Shown: in pieces, positions 1-64,000 of the stretch
Layout of the letters: each line of letters begins with the position of its first letter
How positions within the stretch are numbered: the stretch's first letter is position 1
Assembly: GCA_963827165.1 (NCBI GenBank)
Contig: CAWGZR010000003.1
Span: forward strand, 96,001 to 160,000
From: Candidatus Bathyarchaeota archaeon
Lineage (GTDB): Archaea > Thermoproteota > Bathyarchaeia > Bathyarchaeales > Bathycorpusculaceae
DNA: 64,000 nt
Direction of reading: 5' to 3'
The notes under the pieces: model-generated
The model's input: only the letters and a program-made list of their open reading frames with translations
Databases searched by the model: none
Told to the model about the DNA's origin: nothing
Translations under genes and position numbers: made by a program

Positions 1-72
1 CATCATCCCCCATCGAATCAACACCGTCCCAGACTAAAAGGGCTTTGGTAAAGAGAGAGATGAAAAATGAAC
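1..72. repeat. Copy 1 (truncated by window edge) of a hairpin-containing intergenic repeat; copy 2 at about 1022-1106
   Basis: catcatcccccatcgaatcaacaccgtcccag...ggg.tttgg...agatgaaaaat closely matches 1034-1106. Confidence 0.75.
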
Positions 73-213
73 AGAAAAATAAGTTGTTGAGCCAATGGAT
101 GCGAAAGCGAAAGACGATTATAATACAGGACCAAAATTCAAAACATGACGCGAAGATACTGAACCAAATACATTAGTCCAAAAAAAAAAATTAGGAAAGA
201 GAGTGCGCTTTTT

Positions 214-492
214 TCACTGACACTCTCGTAAAGTTTTTACATGAGAGAGAGGGACATTCAAGTTGATTACGTGACCATATGCTTGTACAAGGTTCAAGGG
301 AATGCAGACATAAACGTTCCCCATAATGGGCTTTTTGAATCTAAGTTCGTTTGCCGCTTCCTTCGTCAAGTCAACCCGTAGATGTGTTATTGTTGCCTTT
401 TCAATATCAAATTCTATTCCGTCAACATCACCAAGTGAGTAAGCATCCGTGGTCACAACTTTTTTCCCGTTTAAATCTTTTAAATTTACCAA
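214..492 (-). CDS. PRC-barrel domain protein
   Basis: DLNGKKVVTTDAYSLGDVDGIEFD...IPLNLVQAYGHVI fits the PRC-barrel pattern; SD-like GGAG upstream. Confidence 0.8.
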   Translation of the reverse strand: MVNLKDLNGKKVVTTDAYSLGDVDGIEFDIEKATITHLRVDLTKEAANELRFKKPIMGNVYVCIPLNLVQAYGHVINLNVPLSHVKTLRECQ

Positions 493-602
493 AAATTAAG
501 TCTCCTTAATAGAAAGAAACCGATTCTAACAATAAAAGTTTTCGGATACTTTCAAGGATGAGCTTTTGGCTCGATAATATGCGGGTGGGGGTTTTCTATT
601 TA

Positions 603-791
603 TCAATGTTCAGGCAGTACTTTTTCAAATATAAACCATCCAAGAAGGCTTAAGCCTACAAATGACCCTGCTCCCAATAGAGCGGCTGTTCCTAAATTAC
701 TACGGTATGTACCTACCAAAACAACAGCAACAACAACTACAAAAACAAAGTATCCAATTTCAGATATTTTTATCCAATGATTCGAAGACAC
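603..791 (-). CDS. Small two-helix membrane protein
   Basis: 62 aa with two hydrophobic segments. Confidence 0.55.
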   Translation of the reverse strand: MSSNHWIKISEIGYFVFVVVVAVVLVGTYRSNLGTAALLGAGSFVGLSLLGWFIFEKVLPEH

Positions 792-1021
792 TCCATACGC
801 CCCCTAACATATTATGTTAAGTAGGTATGCTGTTTATTAATTTAGCCCATGAAAACATTACCAAAGACTTGGTGTTTTTTCGAAAGATTTTCTAATTAAC
901 TCTACCCGACTCAAGATATATGGAAGAGAAAAACTCCTAAAAGTTTATAACTAGATTAGAACAATAAGAACATAATGAACAAGAATAAGTAAAGATATAC
1001 AGAAATTACTAAGCCGTAGGG

Positions 1022-1106
1022 CTGGGACGGCGACATCATCCCCCAACGGATCAAACACCGTCCCAGTGCTTTTAGGGATTTGGCGAAAAATGTAAGATGA
1101 AAAATA
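1022..1106. repeat. Copy 2 of hairpin repeat (ctgggacgg...ccgtcccag stem), candidate minus-strand structured RNA
   Basis: 9-bp perfect stem plus inner stem; near-duplicate at 1-72. Confidence 0.7.
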
Positions 1107-1208
1107 AACCAAGAATTAATTAAAAAACTGTTGGAACACTCCCAAGAAGAAACCAAATACCCTGACTTTTAATTTAAGAGAAATCATAATTCATATAGTG
1201 GGTTTAAT

Positions 1209-1775
1209 ATGAAAAAAGCAAATCATGTAAATGTCAAAGAGATGAGTTTTGATCAACTATTTAGACAAATTTCTCCGGAAGAAATTTGCGATAATGTATT
1301 CACATTGGTTGGAAAAGTTTTTGCGGTTGTTACTGCGGGTAAGGAAGATCATTATAATTCTATGACAGCCAGTGGGGGTGGTTTGGGGGTTCTTTTAAGG
1401 AAACCTACAAGTTGGTTAATTCTTCAAGCAAACCGTTATACGCTTGAATTGATTCAAAAAGAGCAGACATATACGATGTCTTACTTTCCGGATGAATATA
1501 AGAAACAAATACTCTTTTTGGGACGTAAATCTGGAAGAGATAGTGAGAAAATGAAAGAAGTTGAATTGACAAGTGTTCAAACTTCTTCCGGGGATATGTC
1601 TTTCAAAGAGGCCCGGCTAATTATTGAATGTAAATTAACGGCGCTTACTACCGCCAGTCCCGATGATTTTTACACGCAAGAAGCGAAAGATTTCATAAAT
1701 GACGCTTACAGGGAAGCAAAGGTTTATCGCAAATATGTATTTGGGGAAATCACCCATGTTTGGGTAAAAAAATAA
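1209..1775 (+). CDS. Flavin reductase-like (FMN-binding split barrel) protein
   Basis: VTAG...YNSMTAS..G, RYTLELI, GRKSGRD, EARLIIECK, VFGEI motifs. Confidence 0.85.
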   Translation: MKKANHVNVKEMSFDQLFRQISPEEICDNVFTLVGKVFAVVTAGKEDHYNSMTASGGGLGVLLRKPTSWLILQANRYTLELIQKEQTYTMSYFPDEYKKQILFLGRKSGRDSEKMKEVELTSVQTSSGDMSFKEARLIIECKLTALTTASPDDFYTQEAKDFINDAYREAKVYRKYVFGEITHVWVKK

Positions 1776-1961
1776 GAATAAACCAGAATCAACGAAGAGA
1801 ATGAACTGACATCTCTTCTACTTACAAGAAACAGAGTTTGAGCACAGAGAGGTTGATTCAAGCGGACTCTTGTGCTTATTGAACAAACGTTCATGAGCAT
1901 TGACATTTTTTTACTTAGTTACTGTTAGATAAGTAGCCGCCCAGACAGTTTCCGTTTTGTC

Positions 1962-2300
1962 TCATGCAACTAATGGCAATGATCCCGATGTTTGAGGTGC
2001 AGTTCCTGTTACGACAAGTTTACCGTTTGCGTCAGTAGTTCCTGCAGCAAAACATGTATTTACATTCTGATTTACCGTCCAGCCGTCGATTTCTGTATTG
2101 GCTGGAAAACCCGTAAGAGTGGCAGTATATTGCCCTCCAGCAGTAACTGAATGTGAACTCAACGAGATTGACGGTTTCTGCGCAGACGAGTGATACGGTA
2201 CTACAATTGATACCGAGTATCCTACGGCTAATCCAATAACTAAACCTAAAAGCGCGAAGGCGACTACTCCTTTTTTGTTCAAGAAGGTTCTCCTCCTCAA
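1962..2300 (-). CDS. Membrane-anchored/secreted small Ig-like protein, possibly C-terminally truncated
   Basis: N-terminal basic plus hydrophobic segment; LTGFPANT...GTTDANGKL beta-rich domain. Confidence 0.55.
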   Translation of the reverse strand: MRRRTFLNKKGVVAFALLGLVIGLAVGYSVSIVVPYHSSAQKPSISLSSHSVTAGGQYTATLTGFPANTEIDGWTVNQNVNTCFAAGTTDANGKLVVTGTAPQTSGSLPLVA

Positions 2301-2383
2301 AAATCACAAAAACTCAAAAGGAATTTCTTTTTCATTAATAATTCCCAATTAGTTTTATTGTTGCTCGGCGTATTTAAAATCTG

Positions 2384-3559
2384 TTGTACGCAGTAAAATA
2401 CGTCAGTTTATTTGAGGGGAACCTCTATTGGCATCAATTAACCTCTCCGCGAAACCTTAAATGCAATCAATTAATATTTTACATGGGATTTCGCACGAAA
2501 GAAGATAGCGAGTTAGAAAAAGATCATGCACTTCACAGGAGCTCAGTCCCAAACAGAACTGAAAAATACTCTGATTTGTACGAAGATTTTGATGAAGCAT
2601 TCATTGTGGTAGATTGGGATTTAGTTATTATACATTGGAATAAAGCCGCAGAGAGAGTTACAACAATTAAAGCCCAAAATGCGTTAGGGAAAAGAATTAA
2701 CGATGTCTTGCCTGAAATGACGACTGTCGACTTTGCGCCTTACTTAACCTTACTTCAACAAAGAAGACGCGCCCGTTTCATGATGAATGTAACAAGCAGA
2801 GAAACCCAAAAGCCCTCCATATTCGAGGTCTCCATGTATCCTTCGGAACAAGGAATAATAATAGTGGTTGAAGATAAGACCGAAGAAGAGAAAATAACAC
2901 GGTTGTCAGCTATTGGTGCAACAGCTGGCATGGTCGGTCACGATATACGTAATCCATTACAAGCAATTACGGGAGACCTTTACTTGCTTAATGAATCGTT
3001 AAAAGCGATGCCAGAATCAGAAACTAAAAAAGAAGTTATAGAGAGCTTAGAAGACATAGAGACAAATGTTAACTACATTAACAAAATTGTTGCAGATTTG
3101 CAAGATTATTCTCGTTCCTTAAAACCAGAATATTCAAACTTTGACCTGGCAACCTTGATAACAAGCGTTATGCAAACTGTTAGTCGCCAGAATAATTTAG
3201 CAGTTTCATTAAATATTGAGTCGCCATTTTTCATCAAGTCAGACCATGCAATAATTAGGCGAGTCTTAACCAACCTAATCGTAAATGCTATACAAGCTAT
3301 GCCAAGTGGGGGCAAATTAACCATAAGCAGTTACAGAACAGACAATAATGTGCGGATTTTAGTTGAAGACACGGGTGTTGGCATTCCTGAGGAGATTAAG
3401 CCCAAGTTGTTTTCGCCTATGCTTACTACCAAAGCGAAAGGTCAAGGCTTAGGTTTAGCTGTTGTAAAACGCTTAGTTGAGGCCTTAAAGGGGACAATAA
3501 GTTTTGAGAGCGAAGAGGGGAAAGGAACAAAATTCATTATTCAGCTTCCAGAAAATTAG
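2384..3559 (+). CDS. PAS-domain sensor histidine kinase (true start probably about 2483)
   Basis: PAS (WNKAAERVT), H-box GHDIRNPL, N-box NLIVNAIQA, G1 DTGVGI, G2 GQGLGL. Confidence 0.93.
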   Translation: MYAVKYVSLFEGNLYWHQLTSPRNLKCNQLIFYMGFRTKEDSELEKDHALHRSSVPNRTEKYSDLYEDFDEAFIVVDWDLVIIHWNKAAERVTTIKAQNALGKRINDVLPEMTTVDFAPYLTLLQQRRRARFMMNVTSRETQKPSIFEVSMYPSEQGIIIVVEDKTEEEKITRLSAIGATAGMVGHDIRNPLQAITGDLYLLNESLKAMPESETKKEVIESLEDIETNVNYINKIVADLQDYSRSLKPEYSNFDLATLITSVMQTVSRQNNLAVSLNIESPFFIKSDHAIIRRVLTNLIVNAIQAMPSGGKLTISSYRTDNNVRILVEDTGVGIPEEIKPKLFSPMLTTKAKGQGLGLAVVKRLVEALKGTISFESEEGKGTKFIIQLPEN

Positions 3560-3585
3560 GCATCTAAAAGCTTAAAACTAGCCAG

Positions 3586-3831
3586 CTATGATGTGAATTT
3601 AGCATCGCGGGCGTAGAGTGAACGTAATCTTAACGCGAACCATCCTGCACTGACCAGAAGGAATACGCTGTCTCCGAGGTTCGGTAATAGTGGGTAGTAA
3701 ACAAGGTGATTAAAGAAGGTTGGAAGTTTTAAAGCGTAACCGGCGATTCCGAAGAGACATGTCATATCGACGCAACTCATGAGCAGTTGTCTTCCCGTTC
3801 TAGGAATCCATGGATAAGATACTCTTCGCAT
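3586..3831 (-). CDS. Small membrane protein
   Basis: ATG with purine-rich SD; two hydrophobic helices. Confidence 0.55.
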   Translation of the reverse strand: MRRVSYPWIPRTGRQLLMSCVDMTCLFGIAGYALKLPTFFNHLVYYPLLPNLGDSVFLLVSAGWFALRLRSLYARDAKFTS

Positions 3832-4006
3832 TTGCCTTCTCCCTCACGAAGATTGAGTGCACAGCCTTAATCTATTTTTGCAAACCTCAAATCTTAATAT
3901 TACAAACATCCTGTCAGCTTTCAACATCACTTGGTCAACCGTAAAATACGAGAAATTAAGCGGCAAAAATGGATTCAAAAAAGAAAAAAAAGAAAGTTTT
4001 TTGGTT

Positions 4007-4696
4007 TTAGACGGGTGTTGGTGTTGATGGTGGTGGTGGCGTCATGTATGTTGCAGGGGGTTGTTCCATTTGCTTTTTAATCTGGAAGAATGCGATAGCC
4101 ATCAGTAGCACTCCAACCCACATTATGATAACGCCTATGATGACTATTGTCAACGCTGCACCGATTATCAGCAGAAGAGATGCAGTTGAGAATAAGCCTG
4201 TGCCTGATTTGGTTGCAAGCATTTTTAGTGATTTTCTAGCAAGGAACGCCCAGAGGATTAGGAAAATCCAAAAAATCACAAAAGCCACAAGTGCTCCTGC
4301 TAACAACGAAAAGATAGTGCTGGTGCTTACGTTTGATGTGTTTGGTGTCATGCCGGAAAGCGATGAAATTGACGTCCATTTGCCGTTCCATGTTGGATAA
4401 AGATCTTGAAGCAGAGTTTTCAGATTACTTAAAACTGCGACAAGAACCACTACGCCCGCTATGACAGCGCCTACTACTCCGGCGATAAGTCCGTACAAAG
4501 AATAGTTGAATATTCCTTTTTCATTGTAGATATTTGCTAAACCGTGCAATGCAATCAGAATTAAAATTATGCCGATGATTCCGATTATCCCAAAAGTAAT
4601 TTCGCCAATGTATGGAAGTACTCCAATAAGCAGCAGAATAGTGCCAACACCGCCCAAAGTCTTGCTTGATTCAAGAGTCAAAGTTTTTTGCCTCAT
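4007..4696 (-). CDS. DUF996-like archaeal membrane protein
   Basis: ESSKTLGGVG..LLL, IF..SLYG, SGTGLF.TA..L..IGA.LTI..IG; Pro-rich tail. Confidence 0.8.
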   Translation of the reverse strand: MRQKTLTLESSKTLGGVGTILLLIGVLPYIGEITFGIIGIIGIILILIALHGLANIYNEKGIFNYSLYGLIAGVVGAVIAGVVVLVAVLSNLKTLLQDLYPTWNGKWTSISSLSGMTPNTSNVSTSTIFSLLAGALVAFVIFWIFLILWAFLARKSLKMLATKSGTGLFSTASLLLIIGAALTIVIIGVIIMWVGVLLMAIAFFQIKKQMEQPPATYMTPPPPSTPTPV

Positions 4697-4826
4697 GTTT
4701 TTTGCGTCTTATTAAGAATAAAAGCTTTTCCATGCCTAGCGCTAACCAGCTGAGAAATGATGCAAGTTAATGGAGCAAGAGACTGACTGAAGAGACAGCA
4801 GCGTTAGATTTCAAAGCACAAAGTCG

Positions 4827-5582
4827 TTAACAAGCGCTCTTTTTCTTAGTTTTGGCTGACAACAGCAACAAAGCCGCCGAAGTAACTGTGATAACGATCA
4901 ATATCGCGATGCCTGAAAGTTCAGGGACAGACGATGTGGCGGTGGGCGTGGTGCTTGAGGAAGGCGTGGAAGAAGACGAGGCGGATGTTGTTGAAGTTGG
5001 GGCTGAAGATGGCGAGCTTGAGCTTGATGTGGTGTAGACGCTACCGTTTACTACCATGGCGCTTATGGGTTGGGAGGTTTCGCCTGAACCTGGTGCTGCG
5101 TAGCTAGCTAGCTGCGGTGCAGATGACGTGGATGATATGAGCGTCAAAGCAGATGATCCAGTGCTTGTTACGGTAAATGTTAACGTTGCTAGGGTTCCAC
5201 TTCCACTAAACGCCCCAGCGGGGTTCTCGGAGGTTGCTATAAGATTATATTCGCCTATGGATTGATCAGCGGACTCTTGAACAAACAATATCGGGCCATT
5301 TAGGATGCCTGCGCCGTTGGAAACTGGTACGAAAGTCTGGTTGCTGACAAGTTTCAGCATGGATGTATCCCAAGTAAGGGCGATATCTATTCCGTAGAGG
5401 TTCTGGACGTTGTTAATTTGGATGTTAACCTTTAAAGTCTGGCCGACCGCAACCAAGTTACTTTGGGGAGAAATGCTTATCGTGGTGGTTTGAGCCTTAA
5501 CAATGTGAGTAGGCAAAACGACAAATAATGCAGCAACAAATAGCAGCATAACTAAACCAGTTTTCAGATGTTTAACCTGCAT
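4827..5582 (-). CDS. Cohesin-domain cell-surface protein with S/T linker and PEF-CTERM-like anchor
   Basis: Signal peptide; VGQTLKVNIQINNVQNLYGIDIALTWDTSML...GSGTLATLTF cohesin pattern; VPEL + TM + basic tail. Confidence 0.8.
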   Translation of the reverse strand: MQVKHLKTGLVMLLFVAALFVVLPTHIVKAQTTTISISPQSNLVAVGQTLKVNIQINNVQNLYGIDIALTWDTSMLKLVSNQTFVPVSNGAGILNGPILFVQESADQSIGEYNLIATSENPAGAFSGSGTLATLTFTVTSTGSSALTLISSTSSAPQLASYAAPGSGETSQPISAMVVNGSVYTTSSSSSPSSAPTSTTSASSSSTPSSSTTPTATSSVPELSGIAILIVITVTSAALLLLSAKTKKKSAC

Positions 5583-6544
5583 TTTTCTTCGCCTTTGTCT
5601 GTTCTACGATATGCACTATTTTATCCCTTCCCTTTTTAACCCTTCGAACTTTCCCCTCACGTTCGAGAGCTGACACTAACTGACTCGTTTTAGCCTTTGA
5701 AAACTTGCATTGCTCAGTAATAGCAGACTGGTAAACCCCGCCGACACTTGAGCGAATCACACGCAAAACCTTCTCCTCCTCATTTTCGGGCAAGGTCAAA
5801 GTCGGCATCACTGGCGCCACTTTGATTTTTGAACGGCGATTCACAAAGAAAAACCACATTGCAACAATTGCTGCAACCGCCACCACGACTGCCACCACCG
5901 AGACCTGGACGTAAGGAGAATGGCTGGACAGAATCTGACTTGGCTGTGCCTTGAGATTTAAGGACGATTTGAGGATTCTCAGTCACAAAAAACTGAGTCC
6001 CAAGCCACTCCAAAGTTTGCGTAGAGAGGTCTTGTTGGTCAGGCTTTGGCGTAACCGTTTCTAAAGTGTAATTTGCTGGATAAATGATTTGGAGTACGCC
6101 GTCCCCGTACAAACGATCAAAGAAACCGTTTACGCCGAAAACGTCACTAACCACGAGTTGCCCTTGTCTTGCCAAGCTAAAATTCGACCAGGTGAAACTG
6201 TAGGCTGTGGTCTTAGAGTTATTTGACGAATTGACTGTGCTCATTTGAAACGTGGTGCTTGCCACGCCCATTTGACGATTGGTTTGATTCGCTGCAGTAT
6301 CAACCAGCGAAGTTACCTTACCTTCAAATCCCACAAATGTGTCAACCGGGCCGTTAGGATTTGAAACCTGAGTAATGGTCCAATTAGCTGAGCCGTCGGC
6401 GTTAAGCTGGATCATATATTGGGTTATAGTAGTTTGAGCTTTTACGCTACTTGAAAACGCAACTATTAAGATAAGCGCGATGGCCAAAATTATGGCTATT
6501 GAAGTTCGACGCTTCATTTGAACCTGTATAGGCATTGCGACCAT
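5572..6544 (-). pseudogene. Membrane-anchored transcriptional regulator (extracellular domain-TM-wHTH, COG2512-like), split by a frameshift near 5900-5935
   Basis: ORF 5780-6544 (signal peptide plus extracellular domain) continues in another frame as 5572-5898 (TM plus EEKVLRVI..QSAI..FSKAKTSQLVSALEREGKVRR HTH). Confidence 0.75.
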
Positions 6545-6840
6545 ATGTTATTTAAGGATTGCAGAAAGATAATCAGTCTTCTAAATTCATGTTCTGCTCT
6601 TCCCGCGCGGAATGTTCTGATGGTTTTATCGTCGGGAATCGGGCCACATCATTTAAGCTTATGGATAAGCCGATAAACCATTACGCAAAGAAACAAGGCC
6701 ATTAAAACAATTAAGGAACATAGATAAACGTTCGTGAACTAAAATGAACGGTCTATTAGCCTATAATCAAAAAATAGCCCCAGAAAGCCTTTTATTTTCG
6801 GCAAAACAAGAGCTAAATTAAATAAAAAGGTTGATCAAAA

Positions 6841-7680
6841 ATGAAAAGCAAATTTGGAATAATATTGCTAGCGATTCTCGCAGTAAGTTCACTGAGTCTC
6901 TGCGCAGGTGCATTCGCAAATCCATTTATGAGCTACACTACAGTTCCAACAGGTCCAACCACAGGCGCAACTGCCGTTGGCCTTCAGCGGAACTCCGTAC
7001 GCCTGTACGGTTCCTTGACGGAATGGCAAACTACCCCCACTGCAACCCCAATATTAGGTGCAATCGAAGTATTGGCCCGAACACAGGTCGGACCTAAAAA
7101 CACAATACAAGGATACGCAGCAGGAGCCATCTGGACTACAAACACGACACGGCCAATCGCAGCAGTCAGAACCCGCGAAAACTTCACCTACACCTTCGAC
7201 ACAGCAAGGCTAGTTGATGGTAACTTTTCAGCATTAGACTTTAACGGTAACGCTTTCTTCCTCAATGGTACATGGAACGTTTGGAGCATCACCGAAACCT
7301 TCACTATTAGAACTGACGACACCACTGGGCGCATAATCTCGATCAACAGTAATCAAAACGCAGTGCCGCTTGCGACAGATGCCTATGGGAACGTTACTGT
7401 GCCATCCGGATGGAGCACTCTCACTCTTGCAATTACCGGTATACCGTCGCTAACTGGGAAGGTTATAGCTGAATATACAACCTCTGCAGTCTTTAACCCG
7501 TTCATGCTCGGCATGGATAGCAGTTCAACTACCGTAACTAAAGCTGACCTCAAAAGCATCATAAACGCCTACGGATCAATGCCCGGCTGGGGCAACTACA
7601 ACATCAACATGGACTACAGCATGCACTATAGAATCGACATCTGCGACCTTTCAACAGCAGCAGCAAATCTCAACGCCTAA
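6841..7680 (+). CDS. Secreted protein with C-terminal dockerin-like domain
   Basis: Signal peptide; C-terminal VTKADLKSIINAYGS.PG..NYN..MDY..YRIDICDL duplicated EF-hand-like motif. Confidence 0.7.
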   Translation: MKSKFGIILLAILAVSSLSLCAGAFANPFMSYTTVPTGPTTGATAVGLQRNSVRLYGSLTEWQTTPTATPILGAIEVLARTQVGPKNTIQGYAAGAIWTTNTTRPIAAVRTRENFTYTFDTARLVDGNFSALDFNGNAFFLNGTWNVWSITETFTIRTDDTTGRIISINSNQNAVPLATDAYGNVTVPSGWSTLTLAITGIPSLTGKVIAEYTTSAVFNPFMLGMDSSSTTVTKADLKSIINAYGSMPGWGNYNINMDYSMHYRIDICDLSTAAANLNA

Positions 7681-7861
7681 ACAAAACTTCCTTTCTTTTC
7701 TTTATTTTAAAACCCGTTTTTGAAAAACATTCTCCCATGGAGTAGCATTCAGATTGCAGCCTTCTGTAAACGACTTAAAAAGCAAATAATATTGCTTCTG
7801 AGATTTTAAGCAGTTAAATTAAAATTCGCTTGCCATATATTTCAATGGGAACGGCTATAAT

Positions 7862-8044
7862 ATGACGGACGCAGAAAAAACCATCGATAAAAGTGATGAG
7901 CGCAAACCCGTCCAATTGCCGTGCCGGTGCGTTTACAAGGATGGCGGCTGGATGTTGATGCGTGTTAAAGAGTGTGAGTACCATAAACGCAGGAGAACAA
8001 CCAAGCGTCCATATCGGCTTAAAGCTGAATGTGTGAGACCATAA
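7862..8044 (+). CDS. Small basic putative zinc-binding protein
   Basis: CxC...CxxH, Lys/Arg-rich, ATG start. Confidence 0.5.
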   Translation: MTDAEKTIDKSDERKPVQLPCRCVYKDGGWMLMRVKECEYHKRRRTTKRPYRLKAECVRP

Positions 8045-8116
8045 GTGAAATCTGAAGCCCCGCATCAATATTGAAATTCTGGTTTTTTTCCACAAGACAT
8101 TTAACAGTCAAAAAAG

Positions 8117-9301
8117 ATGTTGAAAGACACATTGACAAACTACGAATCAGTCGTCAGGAAGAAATCGCCGCGTTCTGGTCAAATTCTTAAGATTTCGCTG
8201 CAAGCAATCTTTATGATTGCCATTTTGGTAGCCTTGCTGTGGTATGTAGGCACAACTGTCCCGTCCACCTATCATCCTGGAGAAACGACGATTCTCAAAG
8301 GCGTAGATTACATTTACAATACCATACTCACTATCAAACTTGAGTACTTGGCTCTTGCTTTCTTAATGTACTTTGGAATAAACTTCCTCTTCACAGTCAG
8401 GCTAAGACGTGTCCTCTCCAAAAACGGTGTACACACTTCGTTTGGCAAAACGCTGCTCGCTCAGTATGCCGGGATGCTAACCAGCGATGTTACGCCGGGA
8501 CGTTCAGGCTACATTCTTACACCAGTCTACTTAAGAGATCAGGATGTGCCAACATCAAAAAGCCTCTCAAGCGTTTTAGGTATCCAAACATTTGAGTTTC
8601 TAATTAAGGTCGCCGGCGGAATTGGCGCGGTTGTTTTATTGGTGACCACTGTTCCAGCAAAAACATGGGCTGCCATATTTCCAACTCAGATTGCAGGCGT
8701 CAACATTGGATTGATTCTGGCCGTCCTTGGAATAAGTTTGATGATGGTTGGGGCAATTATCCTTGCCGCTTTCACTTGGTCAAAGCGCGCCATCTCACTA
8801 TTTGATCGAATCGCCAACTGGAGATTCCTCAAAAGATTCACAGGCGGCTTAATGGGAAAGCTAGAGGAATACAAAGAAAGCTCAAGCTGTACAAGTAGAG
8901 CAATCCCGGAAATACTTGGTTTAACCGTTTCGTGCTGGGTCATAAAAGGTTTTGAATGGTGGTTTTTAGGCTACGCATTAGGAATCTCACAGTTGTCGTG
9001 GTCGTGGTGGCTAGCCTTCTTCTTGATACATCCATTGGTAACTGCACTCGCTTTCATACCCATTACTCCAGCGGGAATAGGTGTACAGGAATTCGGAATA
9101 GTCGGAATCCTTGGGCTCCTCGGAGTTGCTGCTCCCATAGCAGGCGTATTTGCTCTGATGGCTAGAGGTCTATTAATCTTTGAAGACTTGGCAGGTGTAC
9201 CCCAAATCGTGCGGTCGACAAGCCTAATCTTCTCCCACAAAAAGCCTGATGAACAGCCACTTCCAAGCCCCGGGACACCGCCTCCGATCACACCCGTTTA
9301 G
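8117..9301 (+). CDS. Lysylphosphatidylglycerol synthase TM / UPF0104 flippase-like membrane protein
   Basis: VTPGRSG and PITPAGIGVQE motifs, multiple TM helices. Confidence 0.85.
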   Translation: MLKDTLTNYESVVRKKSPRSGQILKISLQAIFMIAILVALLWYVGTTVPSTYHPGETTILKGVDYIYNTILTIKLEYLALAFLMYFGINFLFTVRLRRVLSKNGVHTSFGKTLLAQYAGMLTSDVTPGRSGYILTPVYLRDQDVPTSKSLSSVLGIQTFEFLIKVAGGIGAVVLLVTTVPAKTWAAIFPTQIAGVNIGLILAVLGISLMMVGAIILAAFTWSKRAISLFDRIANWRFLKRFTGGLMGKLEEYKESSSCTSRAIPEILGLTVSCWVIKGFEWWFLGYALGISQLSWSWWLAFFLIHPLVTALAFIPITPAGIGVQEFGIVGILGLLGVAAPIAGVFALMARGLLIFEDLAGVPQIVRSTSLIFSHKKPDEQPLPSPGTPPPITPV

Positions 9302-9323
9302 CGGAAACGCTTTACCTTAAATT

Positions 9324-9851
9324 GTGTACGTTGCTTATTTCAATGTGAAAGGAGCCCACTTTTTGTCCGACCAGCCTTTGATTAGGAAAATGTTGCAGAA
9401 CGATGCGGACAAGCTAAAGGAAATTGTAAGTTTATCTTTTTCAAGGTTTATGGGGTTCTTTGCCGTCCATAGCTTGTTTTCGGAAGATGGGCAGGTGCTT
9501 GTGTGCGAGACGCAAGGGGCATTGGTTGGGTTCGCTAAATTAATCGATTTCAAAGTAGGCGGCAGCAAATTCGGCTGCATACTTTGGATTGCGGTTCACC
9601 CTGATTTTCGCCGAAAAGGCGTCGCGAGCGCGCTCACGAACGCTGGGCTGCAGTGTCTTAAAGGCGATGGAGCAAAAGCGGTTTTTGCTTCAACCCAAAG
9701 ACGAAACATTCGCGCCCAACGCGTCCTGCAACAAGCGGGTTTCAACAAGATGGGTTTTGTTGATCTTTGGCGTATTTTCAAGGGGCGCGTATTCGCGTTT
9801 TACGGCGATATTTGGCTTGCCCCAGGGGAAATCGTGTTGATGCACAATTAA
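9324..9851 (+). CDS. GNAT family N-acetyltransferase
   Basis: IAVHPDFRRKGVA acetyl-CoA motif; N..A...LQQAGF. Confidence 0.9.
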   Translation: MYVAYFNVKGAHFLSDQPLIRKMLQNDADKLKEIVSLSFSRFMGFFAVHSLFSEDGQVLVCETQGALVGFAKLIDFKVGGSKFGCILWIAVHPDFRRKGVASALTNAGLQCLKGDGAKAVFASTQRRNIRAQRVLQQAGFNKMGFVDLWRIFKGRVFAFYGDIWLAPGEIVLMHN

Positions 9852-9973
9852 CCTTGACCCGTTCGCCGTCTGCATATGTCCATCAATAAGCTTTGCCGTT
9901 GAAAAGCCAATTTGCGTAAGTTTCGGGTCGACGAAACTTTATATCTAATCATCTTTTTACGGTTTTATCAGAT

Positions 9974-10996
9974 GTGAAATTTATGGCGGTTATGAAAGCT
10001 ATTCAAGTTAGTGCTCCAGGCGGAGATTTCAAGTTAGTTGAAAAAGAGGTTCCTGAGCCGAAAGATCATGAAGTCCTGCTTAAAGTACATGCCTGCGGCG
10101 TTTGTCACGGCGACGCAATCGTAAAACAAGGCTACTTCCCAGGCTTGTCGTATCCAAGGACTCCAGGTCACGAGGTAGTTGGCACAATTGTCAAATTAGG
10201 CTCTGAGTCGCATTATTGGAAGGTTGGCCAAAGAGTCGGCGTGGGCTGGCGGGGTGGTCACTGCATGCATTGTAGATCGTGCCTTAAGGGTGATTTTTGG
10301 GCTTGTGAGAGTCCTTTGGCAACCGGCATTTCCAGCGACGGCGGATATGCTGAGTATATGGTTGCCCGAATGGAAGTACTCACCCAAATCCCAACTGAAC
10401 TTAGCTCAGTGGAAGCGGCGCCTCTTCTCTGTGCAGGCGCAACAACGTTTGGCGCCATGAAAAGTAGCATTGCCAAAGGCGGAGACCTGATTGCGATCCA
10501 CGGTTTAGGCGGTTTGGGGCATTTGGGGATACAGTTCGCAGCGAGGCTTGGCTTTCGAGTTGCAGTAATTTCGCGCGGCGGAGAAAAAGAGGCTTTGGCG
10601 CGTAAGCTTGGAGCCCAAATTTACATAGACTCCGAAAAACAAAATGCGGCGGAAGAATTGATGAAGATGGGCGGGGCAAAAGTCATTTTCTGTACCGCTC
10701 CCAACAGCAAAGCCATTTCGGAACTCGTCAGCGGATTGGCAAGAGGCGGCCAACTGATAATTATTACTTTCGCAAATGAGCCACTGCAGATTTCGCCCAT
10801 CGAACTAATGCGTGCCGTGCGTTCTGTGAGCGGATGGGTTGGAGGAAACGCTTCTGACACACTGAACTTCAGTGTTTTAACGCACGTCGTTCCGATGGTT
10901 GAGGTTTTTCCGCTTGATCAAGCTGCAACTGCCTTTGATAGGATGATGACGGCCAAGGTTCATTTCAGGGCTGTCCTTAAGATAAGTGAGGGTTAA
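9974..10996 (+). CDS. Zinc-dependent alcohol dehydrogenase (MDR family)
   Basis: CHGD, GHEVVG, CxxCxxC..C structural Zn site, GLGGLGH. Confidence 0.95.
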   Translation: MKFMAVMKAIQVSAPGGDFKLVEKEVPEPKDHEVLLKVHACGVCHGDAIVKQGYFPGLSYPRTPGHEVVGTIVKLGSESHYWKVGQRVGVGWRGGHCMHCRSCLKGDFWACESPLATGISSDGGYAEYMVARMEVLTQIPTELSSVEAAPLLCAGATTFGAMKSSIAKGGDLIAIHGLGGLGHLGIQFAARLGFRVAVISRGGEKEALARKLGAQIYIDSEKQNAAEELMKMGGAKVIFCTAPNSKAISELVSGLARGGQLIIITFANEPLQISPIELMRAVRSVSGWVGGNASDTLNFSVLTHVVPMVEVFPLDQAATAFDRMMTAKVHFRAVLKISEG

Positions 10997-10998
10997 GC

Positions 10999-11712
10999 AT
11001 GAGTGAATCATTAAGAATTATTCAAGAAAGACATTCCGCACGTGTCCCTTTTGACAAATCTCATCCCGTGTCGAACGAAGACTTGTTGAAAATTCTTGAT
11101 GCTGCGAAGTGGACACCTACCGCACATAACATGCAGAACTTCGAAATAATAGTGGTCAATGACGAAGCGGTATTGGAGCAGATAGGTGGCATCAAATCAC
11201 GGATTTCTGAAGAGTTTTTGCGTGAAAACTATGAGCAGTTATCCTTCTCAAAAGAGGAACTGCTGAAGAAAAAAACGGGGATTTTAGGTGCGATGTTTCC
11301 TCCTGAATGGGTTGATCCAGCGAAAATATCTGACGCGGTAAAGAACGCGTCGCCGATGCCAATTTCGCAGTCCATTCGGGGGAGCCCAACGCTTCTGATA
11401 GTTGTCTATGACTCGCGGAAGAGAGCGCCTGCATCGCAGGGCGACGTTTTGGGCTTCATCAGCCTGGGCTGCCTGATGGAGAATATTTGGTTAATTGCAG
11501 AGTCTCTGGGAATCGGGATGCAGATTCTAAGCGCCTTCTCGGCTCCACCTGTTGAAACAGAAATAAAGAAGCTTCTTGGCGTACCTGACTACATGAAAAT
11601 CGCTTACACATGCCGCCTGGGCCACCCCACGGGCGCAAGCAAATATTTCCGAGTTCGCCGAGACATAGAAGACTTCACCCATCACAACAAATACGGAAAC
11701 AAAGGACTCTAA
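10999..11712 (+). CDS. Nitroreductase family protein
   Basis: RHSAR..F, AAKWTPTAHNMQ, ENIWLIAESLGIG; 2 bp downstream of the ADH gene. Confidence 0.92.
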   Translation: MSESLRIIQERHSARVPFDKSHPVSNEDLLKILDAAKWTPTAHNMQNFEIIVVNDEAVLEQIGGIKSRISEEFLRENYEQLSFSKEELLKKKTGILGAMFPPEWVDPAKISDAVKNASPMPISQSIRGSPTLLIVVYDSRKRAPASQGDVLGFISLGCLMENIWLIAESLGIGMQILSAFSAPPVETEIKKLLGVPDYMKIAYTCRLGHPTGASKYFRVRRDIEDFTHHNKYGNKGL

Positions 11713-11736
11713 CCAAATTTCCCCCCCATTTTTCGA

Positions 11737-11916
11737 TTACGAGTCGCCAAGATTCTTTTTGTGGTGCTTAGATTTGATTTTGGGCTTCTGTTGTTCATTA
11801 TTTTTGGATATTAGCGCTTGTGGATCTTTGGCTTTCCTCTCCAAGTAAGCTGCGTATTGCTCTGGCGTAAAGTCCTTCCTAAACTTGTGTTCTTTACCCA
11901 AATTTTTTACATCCAT
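11737..11916 (-). CDS. Small basic hypothetical protein (59 aa, below ORF-track cutoff)
   Basis: MDVKNLGKEHKFRKDFTPEQYAAYLERKAKDP... open frame read manually. Confidence 0.4.
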   Translation of the reverse strand: MDVKNLGKEHKFRKDFTPEQYAAYLERKAKDPQALISKNNEQQKPKIKSKHHKKNLGDS

Positions 11917-11955
11917 TTTTTATTGCCGGAATTTTCAAGAAGGTAGAGGGGCATC

Positions 11956-12183
11956 CTAAAGAGGGTTAAGTTTTTGCTTATTTAATAGCTTTCGTTCATA
12001 GCGTTTTATTAATATAGGTAGCAGAAAAGCGAAAACAATAGTCACAATAGCTAGACTAACCAAAGTTACGTTTGAGCCAATAAAGTTAAACCCTGACATG
12101 ATTAAAATAATCAACAACAAAATTCCTCCAATTATCATCACTATTTTTCTTAGTTTTGAAGGAAAAATTTTCCCGTTATTCAT
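11956..12183 (-). CDS. Small two-TM membrane protein
   Basis: Two hydrophobic helices with basic termini. Confidence 0.55.
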   Translation of the reverse strand: MNNGKIFPSKLRKIVMIIGGILLLIILIMSGFNFIGSNVTLVSLAIVTIVFAFLLPILIKRYERKLLNKQKLNPL

Positions 12184-12636
12184 GAAAGCGTATTGTTTTT
12201 ACCCTGCTCAAAAGATTTTAGAACCGCTTGAATAGCTATTTGAAAAAGTGAATTATTTGAAAGGGCATCGAAATGCATGCAACACCTTGTTTTTTTGAGA
12301 AATTTGCTAATTATGTCATCCATAAGGCGCTGTTTGGGTTGAAAGGCTTCTAGAAAATCGGTTTTTTAGCTGATTTTTTTACAATTTGGTTATGGAATTT
12401 GCGCGGATTTCATTTGTTAATATTTAAATGTAAGTGGAGCACTTTATAGAGAACTATCTCGGGGTAGTAGGGAGAACAATAGCTGTGCGTGGGAGACTGC
12501 TCTGCAAAGTCGTTGGCTATTCTTTGGGCATTAGTCACCACCTCCAATCTAGTTTTGCTTACAATCACTTTAGACTTAGCGCTGTCCCTGAGGCAACTCT
12601 AATATTCACTCAAAAGAGCATATGGAGAAATGTTGT

Positions 12637-12966
12637 ATGATTGTGGAAGCCGCAATCGCCTTCGTACTCATATTCATCTGCACTTATGCAATTTACGCCC
12701 TAGGCAAACGATCAGCGCCTAAAACCACCATAAGCGAAAACGAGCAAGCATCATACGCCTGCGGAGAAAGAGTAACTTTCCACGGCCTAAAAATCAATGT
12801 TTCGCTCTACAAATACCTTATTTACTTTGTTATTTTTGATTCAGCCGTATTAGTCCTTGCTTTTGCTTCTTTCGCTTTAGCAAACACCAATCCTCTTCTG
12901 TTATTTTTGTACCTCGGCATGATTCTTGCATCAGCTTTGGTTCTACTCGAAGGAGGCAAAGAATAA
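12637..12966 (+). CDS. nuoA: Fpo/complex I-like hydrogenase subunit A (NuoA-like)
   Basis: YACGE loop, YLIYFVIFD, 3 TM. Confidence 0.85.
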   Translation: MIVEAAIAFVLIFICTYAIYALGKRSAPKTTISENEQASYACGERVTFHGLKINVSLYKYLIYFVIFDSAVLVLAFASFALANTNPLLLFLYLGMILASALVLLEGGKE

Positions 12967-13521
12967 ATGTCTAACACAGTAACTTGGGCACGCGTCAAAT
13001 CCCCCTGGGTTCTGCATTTTAACTCTGGCGCCTGCAACGGATGCGACATAGAAATCGTTGCCCTTCTAACGCCCAAATACGACGTTGAACGTTTCGGAAT
13101 AAAACTTGAGCCGTCACCGAGGCACGCTGATGTTCTTCTAGTCACGGGCTGCGTAACTCAACAATGTGCAGAACGGCTAAAACGGGTCTATGATCAGATG
13201 CCGCAGCCGAAATTCGTTGTCGCTATCGGAGCATGTGCATGCAGCGGCGGAGTCTTCGAAGGAAACTGCAACGTAGTCGGTGGCGTCGACAAAGTAATTC
13301 CAGTCACAGCTTACATACCAGGATGCCCACCACGTCCAGAAGCAATCATAGACGGCGCTGTAAAACTCTTAAACGCATTGAATGCGCCGAGAGTGAAAAA
13401 ACCAAAGAAGCCTGAACCCCCAAAGGAAAAGGCAAAACCAGCTGCTGAACCACAAGTTGTTGTGGCTCAGCCTGAAGCTAAACAAGTTATAACGGAGGCA
13501 AAATCTGATGCCAAACAGTGA
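12967..13521 (+). CDS. nuoB: Group 4 [NiFe] hydrogenase small subunit (NuoB-like)
   Basis: GACNGCDIE, SPRHADVLLVTG, GACACSGG, IPGCPPRPE. Confidence 0.93.
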   Translation: MSNTVTWARVKSPWVLHFNSGACNGCDIEIVALLTPKYDVERFGIKLEPSPRHADVLLVTGCVTQQCAERLKRVYDQMPQPKFVVAIGACACSGGVFEGNCNVVGGVDKVIPVTAYIPGCPPRPEAIIDGAVKLLNALNAPRVKKPKKPEPPKEKAKPAAEPQVVVAQPEAKQVITEAKSDAKQ

Positions 13522-15079
13522 TGTAGATATAGTTAAGGTAATTGAATCGAAATTTGGGACAAGAGTGCAAATTCAACCGGGACTGCTCGGAACAGCAACA
13601 ATATCCACTAGCGGCAGCTTACACAGAGACGTTCTAAAAGCCATGGTTGAAGCTGATGAAAAAACAGGCATAACCGCGATAACCGGATTAGATCTTGGAG
13701 CAAACCTTGGCTTGATTTATCACATTCACACCGAGAAAGGGTTCTTCGCTATAAAAGCCGAGTTGCCTAAGGAAAACCCGAAAATCCAAACTATAAACGA
13801 CATCATCCCAGGTGCAACCTTTCATGAGCTGGAAGTGACTGATCTTTTCGGCGTGATCTTCGAAGGCAACCCGCTTCAAGGTCACTTTTTGCTATCCGAA
13901 AACTGGCCAGAAGGGATTTTCCCATTAAGAAAAGACGTTAATCCTGCGAAAGTGAAACTTAACCCAGCGCCGCCCGAAGAAAAGATAGCTGAAGACAAAA
14001 AAGTGGTGAAGTTCATCATTGGTCCACAGCACCCTGCGCTTTTGGAGCCTGAAAAATTTGCAGTGACTGTTGATGGGGAAGTTGTTACGAAGGTTGAACC
14101 CCGACTCGGCTACGTACACAGGGGCATTGAGAAATCAGCTGAGACACGAACCTACGTTCAAGACATATATCTAGTGGAAAGAGTCTGCGGCATATGTAAC
14201 CCTTGCCATGCATACGGCTTCGTCGGCGCAGTCGAAAAGATTCTGAAAACAGACGTTCCGCCCAGAGCCAAATACTTACGAGTAATAGCACTTGAGCTTA
14301 ACAGGTTGCACAGCCACCTGCTCACTCTTGGTCACGCTGGCTTGGAAATTGGCTACGAAACTTTGTTCCAATACTTCTGGAGAGACAGAGAACCAATAAT
14401 GGATTTAATCGAGCTAACCAGCGGCAACCGCGTTTATGGTTCACTTATGGCCATAGGGGGCGTAAGACGAGACCTCAAGGACACAGATATCCCCAAGATC
14501 AAAACTGTCATGGTGGATTTGCGAAAGAAATTGCCGTTCTACAAGAAAGTTTACACAGAGGAGCCTTCAATACGTGCGCGCATGCAAAATGAAGGGGTAC
14601 TCTCAAGGGAAGACGCGATTAAGCTAAGCGTCGTGGGACCAGTAGCTCGAGGATCAGGATACGACATAGACGTCCGAAAAGATGACCCATATGAAGCATA
14701 CGGTGAAATCCCATTCAAAGAAATAGTTTACACTGCCGGCGACACTTGGTCAAGACAGAACGTACGCATGGATGAACTTGAACAAAGCATCGATATAATC
14801 GAGTATGCGCTTGATCACCTCCCGAAAGGGCCAATCCGCGTTGAAGTTTCAAGATACGTACCCGTCGGTGAAGCCATCAACCGCGTGGAAGCCCCAAGAG
14901 GCGAATTATTCTACTACGTAAAAGGCAACGGCTCAGCTTCGCCTGACCGAGTAAAAATACGCACTCCAACATACGCTAACATACCTGCATTCCTTAAGAC
15001 AGCGATAGGTGAGAACATAGCCGACGTACCGCCGAACTTTGTCAGCTTAGACCCATGCTTCTCATGCACAGACAGGTGA
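13508..15079 (+). CDS. nuoCD: Group 4 [NiFe] hydrogenase large subunit, NuoC-NuoD fusion
   Basis: NuoC domain (ELEVTDLFG..F.G.P, PLRKD); GPQHP; L1 RVCGIC and L2 DPCFSCTDR Ni-binding motifs. Confidence 0.93.
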   Translation: MPNSDVDIVKVIESKFGTRVQIQPGLLGTATISTSGSLHRDVLKAMVEADEKTGITAITGLDLGANLGLIYHIHTEKGFFAIKAELPKENPKIQTINDIIPGATFHELEVTDLFGVIFEGNPLQGHFLLSENWPEGIFPLRKDVNPAKVKLNPAPPEEKIAEDKKVVKFIIGPQHPALLEPEKFAVTVDGEVVTKVEPRLGYVHRGIEKSAETRTYVQDIYLVERVCGICNPCHAYGFVGAVEKILKTDVPPRAKYLRVIALELNRLHSHLLTLGHAGLEIGYETLFQYFWRDREPIMDLIELTSGNRVYGSLMAIGGVRRDLKDTDIPKIKTVMVDLRKKLPFYKKVYTEEPSIRARMQNEGVLSREDAIKLSVVGPVARGSGYDIDVRKDDPYEAYGEIPFKEIVYTAGDTWSRQNVRMDELEQSIDIIEYALDHLPKGPIRVEVSRYVPVGEAINRVEAPRGELFYYVKGNGSASPDRVKIRTPTYANIPAFLKTAIGENIADVPPNFVSLDPCFSCTDR

Positions 15080-15084
15080 CATAA

Positions 15085-16083
15085 ATGGCAGTTGACTTCT
15101 GGCTAATCGCACGCATACTAGTGTTCCCAGGCTTTACATTCATCCTGCTTCTAACTTTGTTCTGCGACTGGGTCGAGAGAAAACTCGAAGCCCGCTTACA
15201 AAACCGTGTAGGCCCAATGGTTGCAGGACCAGGCGGGCTTTTCCAGCCAGTAGCCGACTTCATAAAACTGCTAACTAAAGAAGAAATTGAACCGAGAAAC
15301 GCAAAGAAAATCGTCTTCAAGTTTGCTCCTCTTGCGGCCTTCGCAATGATGGTTTTTGCGATGTGTTTCTTGCCTGTTGACGGTGCAAGTGTCATTTCGA
15401 CAGGCGGCTTTCCCGGCGACTTGATTGTAATCTTAACGTTCTCGACAATAGCAAGTTTTCTACTGTTTCTCTCGGGGTGGGCGTCCTCAAACCCCTACGG
15501 AACAATCAGTTCAGCAAGAGTCCTCACCCAATTCTTAGGCTACGACATACCCCTCTTCATAATCGCGTTAACCCCAGCTTTCATCGCGGGAAGCCTGAGC
15601 ATATTCGCTATTGCCAGCTACCAAGCAGTAACAGCCCTTCCCTTTATCATAATGGCGCCGTGGGCTTTCGTGCTTTTCCTAATCACCATTCAAGCTGAAC
15701 TTGAAAAGGACCCCTTCGACGTTCCAGACGCAGAAAGCGAATTGGTCGGCGGAATCGAAACTGAATATACAGGAGCAAAACTTGCTTTCCTTCATTTGAC
15801 CCGTGATGTGCAAATAGTCTTTGGCTCAGCCCTGATCGTTGAATTATTCCTCGGAGGATTTTACGGACCCGTAATTGGGGGAGTGCCGGCGTTCTGGTAC
15901 TCTCTGTGGTTTGTGCTCAAACTCTTAGCCGTCGTGATAATAACCGAATACATAACAACTCTATTTGCAAGGCTGCGCATCGACCAAGTGCTATCCGCTA
16001 ACTGGAAAATAATCTTGCCCCTAGCTGTGGGCTCATTAATGTTGACCATTGCAATGATAACTTGGGTTTACCCGCTGGTGTGA
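15085..16083 (+). CDS. nuoH: NuoH-like membrane subunit
   Basis: ERK..AR.Q.R.GP, QPVADFIKLLTKE, PFD..DAESELVGG..TEY. Confidence 0.93.
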   Translation: MAVDFWLIARILVFPGFTFILLLTLFCDWVERKLEARLQNRVGPMVAGPGGLFQPVADFIKLLTKEEIEPRNAKKIVFKFAPLAAFAMMVFAMCFLPVDGASVISTGGFPGDLIVILTFSTIASFLLFLSGWASSNPYGTISSARVLTQFLGYDIPLFIIALTPAFIAGSLSIFAIASYQAVTALPFIIMAPWAFVLFLITIQAELEKDPFDVPDAESELVGGIETEYTGAKLAFLHLTRDVQIVFGSALIVELFLGGFYGPVIGGVPAFWYSLWFVLKLLAVVIITEYITTLFARLRIDQVLSANWKIILPLAVGSLMLTIAMITWVYPLV

Positions 16084-16085
16084 AC

Positions 16086-16547
16086 ATGACTGAAAAAAAG
16101 ACTGAAAAGAAAAAGAGAGCCGGCATACTATCTCCGATGTGGAAAAGAACCGCATCACACATTTTCACAAAACCCGCAACAACCAAATACCCCTTCGTCA
16201 AACCAAAGCTCCCAGATGATTACAGAGGTAAACCAGAGTACACTATCAGAACATGCAACATGATCGACCTAAGCGGGACCCAACGCCAATTCGAATTCGA
16301 CGTCCAGAAACTTGTGAAAACGAATTGCGCGGTTTGCGCCAGAGATTGCCCGGCATTCGCAATCGAAATCGTTGAAGTCGACGGCAAGAAACGTCCCCAA
16401 TTCGACCTGAACAAATGCATCTTCTGCAATCAATGCGTTGAAAGCTGCCCAAGAAACGCCATTAAAGGTTCGGCAGAATACGAACTTGCAACAACCGACA
16501 AAAAGTCATTGATCATAAAGCCCAATCCTTCGGAGGCCACAAAATAA
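16086..16547 (+). CDS. nuoI: NuoI-like 2x[4Fe-4S] subunit
   Basis: TTKYPF, CAVCARDCP, CIFCNQCVESCP. Confidence 0.9.
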   Translation: MTEKKTEKKKRAGILSPMWKRTASHIFTKPATTKYPFVKPKLPDDYRGKPEYTIRTCNMIDLSGTQRQFEFDVQKLVKTNCAVCARDCPAFAIEIVEVDGKKRPQFDLNKCIFCNQCVESCPRNAIKGSAEYELATTDKKSLIIKPNPSEATK

Positions 16548-17014
16548 TGATACTTGAAATCCTTTCAATCGGTATAATAATATCAGCGTGCTTCGCCCTG
16601 TTCCTCGATGAAGTAGTATATTCTGTTGCGGCATTCGCAGTAACTTTTATGTTCACAGCCCTGCTTTACTGGGTAAACGGCTCAACTTACGCGGCGATCT
16701 TCCAGTTTGCCGTTGGTGTAGGCACATTAGCTATTCTGTTTCTGTCAGGAGAAATGCTTGGCGACAAGGGGGTGAAGAAGACCTCGCCTGAGAAACTTGC
16801 TGCTCTGCTCGGAATAGGCGTTGTTTTGTCTTTGCCTGCGCTTTTTATTTCGGTTTCTGGTTCAGGCGGATCTTATGGCGTTTCCACCGCCAGCTTCGGT
16901 GACTCGCTTTGGAACCTAAATGGGCTGGACGTTGTATTGCAGGCTTTAGTTCTTTTGACGGTGGCATTGGGTATCGCAATTATCTTGTATGAACGCAAGA
17001 AAGGTGCTCTATAA
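16547..17014 (+). CDS. nuoJ: NuoJ-like membrane subunit
   Basis: 5 TM, AAIFQFAVGVG; position between the I and K subunits. Confidence 0.8.
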   Translation: MILEILSIGIIISACFALFLDEVVYSVAAFAVTFMFTALLYWVNGSTYAAIFQFAVGVGTLAILFLSGEMLGDKGVKKTSPEKLAALLGIGVVLSLPALFISVSGSGGSYGVSTASFGDSLWNLNGLDVVLQALVLLTVALGIAIILYERKKGAL

Positions 17015-17334
17015 TGGACTTCGTTGTTCTTTCAATTGTTATCTTGTCAATCGGCGTCTTCGGTTTACTGACTAATCGTCAACTCATCAAAGTGTTCATT
17101 TCCATAGAGTTAATCGCTGTCGGCGCCACCTTGAACTTCGTTATGCTTACCACCTCTGCGGGACAGGGGCTGGGACAAGCATTCTTGATTCTCGCATTCT
17201 CCACCGACACAGCAGTCAGCGCGGTAATTCTGGCGTTGCTTGTTATAGTGTCAAAAAAGTATGGAACAAGCGACATAAGCCAAATCATCAAGTCAATGGG
17301 AGAAAAAGCTGAAACAGAGGCTGAAACACAATGA
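17014..17334 (+). CDS. nuoK: NuoK-like subunit
   Basis: RQLIKVFISIEL...LNFV, 3 TM. Confidence 0.85.
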   Translation: MDFVVLSIVILSIGVFGLLTNRQLIKVFISIELIAVGATLNFVMLTTSAGQGLGQAFLILAFSTDTAVSAVILALLVIVSKKYGTSDISQIIKSMGEKAETEAETQ

Positions 17335-19283
17335 CCTTCGACATAACTGAGTTTTCCGCATGGGCAGTTTGGGTTCTACCGTTAATAGCATGCCTATTTG
17401 TTCCAGTTATCGCTAAGAAAGGCGACAAAATCCGCAATTACTTTGTTATCGGCATCATGTCTGTTGTCGCTGGCTTGGCTTTTTCGCTTGTGCCTGGCGT
17501 CTGGTTCGGAAGCGGGAAAGCTATCAACTACACGATAAGCTGGATTCCCAGCACCGTGAGCGCAGGCGTCTACATTGACCCACTAAGCGTATTATTCGTG
17601 TGTCTCGTCGCCTTCTTCGGCTTAATCATCGCCGTTTACTCTTGGGGTTACATGAAGGGCGAAGAAGGGTTAACCCGGTATTATTTCCTAATAATGCTTT
17701 TTATCGGTTCAATGGCGGGCTTAGTAATTTCTGATAATCTGCTTCAATTGTTTATTTTCTGGGAGATGGTGGGGCTCTGCTCCTACGCTTTAATTGCCTT
17801 CTGGTGGAAACGTCCCGAGTCGGTTAATGCAGGTGTTAAAGTTTTCATCATGACTCGCATCGGCGACATATCACTCTTAGCCGCCATAGGCATATTGTAC
17901 GCTGGTCCGATCATCAATGGTCAAGCGCCACTCTACACTTTCAGCTTCTCGGGCATAATAACCGCCCTTACAAACGCGGCTCACGCTCAAACCCTCAATA
18001 CAGGACTCTTAGTTACAGTTTTCTTCCTCGTTTTAGGCGGCGCAATTGCCAAATCAGCTCAATTCCCACTGTTCACCTGGCTATACAGCGCGATGGAAGC
18101 TCCAACCTCCGTAAGCGCTCTTCTACACGCTGCCACAATGGTTAAGGCAGGCGTTTATCTTCTTGCAAGATTTATCCTCATAGCCACAGTTGCAACACCT
18201 CTAATTATTGCGCTTCAACCACTCTGGTTCCCAACGGTTGCATGGATAGGCGTCATAACAGCGCTCATTGGCGCCACGCTGGCCATAACTACCACTGACA
18301 TTAAAGGAGTCCTCGCCTACTCAACAGTCAGCCAAATCGGCTTCATGATGGCCGGGTTAGGCGCGGCAACTGCAGGCGCAGTATCCGTCGGCTGGTTCGC
18401 CAGCTTGTTCCACATGGTTAGCCACGCTTTCTTCGAAGGCCTCGGATTCCTTATAGCAGGAGGCATTATACACGCGATCGGTACAAGAGATATGCGGCTG
18501 ATGGGCGGCTTACGAAAATACATGCCCGCTTCATTCATTCTTCTAGGTATAATGATTATCACCACGAGCGGTTTACCACCGTTCGCTGCATTCTTCAGCA
18601 AAGGCTTGATTATCACAAGTGTAACGAGCGCGAGCGTGGTACAGGGGATCCTGCTTTACGGAGCCGCAATTATAACTTTTGCTTACTGCATACGCATGTT
18701 CAGCTTAGTATTCATGGGTACCCCATCAGACCATATAAAGAAGCAACACGTACATGAAATGCCTAAAGTCATGCTTGTTCCCGCAGCAGTTCTGACGGCT
18801 TTGTGTTTCATTTGGGGTCTGTCGATGACGGGAATATTAGATTTCATGTCGAAATCAGCCATAACTGCAGGCTTAAGCAGCCTTAACATTTCGCTGTTAG
18901 GATCATTTGATGTTGTAGAACTGATATTCCTGGCGCTGCTCATTCCGACGTTTCTGCTGCTTTACTGGAGTTACTTCAAGAACTTTCTCGGCGTTAGAAA
19001 CGTTGGCGGCGGATCAAATCCCTTCGCGACGATGCTAAAACATGCCTACTTTGTTGATGACGCCTACTACGCATTTGCAAAAGGGCTCGGAAAACTCAGC
19101 ATAGGAGTAAAATACATTGAAGATTCAGCTAACAAGCTTAGTGTTAGCTTTGTCTATGGAACCGAACGCGCTGCTAATAGACTTAAAAAAGTGCCGTCGA
19201 CAACCATCCAAAACTACATCGCTGCAGGCATCGTCGGCTTCATACTAATCGTAATTCTAATTGTGTTAACAGTGGGGGTCTAA
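17331..19283 (+). CDS. nuoL: NuoL-like antiporter subunit
   Basis: FWEMVGLCSY, KSAQFPL..WL..AMEAPTSVSALLHAATMVKAG. Confidence 0.93.
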   Translation: MTFDITEFSAWAVWVLPLIACLFVPVIAKKGDKIRNYFVIGIMSVVAGLAFSLVPGVWFGSGKAINYTISWIPSTVSAGVYIDPLSVLFVCLVAFFGLIIAVYSWGYMKGEEGLTRYYFLIMLFIGSMAGLVISDNLLQLFIFWEMVGLCSYALIAFWWKRPESVNAGVKVFIMTRIGDISLLAAIGILYAGPIINGQAPLYTFSFSGIITALTNAAHAQTLNTGLLVTVFFLVLGGAIAKSAQFPLFTWLYSAMEAPTSVSALLHAATMVKAGVYLLARFILIATVATPLIIALQPLWFPTVAWIGVITALIGATLAITTTDIKGVLAYSTVSQIGFMMAGLGAATAGAVSVGWFASLFHMVSHAFFEGLGFLIAGGIIHAIGTRDMRLMGGLRKYMPASFILLGIMIITTSGLPPFAAFFSKGLIITSVTSASVVQGILLYGAAIITFAYCIRMFSLVFMGTPSDHIKKQHVHEMPKVMLVPAAVLTALCFIWGLSMTGILDFMSKSAITAGLSSLNISLLGSFDVVELIFLALLIPTFLLLYWSYFKNFLGVRNVGGGSNPFATMLKHAYFVDDAYYAFAKGLGKLSIGVKYIEDSANKLSVSFVYGTERAANRLKKVPSTTIQNYIAAGIVGFILIVILIVLTVGV

Positions 19284-19286
19284 AAA

Positions 19287-20885
19287 ATGACGATAGCTCT
19301 TCTCTCTGTATTCCTAATTCCAGCCATAAGCATACCTTTCGTTTATTTAGTCGGCAAGAAATCCGCGAAGTGGGCAGCAATCTTTGTAGCTTTAATCTCG
19401 CTAGTCAACATCTTGCTGGTTTCAACCACTATACCGACGATTCTAAACAGCGTCTCGCACCGCTACGTTGAATCTTACAATTGGTTCAGCACCGGAAGCA
19501 TCTCGGTGTCTTTCACTTTGTTCACTGATGGCATCAGTGCGTCAATAGCTCTCGTCAGCCTCGCCCTAATCCTGGTAGCAGCCATCTTCTCAATAAACTA
19601 CATGAGTGGCAAAAAACACCTAGCCGTCTACTACGCGCTCCTCGCAATGCTCTCTGTTGGCATGGTCGGAGTCTTCATTACATCCAACTTCATCCTCTTT
19701 TATCTCTGCTGGGAGCTGATGCTTGTTCCAGCGTACTTCATAGTCGGCGAATGGGGCTACAAAGACAGCTACAAGCAAGCATTCAAACTGTTCATTTGGA
19801 CTCACGCAGGAGCCGTCTTCGTCCTCCTGGGTCTCGGAGCAATATACATTTTCTCAGGAAACTCAGACATGTTCGCAGCACAAGCCTGGCTTGTCAACAA
19901 TGCGGCGGGCACGAGCTGGGTTCAGTGGGTACTCATCGCCTTAACCGCAGGATTCGCCGTCAAAATGGCTGTTATCCCAGTGCACATGTGGCTGCCCGAC
20001 GCCCACTCTGAAGCTCCAGCGCCAATGTCCGCGCTGCTCAGCGGAGTCATCATCAGCGCGGGAGCTTATGCAATTTTGCGTCTCTCTTTAGGAATGGTTT
20101 TCCCTGCAGTAAACATTACTTTTGGCACAAACTTTCTGCACGCCCTGTCTATAGTAGGCATCCTCTCTGCGTTTTTCGGCTCACTTATCGCTTTGGTTTC
20201 AACCGACATAAAACGGCTTATAGCTTACTCAAGCATCGCCCATATGGGCTACATAATGTTCGGGCTATCACTTTTCCCAGCTAACGCAGCTGCAGGAACA
20301 GTTGTGCTTCTGTCCTCAGCCATCGCAATTACCGGAACTGTTCTGCATATCATCAGCCACGCATTAAGCAAGGGGCTTCTCTTCCTTAGCGCAGGCGGCA
20401 TTATGCATCAAACGGAAAAGCGTGACATCCGCAAGATGGGTGGCTTAGCAAGCAAGATGCCTTTCACAGCGGTATCGTCAATGATTGCGGCTTTAAGCAT
20501 TGGTGGAGCACCGCCTTTTGCGTGTTTCATCAGTGAATTCTTGATTTTCGTCGGAGCCTTCGATGTGATGCGTGTTGACTCCTTCTACATCATACCCACA
20601 GCGCTCATGCTCGTAGCGACAGTGCTTTCACTCGCTTACATGCTGAGATTTGTTTCGATGATTTTCTTTGGTGAACCCAAGGATGAAACCATGGAAGCCG
20701 CGGATGTGGAGGCTGTTGAAGCAACTAAACCCGATCATGTGCACAAAGTCCTTGATGTGCCAAACTACATTAAAGTGTCATTTGCGATCTTGGTGATTTT
20801 GGTTGTTCTCGTTGGAATTTACCCGACGTTCTTCATACATCTGATTCAAACAGTAAGCATGGGCGGACACGGAGGATTGAACTAA
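19287..20885 (+). CDS. nuoM: NuoM-like antiporter subunit
   Basis: WELMLVP, P.HMWLPDAHSEAP.P.S, KRLIAYSSIAHMG. Confidence 0.92.
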   Translation: MTIALLSVFLIPAISIPFVYLVGKKSAKWAAIFVALISLVNILLVSTTIPTILNSVSHRYVESYNWFSTGSISVSFTLFTDGISASIALVSLALILVAAIFSINYMSGKKHLAVYYALLAMLSVGMVGVFITSNFILFYLCWELMLVPAYFIVGEWGYKDSYKQAFKLFIWTHAGAVFVLLGLGAIYIFSGNSDMFAAQAWLVNNAAGTSWVQWVLIALTAGFAVKMAVIPVHMWLPDAHSEAPAPMSALLSGVIISAGAYAILRLSLGMVFPAVNITFGTNFLHALSIVGILSAFFGSLIALVSTDIKRLIAYSSIAHMGYIMFGLSLFPANAAAGTVVLLSSAIAITGTVLHIISHALSKGLLFLSAGGIMHQTEKRDIRKMGGLASKMPFTAVSSMIAALSIGGAPPFACFISEFLIFVGAFDVMRVDSFYIIPTALMLVATVLSLAYMLRFVSMIFFGEPKDETMEAADVEAVEATKPDHVHKVLDVPNYIKVSFAILVILVVLVGIYPTFFIHLIQTVSMGGHGGLN

Positions 20886-20886
20886 A

Positions 20887-22401
20887 ATGGTACAAGCTAT
20901 AGACGTTTTATTACCCATTATTACCCTTGTAATAGGTGCTCTCATAACTATCCCGCTTTTCAGATTAATACGGAAAAGCTCGAACCCAACTGCGCTTACT
21001 ACAGCCTGGTTTGTAGCAGTTTTCGCTATCACTGGGGCAACGGTAGCTAACCTTGCATTAAGCTACTACAGTCTTCCCTCGCCAGGTATCCTTAACTTCG
21101 GCTTAAACGGCACCACAAATCTGTTCTCAAGCGCCTTCATGGTCGACGCCATATCGATCTTTATGGCAATAATCGTCGTGGGACTCAGCGCCGTCGTCGT
21201 CCTCTACAGCGTTTTCAGCGTAGGTAACAATGAGCGACCTTCAGAAAGATACTTCGCCATTATGCTCATGACAACCGCCGGCTTGCTGGGCGCCGTCCTC
21301 GCAGGCGATCTCCTGACCCTCTTCATATTCTGGGAAGCAGCCACAGCAGGCGCAGCATTCCTGATGCTCTACAAGAAAAACGCGTTCAGCATCAACGCTA
21401 CCCTCAAGTACCTCATAATGATCATCATCGCCTCAGCCTTTGTGATTTTAGGCATATCAATCGTTTACGGCTTAACCGGAACCCTCAACTACATAGGCGT
21501 AGGCACAGTATTGCAAACTGTTGGCGCCAGCAATCACCTGCTCATTATAGCCTTCATATTTATCGCGGCAGGCTACGCAATTGAAGCCGCAATCGTTCCA
21601 TTCCATTTCTGGCTGCCCGACGCATACACAGCAGCCCCTGCTTCCTCCGCAACGTTCTTGTCAGCTCTTGTTGACCAGGGCAGCTACTATATTCTCATCC
21701 GAGTACTCTTGTACATCATAATTCCTAAGGGTCCAAACGCAGTTCTAGATTGGACACTTATGCTTGCCGCGTTGGCGTCTGTGACAATGATCGTCGGCAA
21801 CCTCTTCGCACTAATACAAACTAACGTAAAACGCTTAATTGCGTACATCTGCGTTGCAGACGTCGGCTACAACCTAGTAGCAATCTCAAGCGTGACCGCG
21901 CTGGGAATAACAAGCAACCTATACTTCTTCCTAATCGGCGGCATCACCACGGGACTCGCATTCATGGCAATCGGGGTCATCAACAGCCACGGCTTCACCA
22001 CCTTGGACGACATGTCAGGACTCGGAAAAAGAATGCCGCTTGTCTGCTTAGCCCTCGTAATGGCTAGCTTATCATTTGCAGGTGTCCCACCGTTCGGCGG
22101 CTTCCTAGCCAAATTCTTCGTCTTCAGCGCAGCAATCCAAGGCAACCTCGCATGGCTTGCAATCATCGGAATCATCACCAGCGTACTGCAAACCGCTTAC
22201 CTATTCCGCCTCATCTACGTGTTCTATGGAAAGAAACCCAAAGATGAAACATCCATAAAAGAGCCAAAACGCATCTTAGTCCCAATCTTCATAATGGCAG
22301 GCGTCCTAATACTCGTAGGCATCTACCCACAAATAGTTCTCAGCCTAATCCACCCAGTCGTTAACCAACTCAAAACATTCATACCCACACTGCCAACATA
22401 A
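20887..22401 (+). CDS. nuoN: NuoN-like antiporter subunit
   Basis: VPFHFWLPDAY, GNLFAL.Q..VKRL, SFAGVPPFGGF.AKF. Confidence 0.9.
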   Translation: MVQAIDVLLPIITLVIGALITIPLFRLIRKSSNPTALTTAWFVAVFAITGATVANLALSYYSLPSPGILNFGLNGTTNLFSSAFMVDAISIFMAIIVVGLSAVVVLYSVFSVGNNERPSERYFAIMLMTTAGLLGAVLAGDLLTLFIFWEAATAGAAFLMLYKKNAFSINATLKYLIMIIIASAFVILGISIVYGLTGTLNYIGVGTVLQTVGASNHLLIIAFIFIAAGYAIEAAIVPFHFWLPDAYTAAPASSATFLSALVDQGSYYILIRVLLYIIIPKGPNAVLDWTLMLAALASVTMIVGNLFALIQTNVKRLIAYICVADVGYNLVAISSVTALGITSNLYFFLIGGITTGLAFMAIGVINSHGFTTLDDMSGLGKRMPLVCLALVMASLSFAGVPPFGGFLAKFFVFSAAIQGNLAWLAIIGIITSVLQTAYLFRLIYVFYGKKPKDETSIKEPKRILVPIFIMAGVLILVGIYPQIVLSLIHPVVNQLKTFIPTLPT

Positions 22402-22512
22402 GCTAAGACAAAACCACCAATTGAAAAAAGAAGGCACCAGTGCTATCCTACTGTTCTTCTTCCTTCAATTGCCTGCGTAACAATCGGCTACCCTTGCGCG
22501 AAAACAAAAAAG

Positions 22513-23754
22513 CTATTTTCTTATTTGCCCGCTGCCAAGAACAACATACTTTGTGGAGGTTAGGTGTTGTGCGCTCATGGGTCCTCTTGCATGGAGTTTT
22601 TGGGTGCTGATACCGATTTCCGCACCTAACCCAAACTGGTTGCCATCTGTGAATCTTGTTGAGGCGTTCCAGTAGACTGCGGCCGAATCGATTTCTTTTA
22701 TGAACCGCTTGGCTTTGTCAAAGTCCGTTGTTAGTATAGAGTCTGAATGGTGTGTTCCATACTTGTTGATGTGCTCTATGGCTTCGTCGAGGTCTTTGAC
22801 AACTTTGACGCCTATAATGAGGTCAAGGTACTCTGTGTACCAGTCCGTCTCAGTTGCGGCTTTCACGTCTGGAACTATCCTGCGGGTTTCGTCGTCGCCC
22901 CTAACCTCAACGCCTTTCTCTTTAAGGGCTGCAATCGCCTCTGGGAGGTAACGTTCAGCGATCTTGCTGTGAACCAGAAGTTTTTCAGCGGCATTGCATG
23001 TTCCAGGTCTTTGGCATTTCGCATTGATAACAATTGGTGTGGCTTTTGATAGGTCAGCGTCTTCTTCGACGTAAATGTGGCAGTTGCCCGTCCCAGTTTC
23101 AATAACTGGGATATGGGAAGTTTCAACCACCGTCTTGATCAGGTCTGCGCCGCCTCGGGGAATAAGAACATCAATGTATTCTCGCATCTGCATGAGCTCC
23201 TCAACAAATTGGCGATCAGCAGACTCCACTACCTGGACAGCGTCAACGGGCACTTGAGTTCCCATCAATGCGTCCCTTAGAACCTCGCCTATGGTGACAT
23301 TTGAGTTTAAGGCGTCAGAGCCTCCGCGTAGAATCACGGCGTTTCCCGATTTGATACAGATTCCCGCTGCGTCAGAGGTCACGTCGGGCCTTGACTCATA
23401 AATTATTCCGACAACTCCGAGAGGCACTCGAACTTGGCTGATGATCAGTCCGTTGGGGCGTGTCCACGTATTTAGGATTGTGCCAATTGGATCAGGCAAA
23501 GCAGAAACTTCGCGTAGACCCTTAGCCATAGCCTGAATCTTGCGTTGGTCAAGCAATAAACGATCAATCAACGCCGCCTTAAGCCCACTATGCATCGCAG
23601 CATCAACATCAGTTAAGTTGGCAACCAAAATCTTCTCAGCATTAGCTTCAAGCGCGTTTGCCATTCTGCACAGAGCGGTGTTCTTGGCTTCCGCCGTAAG
23701 CTTTGCCAATTCAACAGAGGCGGATTTGGCTTTTATGCACATTTCAGTTATCAT
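22513..23754 (-). CDS. proA: Gamma-glutamyl phosphate reductase
   Basis: VPLGVVGIIYESRP, IPRGG, NASTRFTDG, GISTQKLHARGP. Confidence 0.97.
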   Translation of the reverse strand: MITEMCIKAKSASVELAKLTAEAKNTALCRMANALEANAEKILVANLTDVDAAMHSGLKAALIDRLLLDQRKIQAMAKGLREVSALPDPIGTILNTWTRPNGLIISQVRVPLGVVGIIYESRPDVTSDAAGICIKSGNAVILRGGSDALNSNVTIGEVLRDALMGTQVPVDAVQVVESADRQFVEELMQMREYIDVLIPRGGADLIKTVVETSHIPVIETGTGNCHIYVEEDADLSKATPIVINAKCQRPGTCNAAEKLLVHSKIAERYLPEAIAALKEKGVEVRGDDETRRIVPDVKAATETDWYTEYLDLIIGVKVVKDLDEAIEHINKYGTHHSDSILTTDFDKAKRFIKEIDSAAVYWNASTRFTDGNQFGLGAEIGISTQKLHARGPMSAQHLTSTKYVVLGSGQIRK

Positions 23755-24880
23755 TTTTTTCTTCCCCGATCAGATGGATATTCCTATGCTCCACTGCTTC
23801 TTTAGGCTTATCAGAACCAAGTTTCTGCTGGACGTCAGTTACTTGACATCCTTTAATCAAGCTTAATTCTCCGCTCGAAAAATTAGGGTTGCCTTTGGCG
23901 AACTCAACCTTGCATTCATCCATGATACTGACGACGTCGCCGACATTGAACTGTCCCACAACACTGATTATGCCTACTGGCAGGAGACTTGAGCCTTCAA
24001 GAATCGCTTTCTTTGCTCCTGCGTTTACCTGGATTTCCCCTTTGACGGCGGCTCCGTAAGCTATCCAACGTTTAACCGCGGACAGAGGGTTTTGAGGCTT
24101 GAAGAATGTGCCAACGTCTTTTCCGGCTATAATGTCCAAGATGACGTTTTCCCGCCGGCTGTTGGCTATAACCATTGGGATGCCGCAGGAAGTTGCGATT
24201 TCAGCGGCTTTGATTTTGCTTTGTATGCCGCCTCTGCCCAGCTTGCTTTTCCCGTTTAGCGAGCTTTTGAGTTCAGGCGTTATTGCTTCAACCGTTTTTA
24301 TCAGTTGTGCGCCGGGCTCCTGAGGGTCTGCGGTGAATAAGCCGTCTACGTCTGATAGTATGATAATCATGTCTGCGCCCATCGCGTTGGCCACCAAAAC
24401 TGAGAGGATGTCGTTGTCGCTGAAGTTTACTCTGTAACCTTCTTTTTGCCGCAGCTCAGCTACGGATGTCACATCGTTCTCATTGATGATTGGGATAACA
24501 CCCGTCTTGAGAAGCATATTGAGCACGTTACATGTGTGCACGTAAGATGCCCTGTTTGAAAGATCTTCAGCGGTAAGCAGAATCTGCGCAGCCTTTAGTC
24601 CGTGTGATTTGAAGAGTTCACGGTATTTAGCCATCAAAACGCTTTGACCTGTTGCGGCTGCAGCCTGCTGAAACACAATGTCGTTGGGTTTGGGAGGGAT
24701 TCCAAGTTCCGCGATGCCCGCTGCAACAGCACCTGAAGTTACAAGGACAACTTTGTCGCCCTGCTTCGTTGCTTCCGCTATTTGACTGGTTAGTTTATGC
24801 ATTTCTTCTTGGTCAAGGTTTCCCTCAACGGTTGTTATGCCGCTGGTTCCAACCTTAACAACTATCAATCTTGAAGGCAT
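23744..24880 (-). CDS. proB: Glutamate 5-kinase with PUA domain
   Basis: VVKVGTS, TSGAVAAG, INENDV, SDND, SLLPVGI. Confidence 0.97.
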   Translation of the reverse strand: MPSRLIVVKVGTSGITTVEGNLDQEEMHKLTSQIAEATKQGDKVVLVTSGAVAAGIAELGIPPKPNDIVFQQAAAATGQSVLMAKYRELFKSHGLKAAQILLTAEDLSNRASYVHTCNVLNMLLKTGVIPIINENDVTSVAELRQKEGYRVNFSDNDILSVLVANAMGADMIIILSDVDGLFTADPQEPGAQLIKTVEAITPELKSSLNGKSKLGRGGIQSKIKAAEIATSCGIPMVIANSRRENVILDIIAGKDVGTFFKPQNPLSAVKRWIAYGAAVKGEIQVNAGAKKAILEGSSLLPVGIISVVGQFNVGDVVSIMDECKVEFAKGNPNFSSGELSLIKGCQVTDVQQKLGSDKPKEAVEHRNIHLIGEEKNDN

Positions 24881-25050
24881 CGGGTAATCACTTTTAAAGG
24901 ATGAATTGAGATAGGCGGCGGTTCCTTAAAAATGCAACCAAATTAGCACCTCAAAAACTAGTTTTTTTTGAAGAAATTTCTTGTTTATACATGGCGTTGG
25001 TCAAACATATTAGAAAAACATATAAGGAAAATGGTCATGGCTTGTAGAAC

Positions 25051-27273
25051 ATGCTCATACCCTTACAAGCGTTAGTAACATCATCTGTTAGCTCAGTTTC
25101 TACCCTCGTATTTTGGATTGCGCCTATTGCAGGTGTAATCGCTGTACTTGCCTCACTCTTGTTAATGCGTCATATTGGCAAAATGAGTGCCGGCGGAGCA
25201 AAAGCCCAAGAAGTAGGAGCAGCTATTCGGGAAGGTGCATACGCTTTCCTGAAGCGTCAATACACAACAATCGCGATCATCACCGTTGTTGTCTTCGTAT
25301 TACTTTGGGTTGCTCTACCAACCGGGTTTCTCGGTTTAGGTACAGCAGCGGCTTTTCTCATCGGAGCAGTTGCTTCATTGGCAGCTGGCTACATAGCCAT
25401 GGACAACGCGACCAAAGCGAACGTTCGCACCGTAGCAGCGGCAAAAGAATATGGCGCGGAAAAAGCGCTTAAAACCGCTTTTTACGGCGGCGCAACAATG
25501 GGCATGGCTGTTGTCGGTTTATCTCTTTTAGGCGTAAGTTTTCTATTCCTGTTTTACGGCGGCTACAACATTATGTTTAACCACCTCAGCGCCGCAACCG
25601 CTGCGTCACAAATAAAAGCGTTTTCAATAAGCGGAATCGTCGGCATGGGTTTTGGCGCCTCACTAATTGCGTTGTTTGCCCAGCTTGGAGGCGGAATCTA
25701 CACTAAAGCAGCAGACGTAGGCGCAGACCTCGTTGGCAAAGTTGAAGCAGGCATTCCTGAAGACGATCCACGCAACCCCGCAGTCATCGCAGACAACGTC
25801 GGTGACAACGTCGGTGATTCGGCTGGAAGAGGCGCAGACTTGTTTGAATCTGCCACTGGGGAGAACATCGGCGGCATGATCATCGGCGGCTTAATCAGCA
25901 TAGCCACTGGGAACCTCATATTCCTGATTTTCCCACTAATCGCCCGCGCTCTAGGCATCTTTGCAACGTTAGTCGGCATGCCTTTCGTGAAGCTGAACGA
26001 AGCAGAAGCTAAGCACCCAATGAAAGCTCTAAGAAAAGGACTCATGGTCACCACAATCATATCCGGAATTTTGTTCTTCTTCGCAACAATTTACCTCTTA
26101 GGCAACGGACAATTTTCCCTTACATTCTTCTACCTTTACTTCTGCTTACTTGCAGGCTTGGGCGCAAGTGTAGCAATTGATTACATAACTGACTACTATA
26201 CTGGAAGTGACCGAGGCCCAGTTGGAAGAATCGCTAGAGCAAGCCAAACGGGAGCAGCAACCAACATTATCACGGGTTTCGCAGTGGGGCTTGAAACAAC
26301 GGCTTTGCCGATTGTCTCATTAGTAATCGCACTGATTACTTCGTACTACTTCGGCACTCAATTCGCCATTTCATGGAACACTACCCATGCCGTTGCACAA
26401 CAAATCACGCCTTTCATCGGCGGAATCTACGGAACCACACTTGCTACTATGGGTATGCTCGCAGTTATGGGCATGGTACTAGCCCTTGACGGCTTTGGCC
26501 CAATCGCCGACAACGCCGCTGGCATAGCTGAAATGTCAGGCGAAGGCGGCGCAGAAGAAACAATGGAAGCTCTAGACGCAGTCGGCAACACCACAAAAGC
26601 ACTAACAAAAGGATTCGCACTCGGCTCAGCCCTTCTTGCAGCCCAGCTGTTATTCCAAACCTATGCTTCAGAAGTTACGACACGCACGGGCAAACCCTTC
26701 GTCGTTGACATCTCTAACCCAGCCGTGCTAATCGCAGGATTCATCGGAGCAATGCTGCCATTCTTCTTCTCATCTCAAGCAATCAGCGCAGTAGGCAAAG
26801 CAGCCGGTGAAATGGTTGATGAAGTCAGACGGCAATTCAGAGAAATCCCGGGTATCATGGAGGGAACAGGCAAACCCGAATACGGCAAAGCAGTGGACAT
26901 CAGCACAAAAGCAGCTTTGAAAGGCATGGTGCTTCCAGGACTGATCCTCGTAATTGTTCCAATAATCGTCGGTGTCCTTCTGGGACCTGAAGCCGTAGGT
27001 GCATTCGTAATCGGCGCAACAATATCCGCAGTACCACTCGCACTATTCATGAACACTGGCGGAGGAGCATGGGACAACGCAAAGAAATTCATTGAAACAG
27101 GCAAATACGGCGGCAAAGGCTCACCAGCACATGCCGCAGCAGTAGTAGGCGACACAGTCGGCGACCCATTAAAAGACACCGCAGGACCAAGCCTTCACGT
27201 ACTCATAAAATTGCTCAGCACGCTATCAATCGTCTTCATTCCGCTGTTCATAAACTTGCTACACCTAATCTAA
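25051..27273 (+). CDS. hppA: Membrane-bound H+-translocating pyrophosphatase (K+-independent type)
   Basis: GGIYTKAADVGADLVGKVE, DNVGDNVGD, GNTTKA, GDTVGDPLKD. Confidence 0.96.
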   Translation: MLIPLQALVTSSVSSVSTLVFWIAPIAGVIAVLASLLLMRHIGKMSAGGAKAQEVGAAIREGAYAFLKRQYTTIAIITVVVFVLLWVALPTGFLGLGTAAAFLIGAVASLAAGYIAMDNATKANVRTVAAAKEYGAEKALKTAFYGGATMGMAVVGLSLLGVSFLFLFYGGYNIMFNHLSAATAASQIKAFSISGIVGMGFGASLIALFAQLGGGIYTKAADVGADLVGKVEAGIPEDDPRNPAVIADNVGDNVGDSAGRGADLFESATGENIGGMIIGGLISIATGNLIFLIFPLIARALGIFATLVGMPFVKLNEAEAKHPMKALRKGLMVTTIISGILFFFATIYLLGNGQFSLTFFYLYFCLLAGLGASVAIDYITDYYTGSDRGPVGRIARASQTGAATNIITGFAVGLETTALPIVSLVIALITSYYFGTQFAISWNTTHAVAQQITPFIGGIYGTTLATMGMLAVMGMVLALDGFGPIADNAAGIAEMSGEGGAEETMEALDAVGNTTKALTKGFALGSALLAAQLLFQTYASEVTTRTGKPFVVDISNPAVLIAGFIGAMLPFFFSSQAISAVGKAAGEMVDEVRRQFREIPGIMEGTGKPEYGKAVDISTKAALKGMVLPGLILVIVPIIVGVLLGPEAVGAFVIGATISAVPLALFMNTGGGAWDNAKKFIETGKYGGKGSPAHAAAVVGDTVGDPLKDTAGPSLHVLIKLLSTLSIVFIPLFINLLHLI

Positions 27274-27356
27274 AAAACGATGCAAGAAAGGGAATTTTTT
27301 TTTATTCCCTAACCATATTATTTTTTATTTGTCGAATTTAATGTTATTTCTGCCAA

Positions 27357-27695
27357 TCAAAGGGTTTGTTCGCTTTGAGGAATTCTGCCGTTATAGCCGT
27401 CTTTTTTTGCTTGTTCTGCAATCTCCCTGCCCGCTTCTGTAAGGTGGTAAAGCTTGTATCGATTGCGTCCATCTCTAGTAAGTTTGATTTCATCTCGAAA
27501 AAGCCCAGCGCTCGTCAAAAAGTCACACAGTGCTAAATCAACTGACTGAACACGTGTTCCTAAACTTTCATCCAATAAAGAAAAGTAATTGTCTTTATTG
27601 TTTAAGGCTGCTAAAAGACACCCTTTCAAGAGTTCCGTTTGACTTTGCACATACTTGCATAAATAATCCTCAAGATTTTGCACCATTAAAATCAC
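27357..27695 (-). CDS. Small winged-helix-like protein
   Basis: L..AGLF...K..R.GR.RYKLYHLTEAGREIA wing motif; SD GGTGA upstream. Confidence 0.55.
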   Translation of the reverse strand: MILMVQNLEDYLCKYVQSQTELLKGCLLAALNNKDNYFSLLDESLGTRVQSVDLALCDFLTSAGLFRDEIKLTRDGRNRYKLYHLTEAGREIAEQAKKDGYNGRIPQSEQTL

Positions 27696-28200
27696 CTGAA
27701 ATAATTAACAAATAACCTAGGGAGGAGGGAAAATTTAAGTTTTGCCCACAGAAGAGTTTCCGCTTGCCTGATAGGTTCCTCTCCAGCCACTTTAGCTGCA
27801 TTTTTGGATTCTGCATAGTTCTTTTTTGATATACCCGCAGGTTGTCAGGGGTAATTTGAACAGTAAGGTTCATAATTTCTTATTTTCCTCTCTTAATTGG
27901 GCTCGAATTGGGTTTGAATTGCAAAATATTGGCGATCCGTGCCGTGTCTTGTGAGAATGTTGGAACTTGTGCTCCATTGTTTTGAGGTGGCTTTGAACTA
28001 AAGTGATATTGGACTTGCGGTAAAAGCGTGTGAGCCTGCGGTCTGCTTAAAATCCGTTTTTTTAACGGCCACTCAGATGCTGATCTGTTGCTTTTGAATT
28101 ATCTGTCAAGCCGTTGGGGATGGAACGGAAAGTTAAAGCCTTGATATTCAGTGGCATGTTTTTATTTCTTCGTGCACAGTAAGCCTAAGAGTGCTGGCTG

Positions 28201-29292
28201 TTGAAGATTATTGAGAAGAACCTGCGTCAAGGCTTCGTTAAAGTAGTACCTGACACGCCAGATGACCTTTGGCACCTTTACAACGTCATCTACAAAGGCG
28301 ACGAAGTCTACGCTTACAGCAGCCGAGCCATAAAAAGCGACACAGAAACCTCTCGCCCCAAAAGCGCTGAACGCGTCTCCGCCTTCATGGGCGTAAAAGT
28401 CGAATCCGTCAGCTGGGACAAATTCCTAGGCAGGCTACGGGTCCACGGCTTAATCTGCCACGCCCCCGACATCATCCCAACAGGCGCCCACCACACTCTG
28501 AGAATCTCGCTGGATAAGCCAGTGACCATCGTTAAACCAGAGTGGCCCAGCCACCTTTTGGACAGGTTGGAAAAAGCAAGCCAAACCGAGAAACCCATGC
28601 TCATCATCTCCATCGACGACGAAGGCTTCGCCATAGCCGAAACCAAACAGTACGGATACGAAACCCGCGTCGAACAACGCATGCGGCTCCCAGGCAAACA
28701 CGAAGCAGACAAACGAGTAGAAGCAACAAAAGCATACTTCCGCTTAGCATTAAACAGCCTCGAAAAACTCTGGAGCCCAAACCACAATCCAATCGTCATT
28801 ATAGGTGCCGGCTACGTCAAAACAGATTTCGTGCGGTACCTAAACGAAGAAGCCCCGGAAATATCCAAATCTGTCGCTGACATCAAAAGCGTCAACAACG
28901 GAGGTACAGCAGGAATCGATGAGGCCTTACGCAGCGGCGTCTTGCTAAAAGCGGCGCATCAACTTCGGTTTGTCGAGGAAATGGAAACCATTGAGGAAGT
29001 TATGAAGCGGCTTGGGAAAGGCGAAGGCAACGTAACATACGGTTTTGACGCAGTAGAAAACGCCGTTAAGTTAGGTGCGGTTGAAAAGCTCGTGATTGCA
29101 GACACCTCCATCCGAGACGCGGACGAGCAACAACGGCTAAAGCTAGAGGAGCTTATGCACGAAGCCGAGCGGCGACGAGCAAACGTAACCGTAATCAGCA
29201 CCGAACACGAAGCAGGCGCAAAACTCTTATCGCTGGGCGGAATCGCAGCATTGCTCAGGTTTCCACTCTATCCAGGCAATACAAACCAATAA
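28201..29292 (+). CDS. pelA: Pelota / Dom34 ribosome rescue factor
   Basis: DDLWHLYNVI, RLRVHG, GAHHTL, EHEAG..L..LGGIAALLRF. Confidence 0.96.
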   Translation: MKIIEKNLRQGFVKVVPDTPDDLWHLYNVIYKGDEVYAYSSRAIKSDTETSRPKSAERVSAFMGVKVESVSWDKFLGRLRVHGLICHAPDIIPTGAHHTLRISLDKPVTIVKPEWPSHLLDRLEKASQTEKPMLIISIDDEGFAIAETKQYGYETRVEQRMRLPGKHEADKRVEATKAYFRLALNSLEKLWSPNHNPIVIIGAGYVKTDFVRYLNEEAPEISKSVADIKSVNNGGTAGIDEALRSGVLLKAAHQLRFVEEMETIEEVMKRLGKGEGNVTYGFDAVENAVKLGAVEKLVIADTSIRDADEQQRLKLEELMHEAERRRANVTVISTEHEAGAKLLSLGGIAALLRFPLYPGNTNQ

Positions 29293-29539
29293 CTTTTTTT
29301 TGGTTTATTTCAAAAAGTAGGCGTTTCTTTAGGGTTTTTTCGCTGCTTTATCGGCGTGAGGTGGTTTGCAGTTTTGCCCAGAATTTTTCTTTGTATTTTG
29401 GGTTGGTTTTTTAATTTGGGATTTATTTTAGCTGTGGGTTGCGTACAGAAAAGCATAGAAAAGGTTAGATAAGAACAGAAACGTATGAAAACGTATTGAA
29501 ACGTATGGAAAAGAATAAAAAAACATGAAACAAAAAATG

Positions 29540-29800
29540 TTAACTCAGGTTCGGAATTACAGCTAACCTGCACAGATTATGTGAGTTTACAGCTTTGGAT
29601 GCGTCCACCACATAATCAAGCTTGAAGGTCCCGCCAAGATACACTTCGAACGCACCAGCTTCGACCAATTCGTTGAGCTTCTTCACAAAAGCTCGATCGG
29701 TGTTGCCCATATAGCCGAGTAACCGAACGTTAGATGGTGTCCTGGGAGCCGACATGATGCTGCTTATCCACGGGTACGCCACTCGTTCACCCTCGCGCAT
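29540..29800 (-). pseudogene. C-terminal fragment of an MDR/NADP-dependent oxidoreductase
   Basis: G.RVAYP...LNELVEAG.FEV...F.L resembles an MDR C-terminus; no N-terminal domain; adjacent to an IS. Confidence 0.45.
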
Positions 29801-29846
29801 AGTTCAGAGGAAAAAGGGAAAAAATCGGTTGATTAGCAAAAAAAAA

Positions 29847-31706
29847 CCATGAGTCCATAACCAACATACAGATTGCTGAGCAAGAAAGCTTCTTTAGTTT
29901 TTTATGCCCGACTGCAGCCTTAAGCTATTGTGAAGACAGCAAAAGACTACAGCAGGGCAAAAACAGTATATTTTAGCCCAGAGATAAAGCTGTGCCCAAA
30001 CTGCCACCAACCACTTAAAAGAAGCCACATCTCATGGCAAAAATACATCTTCACACTCAAAGGCACACTCAAAGCAACCAGCTATGCCTACCACTGCACA
30101 AACAAAACATGCCCAAAACCACAAGAAATCTACCGCTCAACAGAAGCAGAAATGCTAAGTCTCAAATTCTACCAGTTCAGCATAGACGTTATAGTCAAAG
30201 TGGGATTCCTACATTTTAAACAGCACCAGACAATCGACGAAATTAGACAAACCCTAAAGAAACTTCACATTTGCCGCTCAGAAATCAACCTACTCTGCCA
30301 AGCATATCTAGCATTGACAACAGCAAACAGGCAACAAGACACAACCTACCTAGACAAGATCCGAACCAACGGCGGCATAACACTCGCACTTGACGGTGTT
30401 CAACCAGAGAAAGGCAACGAAACCCTCTGGATACTAAAAGATACCCTGACAGGAGAAACACTTCTAGCCAGAAACCTAAAGTCAGCCGACAGGGACAGCA
30501 TCGCTACTTTGCTAAGGGAAATCAAAGCCTTAGAAATTCCAGTAAAAGGCGTCATTAGTGATGGCCAAAGAAGCATCCGCTTAGCAGTTGCACAAGAATT
30601 TCCAGGCGTACCGCATCAACTCTGCCACTTCCACTTCTTACGCAACATTGCTAGACCCATCTCAGAGATGGATCGAGCGTTAAAGGTTGATCTTAAAAAG
30701 AAAGTCAGAGGCATAAAATCAATTGAGAAACAGGCAGCTTGCCAAAGTGACAACACAAACCAGCTAATTTTTCAATACTGCAGAGCCATCAGGTTTGCGT
30801 TGCAGGATGACGGATGCTACCCGCTTGAACCTGGCGGTTTGAAGCTTTATCGCAGGCTTAAGAGGATTCAGCATTCACTAGAACTTGACAACAAAGTTCA
30901 TCCAAACCCAGATCTTGAAAAGCTTCTAAGAAAACTCTCGATTGTTGATGCGCTCAAGCTGCAATATGGGCGAATTAAGCGGTTGTATACGCTGATTTTT
31001 GAGGCTAACGCCATACTTAAACAAGATGCCAATTCAGAGAAAGTGGAAGCGGATATGTTGCTGTTCTTTGAGAAGTTAACGAAGCTGCATTTTAAGAGGC
31101 GAGAGGAAAGGATGGCTATTTGTAATATTCTCAGGTTTGCTGCTAGTTATTGGGAGGGGCTGTTTCATCACTATGACCATCGGGAGATTCCCCGAACCAA
31201 TAATGATTTGGAGCGTTTTAATCGTAAGCTAAAGATTGCTCATCGGAAAACTACTGGAAGAGCTAGTTGCCAAGGCTATATTGTTCGTTATGGCGCTTAT
31301 GTTGCGTTGCTTGATGATTCTGTTTCTGAGGTTCAAATGCTTGTTAAGCTACGATTTGTTGAGTATATGGATTTTCGTCGATGTTTTGGGGAGATCAGGA
31401 GCTTTAGACGTAGGCTTAGTTTTAAGAGATGTTTGTCTGAAGACTTCAATGGTTTTTTGTGTGCTTTGGAGAAAGAGTGGGCTAAAATATCTGTTTAGTC
31501 GCCGTATAAAATGCTTTAGGATCGGGTTATTTAGGGGTGCTGTTCGATGAGTTTTCTTGTTATATAAAGATGATTTTGTTGTTGGTTTGATGTTTATTTT
31601 TAATGGCGTATAAATCGAGTTTTTTTTTTGTGAAAGCTTGTTTTTAGTGGAATTTGAGTTTCTTTAGGCGGATTTCTGTCGAAGCTAGCTGCTTATGGAC
31701 ATATGG
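29847..31706 (+). mobile_element. IS with MULE/IS256-like DDE transposase
   Basis: 14-bp imperfect TIR ccatgagtccataa / ttatggacatatgg, with A-tracts on both flanks. Confidence 0.8.
29930..31498 (+). CDS. MULE-like DDE transposase with N-terminal Zn finger
   Basis: LALDG, VISDG, HQLCHFHFLRN, IPRTNNDLERF. Confidence 0.9.
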   Translation: MKTAKDYSRAKTVYFSPEIKLCPNCHQPLKRSHISWQKYIFTLKGTLKATSYAYHCTNKTCPKPQEIYRSTEAEMLSLKFYQFSIDVIVKVGFLHFKQHQTIDEIRQTLKKLHICRSEINLLCQAYLALTTANRQQDTTYLDKIRTNGGITLALDGVQPEKGNETLWILKDTLTGETLLARNLKSADRDSIATLLREIKALEIPVKGVISDGQRSIRLAVAQEFPGVPHQLCHFHFLRNIARPISEMDRALKVDLKKKVRGIKSIEKQAACQSDNTNQLIFQYCRAIRFALQDDGCYPLEPGGLKLYRRLKRIQHSLELDNKVHPNPDLEKLLRKLSIVDALKLQYGRIKRLYTLIFEANAILKQDANSEKVEADMLLFFEKLTKLHFKRREERMAICNILRFAASYWEGLFHHYDHREIPRTNNDLERFNRKLKIAHRKTTGRASCQGYIVRYGAYVALLDDSVSEVQMLVKLRFVEYMDFRRCFGEIRSFRRRLSFKRCLSEDFNGFLCALEKEWAKISV

Positions 31707-31749
31707 AAAAAAAAAATAAGGGCGTCGGGAGATTCCGACCAGTTCATCC

Positions 31750-32568
31750 CTATTCTGAATGTATTTTTCGCATATAGGCTGCTACTGTGAGGGGCGCGAA
31801 TATGGCAACAATTACACCTATTCCGATGAGTGATAGCCAGAAGTCATTGCCGATAGTGCCTTGGTTGAAAAGCTGTCGAATTGCATCAACAAGATAGGTA
31901 ACTGGATTCAATTTAACGAATGTTTGCAGCCAGTTGGGCAGTGTGTTGGTGGGTACAAAAGCATTAGAAAGGAAAGTTAGCGGAAACAGGATAGCAAAAG
32001 AGATTCCTTGTACACTGGATGCGGAATTACCGATGACACCCATTAAAGCAAATATCCAACTGATACACCAGGCAGCCAGAATAACCAGAAGGCCGCCAGC
32101 AACAACGCCTCCAATACTAGCCCATCGGAAACCAAGGATATAACCCATGACTAGTACCAGAGAGGTGGCGATGCTGTAGCGTAGCAGGTCTGCTATCGCT
32201 GCCCCGGTTATGGGGGTTTCGTGTGAGATTGGAAGGGATTTGAAACGATTGAACACGCCCTTCTCCATATCCTCGCGGAGTTGAACGCCCATAGCGCTGG
32301 TAGCAGTCAACGCAGTCTGGACCATGATGCCTGGCACAATTATTGGTAGATAACTAGTGATGTTGCCAGAGATTGCGCCTCCAAAGAGGAAGGTAAACAA
32401 TAGCGTGAATAAAATGGGTTGTACGATAACGTCAAAAAGTTGTTCTGGGTTTCGGCGAATTAGAAGCAGATGGCGATAAGCCATGGTTAATGAGTTCCGG
32501 ATAGTCATAGGGATGCTTGTGCGGTTCTTTAGTTTGCGTTCGATGCCTGGAACAATTTTTGTTGTCAT
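31750..32568 (-). CDS. ABC-2 type exporter permease (DrrB-like)
   Basis: RRNPEQL.D..VQP, DMEKGVFNRF.SLPI, FLSNAFVP..LP.WLQ. Confidence 0.92.
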   Translation of the reverse strand: MTTKIVPGIERKLKNRTSIPMTIRNSLTMAYRHLLLIRRNPEQLFDVIVQPILFTLLFTFLFGGAISGNITSYLPIIVPGIMVQTALTATSAMGVQLREDMEKGVFNRFKSLPISHETPITGAAIADLLRYSIATSLVLVMGYILGFRWASIGGVVAGGLLVILAAWCISWIFALMGVIGNSASSVQGISFAILFPLTFLSNAFVPTNTLPNWLQTFVKLNPVTYLVDAIRQLFNQGTIGNDFWLSLIGIGVIVAIFAPLTVAAYMRKIHSE

Positions 32569-33629
32569 TGTTTGTTCGCTCCTTTTTGGGTTTGCTTACT
32601 TTCATGTTCATTTTTGTTTTCGCCGGTAAGGGTGAGGAAAACTTCGTCTAGGGATGGTTCTTGCACGTTCACTCTAGAAAGGCGGATGTTTTCTTGACGC
32701 AGAGCGAGGAGTAAATCGGTTACTCGTTCAGGGTCTGCTATGAGGGCTGTGATGAGGTTGGGCTCGTTTGTCGATGCTTTTGCGTTGAGTACGGTTTGAA
32801 CGATGTTCATTGCTTTGGCGTTATCTTTCTCGTTTTCGAGTCGTAGATGCAACGTTGCGCTTCCGACTTTGGCTTTTAACTCGTTAGGTGTACCTTCAGC
32901 CACTACACGTCCATGGTCGATAACGACGATTCGGTCAGCAAGTTGGTCGGCTTCATCGAGATACTGAGTCGTTAAGAGAATCGTGGACCCAGATGAAGCA
33001 ATTTCTCGGATAATTTTCCACATTTGATTTCTGGTCCGTGGGTCAAGTCCGGTTGTGGGCTCATCCAGAAAAATGAGCGGTGCTTGCACAATGAGACTTG
33101 CCGCGAAATCGAGCTTGTGTCTCATACCTCCCGAGAATTTCTCGACTGGTCGGTTGGCAGCTTCGGTTAACCCAAATTCTTCTAGCAACTCTGTGGTTCT
33201 TTTGCGTGCTTCAGATGTACTTAAGCCAAGTAACATTCCAAAGATTCTCAAGTTCTCGGCTGCGGATAGTTTTTCGTCAAGAGCGGCATCTTGGTCAGTT
33301 ACACTGATTAGCTGACGGACGATTTGTGCCTCACGCTGTACGTCATGGCCAAATATTTTAGCGGTTCCGCCGTCTGGCTTTAGCAGTGTCGCAAGCATAT
33401 TGATGGTAGTTGTCTTACCTGCACCGTTTGGTCCAAGCAAGCCATATATGCTGCCTGTCGGTATGGCTAAATCCACGCCATCAACTGCATGATTATCGCC
33501 AAATATCTTTACGAGTCCCTTGGCTTCTACGGCAAGTGTGCCTAGTTCTATTTTTTTGGATGGGTTCTTCGGGGTTTCAACCTGAATGTCTAACTGTTTC
33601 GACATTTTTTTACTTCCCTTTATTTTCAC
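32565..33629 (-). CDS. ABC exporter ATP-binding protein (DrrA-like)
   Basis: GPNGAGKTT, FSGGM, FLDEPTTGLDP, PSLDEVFL. Confidence 0.95.
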   Translation of the reverse strand: MKIKGSKKMSKQLDIQVETPKNPSKKIELGTLAVEAKGLVKIFGDNHAVDGVDLAIPTGSIYGLLGPNGAGKTTTINMLATLLKPDGGTAKIFGHDVQREAQIVRQLISVTDQDAALDEKLSAAENLRIFGMLLGLSTSEARKRTTELLEEFGLTEAANRPVEKFSGGMRHKLDFAASLIVQAPLIFLDEPTTGLDPRTRNQMWKIIREIASSGSTILLTTQYLDEADQLADRIVVIDHGRVVAEGTPNELKAKVGSATLHLRLENEKDNAKAMNIVQTVLNAKASTNEPNLITALIADPERVTDLLLALRQENIRLSRVNVQEPSLDEVFLTLTGENKNEHESKQTQKGANKQ

Positions 33630-34293
33630 TCATAGTTTTGCCTTTAATCTTGTTCCTTATTTCTTCAAGTTTCGCTGATGCATCATCAAGTGCTTTTAGT
33701 GCTTCATCTAATTCTTTCTCTGAATAGTTTTCTCTCAAAGCTTTACTTAGCTCAATTGACGCGTGGAAAAGGTGCTCCACCGAAGCATGGATTTGGCGAG
33801 ATTTTTCTTGAGGTATATCGCTAAAGAACCTGTCAAAGAAGGGATGGGTCATAAATCCTCCGTCTTGAGTGAATTTTTCTCTAATTTTGGCTTGTTCTTC
33901 AAGTAATTCTTTGCCGCTTTGTGTTAACTCATAGCGTTTGAACCCGTTTTCGGTGGGTAGTTCTTTTACGTACGCATTATCTTGTAGATAGGCGAGCAGT
34001 GGGTAGATTGAGCCTGGACTGGGTTTCCATACGCCGCCGGTGTGTTTTCCGATTTGATCCATTAGTTCTGAGCCTGACATTGGGTGTTCGTTGAGCGCTT
34101 CAAGCACATGGTAGCGGAGGAAGCCTTTTGGCACCATGGCGTTATGCCGGAGCCAGTTTCGCCTGTGGAACATCATGTGTTTTTTGTGTTTTTCTTCGCG
34201 CATTTCCTTTTCCATTTCTTTTTTTTCGTCTCTTTCTTCTTTATCCATAAATATCACTATAGATATCATTATTGACTTCACATGTGATATCAT
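33610..34293 (-). CDS. PadR family transcriptional regulator
   Basis: PKGFLRY.VL..L...PMSG.EL, WKPSPGSIYPLL, YELT..GK. Confidence 0.92.
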   Translation of the reverse strand: MISHVKSIMISIVIFMDKEERDEKKEMEKEMREEKHKKHMMFHRRNWLRHNAMVPKGFLRYHVLEALNEHPMSGSELMDQIGKHTGGVWKPSPGSIYPLLAYLQDNAYVKELPTENGFKRYELTQSGKELLEEQAKIREKFTQDGGFMTHPFFDRFFSDIPQEKSRQIHASVEHLFHASIELSKALRENYSEKELDEALKALDDASAKLEEIRNKIKGKTMSENKGK

Positions 34294-34587
34294 AAGTGAT
34301 ATTTAAGTTTATTGCGACCACTTGGGCAATTAAAATATATCCTTCGGGAATTTAGCTTAAAAATGGGTTAATATAGACGTCAAGTTGTTATCGAACAAAT
34401 TGCTTACGGGTGTGACTGACCCGGAAATTTGCGGCTGATGAGGTTTTTTAGCTTTTAGATTAAGCTTTAACAATACTATACTCTTCTCAGAACTATCGAT
34501 TCTGATCTGCTGGCCCCAAAAAACTAAAGCTGAAGCGCTCAACATTGGTTGTGTACCGCAGAAGAGACATCGCCATTGGGGTACTCA

Positions 34588-35862
34588 TTATAGTTCGGTT
34601 TCTTTATACCTCAGAGTATCTATTGTATCTCTAATGAAGGTTTTACCCTTACTCGTCAACGAGTAAACGCCGTTTGTTAAAACAATATATGCCTCCTCGG
34701 TTAAGGGCTTGATAAGGTCAGAAAAGTTATCTTCGAAGTCAACGCCTGTTCCAACCCTAAATTCATTAAAAACTGCTGGCATATAGCTGGGTCGGAAAGT
34801 TTCTTCCAACGAATCCACAAGCTCCTGCTTAGTGCTTAATTTGCCTTTGTAAATTGAGTATAAAATCCAGTTTCGGAAGTTGTCCAAGCGGCGCTGCTCA
34901 AATCGTTTTTCAATTGGCAACTTGAACTTTGAAAACTCGGGCTGTTGCCCCTTCATTGATTTGCTAACTTCTCGGGTTAAACTTACTCCATCAATGCTGA
35001 TTCTAACAGCTATGAATACTCCAACTATCGCATCTACCCAGTATATGCCAAATATAGAGAAGATTACGCCCACAATAACAGCTGCCGAGGAGTAAACGCT
35101 GTTTTTGGAGTCGATAGATTGGGATATGAGTGCAAGGCTCTGGTTTCTGTTTCCCACAACCCGCTGATAAAGCGAAAGGACAAACATCGATAGCATAGCT
35201 ATGAGTTCTATGACGATTACCACCATAGGCATAGATATGGGCAAGAATGTTCCATGTACCCGGTGAATTATGGAATTTGCTGAGTCATAAAACAGAATAG
35301 CAGCTGTTAGAAACATCAACCCAAGTATGATAACCGTGCCCAAGGTGTCTTTTTTGAATTTTATGCCCGCCCAAACAATCCCAGAAGACGCTGTATCGAC
35401 TGTCGTGTCTGCACCATCAGCGATCAAGCCGACACTACCACTAAAAAAACCAGCCGACATTTTCAGCACTGCTAAAACAAGGTAACCGGCGGTCGCGTTC
35501 CTCGCAGCAGCAGAGGGACTTGAAATCTGGGTTTCAATCCTGTGGACCAAACTTTCCATGTCACTGGCGATTTCTTCCGCTTGCACCCTGCCTACAGCCG
35601 TTAACTCATACGCAGCATTATCTGAAAGTTTTATCAATTCTTTTCGTACCAGGTCATCGCATGTCGATGCTACACACAACGTTTCTGAACGTGCACGTCG
35701 TTCTCCAGTCTGGTTGTGTAAACCTGAGGTTTGCAGGGCAGTTTTTTCTTGGAGTTGTAGCAGGGGTTGGGCGCCTTCTTTGCGAAGAATCAGTAGGATG
35801 CATTGAGCTAAATCGCCACTTATCCTTAGTTTCCTGTTTCGTGCCAAGCAAATCACATTCAA
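34588..35862 (-). CDS. Cation diffusion facilitator-like TM domain flanked by winged-helix-like domains
   Basis: K..AGFFSGSVGLIADG.D, VDAIVG..IA core; YELT..GR and YSLT.KGK wing motifs in the N- and C-terminal domains. Confidence 0.75.
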   Translation of the reverse strand: MNVICLARNRKLRISGDLAQCILLILRKEGAQPLLQLQEKTALQTSGLHNQTGERRARSETLCVASTCDDLVRKELIKLSDNAAYELTAVGRVQAEEIASDMESLVHRIETQISSPSAAARNATAGYLVLAVLKMSAGFFSGSVGLIADGADTTVDTASSGIVWAGIKFKKDTLGTVIILGLMFLTAAILFYDSANSIIHRVHGTFLPISMPMVVIVIELIAMLSMFVLSLYQRVVGNRNQSLALISQSIDSKNSVYSSAAVIVGVIFSIFGIYWVDAIVGVFIAVRISIDGVSLTREVSKSMKGQQPEFSKFKLPIEKRFEQRRLDNFRNWILYSIYKGKLSTKQELVDSLEETFRPSYMPAVFNEFRVGTGVDFEDNFSDLIKPLTEEAYIVLTNGVYSLTSKGKTFIRDTIDTLRYKETEL

Positions 35863-35988
35863 TATCTGATGTTAACTTTTTGATCTTGCCAAGCAAATGA
35901 TAAAAAAAATTGTATCACTGATTACATATTTGGAAGTCACAAAAAAGGTGGATGTTTAAGCATTATAATTTTTCCTCTGGGACGTCAA

Positions 35989-36028
35989 TCCCGTCGGACC
36001 CGCCTTCCCACGTACACTTTTATACTGA
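35989..36028 (+). repeat. tRNA 3'-end-like direct repeat, left boundary of the island (partner 62509-62549)
   Basis: tcccgtcggacccgc...tttatactga present at both sites. Confidence 0.7.
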
Positions 36029-36277
36029 AAACAATACTTCCCCTTTTTCTTTTTTGGTTAAATTAGTAGGTCCGGGAGAGACCTATGCATATGCTCACAT
36101 ATACCATTTTTTTGACCAGTTAAGGTTCATAAAAACGTAAGGCAGCTACACCATTTTTTTGTTGAATTGTCTACGCGAGAGCAATCTGAATGGTTTTCTT
36201 AGATTGTAGAATATCCACAAAGAAAAATCCTCTATTACGCCCCAGCAGGTTGACCAGTTCCCACCTTTGCCACAAAC

Positions 36278-36610
36278 TCAGTAGTTGTCGTACGCATTGG
36301 ATCTGTGTATAATGTCAAAAAACACGACAGCGTCGTCGTCTTTGCGATTGCAGTCCAAGCAAGAGTTGATTTTTCCATAGCCTTTTGCTCGACATTCCTT
36401 ACAAACGCTGTAAATGAGTCGATACCCAGCTTTGCCTATGTACATCCTTCGTTTGCCTTTGAACGCTGCTGTGAGTTCCTCTGAGTTTCTACATGGGTCT
36501 TCCATCATGTCTTTTATCTTTGATTCAACTCGCTGTTTTAGAAGAGCGTCTTTCTTAACGAGTTTCGCAAAGTGTTTTTGAAAATCCTGTGAGAAAAAAG
36601 GCGTGTACAC
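36278..36610 (-). CDS. RelE/ParE-like toxin with CxxC-CxxC insertion
   Basis: F.KHFAKL.K...RV..KI....DP...L...KG.RR..IG..YRLIY; abuts the antitoxin stop codon. Confidence 0.8.
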   Translation of the reverse strand: MYTPFFSQDFQKHFAKLVKKDALLKQRVESKIKDMMEDPCRNSEELTAAFKGKRRMYIGKAGYRLIYSVCKECRAKGYGKINSCLDCNRKDDDAVVFFDIIHRSNAYDNY

Positions 36611-37285
36611 TTAGAACACTTCGTCGAAGCCCAGTAGCGGTTTCGTTCGTGCAGATTCTACCGCTTTTGTTAGTGAATCGAAGGTGTCCTTTTCGAGGTA
36701 TATTTCCAAAGTGGCAATTTCGGAAGGTGTGAGGGTAAAGACTTTGGTTGCTGCATTTTCTTGGATTGGTTTCAGCAGGGGGGCTCTGAGAGGATAACGA
36801 GCGATTGTTTTGGTTCTCTCTGCCGTTTCACTCAAGGCTAAAGGACTTTGCATTCGGTAAACAGAATTCAACAGTTTCTTGAATTCCAATGGTGCATACT
36901 GTCTATTTACTTCGGTTACGGTTTTCAAGAAAGCTCTATTTCGTAAAGAAATAGACCCAAAATCTTGGAGAATACGCGTGCATTTTTCCGTCGGAATTAT
37001 CTTGGTTCCTACCTCAGCCTTCTCAGTTTCCACGATCTTTGATTCGACAAAGCTTTTTAGGTCATTTCTAAGACCTTGGCTGTAGGGGCCATAGTAGAGC
37101 TTGATGAAATAGTAGCCGAAACCCCTTTCGTTCGTCTTAGTCATTTCCTTCTCTGAAATGAATGCGAGCTTCTGGAGTTTGGTTTCAGAGAGGAAATTCG
37201 TTCTTTTGCAAGCGTCGCCAATCGAGTACGCCAGCAAGAACTGATCAATCAACCTGTTAACTGTGGTTCTGACCACTTGAATCAA
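36611..37285 (-). CDS. Panacea (DUF4065/SocA-like) antitoxin
   Basis: TKLQKLAF and YGPYS motifs; directly upstream of the RelE-like gene. Confidence 0.75.
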   Translation of the reverse strand: MIQVVRTTVNRLIDQFLLAYSIGDACKRTNFLSETKLQKLAFISEKEMTKTNERGFGYYFIKLYYGPYSQGLRNDLKSFVESKIVETEKAEVGTKIIPTEKCTRILQDFGSISLRNRAFLKTVTEVNRQYAPLEFKKLLNSVYRMQSPLALSETAERTKTIARYPLRAPLLKPIQENAATKVFTLTPSEIATLEIYLEKDTFDSLTKAVESARTKPLLGFDEVF

Positions 37286-37382
37286 TCCAACAATAGGAGT
37301 AGATTCATCACAGCTATAAGATTTTTATTCCTTCTAACCATAAATTGATCAGTCAGCTCGTGGCGGACTACGGCGTGAATGA

Positions 37383-38177
37383 ATGGCGAAACCTTGGGCA
37401 ACCCCGCAATGGAAGAAGAAGCGTCTTGAATTCATACAGGACAAAACTTGTGAATGGCGCGGCTCAGCGGAGAACCTCGCAATTCACCACGTTGAACACT
37501 TTAACGGGTTGCAAGAATACAAGAAACTCTTAACCCGAACGATAAGTCAACATTTTGCTGCAGGGAAGAACAAAGATGAAAAGCTTGATTTGCTCGCCGA
37601 AGCCAATCAGAAAGTCCAGGTAAGGTATGTTAATTTATGTCCCAAGTGTGGCTCCCAAGTTTATTCCCGAAAAACCATTACTCCGAAATACAAATGCAAG
37701 AACTGCAGTACCGAAACCAACAACCCAGCGAAGAAACTAAGTCCTGACTCCCAGAAAGCATTACGCAGAGAATTCCGCAAATCCTTCCTGCAGAGCCACA
37801 AAGAAACAATCGACAAAACTTTCAAGGAGTTGAAGGAGAACTCAAATAAGGAGTACCTCGATTTCAAAAACGTGAACGTTCTGTGCAGAAAATGTCATTA
37901 CGCAAGAGAAAAGGGCTTGGTCATTTGCGAAGTCTGCCACAAAAGCTACCACAAACCCAAATACGAAAAATGCTGGAAGTGTTTCAAAAAAACTACTGAC
38001 GGCAAGACGGTTGCTCAGTTGAGTGAATTCTCACCATATATAAATCCGTGGTGTGGCAAAACTTTCCAGATTAAGAGAAAACTGTGGGCAGTTGAAGCCA
38101 ACCCAAGAACGTGTTGTATCTCTTATTGCGAAGAAGATCCTGAAAGTTGCATCAAAGCCAAAAGCAACTGGAGTTAA
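37383..38177 (+). CDS. HNH-like nuclease with multiple zinc ribbons
   Basis: W.KKR...CEW.G...L.IHH and VLCRKCH halves separated by a CxxC-CxxC insert; further CxxC pairs. Confidence 0.65.
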   Translation: MAKPWATPQWKKKRLEFIQDKTCEWRGSAENLAIHHVEHFNGLQEYKKLLTRTISQHFAAGKNKDEKLDLLAEANQKVQVRYVNLCPKCGSQVYSRKTITPKYKCKNCSTETNNPAKKLSPDSQKALRREFRKSFLQSHKETIDKTFKELKENSNKEYLDFKNVNVLCRKCHYAREKGLVICEVCHKSYHKPKYEKCWKCFKKTTDGKTVAQLSEFSPYINPWCGKTFQIKRKLWAVEANPRTCCISYCEEDPESCIKAKSNWS

Positions 38178-38202
38178 CACTCTAACTTAGAATTTCATCT
38201 CT

Positions 38203-38340
38203 TCAATCATTGCGTTTTAGCAAGAAGAAAATGATTAGAATTATTACTGCGATGACAGCACCAGCAATGAAATACCATAATACATTGTTAGCCCAGATGC
38301 CTCCCCAATTGTACGGTGTTGATGTTGGACCCTCGGCCAT
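38203..38340 (-). CDS. Small single-TM protein (45 aa, below ORF-track cutoff)
   Basis: MAEGPTSTPYNWGGIWANNVLWYFIAGAVIAVIILIIFFLLKRND with SD GAGGT. Confidence 0.5.
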   Translation of the reverse strand: MAEGPTSTPYNWGGIWANNVLWYFIAGAVIAVIILIIFFLLKRND

Positions 38341-38441
38341 TAGACTGACCTCAATTGCACTCAACTTACCCAACTACTATTTAAAATATGCACAACGGAA
38401 ATTGCCCAGAAAAAGGTTGGAAAGTACATATTAGCCCCTGG

Positions 38442-38482
38442 GGGTTCAAATCCCAGCTTGGTTCATAATTAGATTCGAACCC
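38442..38482. repeat. 41-bp mini-unit bounded by inverted T-arm-like ends
   Basis: gggttcaaatc ... gattcgaaccc. Confidence 0.6.
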
Positions 38483-38513
38483 AATATAGTATACTTCCTC
38501 CAAATTGTTTTTG

Positions 38514-41500
38514 GGGTTCAAATCCTCGGCATGCTTCGTCAGACGCGAATTTTTAACGTTAATATTATCCTTCTTTTTTTTGTCGCCAATTACGATAACC
38601 AACATGCATAGCAGTTATTTAGTGACACTAGCGACGAGCGGAGAACAAACAGAATGCCTGATGTGGCTGCTGATTGTCACCGTTACGATCACGGAATGAT
38701 GTTTATTAGCTGCTTGCTTTTAAAATTGAATTGGAGAAGGTAGAAGTGAATGTTATTATTGATAAATGTTGGAAGATTTTGAGGAGCGAGTTCTCCGAGT
38801 ATTATTTCGCGATTTTTTCTAGAAAGGAAGGACCTCCAATCTGCATTATCTTGTGTTTGTTAACAATTTTGTCTTACACGTTATTGCACGCGTAAGCTAT
38901 CTTAAAGTATTGTTTAGAAAAATTGAAAAATAAAAAAAGAGAGTTGTTTGTTGACTTTTGCTTTTTCTATTCTAACGGCGTTTTGGTTGAGCGCTTTCTT
39001 CTTCGCACTATCCCGATGATGACTGCTCCAAGCAAGATCATAGCTGCTGCAATGGTAACGTATTGACCCATTGTTGCAAACATTGTTGTTGGAGCTGAGG
39101 TTGGATTGGTAGTTGGTCTAAGTGTAGCTGTTGGTGTAGGCGGAATTGTGGGAGTTGGTATTGTTGTTGGATTTGGCAGGGTAATTGAGGTTTGGCTTTG
39201 TGCCCAAGTGGCTATTGGTATTGGAATATATGGGTTTGATTCGGTTGTGAACAAGATTTCTATTTGGTGGGTGCTGAAATGAGTAGTGAACGCTAGGTAA
39301 AAATTGTCAGAGTCTTGGGTGAATGATTGGTTTTCAGCCACTATGCCGTCGATGTAAACAACTGGGTTTGTTCCAAAGGGTATGGCGATTTTTGGAATGG
39401 TTAGGTTGCAGAATCCCTCTGTTCCGTTGGGTCCTGTTAGTGTAAAATCTACTGTGGTTATTCTTGTGTCTTGATTTGGGGTAATGGTCATGTTTGAGAA
39501 CTGTTCTGTAGTTACGTTTCCGCCTATTTCTACGGGGTAGGTTTCGCATGTATTAGTATCTGTTGCAGTTATTGTGTTGGTTGTAAAGTTAGCAGAGATA
39601 GAGTGATCATCCTGAACGTTTGAGAAAGTGTACGTTGATGCAACTGTGACTGCGGAACCATCGACTACTAAAGAGGAAATATGGTAACCCACTTGCGGTG
39701 TTATAACGAAAACTTGACTTCCACCATAGGAAACTGTTGAAGTTGATGGGGCAACAGTTCCATGATCACCTTGAGTAACCGTGATTGTGTAGGTGTTAAT
39801 CGCGAAAGTCACATCGATAGTGGTAGCTCCCGTAATGGTCGGGTTATAGCTTGAAACAGAACCTAAATGAATAGTTCCATTAACCACAACATCTGCTACA
39901 TTATAGCCTACGACAGGAGTGAAAGTGAAGTTAAGCGGAGTATTCCAATCAACAGTCTGATTAGCCAAATTAGATGCACCATTAGCGCTCACTGTAACCG
40001 TTATTGGGTAGTTATTTACGACAAAAGTAGGTGTTAACGTGTGGTTTGCATACATTGTTAACTCTAGAGGGTTGTTATTGCCTGATGGGTTGTTGTCAAC
40101 TGTCCAGAATGCGAGATTGTAGCCATCTGCTGGTGTAGCAACAACTTCTGCGGTATCGCCGTAGGTGTATGATTGGTTACCGTTCGTGGGATTGGTTGTT
40201 CCGCCCGATGCTGAGTTGATAGTTAGTTGGAAGGTAGTTGGGATCACGTATGCTTTTATGAGGTGATTTTGGTTCATAGTGACTGTGACAGAACTGTTTG
40301 TTCCTGTTACGCCGTCGAGGATCCAATGGTCAAGTGTTAATTGAGGAGGTAACCCTAAGTAATCAGCTGAAAGGTTCTTAATTGTACCTGAAGTGTAAGT
40401 CCATGATTGGTTATTCTGGAAAATATTGTTTAAGTAAATTTCAGCTGTTAAGTTGTATGTGTTAATCGCAAAAGTTGCACTAATGGATCCGTTATCTGAA
40501 ATTTCATTGAACTGGTATTCTTGACCTGCAGGGTTAGTGACAGTTACTGGTTCATCATTGACAGTTATGTTGGCGATGTGGTAGCCAGAATTTGGTGTTA
40601 TTGTGAAAATTGGTGTATCACCATAATTAACAGTGGATGTACCGGGTGAAATTTGGCCGTTATCACTCTGAGTAACCGTGACCGTGTAAATCGAAGGTGA
40701 AGTTAATCTTATCACCGAAATAGAACTGCTTTCATAACCTCCGATTGAAGTATAGACGTATTCACCGTTGGGTGTTACTGCTAAACCGCCAGATCCTCCA
40801 AAAAAATAATACATGCCGCCAAGGGATATTGTTTCTGTTACGGTGTTTGTAGCTGTGCTAATTACTGAAAACGAATTCCCGATATCCATACTGCTGTACG
40901 TAGCGTAGATGGATTCGCCGTTGGGTGCAACTGCAACGCTGCCAGTTCCGCCTTCTTCTGGATCTACCATCCCTCCGAGGATTATTGTTTGTGTTACTGA
41001 GTTTGTGGTTGTGCTAATTACTGAAACCAAATTCCCGTTCTGCCAATCGATACTTGTGACATAGACTGATTCGCCGTTGGGTGCAACTGCTATTCCACCA
41101 GTTCCACCTTCTGAAAAATCAGGGTAGCCGTTAAGGGTTATTGTTGCTGTTACTGTGTTTGTGGCTGTGCTTATTACTAAAACCGAAGTATCGTCGTAGC
41201 TCTCTTTGACGTAGATGGAACTCCCGTCAGGTGCCATTGCAACATCTTCAGGATTATTTAAGCCCGTTATTGTTGCTGTTACTGTGTTTGTGGCTGTGCT
41301 AATTACTGAAACTGTGTTGCCGCCGTAATTTGTAACGTAGACTACTTGGCCGTTAGGTGATACGACCACGCCTTCAGGATAGTTAAAACCAGTTATCGTT
41401 GCAGTTACCGTATTTGTAGCCGTGGTAATAACTGAAACAGTATTGTCGGAATAATTAGGAATGTAAACGTATTCACCATTAGGTGTTATAGCTGCGCCTA

Positions 41501-42174
41501 TAGGTTGGTTTCCAACAGTTATTGTCGTCACCACGGTATTTGTTAACGTGTTTATGACCGAGACTGTGCCATCGAATCTGTTGGTAGAGTAGACGTATTG
41601 ACCGTTGGGTGTTACTGCTATGCCGCCGACACCGTTTCCAACATTTATGGTTGTTGTTAATGTGGATGCTTGAGCTAATTGAGGTAATAATGCTAATGCA
41701 AATGATATCAAGAGAATAGCGGAAAAGATGCCTACAACTCTTATCGTTTTTGTTGTTTTATGCTGTTTATTGTGAATTCCTTGTTCAGTACTTGCTTTTT
41801 TCAGAAATTTATAATTCTTCATGGTTTGACTCAAACCTTTACGATAATGCTATTTTCTTGAGTCTTATTATATAAAATATGAGAAGCAGTAATTCATGTT
41901 TTAAGATTTTTTTAATGTTTCTATTGTTATTGATTCATATTAAAGACAAATTTCGAAAATCTAATAGATCCAAGAACTAAAAGATGATTTTACCAGGTAA
42001 ATTGTTGCTATTATCCCTCGTCAGCGCCTGTCAGACTCCTGAAGATTAGGGACTAATACTGGGTAGGGGTTAAGCCCGGTACGACTCATCCTCGTCTCAA
42101 AGAAGTTTGTTTAAGTGATATTTTCAGGGTGATTCAAATTAATTTTACTCTTTTGGTCATTGTGGTTTGAACCC
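38514..42174. mobile_element. Putative non-autonomous unit bounded by inverted T-arm-like ends, carrying the YVTN surface-protein gene
   Basis: gggttcaaatcc at 38514 and ggtttgaaccc at 42164-42174. Confidence 0.5.
38967..41834 (-). CDS. Cell-surface protein: YVTN beta-propeller, divergent InlB-B/Ig-like repeats, P/T linker, C-terminal TM anchor
   Basis: Repeated PNG..VYVTN..NTVSVISTATNTVTATI; TP..GYHI..V.VDG repeats; C-terminal hydrophobic helix plus RRRKR. Confidence 0.92.
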   Translation of the reverse strand: MSQTMKNYKFLKKASTEQGIHNKQHKTTKTIRVVGIFSAILLISFALALLPQLAQASTLTTTINVGNGVGGIAVTPNGQYVYSTNRFDGTVSVINTLTNTVVTTITVGNQPIGAAITPNGEYVYIPNYSDNTVSVITTATNTVTATITGFNYPEGVVVSPNGQVVYVTNYGGNTVSVISTATNTVTATITGLNNPEDVAMAPDGSSIYVKESYDDTSVLVISTATNTVTATITLNGYPDFSEGGTGGIAVAPNGESVYVTSIDWQNGNLVSVISTTTNSVTQTIILGGMVDPEEGGTGSVAVAPNGESIYATYSSMDIGNSFSVISTATNTVTETISLGGMYYFFGGSGGLAVTPNGEYVYTSIGGYESSSISVIRLTSPSIYTVTVTQSDNGQISPGTSTVNYGDTPIFTITPNSGYHIANITVNDEPVTVTNPAGQEYQFNEISDNGSISATFAINTYNLTAEIYLNNIFQNNQSWTYTSGTIKNLSADYLGLPPQLTLDHWILDGVTGTNSSVTVTMNQNHLIKAYVIPTTFQLTINSASGGTTNPTNGNQSYTYGDTAEVVATPADGYNLAFWTVDNNPSGNNNPLELTMYANHTLTPTFVVNNYPITVTVSANGASNLANQTVDWNTPLNFTFTPVVGYNVADVVVNGTIHLGSVSSYNPTITGATTIDVTFAINTYTITVTQGDHGTVAPSTSTVSYGGSQVFVITPQVGYHISSLVVDGSAVTVASTYTFSNVQDDHSISANFTTNTITATDTNTCETYPVEIGGNVTTEQFSNMTITPNQDTRITTVDFTLTGPNGTEGFCNLTIPKIAIPFGTNPVVYIDGIVAENQSFTQDSDNFYLAFTTHFSTHQIEILFTTESNPYIPIPIATWAQSQTSITLPNPTTIPTPTIPPTPTATLRPTTNPTSAPTTMFATMGQYVTIAAAMILLGAVIIGIVRRRKRSTKTPLE

Positions 42175-42178
42175 AATT

Positions 42179-43822
42179 CAGACTGTGTTAAAACTCAGCT
42201 AAATCCTAAGTGCATTTAGCATTAGAGCTATTGTCTGCAAGTCTTTTTTACTTGTTTTCTCTTTTTTACTTCTTCATCAAATTTATTATCGTCCTAACTC
42301 CAAAAATGTTGATGACTCGTCTCATGTTGTAAGCAAGCATCGTAAACCCAACCTCTCCCTTAACGTTCCTCAGACCCTTCAAGAGCACGTAACCCTGATT
42401 GAAAGCACGCTTAATCGTTCCAAACGGATGCTCAACTATCTGCCTCCTCAAACGAAGCTTCTGTCTGCCTTCACAACTCTGCAACCTTACTCTGAGACGT
42501 TCAACTGCGCCATAATACTTGGACCTAACCATAGTCCTTCCACGTTTGTTCCTCGTACACTTGCTCCTAAAAGTGCAGACAGCACAACCAACCGTCCTGT
42601 AAACCCTGCCTCGCAGGGGGTCATTTCTATACACGCACTTACAAAATGTCAGATCTTTGCCTGTGGGACAAACATACAGGTCTTTAGAAGCATTGTAAAC
42701 GAATCGGTCGGAATAGAACTCAGGCTCGGGAACTCCAATGCTTTTGTATGGGCTAAAAACATTAGGAATGGGCATAAACACCGTTACGCCATTCCCTTCA
42801 CAGTCAGCGATGTCTTTCTCAACGTAGAAGCCCTTATCGCTCAAAACCTCAAGCGTATCCACACCCAAAGTGTCCTTTGCCGCTAACGCATCCTTTGTGA
42901 GTTGATGATGGTCAGTTGAGTTATTTATCACGTCATAATCAACGATTAAGTGTTGTTTTGCATCAACCGACGTTTGAATGTTATAGCCGACTTCAAGCCG
43001 TTGACTATCCACTCTCATCAAGCGGCTATCCGGATCTACAAGAGAAACCTCGTTTTGGCCTGTGGCCTTCATCTGCTCCTGAATATGCTCGTACTGCCGC
43101 TTCTTGTCTTCCAACTGGCTTATTTTTTCCTTGAGCTCATCAGTCTTGACTGTTTCATCTTCGTCTGAATCGTCCGCATCATTGTGGTCCAATTCATTGA
43201 GATATTGTGCTATCTTTTCCTCTGTCTGCTTGAGTCTTTGAGCAACTGTTTTCTCATTGAGGTTGTTGCTTTTGGAATTTACTGCTTTGAATTTGGTGCC
43301 ATCAATCGCCACTAGTTGAGCTCCATAAAGATTTAGGCTTCTGCAGAGATACACAAATTCTTTGAATACTCCTTTGATGCAGTCGTCGTTGTCTTTCCTG
43401 AAGTCAGCGATGGTTTTATGGTCTGGAGTCAGCTTCTTCATGAGCCACATGACCTCAACGTTTCGGTGGCACTCTTTCTCGAGTTTTCTGCTGGATCTTA
43501 CTTGGTTGAGGTAACCGTAAACGTAGAGTTTTAGTAGGTCTGAGGGGTTGTAGGAAGGTCGTCCAGTGTCAGATAGTACCGAGTGTTTGAAACCAAGCTT
43601 TTCCAGGTTGAGGCTTCCTACAAAAACGTCGATGAATCTGACGGGGTTTTCTTTGTCAACATACTGGTCGATCGTGTCTGGGAAGAGTACCGTTTGGCTT
43701 CTGTAAGTGCCTATTACGTGTTCGCTCATGGCTTTTCAGCTCTTGCTGTTGTTTTAAAAGCCGTCTAGATTTAAGGCTAACGGTAAATAGCTATCAAAGA
43801 AAGAGACTTTTCACACAGTCTG
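42179..43822 (-). mobile_element. IS1182 family element (intact)
   Basis: TIR cagactgtgt / acacagtctg; 4-bp TSD AATT at 42175-42178 and 43823-43826. Confidence 0.92.
42266..43729 (-). CDS. IS1182 family transposase
   Basis: GRPSY.P..LLKLY.YGY, SSRKLE, PDHKTIADFR, AIDGTK, DKGF, VEHPFGTIK. Confidence 0.95.
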   Translation of the reverse strand: MSEHVIGTYRSQTVLFPDTIDQYVDKENPVRFIDVFVGSLNLEKLGFKHSVLSDTGRPSYNPSDLLKLYVYGYLNQVRSSRKLEKECHRNVEVMWLMKKLTPDHKTIADFRKDNDDCIKGVFKEFVYLCRSLNLYGAQLVAIDGTKFKAVNSKSNNLNEKTVAQRLKQTEEKIAQYLNELDHNDADDSDEDETVKTDELKEKISQLEDKKRQYEHIQEQMKATGQNEVSLVDPDSRLMRVDSQRLEVGYNIQTSVDAKQHLIVDYDVINNSTDHHQLTKDALAAKDTLGVDTLEVLSDKGFYVEKDIADCEGNGVTVFMPIPNVFSPYKSIGVPEPEFYSDRFVYNASKDLYVCPTGKDLTFCKCVYRNDPLRGRVYRTVGCAVCTFRSKCTRNKRGRTMVRSKYYGAVERLRVRLQSCEGRQKLRLRRQIVEHPFGTIKRAFNQGYVLLKGLRNVKGEVGFTMLAYNMRRVINIFGVRTIINLMKK

Positions 43823-43826
43823 AATT

Positions 43827-43850
43827 GGGTTCAAATCCCGCCCGGTCCAC
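43827..43850 (+). repeat. tRNA-Ala-like 3' fragment (att-like)
   Basis: gggttcaaatcccgcccggtccac; near-identical copy at 62285-62309 ending in CCA. Confidence 0.75.
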
Positions 43851-43891
43851 TCCCAACAGGGTTCAGGTCACAACAATACTTATTAGCCCAC

Positions 43892-45214
43892 ATGGCTGTT
43901 TCTTTAATTATGTCTGCTGCCCCGCAGAAGAATAAGTATCTCTACTTGTTTGAAGACCCCGACGTTAAGCGCTGGTATAATAACCTGGCAAGGGGGTCGC
44001 AAGGCACAGCTGACGTGTACCTAAGACGGATAGGTTCATTCTGTAAGAACCTTGATACAAACCCCAAGAAACTTGCCGCTTTAAGCGAACTTGAAATTTA
44101 CAATCTAATGCTTGATCACGTTTCTTCAATGGAAAAATCAGGATACACTGGAAGCTATATAGAATCAGTGATTAAATGTGTCAAATCATGGCTCGCTCAC
44201 AATGGAAAAGAAATCAGACGAAAAATCAAGATAAAGGATGCAAGAGAGTCGCCTTCACTTAAAAATGAGAGAGTTCCTACAAAGGAAGAGCTAAAAAGAG
44301 TATTCCTTTCGGGCGACAAGAAAGCGAGAGTAGCAAGCGTCCTAGTTGCTCATTCTGGGCTAAGGCTAGAGGTTCTAGGAAACTACACGGGAAAAGACGG
44401 ACTGACAATTGGTGACATGCCAGAAATTAAAATCCAGAACGGCATTGTTACCTTCGAGCGAAAACCCACCGTTATTGTTGTACGCAGAGAATTGAGTAAA
44501 GCAGGACATCAATACTTCACGTTTCTTAGCGAGGAAGGGTGCGGATACCTTCAAGATTACTTGGAAGAACGAATAAGAGAGGGAGAGGGACTATCACCAG
44601 AGTCTCCTGTGATAACGCCCAAGCTTAAAATGAAGCCATTCATACGTTCCACCAACATAGGCGACACAATTCGAGTGCCCCTGAGGGCTGCTGGCTTTGA
44701 TTGGCGGCCGTATGTCTTAAGGTGCTATTTTGATACACAATTAATGTTGGCCGAATCAAAAGGTTTAGTGCTTAGGGATTATCGGGGTTTTTGGATGGGG
44801 CATAAAGGAGATATTGAAAACCGCTACACTACTAACAAGCAGAGGTTGCCCGAGTCTGTTGTTGAGGATATGCGGGCGGCTTATGCGAGAAGCGAAGAGT
44901 TTTTGCAAACCAAAATGAGCGAAGAAACCACAGAGGAGAAGCTAAAGGGCATTTTTAGGCGACAATTTTTGTCGGTCGCCGGTTTTGGTAAAGGCGAGAT
45001 AGAAGACATGGATGTGATCTCTTTTAGTGAAGAGGAGCTGCAGAACCTCGTCAGAAAGAAACTACTGGGAGCTCCAACATCTGACAACTTCAAGCAGAAA
45101 GTCGTAACCATAGACGAAGCCGATAGCTATTTGTCCAAAGGCTGGGAATATGTTGCAAAACTTTCAAATAATAAAGTTGTTGTCAAAATTAGCTCTGAAT
45201 CAAAAAAAAACTGA
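43892..45214 (+). CDS. Tyrosine recombinase / site-specific integrase
   Basis: SAM-like N-terminal domain; HSGLR, ELSK, PYVLR, MGHKG and RY catalytic-type motifs. Confidence 0.9.
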   Translation: MAVSLIMSAAPQKNKYLYLFEDPDVKRWYNNLARGSQGTADVYLRRIGSFCKNLDTNPKKLAALSELEIYNLMLDHVSSMEKSGYTGSYIESVIKCVKSWLAHNGKEIRRKIKIKDARESPSLKNERVPTKEELKRVFLSGDKKARVASVLVAHSGLRLEVLGNYTGKDGLTIGDMPEIKIQNGIVTFERKPTVIVVRRELSKAGHQYFTFLSEEGCGYLQDYLEERIREGEGLSPESPVITPKLKMKPFIRSTNIGDTIRVPLRAAGFDWRPYVLRCYFDTQLMLAESKGLVLRDYRGFWMGHKGDIENRYTTNKQRLPESVVEDMRAAYARSEEFLQTKMSEETTEEKLKGIFRRQFLSVAGFGKGEIEDMDVISFSEEELQNLVRKKLLGAPTSDNFKQKVVTIDEADSYLSKGWEYVAKLSNNKVVVKISSESKKN

Positions 45215-45243
45215 GTGAAAAGGAGAAGCTCGCACGCCGCGTG

Positions 45244-45627
45244 CTAAAAGAGAACGAAACAGGTACGACTACGAAACCCTGATACTAAACCAAGCATGCC
45301 TGATCCGAGTTCATTCTGCCACATGGTTAGACCTGTTTTCTTGGTCGGGTTGGGTTTTGTGAAACCGTTCAGATCGTAAACATATTCAACCGATTTAGTC
45401 CATGTTTTAGTCCTTTTCACTTTTAGGCAAATGCGAAGTTCATTTCTGTCAAAGGATTTTTTGAAATCGATGGTTAAATCGCCGGCCATGAATTGCAGCC
45501 AGCTATTATCGGTTTTTGAAAGTGCACGCAACAATGTCTCCCATTCAGGCGTTTTGAATCCTAGCAACTCTCTGATTTCCTCGATCGCGGCGTACCGGTT
45601 AGTGGCGAGCCATCTGACAGATTCCAA
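45244..45627 (-). CDS. Hypothetical protein
   Basis: 127-aa ORF immediately downstream of 45634-46125, same strand. Confidence 0.5.
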   Translation of the reverse strand: MESVRWLATNRYAAIEEIRELLGFKTPEWETLLRALSKTDNSWLQFMAGDLTIDFKKSFDRNELRICLKVKRTKTWTKSVEYVYDLNGFTKPNPTKKTGLTMWQNELGSGMLGLVSGFRSRTCFVLF

Positions 45628-46144
45628 TGTGATTTACACCCCGATTCCTCTGTCCGCTGCTAATTGAAGCCATTCTTTCTCTTCGGATTGAACTTGCTCG
45701 ACTGTGCCTCTTGCTTTGCTTGCACTTTCCATAATCATTGCTGTGGCAACTAGTATGGGTCTAAAATTAAAGGCACCGTTCCTGTTTATTGTAATTCTTG
45801 GATTCAATATTTGGTTGCGTAAAAGAGCTAGAGATTTTTTCGTTGAGTCGGCTACTGTTAGGAAATTATGAATGGCTTGCTGTTCATCATTTACACGAAT
45901 GATCCAGTCAAGCAACAAGTTATTTTGGCACGCATCTTCATGTGAGAAGTTTATCGTGGACGTGCTCTCATCAGCATATTTGTTCAGATAAGAACTGGTT
46001 TCTTGAATATTTTTTACTGTTAACGCTTTTATATACTTGAGCCGCTGACCTGTAGAAAGGGCAGCGGCTACCAAAATTACCATCAAAAGTATCCTGCTGA
46101 GTAATGATAACTGGGTAAGGTTCAAAGCAGAAAACCCTAACCTG

Positions 46145-47198
46145 TCACCGTACGTTATAAGTGAAATTGAGAAGATGCTTCACTGCAGAGACCCCGAATG
46201 TGGCTTTTTAACTTTCAAGTGTCCGAATTGCGGTACATCCAAGATTGTCCCGCTTGCCTGTAAGAGCCGTATTTGTCCTCGATGCGGTAAGAAGTATACA
46301 GATGAGTGGACTGATGAGCTTTGCCATTCGCTGTATGCGGTGTCGCATAGGCATATGGTGTTCACTTTGCCTATGCAGCTAAGGGATGTGGTTGGTGCTG
46401 ATCATGGCATTTTCAAGGTTATGACGGATGCGGTCAGTAAGACGCTAAAGCAGGTGGTTAAGATGTGGGGCGGCGCAGTTCCAGGCGTGATCTGTGTGCT
46501 TCATCCGTTTGGGGATGACTTGAAGCTGAATCCTCATGTGCATGTGCTGGTGACTGAGGGTGGATTAAACCGGAAGAATGAGTGGGTGCCTGTAACCTTC
46601 TTTGAGTATGGTGCACTTAGGCGGATTTGGCAGTATCATATGTTGAAGTCTGTTAAGGCGCATTTGCCCTGGTCAGTGGAGAATAGTCGGTTGATTGATG
46701 GGTTGTTTGCTGATTACTCTGAGGGCTTTTACGTGCACGCTAAGCGCAGGGTGGCCTCTCCTAAGGGTGTTGCTAAGTATGTGGCAAGGTATGTGCGTCA
46801 CCCTGCGATTGCTGAGTCGCGTATTTCAGAGTTTAACTTGTTGACTGACTCTGTTACTTTTTGGCATGATGTTAAGGATAAGTATGGGAAGAAGGTTGAG
46901 CGGAAGTGGGTTACTCTGTCTGCTTTTGAGTTTATTGGGCGGTTGGTGCGTTTGATTCCGGATAGGAACATGAAGATTATCCGTTACTATGGATTGTATG
47001 CTAGGCGCACGAAGGCTAGGCTCCAGAAAATGCTAACACCTTTGAGTAAGGAAAAAGTCCGTTATGCGCCTAAAAAGGAAGTTATCAAGTGTCCAGAATG
47101 TGGTCAAATCATGGATTTGGTAGGTGTAACTAGGCCGGGGTATGATGAGGATATACCGTATGCATGGTTAACATAGTTTTTTGCGCCCGAAGGGCGCA
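46145..47198 (+). mobile_element. IS91-like rolling-circle element, apparently 5'-truncated, no TSD
   Basis: 3' hairpin tgcgccc-gaa-gggcgca; precise removal restores the host ORF. Confidence 0.8.
46175..47176 (+). CDS. IS91 family HUH/Y2 transposase
   Basis: CKSRICPRCG Zn motif, HMVFTLP, NPHVHVLVTEGG (HUH), YVARY (Y2), IRYYGLY. Confidence 0.92.
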   Translation: MLHCRDPECGFLTFKCPNCGTSKIVPLACKSRICPRCGKKYTDEWTDELCHSLYAVSHRHMVFTLPMQLRDVVGADHGIFKVMTDAVSKTLKQVVKMWGGAVPGVICVLHPFGDDLKLNPHVHVLVTEGGLNRKNEWVPVTFFEYGALRRIWQYHMLKSVKAHLPWSVENSRLIDGLFADYSEGFYVHAKRRVASPKGVAKYVARYVRHPAIAESRISEFNLLTDSVTFWHDVKDKYGKKVERKWVTLSAFEFIGRLVRLIPDRNMKIIRYYGLYARRTKARLQKMLTPLSKEKVRYAPKKEVIKCPECGQIMDLVGVTRPGYDEDIPYAWLT

Positions 47199-47607
47199 TT
47201 TCTTGTTCGGAATGTCAAAAGCATTACTAAAACGGATGCTGCAGCTAAGATCCCTGCTACACCTATCCAAAGCAGCCCTGCAAAGAGTTCGGATAATACG
47301 GAATTTCCAGGACCAGAGTACAAGATTATTGTACTTGGATTATTCACTTGAGGAAAAAGGAGATAGCTTATTAGGGCCAATATGCTCGCTAAGACTAACG
47401 CCAGAGCTAAAGCAAGTGCACATTTTTTTCTCGTACTTAATTGCATCGATTTATACTAAAGGTTTTTTTACCTTAATAATCTTCCTAAATTTTTCTTTCA
47501 TATACTGCATTTTTCTCGCCAGGACTTCACCATTCTGTCAATTTTCAGGCAAAAGTTCAAATGGAGTGTTAAGTATTATAGAGCGTTAACGACTCGCTGG
47601 TGATATA

Positions 47608-48030
47608 ATTTCCGAAGACGAAACAAAGGATGTCCTAAGGGGAACCACTCTTGATATATACCGTCTTTTGCTAAAAACCGACAAACCGCTCGGGATCAGA
47701 GAAATTCAAAGGCAACTAAAGCTTAGCACTCCATCTTTAGTTCAATATCACCTTTTCAAGCTAGAGCAAGCCGATCTTGTAAAAAGAGAGGGAGGTTGCT
47801 TTGTCGTTAGCAAAGTTGTGTTGGAAAGTTGTGTGAAGATTAGTCGTTTTATTGTTCCAAAATATTTTTTTTATTCAGCATTCGTAGTTGCTATTTTGAT
47901 AATCGAGTTAACGTTTCTCAGGCCTGATCCCCTGGACAGCGAATATTTTTTGTCCACCGTTGGAACCGCAATATCTGCCGTAATTTTCTGCTATGAGACC
48001 GTTAAAATCTGGGGCAAAGACTCTCTTTAG
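47608..48030 (+). CDS. Winged-helix regulator with two C-terminal TM helices (start uncertain)
   Basis: LRGTTLDIY..L.....PLGIREIQR.L.LSTPSLVQYHL.KL; hydrophobic C-terminus. Confidence 0.8.
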   Translation: MSEDETKDVLRGTTLDIYRLLLKTDKPLGIREIQRQLKLSTPSLVQYHLFKLEQADLVKREGGCFVVSKVVLESCVKISRFIVPKYFFYSAFVVAILIIELTFLRPDPLDSEYFLSTVGTAISAVIFCYETVKIWGKDSL

Positions 48031-48085
48031 ATATCATCGCAAGGTTTTTTGCTACAACTAAAGCAAGACGTTGGCCTAAGTCGCT

Positions 48086-48156
48086 TGTCCTAAGTTTAGG
48101 ACAGGTTGTCCAAAAACATAGAGCTAAATGAGATTAGGACATACCGATTAGGACAT
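48086..48156. promoter_or_regulatory. Candidate operator: palindrome TGTCCTAA-gt-TTAGGACA plus two GATTAGGACAT half-sites
   Basis: Perfect 8-bp IR at 48086-48103; direct repeats at 48132 and 48146, just upstream of the secreted-protein gene. Confidence 0.65.
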
Positions 48157-48157
48157 T

Positions 48158-49375
48158 GTGGAGGTGAATGTAATGAACAAAAAGTATCTTGTAAGCTTAT
48201 CAGTTGCTCTTATGATATTAATGTCCATCACCATGGTGGGAAACTTAAGTCCAAAGGCTCAAGCGCAAACAGTCAATTTTAGTCCCGTGCCAGTGCCGCT
48301 TTCAGCAGCCGATATTCATGCAAGTTATCCAGCTCTCCCGACAGCAGCTCAGTTGTGGAGTCCGGAAGGGTGTGGTTTTTTAGATACTAGATATTATGAC
48401 AACGCTACTTCAGGTCTCATAAGCAACAGCACTTCATATGAACCGAACCTTCTGACTGGTGGAATCATGAAAAACGTTTGTATTTGGCTTCAATATAATG
48501 CTACAGTATGGGTTGAAGTCCCGCCATCTTATTTGACCTCTTCTCAAACATCTGTGTCACCAGCGACTGCCACTACTTGGGCAATAGGCGCCGAAGCTGA
48601 TCCAAACGACATTGCAAGCGGTATTTACGTTACTGGAGCATGCACTTACGGCGAGTGGACTGGTTGGGCGGGTTCCCAAACTAATGATTTCGTATGCACC
48701 GTTCTATCTATTTACGATGGCACGTATATTTACCAGATAGGTATTGCAGACATTACCGGTTATGGGACTTACTTACTTTGTCAATACTGGAAAAACGGAG
48801 TTGAGCAACCAAATCCAGGATCAACTCATTTGGAGCCAACCCTCGACCAGCAATATCCGGAGTACATCCAATATAATTCAGCTGAATCAGCTTGGTCATT
48901 TAGTCTACAACAAAATCAATACTACACGGTCTCATCAGTAATTGGCTCCATCTTTAAAGGACTCCAGCCTAACGTCGTTATCGAATCAAATGACCTTACG
49001 TCCGGCGACTTTAAGAACTTTGCGAGAACAGTTGGTGGAGATTACCCATTTGGCAATGGCACAATTGCTTACGAGGCAGCCCTGACATACCAGTTTGTCG
49101 ACAGTAGTTACCATACGCCCGGTAACTGGCATCCCTATATCGAACAATACTCAAGCACCAATCATGGTCACGACCCAATAACAGGTGCAGATGTTTATGA
49201 AGGCTCGACTGCATGCCCAGCTTGGAATAATCAATGGGTAGGTGGTGAGTCTCCTTCAACAGCTGGTGTGAAAGTAGGAATACAAAATCCCGCATCTACT
49301 GCAGAAATCTTGCAGATAGGTTCAAGCTATAGCGATCCAACAACCGGCACATCACTTTGGAGCGCCAGCCAGTAA
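48158..49375 (+). CDS. Secreted beta-rich protein of unknown function
   Basis: Signal peptide ending AQA; rich in aromatic residues, Ser and Thr. Confidence 0.75.
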   Translation: MEVNVMNKKYLVSLSVALMILMSITMVGNLSPKAQAQTVNFSPVPVPLSAADIHASYPALPTAAQLWSPEGCGFLDTRYYDNATSGLISNSTSYEPNLLTGGIMKNVCIWLQYNATVWVEVPPSYLTSSQTSVSPATATTWAIGAEADPNDIASGIYVTGACTYGEWTGWAGSQTNDFVCTVLSIYDGTYIYQIGIADITGYGTYLLCQYWKNGVEQPNPGSTHLEPTLDQQYPEYIQYNSAESAWSFSLQQNQYYTVSSVIGSIFKGLQPNVVIESNDLTSGDFKNFARTVGGDYPFGNGTIAYEAALTYQFVDSSYHTPGNWHPYIEQYSSTNHGHDPITGADVYEGSTACPAWNNQWVGGESPSTAGVKVGIQNPASTAEILQIGSSYSDPTTGTSLWSASQ

Positions 49376-49479
49376 ACGATTTTAGGCTTAAAGATTATCT
49401 CCTTCTCTTTTTTTGAAAGATTCATCAACCGATGTAGCATTGGCAATCTCAAAATTGTTCTCCATCGTCAGTATTTGTT

Positions 49480-49884
49480 TTGAAAGTTCCAGAAGTAAAA
49501 AACTGGGTTCTAAATTCTCCATTTTGGGAAGCAATCAAGGCAATATGCCGAATAACATGGAAGGATTACACCCTTGAAGAAATATGGGGCAAAATAGTCA
49601 TATCAAACCTTGTAAAATGTAGCGCTTCAAAATCCAATGATAGAACTTCTCCTGAGATGAAGAAGAATTGCATTGAACCAATGAGGTTTTTTGAAAATGA
49701 AGTTATACTGGCTAAGCCTACACAACTAGTAATATTTTCCGGCTCGGACAAACCAAAATATTATGACCAATATCTTAGCAATTTGAGCTATGGATATAAC
49801 CAGAAACCAGTCTTCGAAATAGATAGAGACTTTTGTAAGTATGATGTTGCTTGGTGGCACCAGAAGTTCATTGAAATGGACTAG
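49480..49884 (+). pseudogene. Uracil-DNA-glycosylase-like fold fragment
   Basis: ISNLVKC and E..L.KP...VIF motifs; appears truncated. Confidence 0.4.
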
Positions 49885-51409
49885 GTTAAATACATGTCTT
49901 AAGAACATATCATCCTAGCAGTCGCAGGTCACCAAAGGACCAGCAATCCTTCTGTAATGGCATTGCTCAATGGTTACATGAAAACCCTGTAGAATTATGA
50001 CGCGCGCAGTTCACTGTAGAGTAAAACGACAATCCCGAAAGCGATCCAGCTAAGTTGGCGGGGATCCCAGCACCATTTTACCAGTAAAAATGAATTTTGA
50101 TAAGTATATTGAGGAGCAGGTCCATGGGATTTGAACCCAAAACAGACTGTGTCAAAACTCAGAGCTAATGCCTAAGAGTATCTGGCACTCAAGCCCTTGT
50201 AGAGGCTCGTTGTTCACTTGTTTTTTCTTTTTAGACCCTCATCAAACCCATTAGCGTACCAACTCCAAGAATATTGATAGCCCTTCGCATGTTGTAAGCC
50301 AGCATAGTAAAGCCTACTTCTCCTTTGACTTTTCTAAGACCCTTCAAGAGCAAATAGCCCTGATTAAACGCTCGCTTAATAGTTCCAAACACATGCTCCA
50401 CTATTTCACGTCTCAAATTCAACTTCGCTCTTCCATCATAACTGCTCACTCTCGCCCTTAACCTATCCACAGCGTCTTGATATTCCGGCCTGAACACACG
50501 TCTGCCACGCCTGTTTTTGGTGCACCTGCACCTGAAAAAACAAGACCGACATAATTTCGTCCCATAAAGACCACCCCAACATTCCTCTTTTCCTCGATAA
50601 CTTTGCCTCAAAAGCTCCAACCCGTTTCCGCCAGGACAAACATAAGCATCTCGCTCAACATGATAGACAAACTTGCCTAGAGAAAAACTCGGGCTCAGGT
50701 ACGCCTACATTCTTTGTAGGATTGAAAGCTGGAATCGGCATAAACACCGTTATCCCAGCTTCCTCACATTCAACCAGGTCATTTGCAACGTAGAATCCTT
50801 TGTCACTCAAAACGTCCAGCTGATCAACGTCAAGCACCTGTTTCGCAGCCTTAGCATCAGTCGCTAGCTGGTGATGATCAGTCGAATTATTGATAACATC
50901 GTAATCCACTATTAGGTGCTGCTTCGCATCCACGGATGTCTGAGTGTTGTAGCCGACTTCAGGCCTTTGACTGTCGACTCGCATCAAACGGCTATCCGGA
51001 TCCACAAGCGAAACTTCCTTCTGGCCAGTTGCCTTCATTTGACCTTGAATCTGCGCATATCGCTGTTTTTCCTCTTCAAGCTTGCATATTTTCTGCTTGA
51101 GCTCATCGACATTGACGCTTTCATCTTCAGCTGAATCTGCTGTATCGTTTTGGTCCAATTCTTTGAGGTAGTCTGCTATCTTTTCTTCTGTTTGTTTAAG
51201 CCTCAACGCGACCGTTTTCTCGTTAAGGTTGTTGCTTTTTGAGTTTACGGCTTTGAATTTTGTGCCATCTATCGCCACTAGTTGAGCGCCGTAAAGATCC
51301 AGGCTCCTGCAGAGATAGACGAATTCTTTGAATACTCCTTTGATGCAGTCTACATTGTTTTTTCTGAAGTCAGCGATGGTTTTGAAGTCTGGAGTCAGCT
51401 TTTTCATCA

Positions 51410-53340
51410 GTAGGGTAAAGGGCAGGATTGCTCCTGTCCCTCCCGCATCGAACCGTGCTTGCGATTTTCCCGCACACGGCTCTCCGAGATGCTTCACCAC
51501 ACAGCACACGGCGGATTTACAGCATGAAAGATTCTGCCGTTTAGCTTCGCAAGCCCATACTTTTAACACTCCAGAAAGCCGCCCAGCGCATACGACAACC
51601 TTGTATAGTGATGCCTAAAACACATGAATTTAGCGAATTTCCACTCGATAAATCGTTGAAGATGATTGTACGTCTCCGCAGCATTGGAATGGTTAAAATA
51701 ATTCGACCAGCCAAATATCAGCCTGTTAAGCTCCAAAGCTAACTTCTCCTCATCCTTCAGATGAACTACACTTTTCGATGTCAAAGCGCCAACTTTACCT
51801 TTGAACCGCTTAACCGCATCCTTAGACGGGAAGAACAAAGTCACCATCTTCCCACGCCTTGCCCTGTATCGCCTAATGAAGTGAAAGCTAAGAAAATCAA
51901 ACCCTTCCGCCGCCTTAGCAATCCGCGATTTCTCCTTATTCAACTCCAAACCTAACTCGCCTAAAAGATACTCCAAAACGTACCAGATGTACCCCGCTTC
52001 CTCCCCGCTCGTAAAGATAACCATGTCGTCAGCGTACCTAACCATCTGCGCGTTCTCCCTACACCTGTCATTCATGCCAAGCTCAGTCCATCTTCTATCA
52101 AGCCTATCAAGGAAAATATTCGCCAAGAGCGGCGAGACAACCCCGCCCTGAGGAGTCCCCTCATCAGGAAACTCCACGCTTCCATATGGACAACTCCCGC
52201 CCTAAGCCATTCCTTGATAAGCTTAAGCACGTAGCCGTCAGCCACTCTATCCCCGACAAAGCAGAGCAGCCGCTCATGATTGACGTGGTCGAAGAACCCC
52301 CTGATATCCACATCAACAACGTTGCATAGACCATAATGGAGCCACTTGCGAATCTCAACCGTTGCATGCTTCGCTGACCTCCCTGGCCTGTACCCGTAGC
52401 TAAAGTCCGCAAAGTCCGCCTCGAAGATAGGCTCCACTACGAGCCTAACTGCCTGCTGCACCACCCTATCCTTCACTGTTGGAATGCCCAAAGGACGCAT
52501 CCCACCACTACGCTTCGGAATAAACACCCTCTTAACGCATTGTACCATGTACGTTTCTGTTAAGAGCTCACGCTTTATCTCCGCAAGAAACTGTTCTTCA
52601 CCGCTTTTCTTTATGTCGTCAATTGTCTGTTTGTCTACGCCTGCCGCGCCATAGTTGTCTTTAACTCTTTTCCATGCTTCTTTCAGTAAGTCCGTCCTGC
52701 ACACCTTATCATGCAGACTGTAGAACTTCCTGTTCTTATCCGCCTTCGCCGCTTGGTAAAGACTGCTCTGAAGTTCTCTAACGGACTTCAAACGAAGCAT
52801 AACCTCCTACTCCCTTGCGGGAGAATGGACTCGTTTATGAACTCAGAGCAGTCACGCACACAAGTAAGGCTCCTTCTCTTAGGCAGCGTTGTGCTGTCGC
52901 CGCCCTCACCGATACTGTGAGCCTCTCCGACTCCCCATGATGCATTGCCAGACCCTTCGCTCAAAGAGCTTATAGCCTGAACTACCAGAACCGTCAAGCA
53001 TGATAGCTGGGGTAACGGCTCTGGACAAAGTGGGGTCTCCCAAGTTACCCTGTATGGCTTTCCCCGCATGCGACCGCCGTGACACCGAAGAAGCAGCACC
53101 ACAAGTGGACTGCGGGTGTGGTACTGTAATAGTCTTCGCATAATTGGCACTAGCTCGACCTTCTTTCAAGGAACTCACGGTGCTACATTGCGTTCGCTTT
53201 CGCTGCCGCCTGCGGTTTTGCTTCTGGGCAGCTTCAGCCAGAGGATTGCTCCCGCTAACTGTGCCCATAGCTACTCGGGCAAATCCACCATTCCCGAGAC
53301 CAAACTCACATCGGTTAGTCATACAGCTTCCTTGGCGCAC
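51410..53340 (-). mobile_element. Group II intron
   Basis: 5' GUGCG, 3' ...ACCCUAC, domain V GAGCCGUGUGCG...GCACGGUUC; removal restores the W-L-M-K codons of the IS1182 transposase. Confidence 0.93.
51563..52800 (-). CDS. ltrA: Group II intron reverse transcriptase/maturase, no endonuclease domain; 1-nt frameshift near 52178
   Basis: GAAGVD, RPLGIPTVKDRVVQ, SYGYRPGRS, DIRGFFD, GTPQGG..SPLLAN, RYADD, GWSNYF. Confidence 0.9.
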
Positions 53341-53807
53341 ACCACATGACCTCAACGTTTCGATGGCACTCACGTTCCAGCTTTCTGCTTGAACGAACCT
53401 GATTCAGGTATCCGAAACATAGAGTTTTAGAAGATCCGCGGGGTCGTATGAGGGTCTTCCAACCTCAGCCGGTACAGATGCTTGAAGCCGAGTTTCTCCA
53501 AGTTGAGGCTGTCAGCGAAGGCGCCAATGAACCTGATTGGGTTTTCTTTATCCACATATTCTTCGAGCGTTTCTGGGAAGAGGGCTTTCTGGTTTCTGTT
53601 GAGGTCTTCTACATGTTCGCTCATGGCTCATCAGTTGCTTTAAAGCTCAGTCTAGATTTAAGGTTAACGGTAAATAGCAAGCAAAGAAAGAGACTTTTCA
53701 CACAATCTCAACAACAATGCGCGTTTTCTTGACCTAATAAATGCTTTAGGGCGGTTACACCTAATGGTGAAAAGTTCAGCTCGGAAAAAAATAGCAAATC
53801 AACACAT

Positions 53808-54110
53808 TCAGTTTCCAGGCTTTTTTTTGGTTTCAAGATACCATACAATAAAGACGTTAAATACTATGATGGCTATCATTACCAAAAGGGGCGTATTATC
53901 AACAACAGAAAGAACGCCAACAGGTGGCTCGGAAGAATTTGGAATTGCCCAAATAGTAATAGACAAAATCTTGTAATCAACCCCGCCTGCGTGAATTGAA
54001 AGCCACGCATACATATCTGCAACAACATAGAAACTTGCCATAAGTATGTTAAGAAGAACTGCTTTAATCCAAATCTTCAATCTGTCGCCTACATTTTTAT
54101 TTCTGTGCAA
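53808..54110 (-). CDS. Small two-TM membrane protein
   Basis: Two hydrophobic helices and a basic tail. Confidence 0.55.
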   Translation of the reverse strand: MHRNKNVGDRLKIWIKAVLLNILMASFYVVADMYAWLSIHAGGVDYKILSITIWAIPNSSEPPVGVLSVVDNTPLLVMIAIIVFNVFIVWYLETKKKPGN

Positions 54111-54144
54111 AGATATTTTAGGTTTTTGGTCTAGTTTTTTTTGT

Positions 54145-55072
54145 TGTTCTATCTAGAAAATGCCTTACACTCTTGCATCGTAATATAACGCGAGAGTGGA
54201 GAGGGTTTGGACAGAGATTCAGATCAGTTAAAAGCGTGGATCATAAAGAAGAGATTGCAAGGTTGGTCGGTTACAAAAATTTGTGCATCTGCAAGGATAA
54301 GCAGGGACATGTTTTATCGTTGGTGGAGGCGCTATCAAGCAGAAGGCAAAGATGGCCTGAAAGGAAAAGCCAGAGGCAGGCCAAAGGGTTTGGACGTTGA
54401 AGACTCACTTAAAAAGAAAGTCGTCAAGCTGCGAGAAAGATATGAGTGGGGACCCAAAAAGATTGCTGGAAGCCTCAGACTCAAGGGTTACAAAGTAGAC
54501 AACAATGAGGCCTACCGGATCATCTGCCAAGCAGGTTTAAACCACCGCATAACGGAGCCTAGAAAGACCTGGGGAACCAAACGTTTCCAAAGGGAGCATT
54601 GCAACAGCCTCTGGCAAGCTGATTTCAAATTGTGCAATGACGACTGGTGGATGATAAGCTATCTCGATGACCATTCCAGGTTCATCACTGGATCGGTTAA
54701 GATTTGGAGTCCTACGGGTGAGAACGCTATGTTGCTGCTTGACAGGGCGGTTAAGCGGTATGGTGCTCCAAAGCAGATTCTCACAGATCAGGGAACTCAG
54801 TTTAAGCCTGCAAGAGGAGAAACATCCGCTTTTGACATTCACTGCACTGACCTGGGCATTGAGCATATTTGTGCCAGCGTTCGCAGGCCAACTACTTGTA
54901 GCAAAATTGAGGCTTTCCATAAAGCCTACGAGCTGGAGTCTCACCTCTTCAAAGAGCACTGGAGCTTCATCCGCTACTACAATTACACCAGACCACACGA
55001 AGGAATAGGCTATTTAACTCCAGCTGAAATATACCTAAAAGAGAAAGTGTAAGGCTATTTCTAAATAGAACA
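54145..55072 (+). mobile_element. IS481 family element
   Basis: 27-bp imperfect TIR tgttctatctagaaaatgccttacact; TGT...ACA ends; TTGT duplicated on the flanks. Confidence 0.9.
54207..55052 (+). CDS. IS481 family transposase (HTH plus rve)
   Basis: WQADF, DDHSRF, ILTDQG.QF, KIEAFH, YN..RPH. Confidence 0.93.
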   Translation: MDRDSDQLKAWIIKKRLQGWSVTKICASARISRDMFYRWWRRYQAEGKDGLKGKARGRPKGLDVEDSLKKKVVKLRERYEWGPKKIAGSLRLKGYKVDNNEAYRIICQAGLNHRITEPRKTWGTKRFQREHCNSLWQADFKLCNDDWWMISYLDDHSRFITGSVKIWSPTGENAMLLLDRAVKRYGAPKQILTDQGTQFKPARGETSAFDIHCTDLGIEHICASVRRPTTCSKIEAFHKAYELESHLFKEHWSFIRYYNYTRPHEGIGYLTPAEIYLKEKV

Positions 55073-55334
55073 TTGTTTTTTTGTCTTTTCCCAAGTTTTT
55101 ATAGATATAGCTTTTCTACAGGAACTTAGTGACGAAGCCTCAATACACATTCCTGTTTCTCGCGCATTTGAAAAAGTGGATCGCCATGAAAATCCTAGTT
55201 CGTCCGCTAAATTCGTCCATCTTTGGAATTAATCTTAATAATCGATGTGCTACTTTCATAAAAAAAGACGGGATGTAAAGGCTTTTTTCTGGATAGACCT
55301 CCGATAAGCCATATAATATCGGAGGATACGTGAA

Positions 55335-56323
55335 ATGAGTGGAGTGGTAGTCGGATTAGATGTTCACCTGAAGAATACTCAGGTAACAGTCATGAAATTG
55401 AATGGGGAAGTAGTGAAAACAGAAAGAGTTAGAACCAACAAAGCTGACCTTCGAAGGTCATTGGAGTCGGTTCCTAAAGGAAGCAAAGTAGCATTGGAAT
55501 CTGTTGGTTTCTGTTGGCCTTGGATTGATTTTCTACATCAGCTTGAGTATGAGCCGCTGCTTGCTAACCCAGTGAAGGTAAAGTATCGAGCGGAAGATGT
55601 TAAAACAGATCGAGTAGATAGTAAGTTGTTGGCTGACTTAACGAGGATGAATTGGTTGCCAACGTGTTATGTTCCACCTGAAGAGTTAAGATGGCTACGA
55701 AACCTGCTCAGACACCGAGCTTACCGGACCAAACTTTGTACAGCTATGAAGAATAGAACCAAGTCCGAATTTAGAAAACGCGATATTGACCTGGAGACTA
55801 ATTTGGGTACGTTGAAAGGAAGAAAGCAGCTTCTAATCTTGGCATTTTTGAAGTGAATCAGAACGTGGAGCTGCTGGATCTGATGGACAGGCAAACTAAG
55901 GAGATTGAAGCCATGCTTAGAAGGAAATATGGGCAGGTGAAGCCTGTTTTGCTGCTTATGACTATTCCCGGGATTGGTTTTCTGTCTGCATTAACTTTGT
56001 ACGCTGAGATCTGCGACATTAAACGGTTTAGTAATCCTGAGAAGCTTGCGCATTATGCGGGTTTGGTGCCTCGTGTTCATCAATCAGGTGAGCATGCGTT
56101 TACGGGTAAGGAAACGAAGGGTGATGCTTGGTTGAAGTGGATTTTGACTGAAGCTTCTTGGTCGCATGTTCATTTTTGTCCTGAGGGTCATCTTGCTCAG
56201 GTGTTTAAGGATGCTCGGCGGAGGAAGGGGAATAGCAAGGATGCGATTAAGATTGTGGCTCGTAAATTGGTGAATGTGGTTTGGGCTGTTTGGGCGTATG
56301 AGAGAGAGTTCATGGTAAAGTAA
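55335..56323 (+). CDS. IS110 family DEDD recombinase (frameshift near 55825)
   Basis: VGLDVH, VALES, KTDRVDS..LA; TIPGIG, YAGLVP...QSG, ARKL. Confidence 0.9.
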
Positions 56324-56460
56324 GACAAGCAGCTAAGGAGATCTCCTGCCTTTTTCTGCGGCTTGACCGCTTAAAAAAGAATGGGGTGTTTCTTTGCTGT
56401 TGGCTGAAGCCGTATTGCGATTTGGTTCGCTGATAAGAGAATGTTGTCTGAAATACAGTT
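56324..56460 (+). ncRNA. Candidate IS110 bridge/seek RNA
   Basis: Hairpins gcgg-cttga-ccgc and gcga-tttggt-tcgc; ATAAGAGAA is identical to the right junction sequence. Confidence 0.5.
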
Positions 56461-56604
56461 GTAGAAAAGGATTTAAGAAAAAAAGGAGGTTGAGGTAGTA
56501 GAGGTCTGTTCGGTTAGGGCTTTCGTCGTCTTCTTACATAAGAGAAAAAAGAATGGTTCTTAGGATGCTATAATGTCCAAATTAGCAAAAGCATCATTGA
56601 ATCA

Positions 56605-58572
56605 TTACCAATACAGGTATTGTGCAGTGATTGTCGTGTCAGAAGTTATGGGAATAGATGCTCCATCCGCGTAGTAAGCGCCTCCATCTTGCAGGTCAAG
56701 AAACTGCAGGTAACCGCCAGAGCCAGGGACTGCAATAGTGTGATATCCCAATGATATCGGTATAGACAATGGTGTGTATCCAACCAAGTTACCGTCAATA
56801 CCGACAGGCACACTGCCCTGCCCGTATTGATCCGTAGCGTACATCGTCAATGTGTAAGTCGGGATATAATTATAATACGCCGTTATCGTCATGGCCTCCA
56901 AGGTTGTTATGTCTGCGGGATTTCCATACCAATCAGTGCCGTCGTAGAAGCCGATGAAAGCGCCTCCACCGTCTGCGTCTGGCGCTTGAAATACGTGATC
57001 GAGATCCGACAAATCAAAAACGTTACCGCTTGAAACCCAGTTGCCATCTATCGAAATCGGAATGCCATTAACATAGTTACCACTAGACTCATCAAATACG
57101 AGCACCGTCACTTCGGGATCAGCGCCTATTGCAACCGCGTCTACATACAGATTCACAGGATTGTTGCCTGGATCGTAGCCTGCTATGGAGATCCAATTGA
57201 AATCGCCCATATATTGGCCTACAGATATCCAATAATCGCTATTTTGTGTGATTGTTATGCTGTTTCCAATTTGAACCCAATGCTGGTCATCATTAGATAC
57301 ATAAACGTAGAGATCGCTGGAGTACCCTGGTGCTGAAGAACCGCGGATATAGATATTGCCGCCAGAAGGAGCGTTCATCTGTCCCGTTATATATCCCCCG
57401 CTGCCATAAACCGACCCGTATATTTCCGCGTCATCACCGTCCTTTGTACCTACGATATTGTATGGGTTGTTCACAACGCCATTTCCATAAGGACCCCACT
57501 GATTTGAAACAACACTTGACACGTATGTTTGACTGTGCATTTCCCAGTAAATGTCGTATTGATTGCCCTGTGTATAACAGCAATCTGGTCTTACTCCCGT
57601 TGGAGGATGCCCGTCATCTCCAAAAAGAATAGAGCCGCCATAGTGTTCAAAGGGATATGAGAATTCTAAATACGTTTGGAAGAATGGCACATTTGTAATT
57701 TGGGTAGTGCTAGGTCGCATGAGTCCTTCGACGCAACTCGCCGGAGAGTAGGCAGAGGAATCACATACGATAAAGTTAGTTGTCGGAACATTAATTGTGA
57801 CTGGTGCACAATGGTTGTCATATGTTGAGCTTATGTCTTCAAGAGTAAAAGTGACAGTATTGCTTGACGATGAATACAATGAAAATTGGTATTGGTCATA
57901 TGGAATATAAGTTGCATTAATTGATGGCCAGTAGTAATATCCGCTTGGAGAGTCTTGACAATAAAGAGTCCAAGTAGGTAAATCGTCTTCTGCGTCGAAG
58001 ATCACAACAAATTGGATCCATCGGTAGTTATTAGTCGTTCCCCAAGCAATGTTCAGGGGTTCATAGAACAGTTTGTCATCATATGATCCTGTAGTCATGC
58101 CTTGGATCGTATTTGGGACAGCTATGAACGTTCCACTGATCGTTAGTGGAGGGGCGTCGTATGGCAAAATTGACGGTTGCTGCCAAAAATCAGTCAAATG
58201 CCAATATTGTCGGGGGTCGTCTAAAGGAGAAAAACCGTTAGCTGAGACATTTGAATTGGTTGAAGGATCTGGTGTATTTTGCATTTGTCCTTGACTTAGG
58301 TTTAAGACCCTTTGAGGCAGAACCGTTACATTTGTTTCTGTATGACCTGTTATTATCGAGCCCGGTCCAAGATTAGCCGGGCCGCCGGTGGTGATCGGAG
58401 TCACATTATTAGTGAAGGCATTTCTCAAGGAGATCGTCGTATTGATGTTTGAATTTGTTGAATTACTTTCAGCCTTTGCTTGTGGTACGTACTTTGTGCA
58501 AGCGATAGAAGTAAGTAGAATAATGAGGATAATTGATGCTACTGCGAAAACTTTTATAGATTTTTTTATCAT
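56605..58572 (-). CDS. Large secreted multidomain beta-rich protein with C-terminal PEGA-like repeats
   Basis: Signal peptide ending AKA; S/T/N-rich N-terminal region; VGIDG..VG.TP...GYHTI repeat. Confidence 0.75.
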   Translation of the reverse strand: MIKKSIKVFAVASIILIILLTSIACTKYVPQAKAESNSTNSNINTTISLRNAFTNNVTPITTGGPANLGPGSIITGHTETNVTVLPQRVLNLSQGQMQNTPDPSTNSNVSANGFSPLDDPRQYWHLTDFWQQPSILPYDAPPLTISGTFIAVPNTIQGMTTGSYDDKLFYEPLNIAWGTTNNYRWIQFVVIFDAEDDLPTWTLYCQDSPSGYYYWPSINATYIPYDQYQFSLYSSSSNTVTFTLEDISSTYDNHCAPVTINVPTTNFIVCDSSAYSPASCVEGLMRPSTTQITNVPFFQTYLEFSYPFEHYGGSILFGDDGHPPTGVRPDCCYTQGNQYDIYWEMHSQTYVSSVVSNQWGPYGNGVVNNPYNIVGTKDGDDAEIYGSVYGSGGYITGQMNAPSGGNIYIRGSSAPGYSSDLYVYVSNDDQHWVQIGNSITITQNSDYWISVGQYMGDFNWISIAGYDPGNNPVNLYVDAVAIGADPEVTVLVFDESSGNYVNGIPISIDGNWVSSGNVFDLSDLDHVFQAPDADGGGAFIGFYDGTDWYGNPADITTLEAMTITAYYNYIPTYTLTMYATDQYGQGSVPVGIDGNLVGYTPLSIPISLGYHTIAVPGSGGYLQFLDLQDGGAYYADGASIPITSDTTITAQYLYW

Positions 58573-58799
58573 TTTCCTATATCTCCTTTGTTAATTTGGT
58601 TTTTATGACTGTCCTCTTTCTGCCCTTCCCTTAGGGCTAGGCGGTGACACGCCCCCAAGACAATTCAGCCTTGGCTTTTAATGGGGATGACTATAAACTG
58701 CCTGCCTTTAAGGCAGAGAAGTCACCTTTAGCATCTCCTCAGCGGTATTTCCTTATATTATTTCTTATGTATTCCTATTCCTATTAGGATTAAGAATAC

Positions 58800-60145
58800 C
58801 AGTAGATGCGAATAATTAGCGCAATTTCGCTTCAGGGGCCTTTTGATTTGGTTGAATAGGCGCGCTGAAGACTTTGGCTGCGCATTATTTTAAAGAGCTA
58901 ACAGTTGAGTGGCGCCCTCAAGCCTGTAGAAACAGACGGCAAGACAAAACATAAACAAAAAACCTTCAGAAAAAGAAAACGTCACCTATCATTCCGCCTT
59001 AAACTTCACACTACACCTCAACGGTGCCAGTTATCCAAACGAATCTGACAGTCTGCATAAAACAGCAGGCGAAGACCACAAGCAAGAAAACTTCAGCCTC
59101 ACCACGATAACATGATCCTTTGCCCGAACGTTTAGAAGAACCCACACGTTATACAGCAAAACAGCCAAAACAAAATACCAGACCCTAACAGAGTAGTCAT
59201 CGCAAGTCGTCTTAGCAAAAAACTGGCCAATCATCCTATAACTGGTCTCAATCCCCCAACGCTTCTTATACAGCTTCAAAATACGCTTTGGCCGACCCGG
59301 CAGATTGGTGCCCAAAAAATACTGCATACCTTTACAGTCAACAGCCTCAACCACGTCAACCCAGACGCCTTTAGTGCAGTACGTGAAGCGTTTTTGGTAG
59401 CGTTTCCACCTCCAACGCCTACGGAGCTTAACTGTGTCACGCAAAGGAATGATGAAGCCAATGTTGCGGTCGATAAGCGCCTGCAGAAGCTTGACATCTT
59501 GGAAACCGTTGTCAAAGGCCACGTAAGAAACTGATTCAATGTTCTGCAATACTTGGTCAAGCAGCAAAAGAACTATTTGCCAGAGGTTATCTCTTGATAG
59601 CAGCGGAACGACTGCAAGCACAAGACGTTTGCCGGGCGTGATGATGCTGACGGTAAGGTAGCAGTAGGCATAGCTTGTTCCACGTTCAGGCTTGGTGCCT
59701 ACTACTCCTTCCTTACTGTGTTTTCCGTAGAATCGCACATCATGCCAATCAAACGCTACAGCGACGTTAGCTGTAACTAGTCGTTTTTTGGCAAGAATTG
59801 TTACGCATTTTGCAATCTGAGCTCTGGCGACTTGGAGGGTGTCGTTGATGGTTTGCGTTTTAAGGTAGGCTAGGACGGTTTCAGAGGTTGGTGTGCTTTT
59901 TCTTTTGGCTTTTTGTTTTCGGAGTGCGTTTGTGAGTCCTTCAGCGTAGCAGTTCATGAGGGCTATTCTGAGCATTACATCAATGATGTCGGTTTTTTGG
60001 TACCATGCGTGCTGCTTCATCTGGAAAGTGAAGATCGGCGAAACAAGTTCTTGAACAAAGCTCTTGAACTTCAAGAAGGCATTATCCAAATTTGTCCCAG
60101 GAAGATATCAGGCAAAAAGCTAGCCATAAGTATTCGCATCTACTG
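58800..60145 (-). mobile_element. ISH3 (IS4-like) family element
   Basis: Perfect TIR cagtagatgcgaata; TSD ATAC. Confidence 0.9.
59031..60089 (-). CDS. ISH3 family DDE transposase
   Basis: VAFDWH...FYG, FDNGF, YKKRWGIETSYR, LYNVW. Confidence 0.9.
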   Translation of the reverse strand: MDNAFLKFKSFVQELVSPIFTFQMKQHAWYQKTDIIDVMLRIALMNCYAEGLTNALRKQKAKRKSTPTSETVLAYLKTQTINDTLQVARAQIAKCVTILAKKRLVTANVAVAFDWHDVRFYGKHSKEGVVGTKPERGTSYAYCYLTVSIITPGKRLVLAVVPLLSRDNLWQIVLLLLDQVLQNIESVSYVAFDNGFQDVKLLQALIDRNIGFIIPLRDTVKLRRRWRWKRYQKRFTYCTKGVWVDVVEAVDCKGMQYFLGTNLPGRPKRILKLYKKRWGIETSYRMIGQFFAKTTCDDYSVRVWYFVLAVLLYNVWVLLNVRAKDHVIVVRLKFSCLWSSPAVLCRLSDSFG

Positions 60146-60289
60146 ATACAGCTAAACTCCAATGCAATCGCATTATGATATTTTGTATAGGTGTTAAACA
60201 GTTCTTGGGTTGGGCTACATTTCAGATATTCCTTTATACTATCTATTGTTTCTGCGTATGCTTGATAGTATTCCATAGAAGGTGTTAGC

Positions 60290-60610
60290 TTGAATGTGAG
60301 CTTTAAACCAAGTGTCCAAGAACGAATGCTAAAAGCCTTCTTGGACTTGACAGTCCTGCAAATGCTAAAACAGCAATCCATGACCGCTTACCAGATTGAC
60401 AATTTAATTATGGAAAAGTACCACAGCAAAATAAGCCCAAGCGTAATCTATGCGAAGTTAGCGATTATGGAAAGACAGGCGTTAATAGAATGTCATCCAC
60501 ATCATGGAAAAACATATAGCCTTGCCGAAAAAGGCCAAGATCTTTTAGCTAACAAACATGAGATAATTAAAGAAATTCACAACTGTACAATAATTTTATT
60601 TGAAAGCTAA
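60290..60610 (+). CDS. PadR family transcriptional regulator
   Basis: K.FLDL.VL..L....M..Y.I, ISPSVIY..L..MER, YSL.EKG. Confidence 0.85.
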   Translation: MNVSFKPSVQERMLKAFLDLTVLQMLKQQSMTAYQIDNLIMEKYHSKISPSVIYAKLAIMERQALIECHPHHGKTYSLAEKGQDLLANKHEIIKEIHNCTIILFES

Positions 60611-60674
60611 CGAAGAAATGAAAGTAACTCTAATTTTCTGCCGTCTCTTTTTGATTGGCATTGGCCAAAATTTT

Positions 60675-61992
60675 CGTGCCGTTCCTTTGTAGGTTAGAAT
60701 TATAGGCTTACTCTCGCCTCTGTTGTGCTGTAAAAGCGAAACAGCTACGCGGAGGTGAAAGTAAGCCTGGAATACAATGATACACCTTTTAATTTAGACT
60801 TAGCTGAAATCATCCGGAACATCAGCATCCAGTCAAAGCTGCAACTTACCCGGCAAATCGAGGAATACCAACAACAAATCATAGCTTATCAGTGTGGTCC
60901 AAAGTACTCTCGTAATCATTCATTCAAGAGAGCAGGCGCTTACACAAAAGAGTTAACGACGCCGCTTGGAACTATTCGCTTCAAAGCCCAAAAAGTCAGA
61001 AGAAGACCGACAACACTGTCACTTGCCCTATCATTGAATGTTTAGACGTTAAACGACGTAAATACTCAACAGACCTAAGGATTAAACTGGCTGAATATGC
61101 GTCAAAAATGAGTTACCAAGACGCAAGCTTAGAATTTGAAACAGCCACAGGCATACGTGTTCCAAAAAGAACCATACACCGTTTCGTCCATGAAATAGCA
61201 CCAAGGCTGCTGAAAGCAAACAACCCACAAAATCAGCCTGAAGTTAAACTGACAAAGCTAATGGGAGACTCAACAGAAGTCCGAGCATTAGCAAGCCGAG
61301 AAATGAACATGGTCCACGTCCTCATATCACCCGACAACGGACAACTCCTCCATCTAGACGTTAACTGCGAATGGCCAAACTGCGAGACAGACACGCTCAT
61401 ATCAGACAAAGAACCTGCCCTAACAAACGCTGTAAACGCCAACCATCTTCAGCTCTGCATTCTACACGCAATTAAGTACTTGCTATTCACTTTGTGGGGA
61501 GAAGGCATGAGCAAAGATGACCGAGCAAAAGTCAAAGTTGCAGTAAAAGAAGCACTCCTCACTCTGGTAAACTCCACTAAGAAGCATCTGCAAGACAAAG
61601 ACTACGATAGTCTGCAAGAGAGAATCAACAAAACTCTAAAGATACTTAACGAAGTTGCCAGGCAACTACAAGAAGACGGCTACAGTAGAGCGGGAGAATT
61701 TCTTAAAAAGAACAGCCGATTCGTCGTTACCTTTGCGCAACTTGCTCTGCAGGGCATCAAAATACCCTACACCACCAACAGGATCGAGCGTCTCATGGGA
61801 GAAGTCTCTAAACGCTGCAAGCACAAATGGATGCACTGGTCAACACAAGGTCTCAAAGACATCCTCACAATAGTGCTCGTCAGGTATACAAACAAACAGC
61901 TCTACGAAGACTTCAAAAAAACATATATCCACAACACAATCATTCACTAGAACAGCATACAGCACAACTCTAACCTACAACTGCACAGCACC
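60675..61992 (+). mobile_element. ISH6/IS256-like element
   Basis: Imperfect TIR of about 24 bp with core tgtaggttaga; 8-bp TSD AAAATTTT. Confidence 0.85.
60755..61950 (+). CDS. ISH6/IS256-like transposase (frameshift near 61005)
   Basis: TPLGTI, MSY, LISD.E, QLCILHA, TTNRIERLMGEVSKR...WS..G. Confidence 0.85.
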
Positions 61993-62264
61993 AAAATTTT
62001 TGATGCTTTTCAGTCAATATTTAAAGTTAAGGATTTGCATTTGCAAATGACCCAAAAGTTAAAGCCAATGAAAAATCTTTTATCTCAAAAACAAGCGCAT
62101 AACCTTTGATCATGTCGCTTCAAAGCCTAAGATTGGTTCTGATGATTAGGTTAAACCAGAAAAAACTCTTTCTCTATACGGGGCGCAGATTTTGATAGGT
62201 CTTGGTAGATTAGTAAATATATACGAAAATAGTCTGATTTAGAAAATTTTTGACAAATTGAGAG

Positions 62265-62309
62265 TTGTGGTTTGAACCCTGCACGGTTCAGATCCCGCCC
62301 GGTCCACCA
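62265..62309 (+). repeat. Palindromic att-like junction plus tRNA-Ala-like 3' end
   Basis: ttgtggtttgaacc-ctgcac-ggttcagatcccgcccggtccacca; same arms as the reconstructed 42160-42178/43827-43850 site. Confidence 0.8.
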
Positions 62310-62508
62310 GACTAAAATTAGCTCCGAATTGCTGTAAGGCATAAGTTGTTTCAAATTTGTTCCTTGTAGCCGACTAGCGCGTTCGATAAAACTTTTTTCT
62401 TGACTCTAAAAAAGAAATAGTCTGCAGAATAAATTCTTGCACTTGTAAAAATAGACAAAAAAGAAAAAGGGAGATTGAGGAATGAAATCGCCCGCATGTA
62501 GAGGTGAC

Positions 62509-62549
62509 TCCCGTCGGACCCGCTCCTGTACATCAGTCATTTATACTGA
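62509..62549 (+). repeat. tRNA 3'-end-like direct repeat, right boundary of the island
   Basis: 15-bp identity with 35989-36003 plus shared tttatactga. Confidence 0.7.
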
Positions 62550-62640
62550 TGCTTCATTTTTTGGTAGTTGTGTCTTTGATTTGCCCGTTCTTTTTTGTTT
62601 AAAACCAAGAAGTTTAGAGTATTGAAAAAAAAACAGTTGC

Positions 62641-63582
62641 CTAATCAGGCAACTCAAGATTTAGTTGCTTTTTTAGTGTTTTGTAGCGATTACGTACGGT
62701 TACTTCAGTTACACCAGCAGCTTCAGCGATGTCCTTTTGGGTCTTTTTCTCGCAGTTCTGTAAGCAAGCAAGGTAGTGGGCGGCAGCAGCTAACCCCATC
62801 GGGTCTTTTCCAGCGGCAGCACGTTTGCGTCTTGCATCTAAGAGAATTTGGATTGCTGTACCTTGGGTTGTGCCTGAAATGCCCGTTTTTTCTGCGATTT
62901 TAGATACGTACGTCCGTGCATCAGCGATAGGCACATGCAAATCAAGCTGACACAACAATAGTCTATAGCACCTCGAAACGTCTTTCTTATCAACGAGGCT
63001 AGCTTCAGCAATTTCATTCAATGAGCGTGGTGTTCCGCTTCCACGGCAAGCGGCATAAAGCGAAGCAGCAGCGATAGCGGCAATTGATCTTCCTCTAACA
63101 AGACCTTTATCTAACGCTTTTCGATAAACCACTGCTGCCTTTTCTTTGACTGACGGTGAAATGTAGACCTTGTCTGAGAGTCTATCAAGTTCTGCCATGG
63201 CTTGAGCAAGGTTTCTGTCGATAGATGAATGCACTCGACTGCGTATTTGCCATTTGCGAAGACGCCACATCTGCAGCCTTGTCGCCAAGGGCAGTTTTCT
63301 CCCAAACGCATCTCGGTCGACCTGGCTAATGGCTGTTGATAATCCTTTGTCATGAACAGAGTATGATGTTGGAACTCCAACACGGCTTCTCGAAGCCTTC
63401 TCCTCTTGGGTAAACGCGCGCCATTCCGGTCCTTTATCCATCATTTGCTCATAGAGAACCAAGCCGCAGTCACCGCATACAGTTTCGCCGGTGTCATAAT
63501 CGTGAACCAAGTTCTCGCTACCGCACCCTGGGCATTTGTCGGACAAGCGGGCCTGTGCTTTAGTTGCTTCTCTTTTGCTCAT
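62641..63582 (-). CDS. tfb: Transcription initiation factor IIB
   Basis: CPGCG..CGDCG Zn ribbon, GPEWRAF, HDKGLST, GLVRGRS, AGVTEVTVRNRYK. Confidence 0.97.
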   Translation of the reverse strand: MSKREATKAQARLSDKCPGCGSENLVHDYDTGETVCGDCGLVLYEQMMDKGPEWRAFTQEEKASRSRVGVPTSYSVHDKGLSTAISQVDRDAFGRKLPLATRLQMWRLRKWQIRSRVHSSIDRNLAQAMAELDRLSDKVYISPSVKEKAAVVYRKALDKGLVRGRSIAAIAAASLYAACRGSGTPRSLNEIAEASLVDKKDVSRCYRLLLCQLDLHVPIADARTYVSKIAEKTGISGTTQGTAIQILLDARRKRAAAGKDPMGLAAAAHYLACLQNCEKKTQKDIAEAAGVTEVTVRNRYKTLKKQLNLELPD

Positions 63583-64000
63583 TTTTTTACCTCCTTTTCA
63601 ACAGGCATAGAATCGTCTAGAGAGTCGTCTATGCAATAATCTTGCTAGAAAACAGTATATCCATACTAAATAGTTTAAAGGAATTTACTGTTTTGCTACT
63701 ATCATGTAAATGGTTTGGCGATTAATATGCAAGTGTACCTGATATTTTCAAATTATCATGAACAATATTTCAATGTGCTGTAATTTATGTAAGCGTTGAG
63801 GGGTGCGCCTTGAGCCTAAACTTGTCAGGATAAGAGGCTGTAGAGCCGCTCTGTTGTTCATCAAGCGTTTTTTATTATTCGAGTTAAGAGGCGTTGCTCT
63901 GCTTTTCTTCTGTGCTCTACTATTGTGGCGCTGTTGAGCTTTAGTTTTTTGGATAGTTCTTGGTTGCTGATTCTTCGGGGCGTTTCATAGTATCCATGCT

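What the first reader, a model, noticed from the sequence alone, without database searches (positions are those of the whole stretch)
38442..62309. Candidate tyrosine-recombinase mobile system whose ends mimic the tRNA T-arm
Seen: the motif GGGTTCRAATCC occurs in inward-facing pairs around discrete units. These are a 41-bp unit (38442-38482), a 3.66-kb unit with only a YVTN surface gene (38514-42174), and a 6.3-kb unit with perfect 13-bp IRs that encodes the tyrosine recombinase 65 bp from its end (43827-50138). A further end pair lies at 62265-62309. Ends at 43827 and 62285 continue as a tRNA-Ala-like 3' end, yet I found no complete tRNA in the window. Known: many tyrosine integrases target tRNA genes and restore their 3' ends. 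Inference: here the conserved T-arm itself serves as the recombinase-binding terminal repeat, giving autonomous, non-autonomous and minimal units that stack head to tail and move surface-protein cargo.
Basis: partly seen in the sequence, partly recalled or inferred. Interest (0 to 1): 0.85.

Follow-up and report, generated by a model that had tools for sequence, protein, structure and literature searches.

The report
Insertion sequences in tRNA-like integration scars
The paired tRNA-like motifs are not the ends of a new mobile system: they are leftovers of an ordinary tRNA-targeting integrase island, and two copies of a common insertion sequence have landed exactly inside them.

Summary
The motif positions are real and far above chance (4 exact GGGTTCRAATCC, 0.02 expected), and the window has no complete tRNA. 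The proposed "units" are mis-paired. Copy A is 42179-43822. Copy D is 50143-53709 and carries a 1.93-kb group II intron. The "inward-facing" motifs are the outer flanks of these copies.

ORF 43892-45214 is a divergent tyrosine integrase. In 45 of 70 related loci it lies just downstream of an intact tRNA gene. In the window, only the last 23 nt of the genome's tRNA-Ala(CGC) precede it. A 22/23 direct repeat lies 18.4 kb downstream. This fits a classical, decayed, IS-riddled tRNA-integrating island, not inverted-repeat transposition.

Genome-wide, neighbouring orphan T-arm motifs are tandem (8), not inward (1).

The IS family inserts, with a 4-bp duplication, into the centre of T-arm-like palindromes: 28 of 47 flanks across 14 genomes against 11 of 3000 random sites. 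The integrase family also keeps a T-arm-like box 9 nt after the tRNA end.

The parts are of known kinds. The IS target choice is a modest novelty.

The parts
35981..36115 (+). tRNA-3'-end-like fragment (35981-36006), followed by a stretch that is 95-100% identical in three other genomes of the genus. Probably the end of another integrated element.
   Evidence: Sequence read. Matches to query positions 1686-1816 in G049, G034 and G054.
38439..38482 (+). It resembles the 'tRNA end + post-tRNA box' layout of an integrase-side att site whose integrase is gone.
   Evidence: The upstream GAAAGTACATATT.GCCCC matches the junction before the integrase in L038. The reading is an inference.
38514..38525 (+). 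Orphan T-arm-like motif with no recognisable acceptor continuation.
   Evidence: A similar CAATTGTTTTTGGGTTCAAATCC lies beside IS copy C on the same contig.
38967..41834 (-).
   Evidence: Pfam Flg_new_2, Lactonase and YNCE beta-propeller. Internal tandem repeats.
42164..42178 (+). Right-end box GGTTTGAACCC (42164-42174) and the left copy of the 4-bp target duplication AATT (42175-42178).
   Evidence: The 15 nt TTGTGGTTTGAACCC are identical to 62265-62279.
42179..43822 (-). IS1182-family insertion sequence, copy A (1644 bp). Transposase 42266-43729 (487 aa). Terminal inverted repeats CAGACTGTGT.AAAA.TC.
   Evidence: NCBIfam NF033551, 399 bits against a cut-off of 270. Pfam DUF772 + DDE_Tnp_1_6. 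Seven copies in the genome. Ends and duplication.
43823..43849 (+). Right copy of the AATT duplication (43823-43826) and the last 23 nt of tRNA-Ala(CGC) (43827-43849): T-arm from G51 on, acceptor 3' strand and discriminator.
   Evidence: Identical to the 3' end of the intact tRNA-Ala(CGC) on C6. Same sequence and same following spacer as behind the intact tRNA-Ala in L002.
43859..43870 (+). Post-tRNA box GGGTTCAGGTCA, 9 nt after the discriminator. Conserved T-arm-like box of this integrase family. Candidate recombinase or regulator site next to the integrase promoter.
   Evidence: Scores at least 10 of 12 in 41 of 60 loci, at offset 8-10 in 40 of them. 20 of 1420 random 50-nt segments reach that score.
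43892..45214 (+). Tyrosine integrase, 440 aa, of the classical type (its gene is not split by integration).
46175..47176 (+). IS91-family (Y2, rolling-circle) transposase.
   Evidence: NF033538, 253 bits against a cut-off of 125. Pfam Y2_Tnp and Zn_Tnp_IS91.
50126..50142 (-). T-arm-like half-site GGGTTCAAATCCC (read on the minus strand) and AAAA, abutting the left end of IS copy D. The ~85 nt outside it recur beside IS copy F and at two other places in the genome.
50143..53709 (-). IS1182-family insertion sequence, copy D. About 72-76% identical to copy A. Its transposase gene is broken and interrupted by the intron. No matching 4-bp duplication (AAAA against AACA).
51411..53341 (-). Group II intron (1931 bp, GUGCG...AC) inside the transposase gene of copy D, on the same strand. 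The reverse transcriptase/maturase frame is split in two.
   Evidence: Rfam RF02003 (54.7 bits) and RF00029 (49.1 bits). Pfam RVT_1 and GIIM in two ORFs. Ends read. One contig of run X1 joins 51409 to 53341.
54145..62000 (.). IS-dense tail of the island. It holds an rve-type IS (54145-55072), a split IS110-type transposase (55335-56323), a 655-aa ORF of no known family (56605-58572), a DDE_Tnp_1 IS (59031-60381) and a Mutator/IS256-type remnant (60667-62000).
   Evidence: Pfam. Inverted repeats I2, I4, I7.
62265..62309 (+). Unoccupied junction: TTGTGGTTTGAACCC (box 62269-62279), spacer TGCAC, then the tRNA-Ala(CGC) 3' fragment with CCA (62285-62309). Candidate attR of the island.
   Evidence: 22 of 23 identical to 43828-43850 (D11). 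Ends in CCA like the chromosomal tRNA gene. Only a weak hairpin.

Best explanation
The region from about 36 to 62.3 kb is a decayed mosaic of integrated elements. It contains no new kind of transposon.

(1) ORF 43892-45214 is a classical tyrosine integrase of a large, mainly Bathyarchaeia family. The family integrates its element into the 3' part of tRNA genes. The element supplies a replacement tRNA 3' end directly upstream of the integrase gene. The displaced host 3' end remains at the far side as a direct repeat. Here both copies of the tRNA-Ala(CGC) 3' end are present (43827-43849 and 62285-62309, 18.4 kb apart). Each is preceded by the same right-end box, TTGTGGTTTGAACCC, not by the 5' part of a tRNA. 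I infer a tandem array whose leftmost part, with the intact tRNA, has been lost or lies elsewhere.

(2) Two diverged copies of one IS1182-family insertion sequence have inserted here. Copy A sits precisely in the 4-bp spacer between the right-end box and the tRNA fragment, and duplicated AATT. The box is a near-complement of the T-arm, so the IS is flanked by an inverted pair of T-arm-like motifs. The right flank of copy A and the left flank of copy D then look like the ends of a 6.3-kb unit.

(3) This IS family chooses such sites. It inserts, with a 4-bp duplication, into the centre of imperfect palindromes GGnTYYRRACCC-N4-GGGTTCRRAnCC. One arm often runs on as a tRNA 3' end. The likely cue is the palindrome or its hairpin form, as reported for the family member IS1272.

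Shown: the IS copies, their ends, the duplications, the flank statistics, the integrase family and its tRNA neighbourhood, and the direct repeats. Inferred: that 43.8-62.3 kb was one element, that the array was tandem, and that the palindromes are att junctions.
For: IS.
- Two copies lie in the window, shown by repeat families offset by 7,965 and 9,896 nt.
- The transposase fits the IS1182 equivalog model at 2.5e-119.
- The genome holds seven copies, 72-86% identical to copy A.
- 14 of 61 genomes of the genus hold the IS.
- 12 of the 18 copies with both ends found have an identical 4-bp duplication.
- 28 of 47 distinct flanks score at least 9 of 12 against GGGTTCRRAWCC directly after the duplication. 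Random genome positions do so in 11 of 3000 cases.
- 17 of 47 flanks continue within 2 mismatches of a real tRNA 3' end, against 47 of 1500 controls. At 1 mismatch or fewer the figures are 11 of 47 against 5 of 1500.
- Unoccupied look-alike sites exist at 62265-62309, at L014:21132-21175 (a 9-bp hairpin with a 4-nt loop, z -3.45) and at C4:123442.
- IS1272, of the IS1182 family, targets inverted-repeat structures with 4-6 bp spacers (PMC5678879, abstract and section 22).

Integrase.
- 2292 relatives were found among 8000 scored candidates. Several are named site-specific integrase or carry PF00589.
- 11 of 22 aligned members hit PF00589.
- R158, K203, Y274-x-x-R277, H304 and Y312 are invariant in the alignment.
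- The fold matches XerA, IntI and Cre.
- A same-strand tRNA ends 150 nt or less upstream in 45 of 70 related loci. These cover many isoacceptors.
- L002, whose integrase is 85% identical, has an intact tRNA-Ala(CGC) followed by the same spacer as in the window.
- In L035, L038 and L060 only a fragment precedes the integrase, and the intact tRNA lies 3.6-8.7 kb upstream. These are tandem arrays.

Orientation. 29 orphan T-arm motifs occur in the genome, against 3-7 in shuffled genomes. Of the 10 neighbouring pairs within 15 kb, 8 are tandem, 1 is inward and 1 is outward.

Known background. Archaeal integrases mostly target tRNA genes, and tandem integration is documented (PMC8371274, passages found).
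Against: - No intact tRNA stands at either end of the proposed 18.4-kb element, so it does not meet the textbook attL/attR picture.
- The only intact tRNA-Ala(CGC) is on another contig and looks unoccupied.
- Nothing between the repeats except the integrase module is shared with related loci. The right end is therefore defined only by the repeat and the 15-nt box.
- Among 71 loci, a downstream repeat within reach was found only in the window. One relative checked genome-wide (L027) has its repeat 64 kb away behind a different kind of right end. Another (L006) has none.
- The link between IS targets and this integrase family is weak. An integrase relative lies within 1.5 kb of only 1 of 30 IS loci, and that one is the window itself.
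- The unoccupied C4 site lies 13.3 kb downstream of a tRNA-Arg gene, but none of the 10 ORFs scanned between them is an integrase.
- Copy D has no matching duplication and only one T-arm-like flank.
- 19 of 47 flanks are not T-arm-like.
Confidence: 0.78

Rival explanations
1. A new tyrosine-recombinase mobile system uses inward-facing T-arm mimics as terminal repeats. It has autonomous (6.3 kb), non-autonomous (3.66 kb) and minimal (41 bp) units that stack head to tail.
For: - T-arm-like motifs do occur in both orientations at the edges of segments.
- A right-end box that is a near-complement of the T-arm precedes both tRNA-Ala fragments.
- The integrase family keeps a T-arm-like box after the tRNA.
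- Short 'T-arm, about 20 nt, second T-arm-like box' stretches recur in the genome.
Against: - The inverted pairs at 42164/43827 and at 50126 are IS flanks with target duplications.
- The integrase occurs once in the genome.
- In 45 of 70 relatives it sits behind an intact tRNA, as classical integrases do.
- No second copy of any proposed unit was found.
- Genome-wide, neighbouring motifs are tandem in 8 of 10 pairs.
- The 41-bp stretch does not fold better than shuffles (z -1.3).
Confidence: 0.05
2. The T-arm-like palindromes are an independent family of short hairpin repeats, or chance-favoured sequences next to tRNA fragments. They are unrelated to integrase att sites. The IS simply prefers the sequence ACCC-N4-GGGT with symmetric arms.
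For: - An integrase relative is near only 1 of 30 IS loci.
- Several targets have no tRNA-like arm at all: 30 of 47 flanks are more than 2 mismatches from any tRNA 3' end.
- The unoccupied C4 site is not next to an integrase.
- Pseudo-T-arms such as GGGTCTGAGACCC recur in several genomes.
Against: - Unoccupied palindromes of this kind are very rare in the genome. A scan of 4.5 Mb (genome plus loci) gave only a handful with both arms at 10 of 12 or better, and most of those are the tRNA-end/post-tRNA-box pairs. They are therefore not an abundant repeat family.
- In the window, one arm is exactly the integrase-linked tRNA-Ala end.
- 17 of 47 flanks are tRNA-3'-end-like, against 3% of controls.
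Confidence: 0.14
3. The 43.8-50.1 kb segment is the passenger of a composite transposon formed by the two directly oriented IS copies.
For: Two copies of the same IS family, in the same orientation, bracket the integrase segment.
Against: - The copies are only about 72-76% identical.
- Copy D has a broken, intron-interrupted transposase.
- The outer flanks carry no common duplication: AATT left of copy A, AACA right of copy D.
- Copy A has its own intact AATT duplication, which shows that it inserted alone.
Confidence: 0.03

Closest known systems
Classical tRNA-targeting integrative elements with tyrosine integrases (genomic islands as catalogued by Islander; archaeal 'classical', pNOB8-type integrases)
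   Same: - The integrase gene lies directly beside the 3' end of a tRNA gene.
- A tRNA 3' segment is repeated in direct orientation at the far end.
- The integrase gene stays whole.
- Many different tRNA genes are used across the family.
- Tandem arrays occur.
   Different: - In the window no intact tRNA remains at either junction.
- The element is mostly IS debris.
- The family has a conserved T-arm-like box 9 nt after the tRNA end. In this element a near-complementary box also lies 4-5 nt before the fragment. I did not find either described (searches; review passages).
IS1182 family insertion sequences, especially IS1272 of Staphylococcus
   Same: - Transposase family: the equivalog model is met.
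- About 1.6 kb long, with terminal inverted repeats.
- Preference for inverted-repeat (potential stem-loop) targets with a 4-6 bp spacer (PMC5678879).
   Different: - IS1272 is reported to replace the target inverted repeat and to make no duplication.
- Here both arms stay, and the 4-bp spacer is duplicated.
- The arms have a specific T-arm-like consensus and often continue as a tRNA 3' end.
- The host is archaeal.
IS elements that home to repeated palindromes (IS1397 and ISKpn1 in REP/BIME sequences).
   Same: Insertion into the loop or centre of a defined family of palindromes.
   Different: Another IS family (IS3), bacterial hosts, and abundant REP targets. Here the targets are rare and tRNA-derived.
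SSV-type ('suicidal') archaeal integrases
   Same: Archaeal, tRNA-targeting, tyrosine recombinase fold.
   Different: In SSV-type elements the att site lies inside the integrase gene, which is split on integration. Here the fragment lies upstream of an intact ORF.

Membership tests
Tyrosine recombinase / phage integrase superfamily (PF00589) | Sequence match to the catalytic-domain model | tested here: inconclusive
   The window protein itself has no Pfam hit at E<=0.01. 11 of 22 close relatives (63-85% identical) hit PF00589, best 3.3e-08, and 4 of 22 hit the SAM-like N-terminal domain.
Tyrosine recombinase / phage integrase superfamily (PF00589) | Catalytic R..K..H-x-x-R..H/W..Y residues | tested here: met
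   R158, K203, Y274-x-x-R277, H304 and Y312 are invariant in 22 sequences, with Tyr in place of the first His. I assigned them to catalytic roles by reading the motifs, not from a structure superposition.
Tyrosine recombinase / phage integrase superfamily (PF00589) | Two-domain recombinase fold | tested here: met
   The AlphaFold model has mean pLDDT 67.9, and the catalytic region is poorly modelled. The top Foldseek PDB hits are XerA (E 3e-05), IntI, Cre and Tn1549 Int, but TM-scores are only 0.24-0.39.
Classical tRNA-integrating genomic island | Integrase gene adjacent to the tRNA 3' end | tested here: met
   In the window the fragment ends 42 nt before the ATG. In relatives a tRNA lies 150 nt or less upstream in 45 of 70 loci.
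Classical tRNA-integrating genomic island | Intact tRNA at one end and a displaced 3' fragment in direct orientation at the other | tested here: not met
   The direct repeat is present (22 of 23, 18.4 kb apart). Both copies are fragments, and there is no tRNA in the window. It can be filed only as a decayed or tandem derivative.
Classical tRNA-integrating genomic island | Excision or empty site in relatives or reads | tested here: inconclusive
   The flanks are not syntenic with relatives. The contig-only read data show no such joint, but cover is thin.
SSV-type suicidal integrase | att site inside the integrase ORF, gene split on integration | tested here: not met
   The fragment lies upstream of an intact 440-aa ORF.
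IS1182 family | Transposase matches the family model above its cut-off | tested here: met
   NF033551, 399.3 bits against a cut-off of 270, covering 9-474 of 487 aa.
IS1182 family | Terminal inverted repeats, multiple copies and target duplication | tested here: met
   Terminal repeats of about 18 nt. Seven copies in the genome and 33 examined across 14 genomes. An identical 4-bp duplication in 12 of 18 complete copies.
Group II intron | Ribozyme domains and an intron-encoded reverse transcriptase/maturase | tested here: met
   RF02003 and RF00029 score above their gathering cut-offs. RVT_1 and GIIM are present, but the frame is split into two ORFs. The ends are GUGCG...AC.
Composite transposon | Near-identical flanking IS copies and one duplication around the whole | tested here: not met
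   The copies are about 72-76% identical. The outer flanks are AATT and AACA.
   The integrase is single-copy. No second copy of the units was found. 1 inward pair among 10 neighbouring pairs.

The most novel reading that the evidence does not exclude
Two unrelated mobile agents of Bathyarchaeia both read T-arm-like DNA.

First, a widespread integrase family has an attachment region that carries extra T-arm-like boxes. One lies exactly 9 nt after the tRNA end. In this element a near-complementary one lies 4-5 nt before the fragment. If the integrase binds these boxes, that would explain how the family hops among many different tRNA genes.

Second, an IS1182-family element homes to the 4-bp centre of the palindrome that such a box forms with the T-arm. 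It thereby splits att junctions. It may lock integrated elements in place, or it may ride on them.
Probability: 0.35. Interest if true: 0.6.

Novelty: new variant of a known kind. Interest (0 to 1): 0.36.

Why it matters
As a candidate new mobile system, the finding does not hold. It is worth recording so that similar inverted T-arm pairs in archaeal genomes are first checked for an insertion sequence lying between them.

Two things are worth keeping.

(a) A clear, statistically strong target preference of an archaeal IS1182-family element for T-arm-like palindromes next to tRNA fragments. This would be a compact natural example of structure- or sequence-guided DDE transposition. It is also a possible mechanism that disables excision of integrated elements.

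(b) A conserved T-arm-like box at fixed spacing in the attachment region of a very large, uncharacterised archaeal integrase family. This gives a concrete, testable hypothesis for how such integrases recognise many tRNA genes.

Tried and rejected
- Split or intron-containing tRNA as an explanation of the fragments: rejected. ARAGORN with introns allowed and the Rfam tRNA model on the whole genome place no tRNA in the window. The sequences left of each fragment are not tRNA 5' parts.

- Extended IS ends, with the T-arm as part of the IS: rejected. The 4 nt between the IS end and the motif are direct repeats, not inverted ones, in 12 of 18 copies. The flanks also differ between copies.

- Empty site by synteny: led nowhere. 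The TFIIB gene right of the island has paralogues, and the best relatives match only the gene. In 10 of the 11 relatives' loci fetched it lies beside tRNA-Gln. The left flank, 34300-38400, is conserved only over the cation-efflux gene and a 70-128-nt stretch.

- attR in relatives. Downstream direct repeats within 10 kb were found in none of the 70 related loci. Two genome-wide pattern searches gave one repeat 64 kb away with another kind of right end (L027) and none (L006).

- Free or viral forms of the element: no relative of the integrase in viral contigs, with the single protein or with the alignment.

- Reads. Only Logan contigs were on offer, with at most 0.22 of the words, and no RNA holder was listed. 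Laying four runs on 42600-62500 gave thin, patchy cover. There was no joint for 50138 to 43827 or for 43828 to 62285. With this cover, that is no evidence either way. A 244-nt skip at 43834 in X2 has a side of 28 and was disregarded.

- The C4 locus as a model attL/attR for the copy B/F target: 10 ORFs were scanned and none is an integrase. Left open.

- The acceptor test was faulty, because empty strings were in the reference set. It was redone.

- Supplements of papers were not consulted. Supplementary tables of PMC8371274 may list this integrase family.

- Claims that something is not in print rest only on the listings and on the passages.

Full report
**Observation**

The motif GGGTTCRAATCC occurs exactly at 38442(+), 38514(+), 43827(+) and 50127(-). 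That is 4 matches against 0.02 expected, and none of 100 shuffles reaches 4. One-mismatch copies lie at 38471(-) and 62285(+). GGTTTGAACCC lies at 42164-42174 and 62269-62279.

The window has no tRNA gene by ARAGORN. It has none by Rfam at the gathering threshold, and none in an E-value scan of 37-64 kb.

Repeat families D1, D2, D5, D8-D10, D12 and D14 pair 42155-43824 with 50119-53711. Their offsets jump from 7,965 to 9,896 nt. Inverted repeats I1 and I3 join the ends of these copies.

**The insertion sequence**

ORF 42266-43729 (-) has Pfam domains DUF772, DDE_Tnp_1_6 and DDE_Tnp_1. It meets the NCBIfam equivalog model for IS1182-family transposases, with 399 bits against a cut-off of 270.

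The genome (G000; the window is C3:96001-160000) has seven copies, 72-86% identical to copy A, plus one fragment. Aligning their ends shows terminal inverted repeats CAGACTGTGT.AAAA.TC.
- Copy A is 42179-43822 (1644 bp) and is flanked by AATT on both sides.
- Copy D is 50143-53709.

Its extra 1931 bp (51411-53341, minus strand) are a group II intron.
- Rfam domains D1-D4 and D5/6 score above their gathering cut-offs.
- The ends are GUGCG...AC.
- RVT_1 and maturase domains are spread over two ORFs.
- One metagenome contig joins 51409 to 53341.

The T-arm-like motifs at 42164-42174, 43827-43838 and 50126-50138 lie immediately outside the IS ends. The "perfect 13-bp inverted repeats of a 6.3-kb unit" are the right flank of copy A and the left flank of copy D. 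The 35-nt repeat I1 is the IS terminus, plus 4 nt, plus the flank.

**The integrase**

ORF 43892-45214 has no Pfam, NCBIfam or PDB sequence hit of its own. It belongs to a very large family: 2292 proteins at E<=1e-3 among 8000 scored candidates. These are mostly from Bathyarchaeia, and some are named site-specific integrase or carry PF00589.
- In an alignment of 22 members, R158, K203, Y274-x-x-R277, H304 and Y312 are invariant.
- 11 of 22 members hit PF00589, and 4 of 22 hit the SAM-like domain.
- A profile search of PDB sequences finds archaeal XerA only weakly (E 0.3).
- A model of moderate quality (pLDDT 67.9) finds XerA, integron integrase, Cre and Tn1549 integrase first, with E from 3e-05 and low TM-scores.

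I accept it as a divergent tyrosine recombinase. The genome has one copy, plus a 25%-identical relative on C10.

**How the integrase family sits in genomes**

I fetched 80 related loci. Ten lack 160 nt upstream and were dropped. Of the other 70, 45 have an ARAGORN tRNA on the same strand ending 150 nt or less before the integrase start. These cover Ala, Val, Leu, Arg, Met, Pro, Gly, Ser, Trp, Ile, Lys, Asn and others. Most of the rest show a tRNA or a tRNA 3' end by eye.

L002, whose integrase is 85% identical, has an intact tRNA-Ala(CGC). It is followed by CTCCCAACAGGGTTCAGGTC, as in the window.

The window keeps only GGGTTCAAATCCCGCCCGGTCCA (43827-43849). These are the last 23 nt of the genome's tRNA-Ala(CGC), whose intact gene is on contig C6.

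A 22 of 23 direct repeat lies at 62285-62307 and runs on as CCA, like the chromosomal gene. Both fragments are preceded by TTGTGGTTTGAACCC and a 4-5-nt spacer. At the first one, the IS sits in that spacer.

In L035, L038 and L060 the integrase is likewise preceded by a fragment only, and the intact tRNA lies 3.6-8.7 kb upstream. These are tandem arrays, a known situation (PMC8371274, passages).

I therefore read 43827-62309 as one integrase element in a former tandem array. I hold this part at about 0.6, for these reasons:
- No intact tRNA is left.
- Nothing but the integrase module is shared with relatives.
- The interior is largely IS material: IS91, an rve-type IS, IS110, DDE_Tnp_1 and a Mutator-type remnant.

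Further same-strand tRNA-like fragments lie at 35981 and 38442, with a T-arm-like motif at 38514. The junction at 38420-38470 resembles the one before the integrase of L038. These suggest older layers of integration.

**A conserved box**

In 60 of 71 sequences (70 loci and the window) my simple T-arm finder located the T-arm. In 41 of these 60, a 12-mer scoring at least 10 of 12 against GGGTTCRRAWCC follows. It lies at offset 8-10 nt after the discriminator in 40 of the 41. The odd one is L002, where the finder took the anticodon arm. Of 1420 random 50-nt segments from the same loci, 20 reach that score.

In the window the box is 43859-43870. It lies just before the TATA-like sequence, so it may be a promoter or operator element, a recombinase site, or both. 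The right-end box GGTTTGAACCC is its near-complement. This is the grain of truth in "ends mimic the T-arm".

**The IS homes to T-arm-like palindromes**

The IS occurs in 14 of 61 genomes of the genus that were searched. From 33 copies I recovered 48 flanks, of which 47 are distinct. 12 of the 18 copies with both ends found have an identical 4-bp duplication.

Reading outward from the duplication:
- Positions 1-3 are G in 34-38 of 47 flanks.
- Position 11 is C in 39 of 47.
- 28 of 47 flanks score at least 9 of 12 against the T-arm-like consensus, against 11 of 3000 random positions.
- 17 of 47 continue within 2 mismatches of the last 11 nt of a real tRNA (88 distinct ends), against 47 of 1500 controls. 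At 1 mismatch or fewer the figures are 11 of 47 against 5 of 1500.

Among copies with an intact duplication, five have a box on one side and a tRNA-like end on the other: L098, L099, L103, L120 and copy B. L106 and L121 have tRNA-like or pseudo-T-arm ends on both sides and unequal 4-mers, as expected after recombination between IS copies.

Unoccupied sites of this design are rare in 4.5 Mb scanned. Examples:
- 62265-62309, which forms only a weak hairpin (z -0.9).
- L014:21132-21175, which forms a 9-bp stem with a 4-nt loop (z -3.45).
- C4:123442.

IS1272, a member of the same family, is reported to target inverted repeats with 4-6-bp spacers, although it replaces them and makes no duplication (PMC5678879, abstract and section 22).

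Whether the palindromes are att junctions of integrated elements remains open.
- An integrase relative lies within 1.5 kb of only 1 of 30 IS loci.
- The C4 site lies 13.3 kb downstream of a tRNA-Arg gene, but the 10 ORFs scanned between them encode nitrogenase-like and cofactor enzymes, not an integrase.

Outside tRNA genes the genome has 29 GGTTCRARTCC motifs, against 3-7 in five shuffled genomes. They are therefore enriched. Of the 10 neighbouring pairs within 15 kb, 8 are tandem, 1 is inward (the window's 43828/50127 pair) and 1 is outward. Enrichment with tandem orientation is what att remnants give. It is not what terminal inverted repeats give.

No second copy of the proposed units was found. 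The read data were too thin to speak on junctions.

**Verdict**

The new-mobile-system interpretation is not supported in its novel part. The parts are of known kinds: a classical tRNA-targeting integrase island in decay, IS1182-family insertion sequences, and a group II intron.

Two things are new. One is the IS family's preference for T-arm-like palindromes beside tRNA fragments. The other is the conserved T-arm-like box of the integrase family. Both are shown statistically here and are mechanistically untested.

Noticed in passing
window 51411-53341 (-): A group II intron sits inside the transposase gene of IS copy D, on the coding strand. Its reverse-transcriptase/maturase frame is split into two ORFs. 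One metagenome contig (run X1) has the intron-less join 51409 to 53341.
   Followed up: partly
window 35981-36115: A tRNA-3'-end-like fragment is followed by a stretch that is 95-100% identical over 69-128 nt in three other genomes of the genus (G049, G034, G054). This is far more conserved than the surrounding genes. It is probably the end of a recently spread element.
   Followed up: partly
window 36278-37285 (-): A ParE-type toxin ORF (110 aa) lies next to a SocA/Panacea-domain ORF (224 aa). This is a likely toxin-antitoxin pair at the left edge of the island.
   Followed up: no
G000 C10:407451, C5:333122, C5:948227-959423, C13:47311, C12:55005, C3:295859 and others: A second family of orphan tRNA 3' ends is preceded, about 12 nt upstream, by a palindrome GGCGATATCGCC (with variants) and further upstream by GCTGCG. 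The attR of the element in the genome of L027 has the same design (L093). It is probably the end of another integrase family's elements.
   Followed up: no
G000 C10:90263-90338 and C10:~96000-96056: tRNA-Arg(TCT) and a direct repeat of about 45 nt, from its anticodon loop to its 3' end, lie 5.7 kb apart. This looks like a textbook small integrated element.
   Followed up: no
G000 C4:123300-136900 (L138): A nitrogenase-like cluster (NifH-type protein, two Oxidored_nitro proteins, radical SAM, homocitrate-synthase-like, CobW and CobQ-like) lies between tRNA-Arg(TCG) and a tRNA-Arg-like 3' fragment. The box GTTCCGCCCCC follows the tRNA and precedes the fragment. None of the 10 ORFs scanned is an integrase.
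   Followed up: partly
window 59262-60535: One contig of run X1 skips 1272 nt here, inside or around the DDE_Tnp_1 IS (59031-60381). This suggests a presence/absence variant in the population.
   Followed up: no
window 62641-63582 (-): A TFIIB/TFB paralogue lies just right of the island. The genome has at least three further copies. In 10 of the 11 relatives' loci fetched, the best matches lie next to tRNA-Gln(TTG), as does the genome's own copy on C11. The window's copy may therefore be an extra, possibly island-borne, paralogue.
   Followed up: partly
window 29930-31498 (+): A further transposase ORF (ISL3/Mutator-like Pfam hits) lies left of the island, between host genes.
   Followed up: no
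L113 (G062:C8): The left flank of one IS copy is the end of another copy of the same IS. This is a nested or back-to-back insertion.
   Followed up: no
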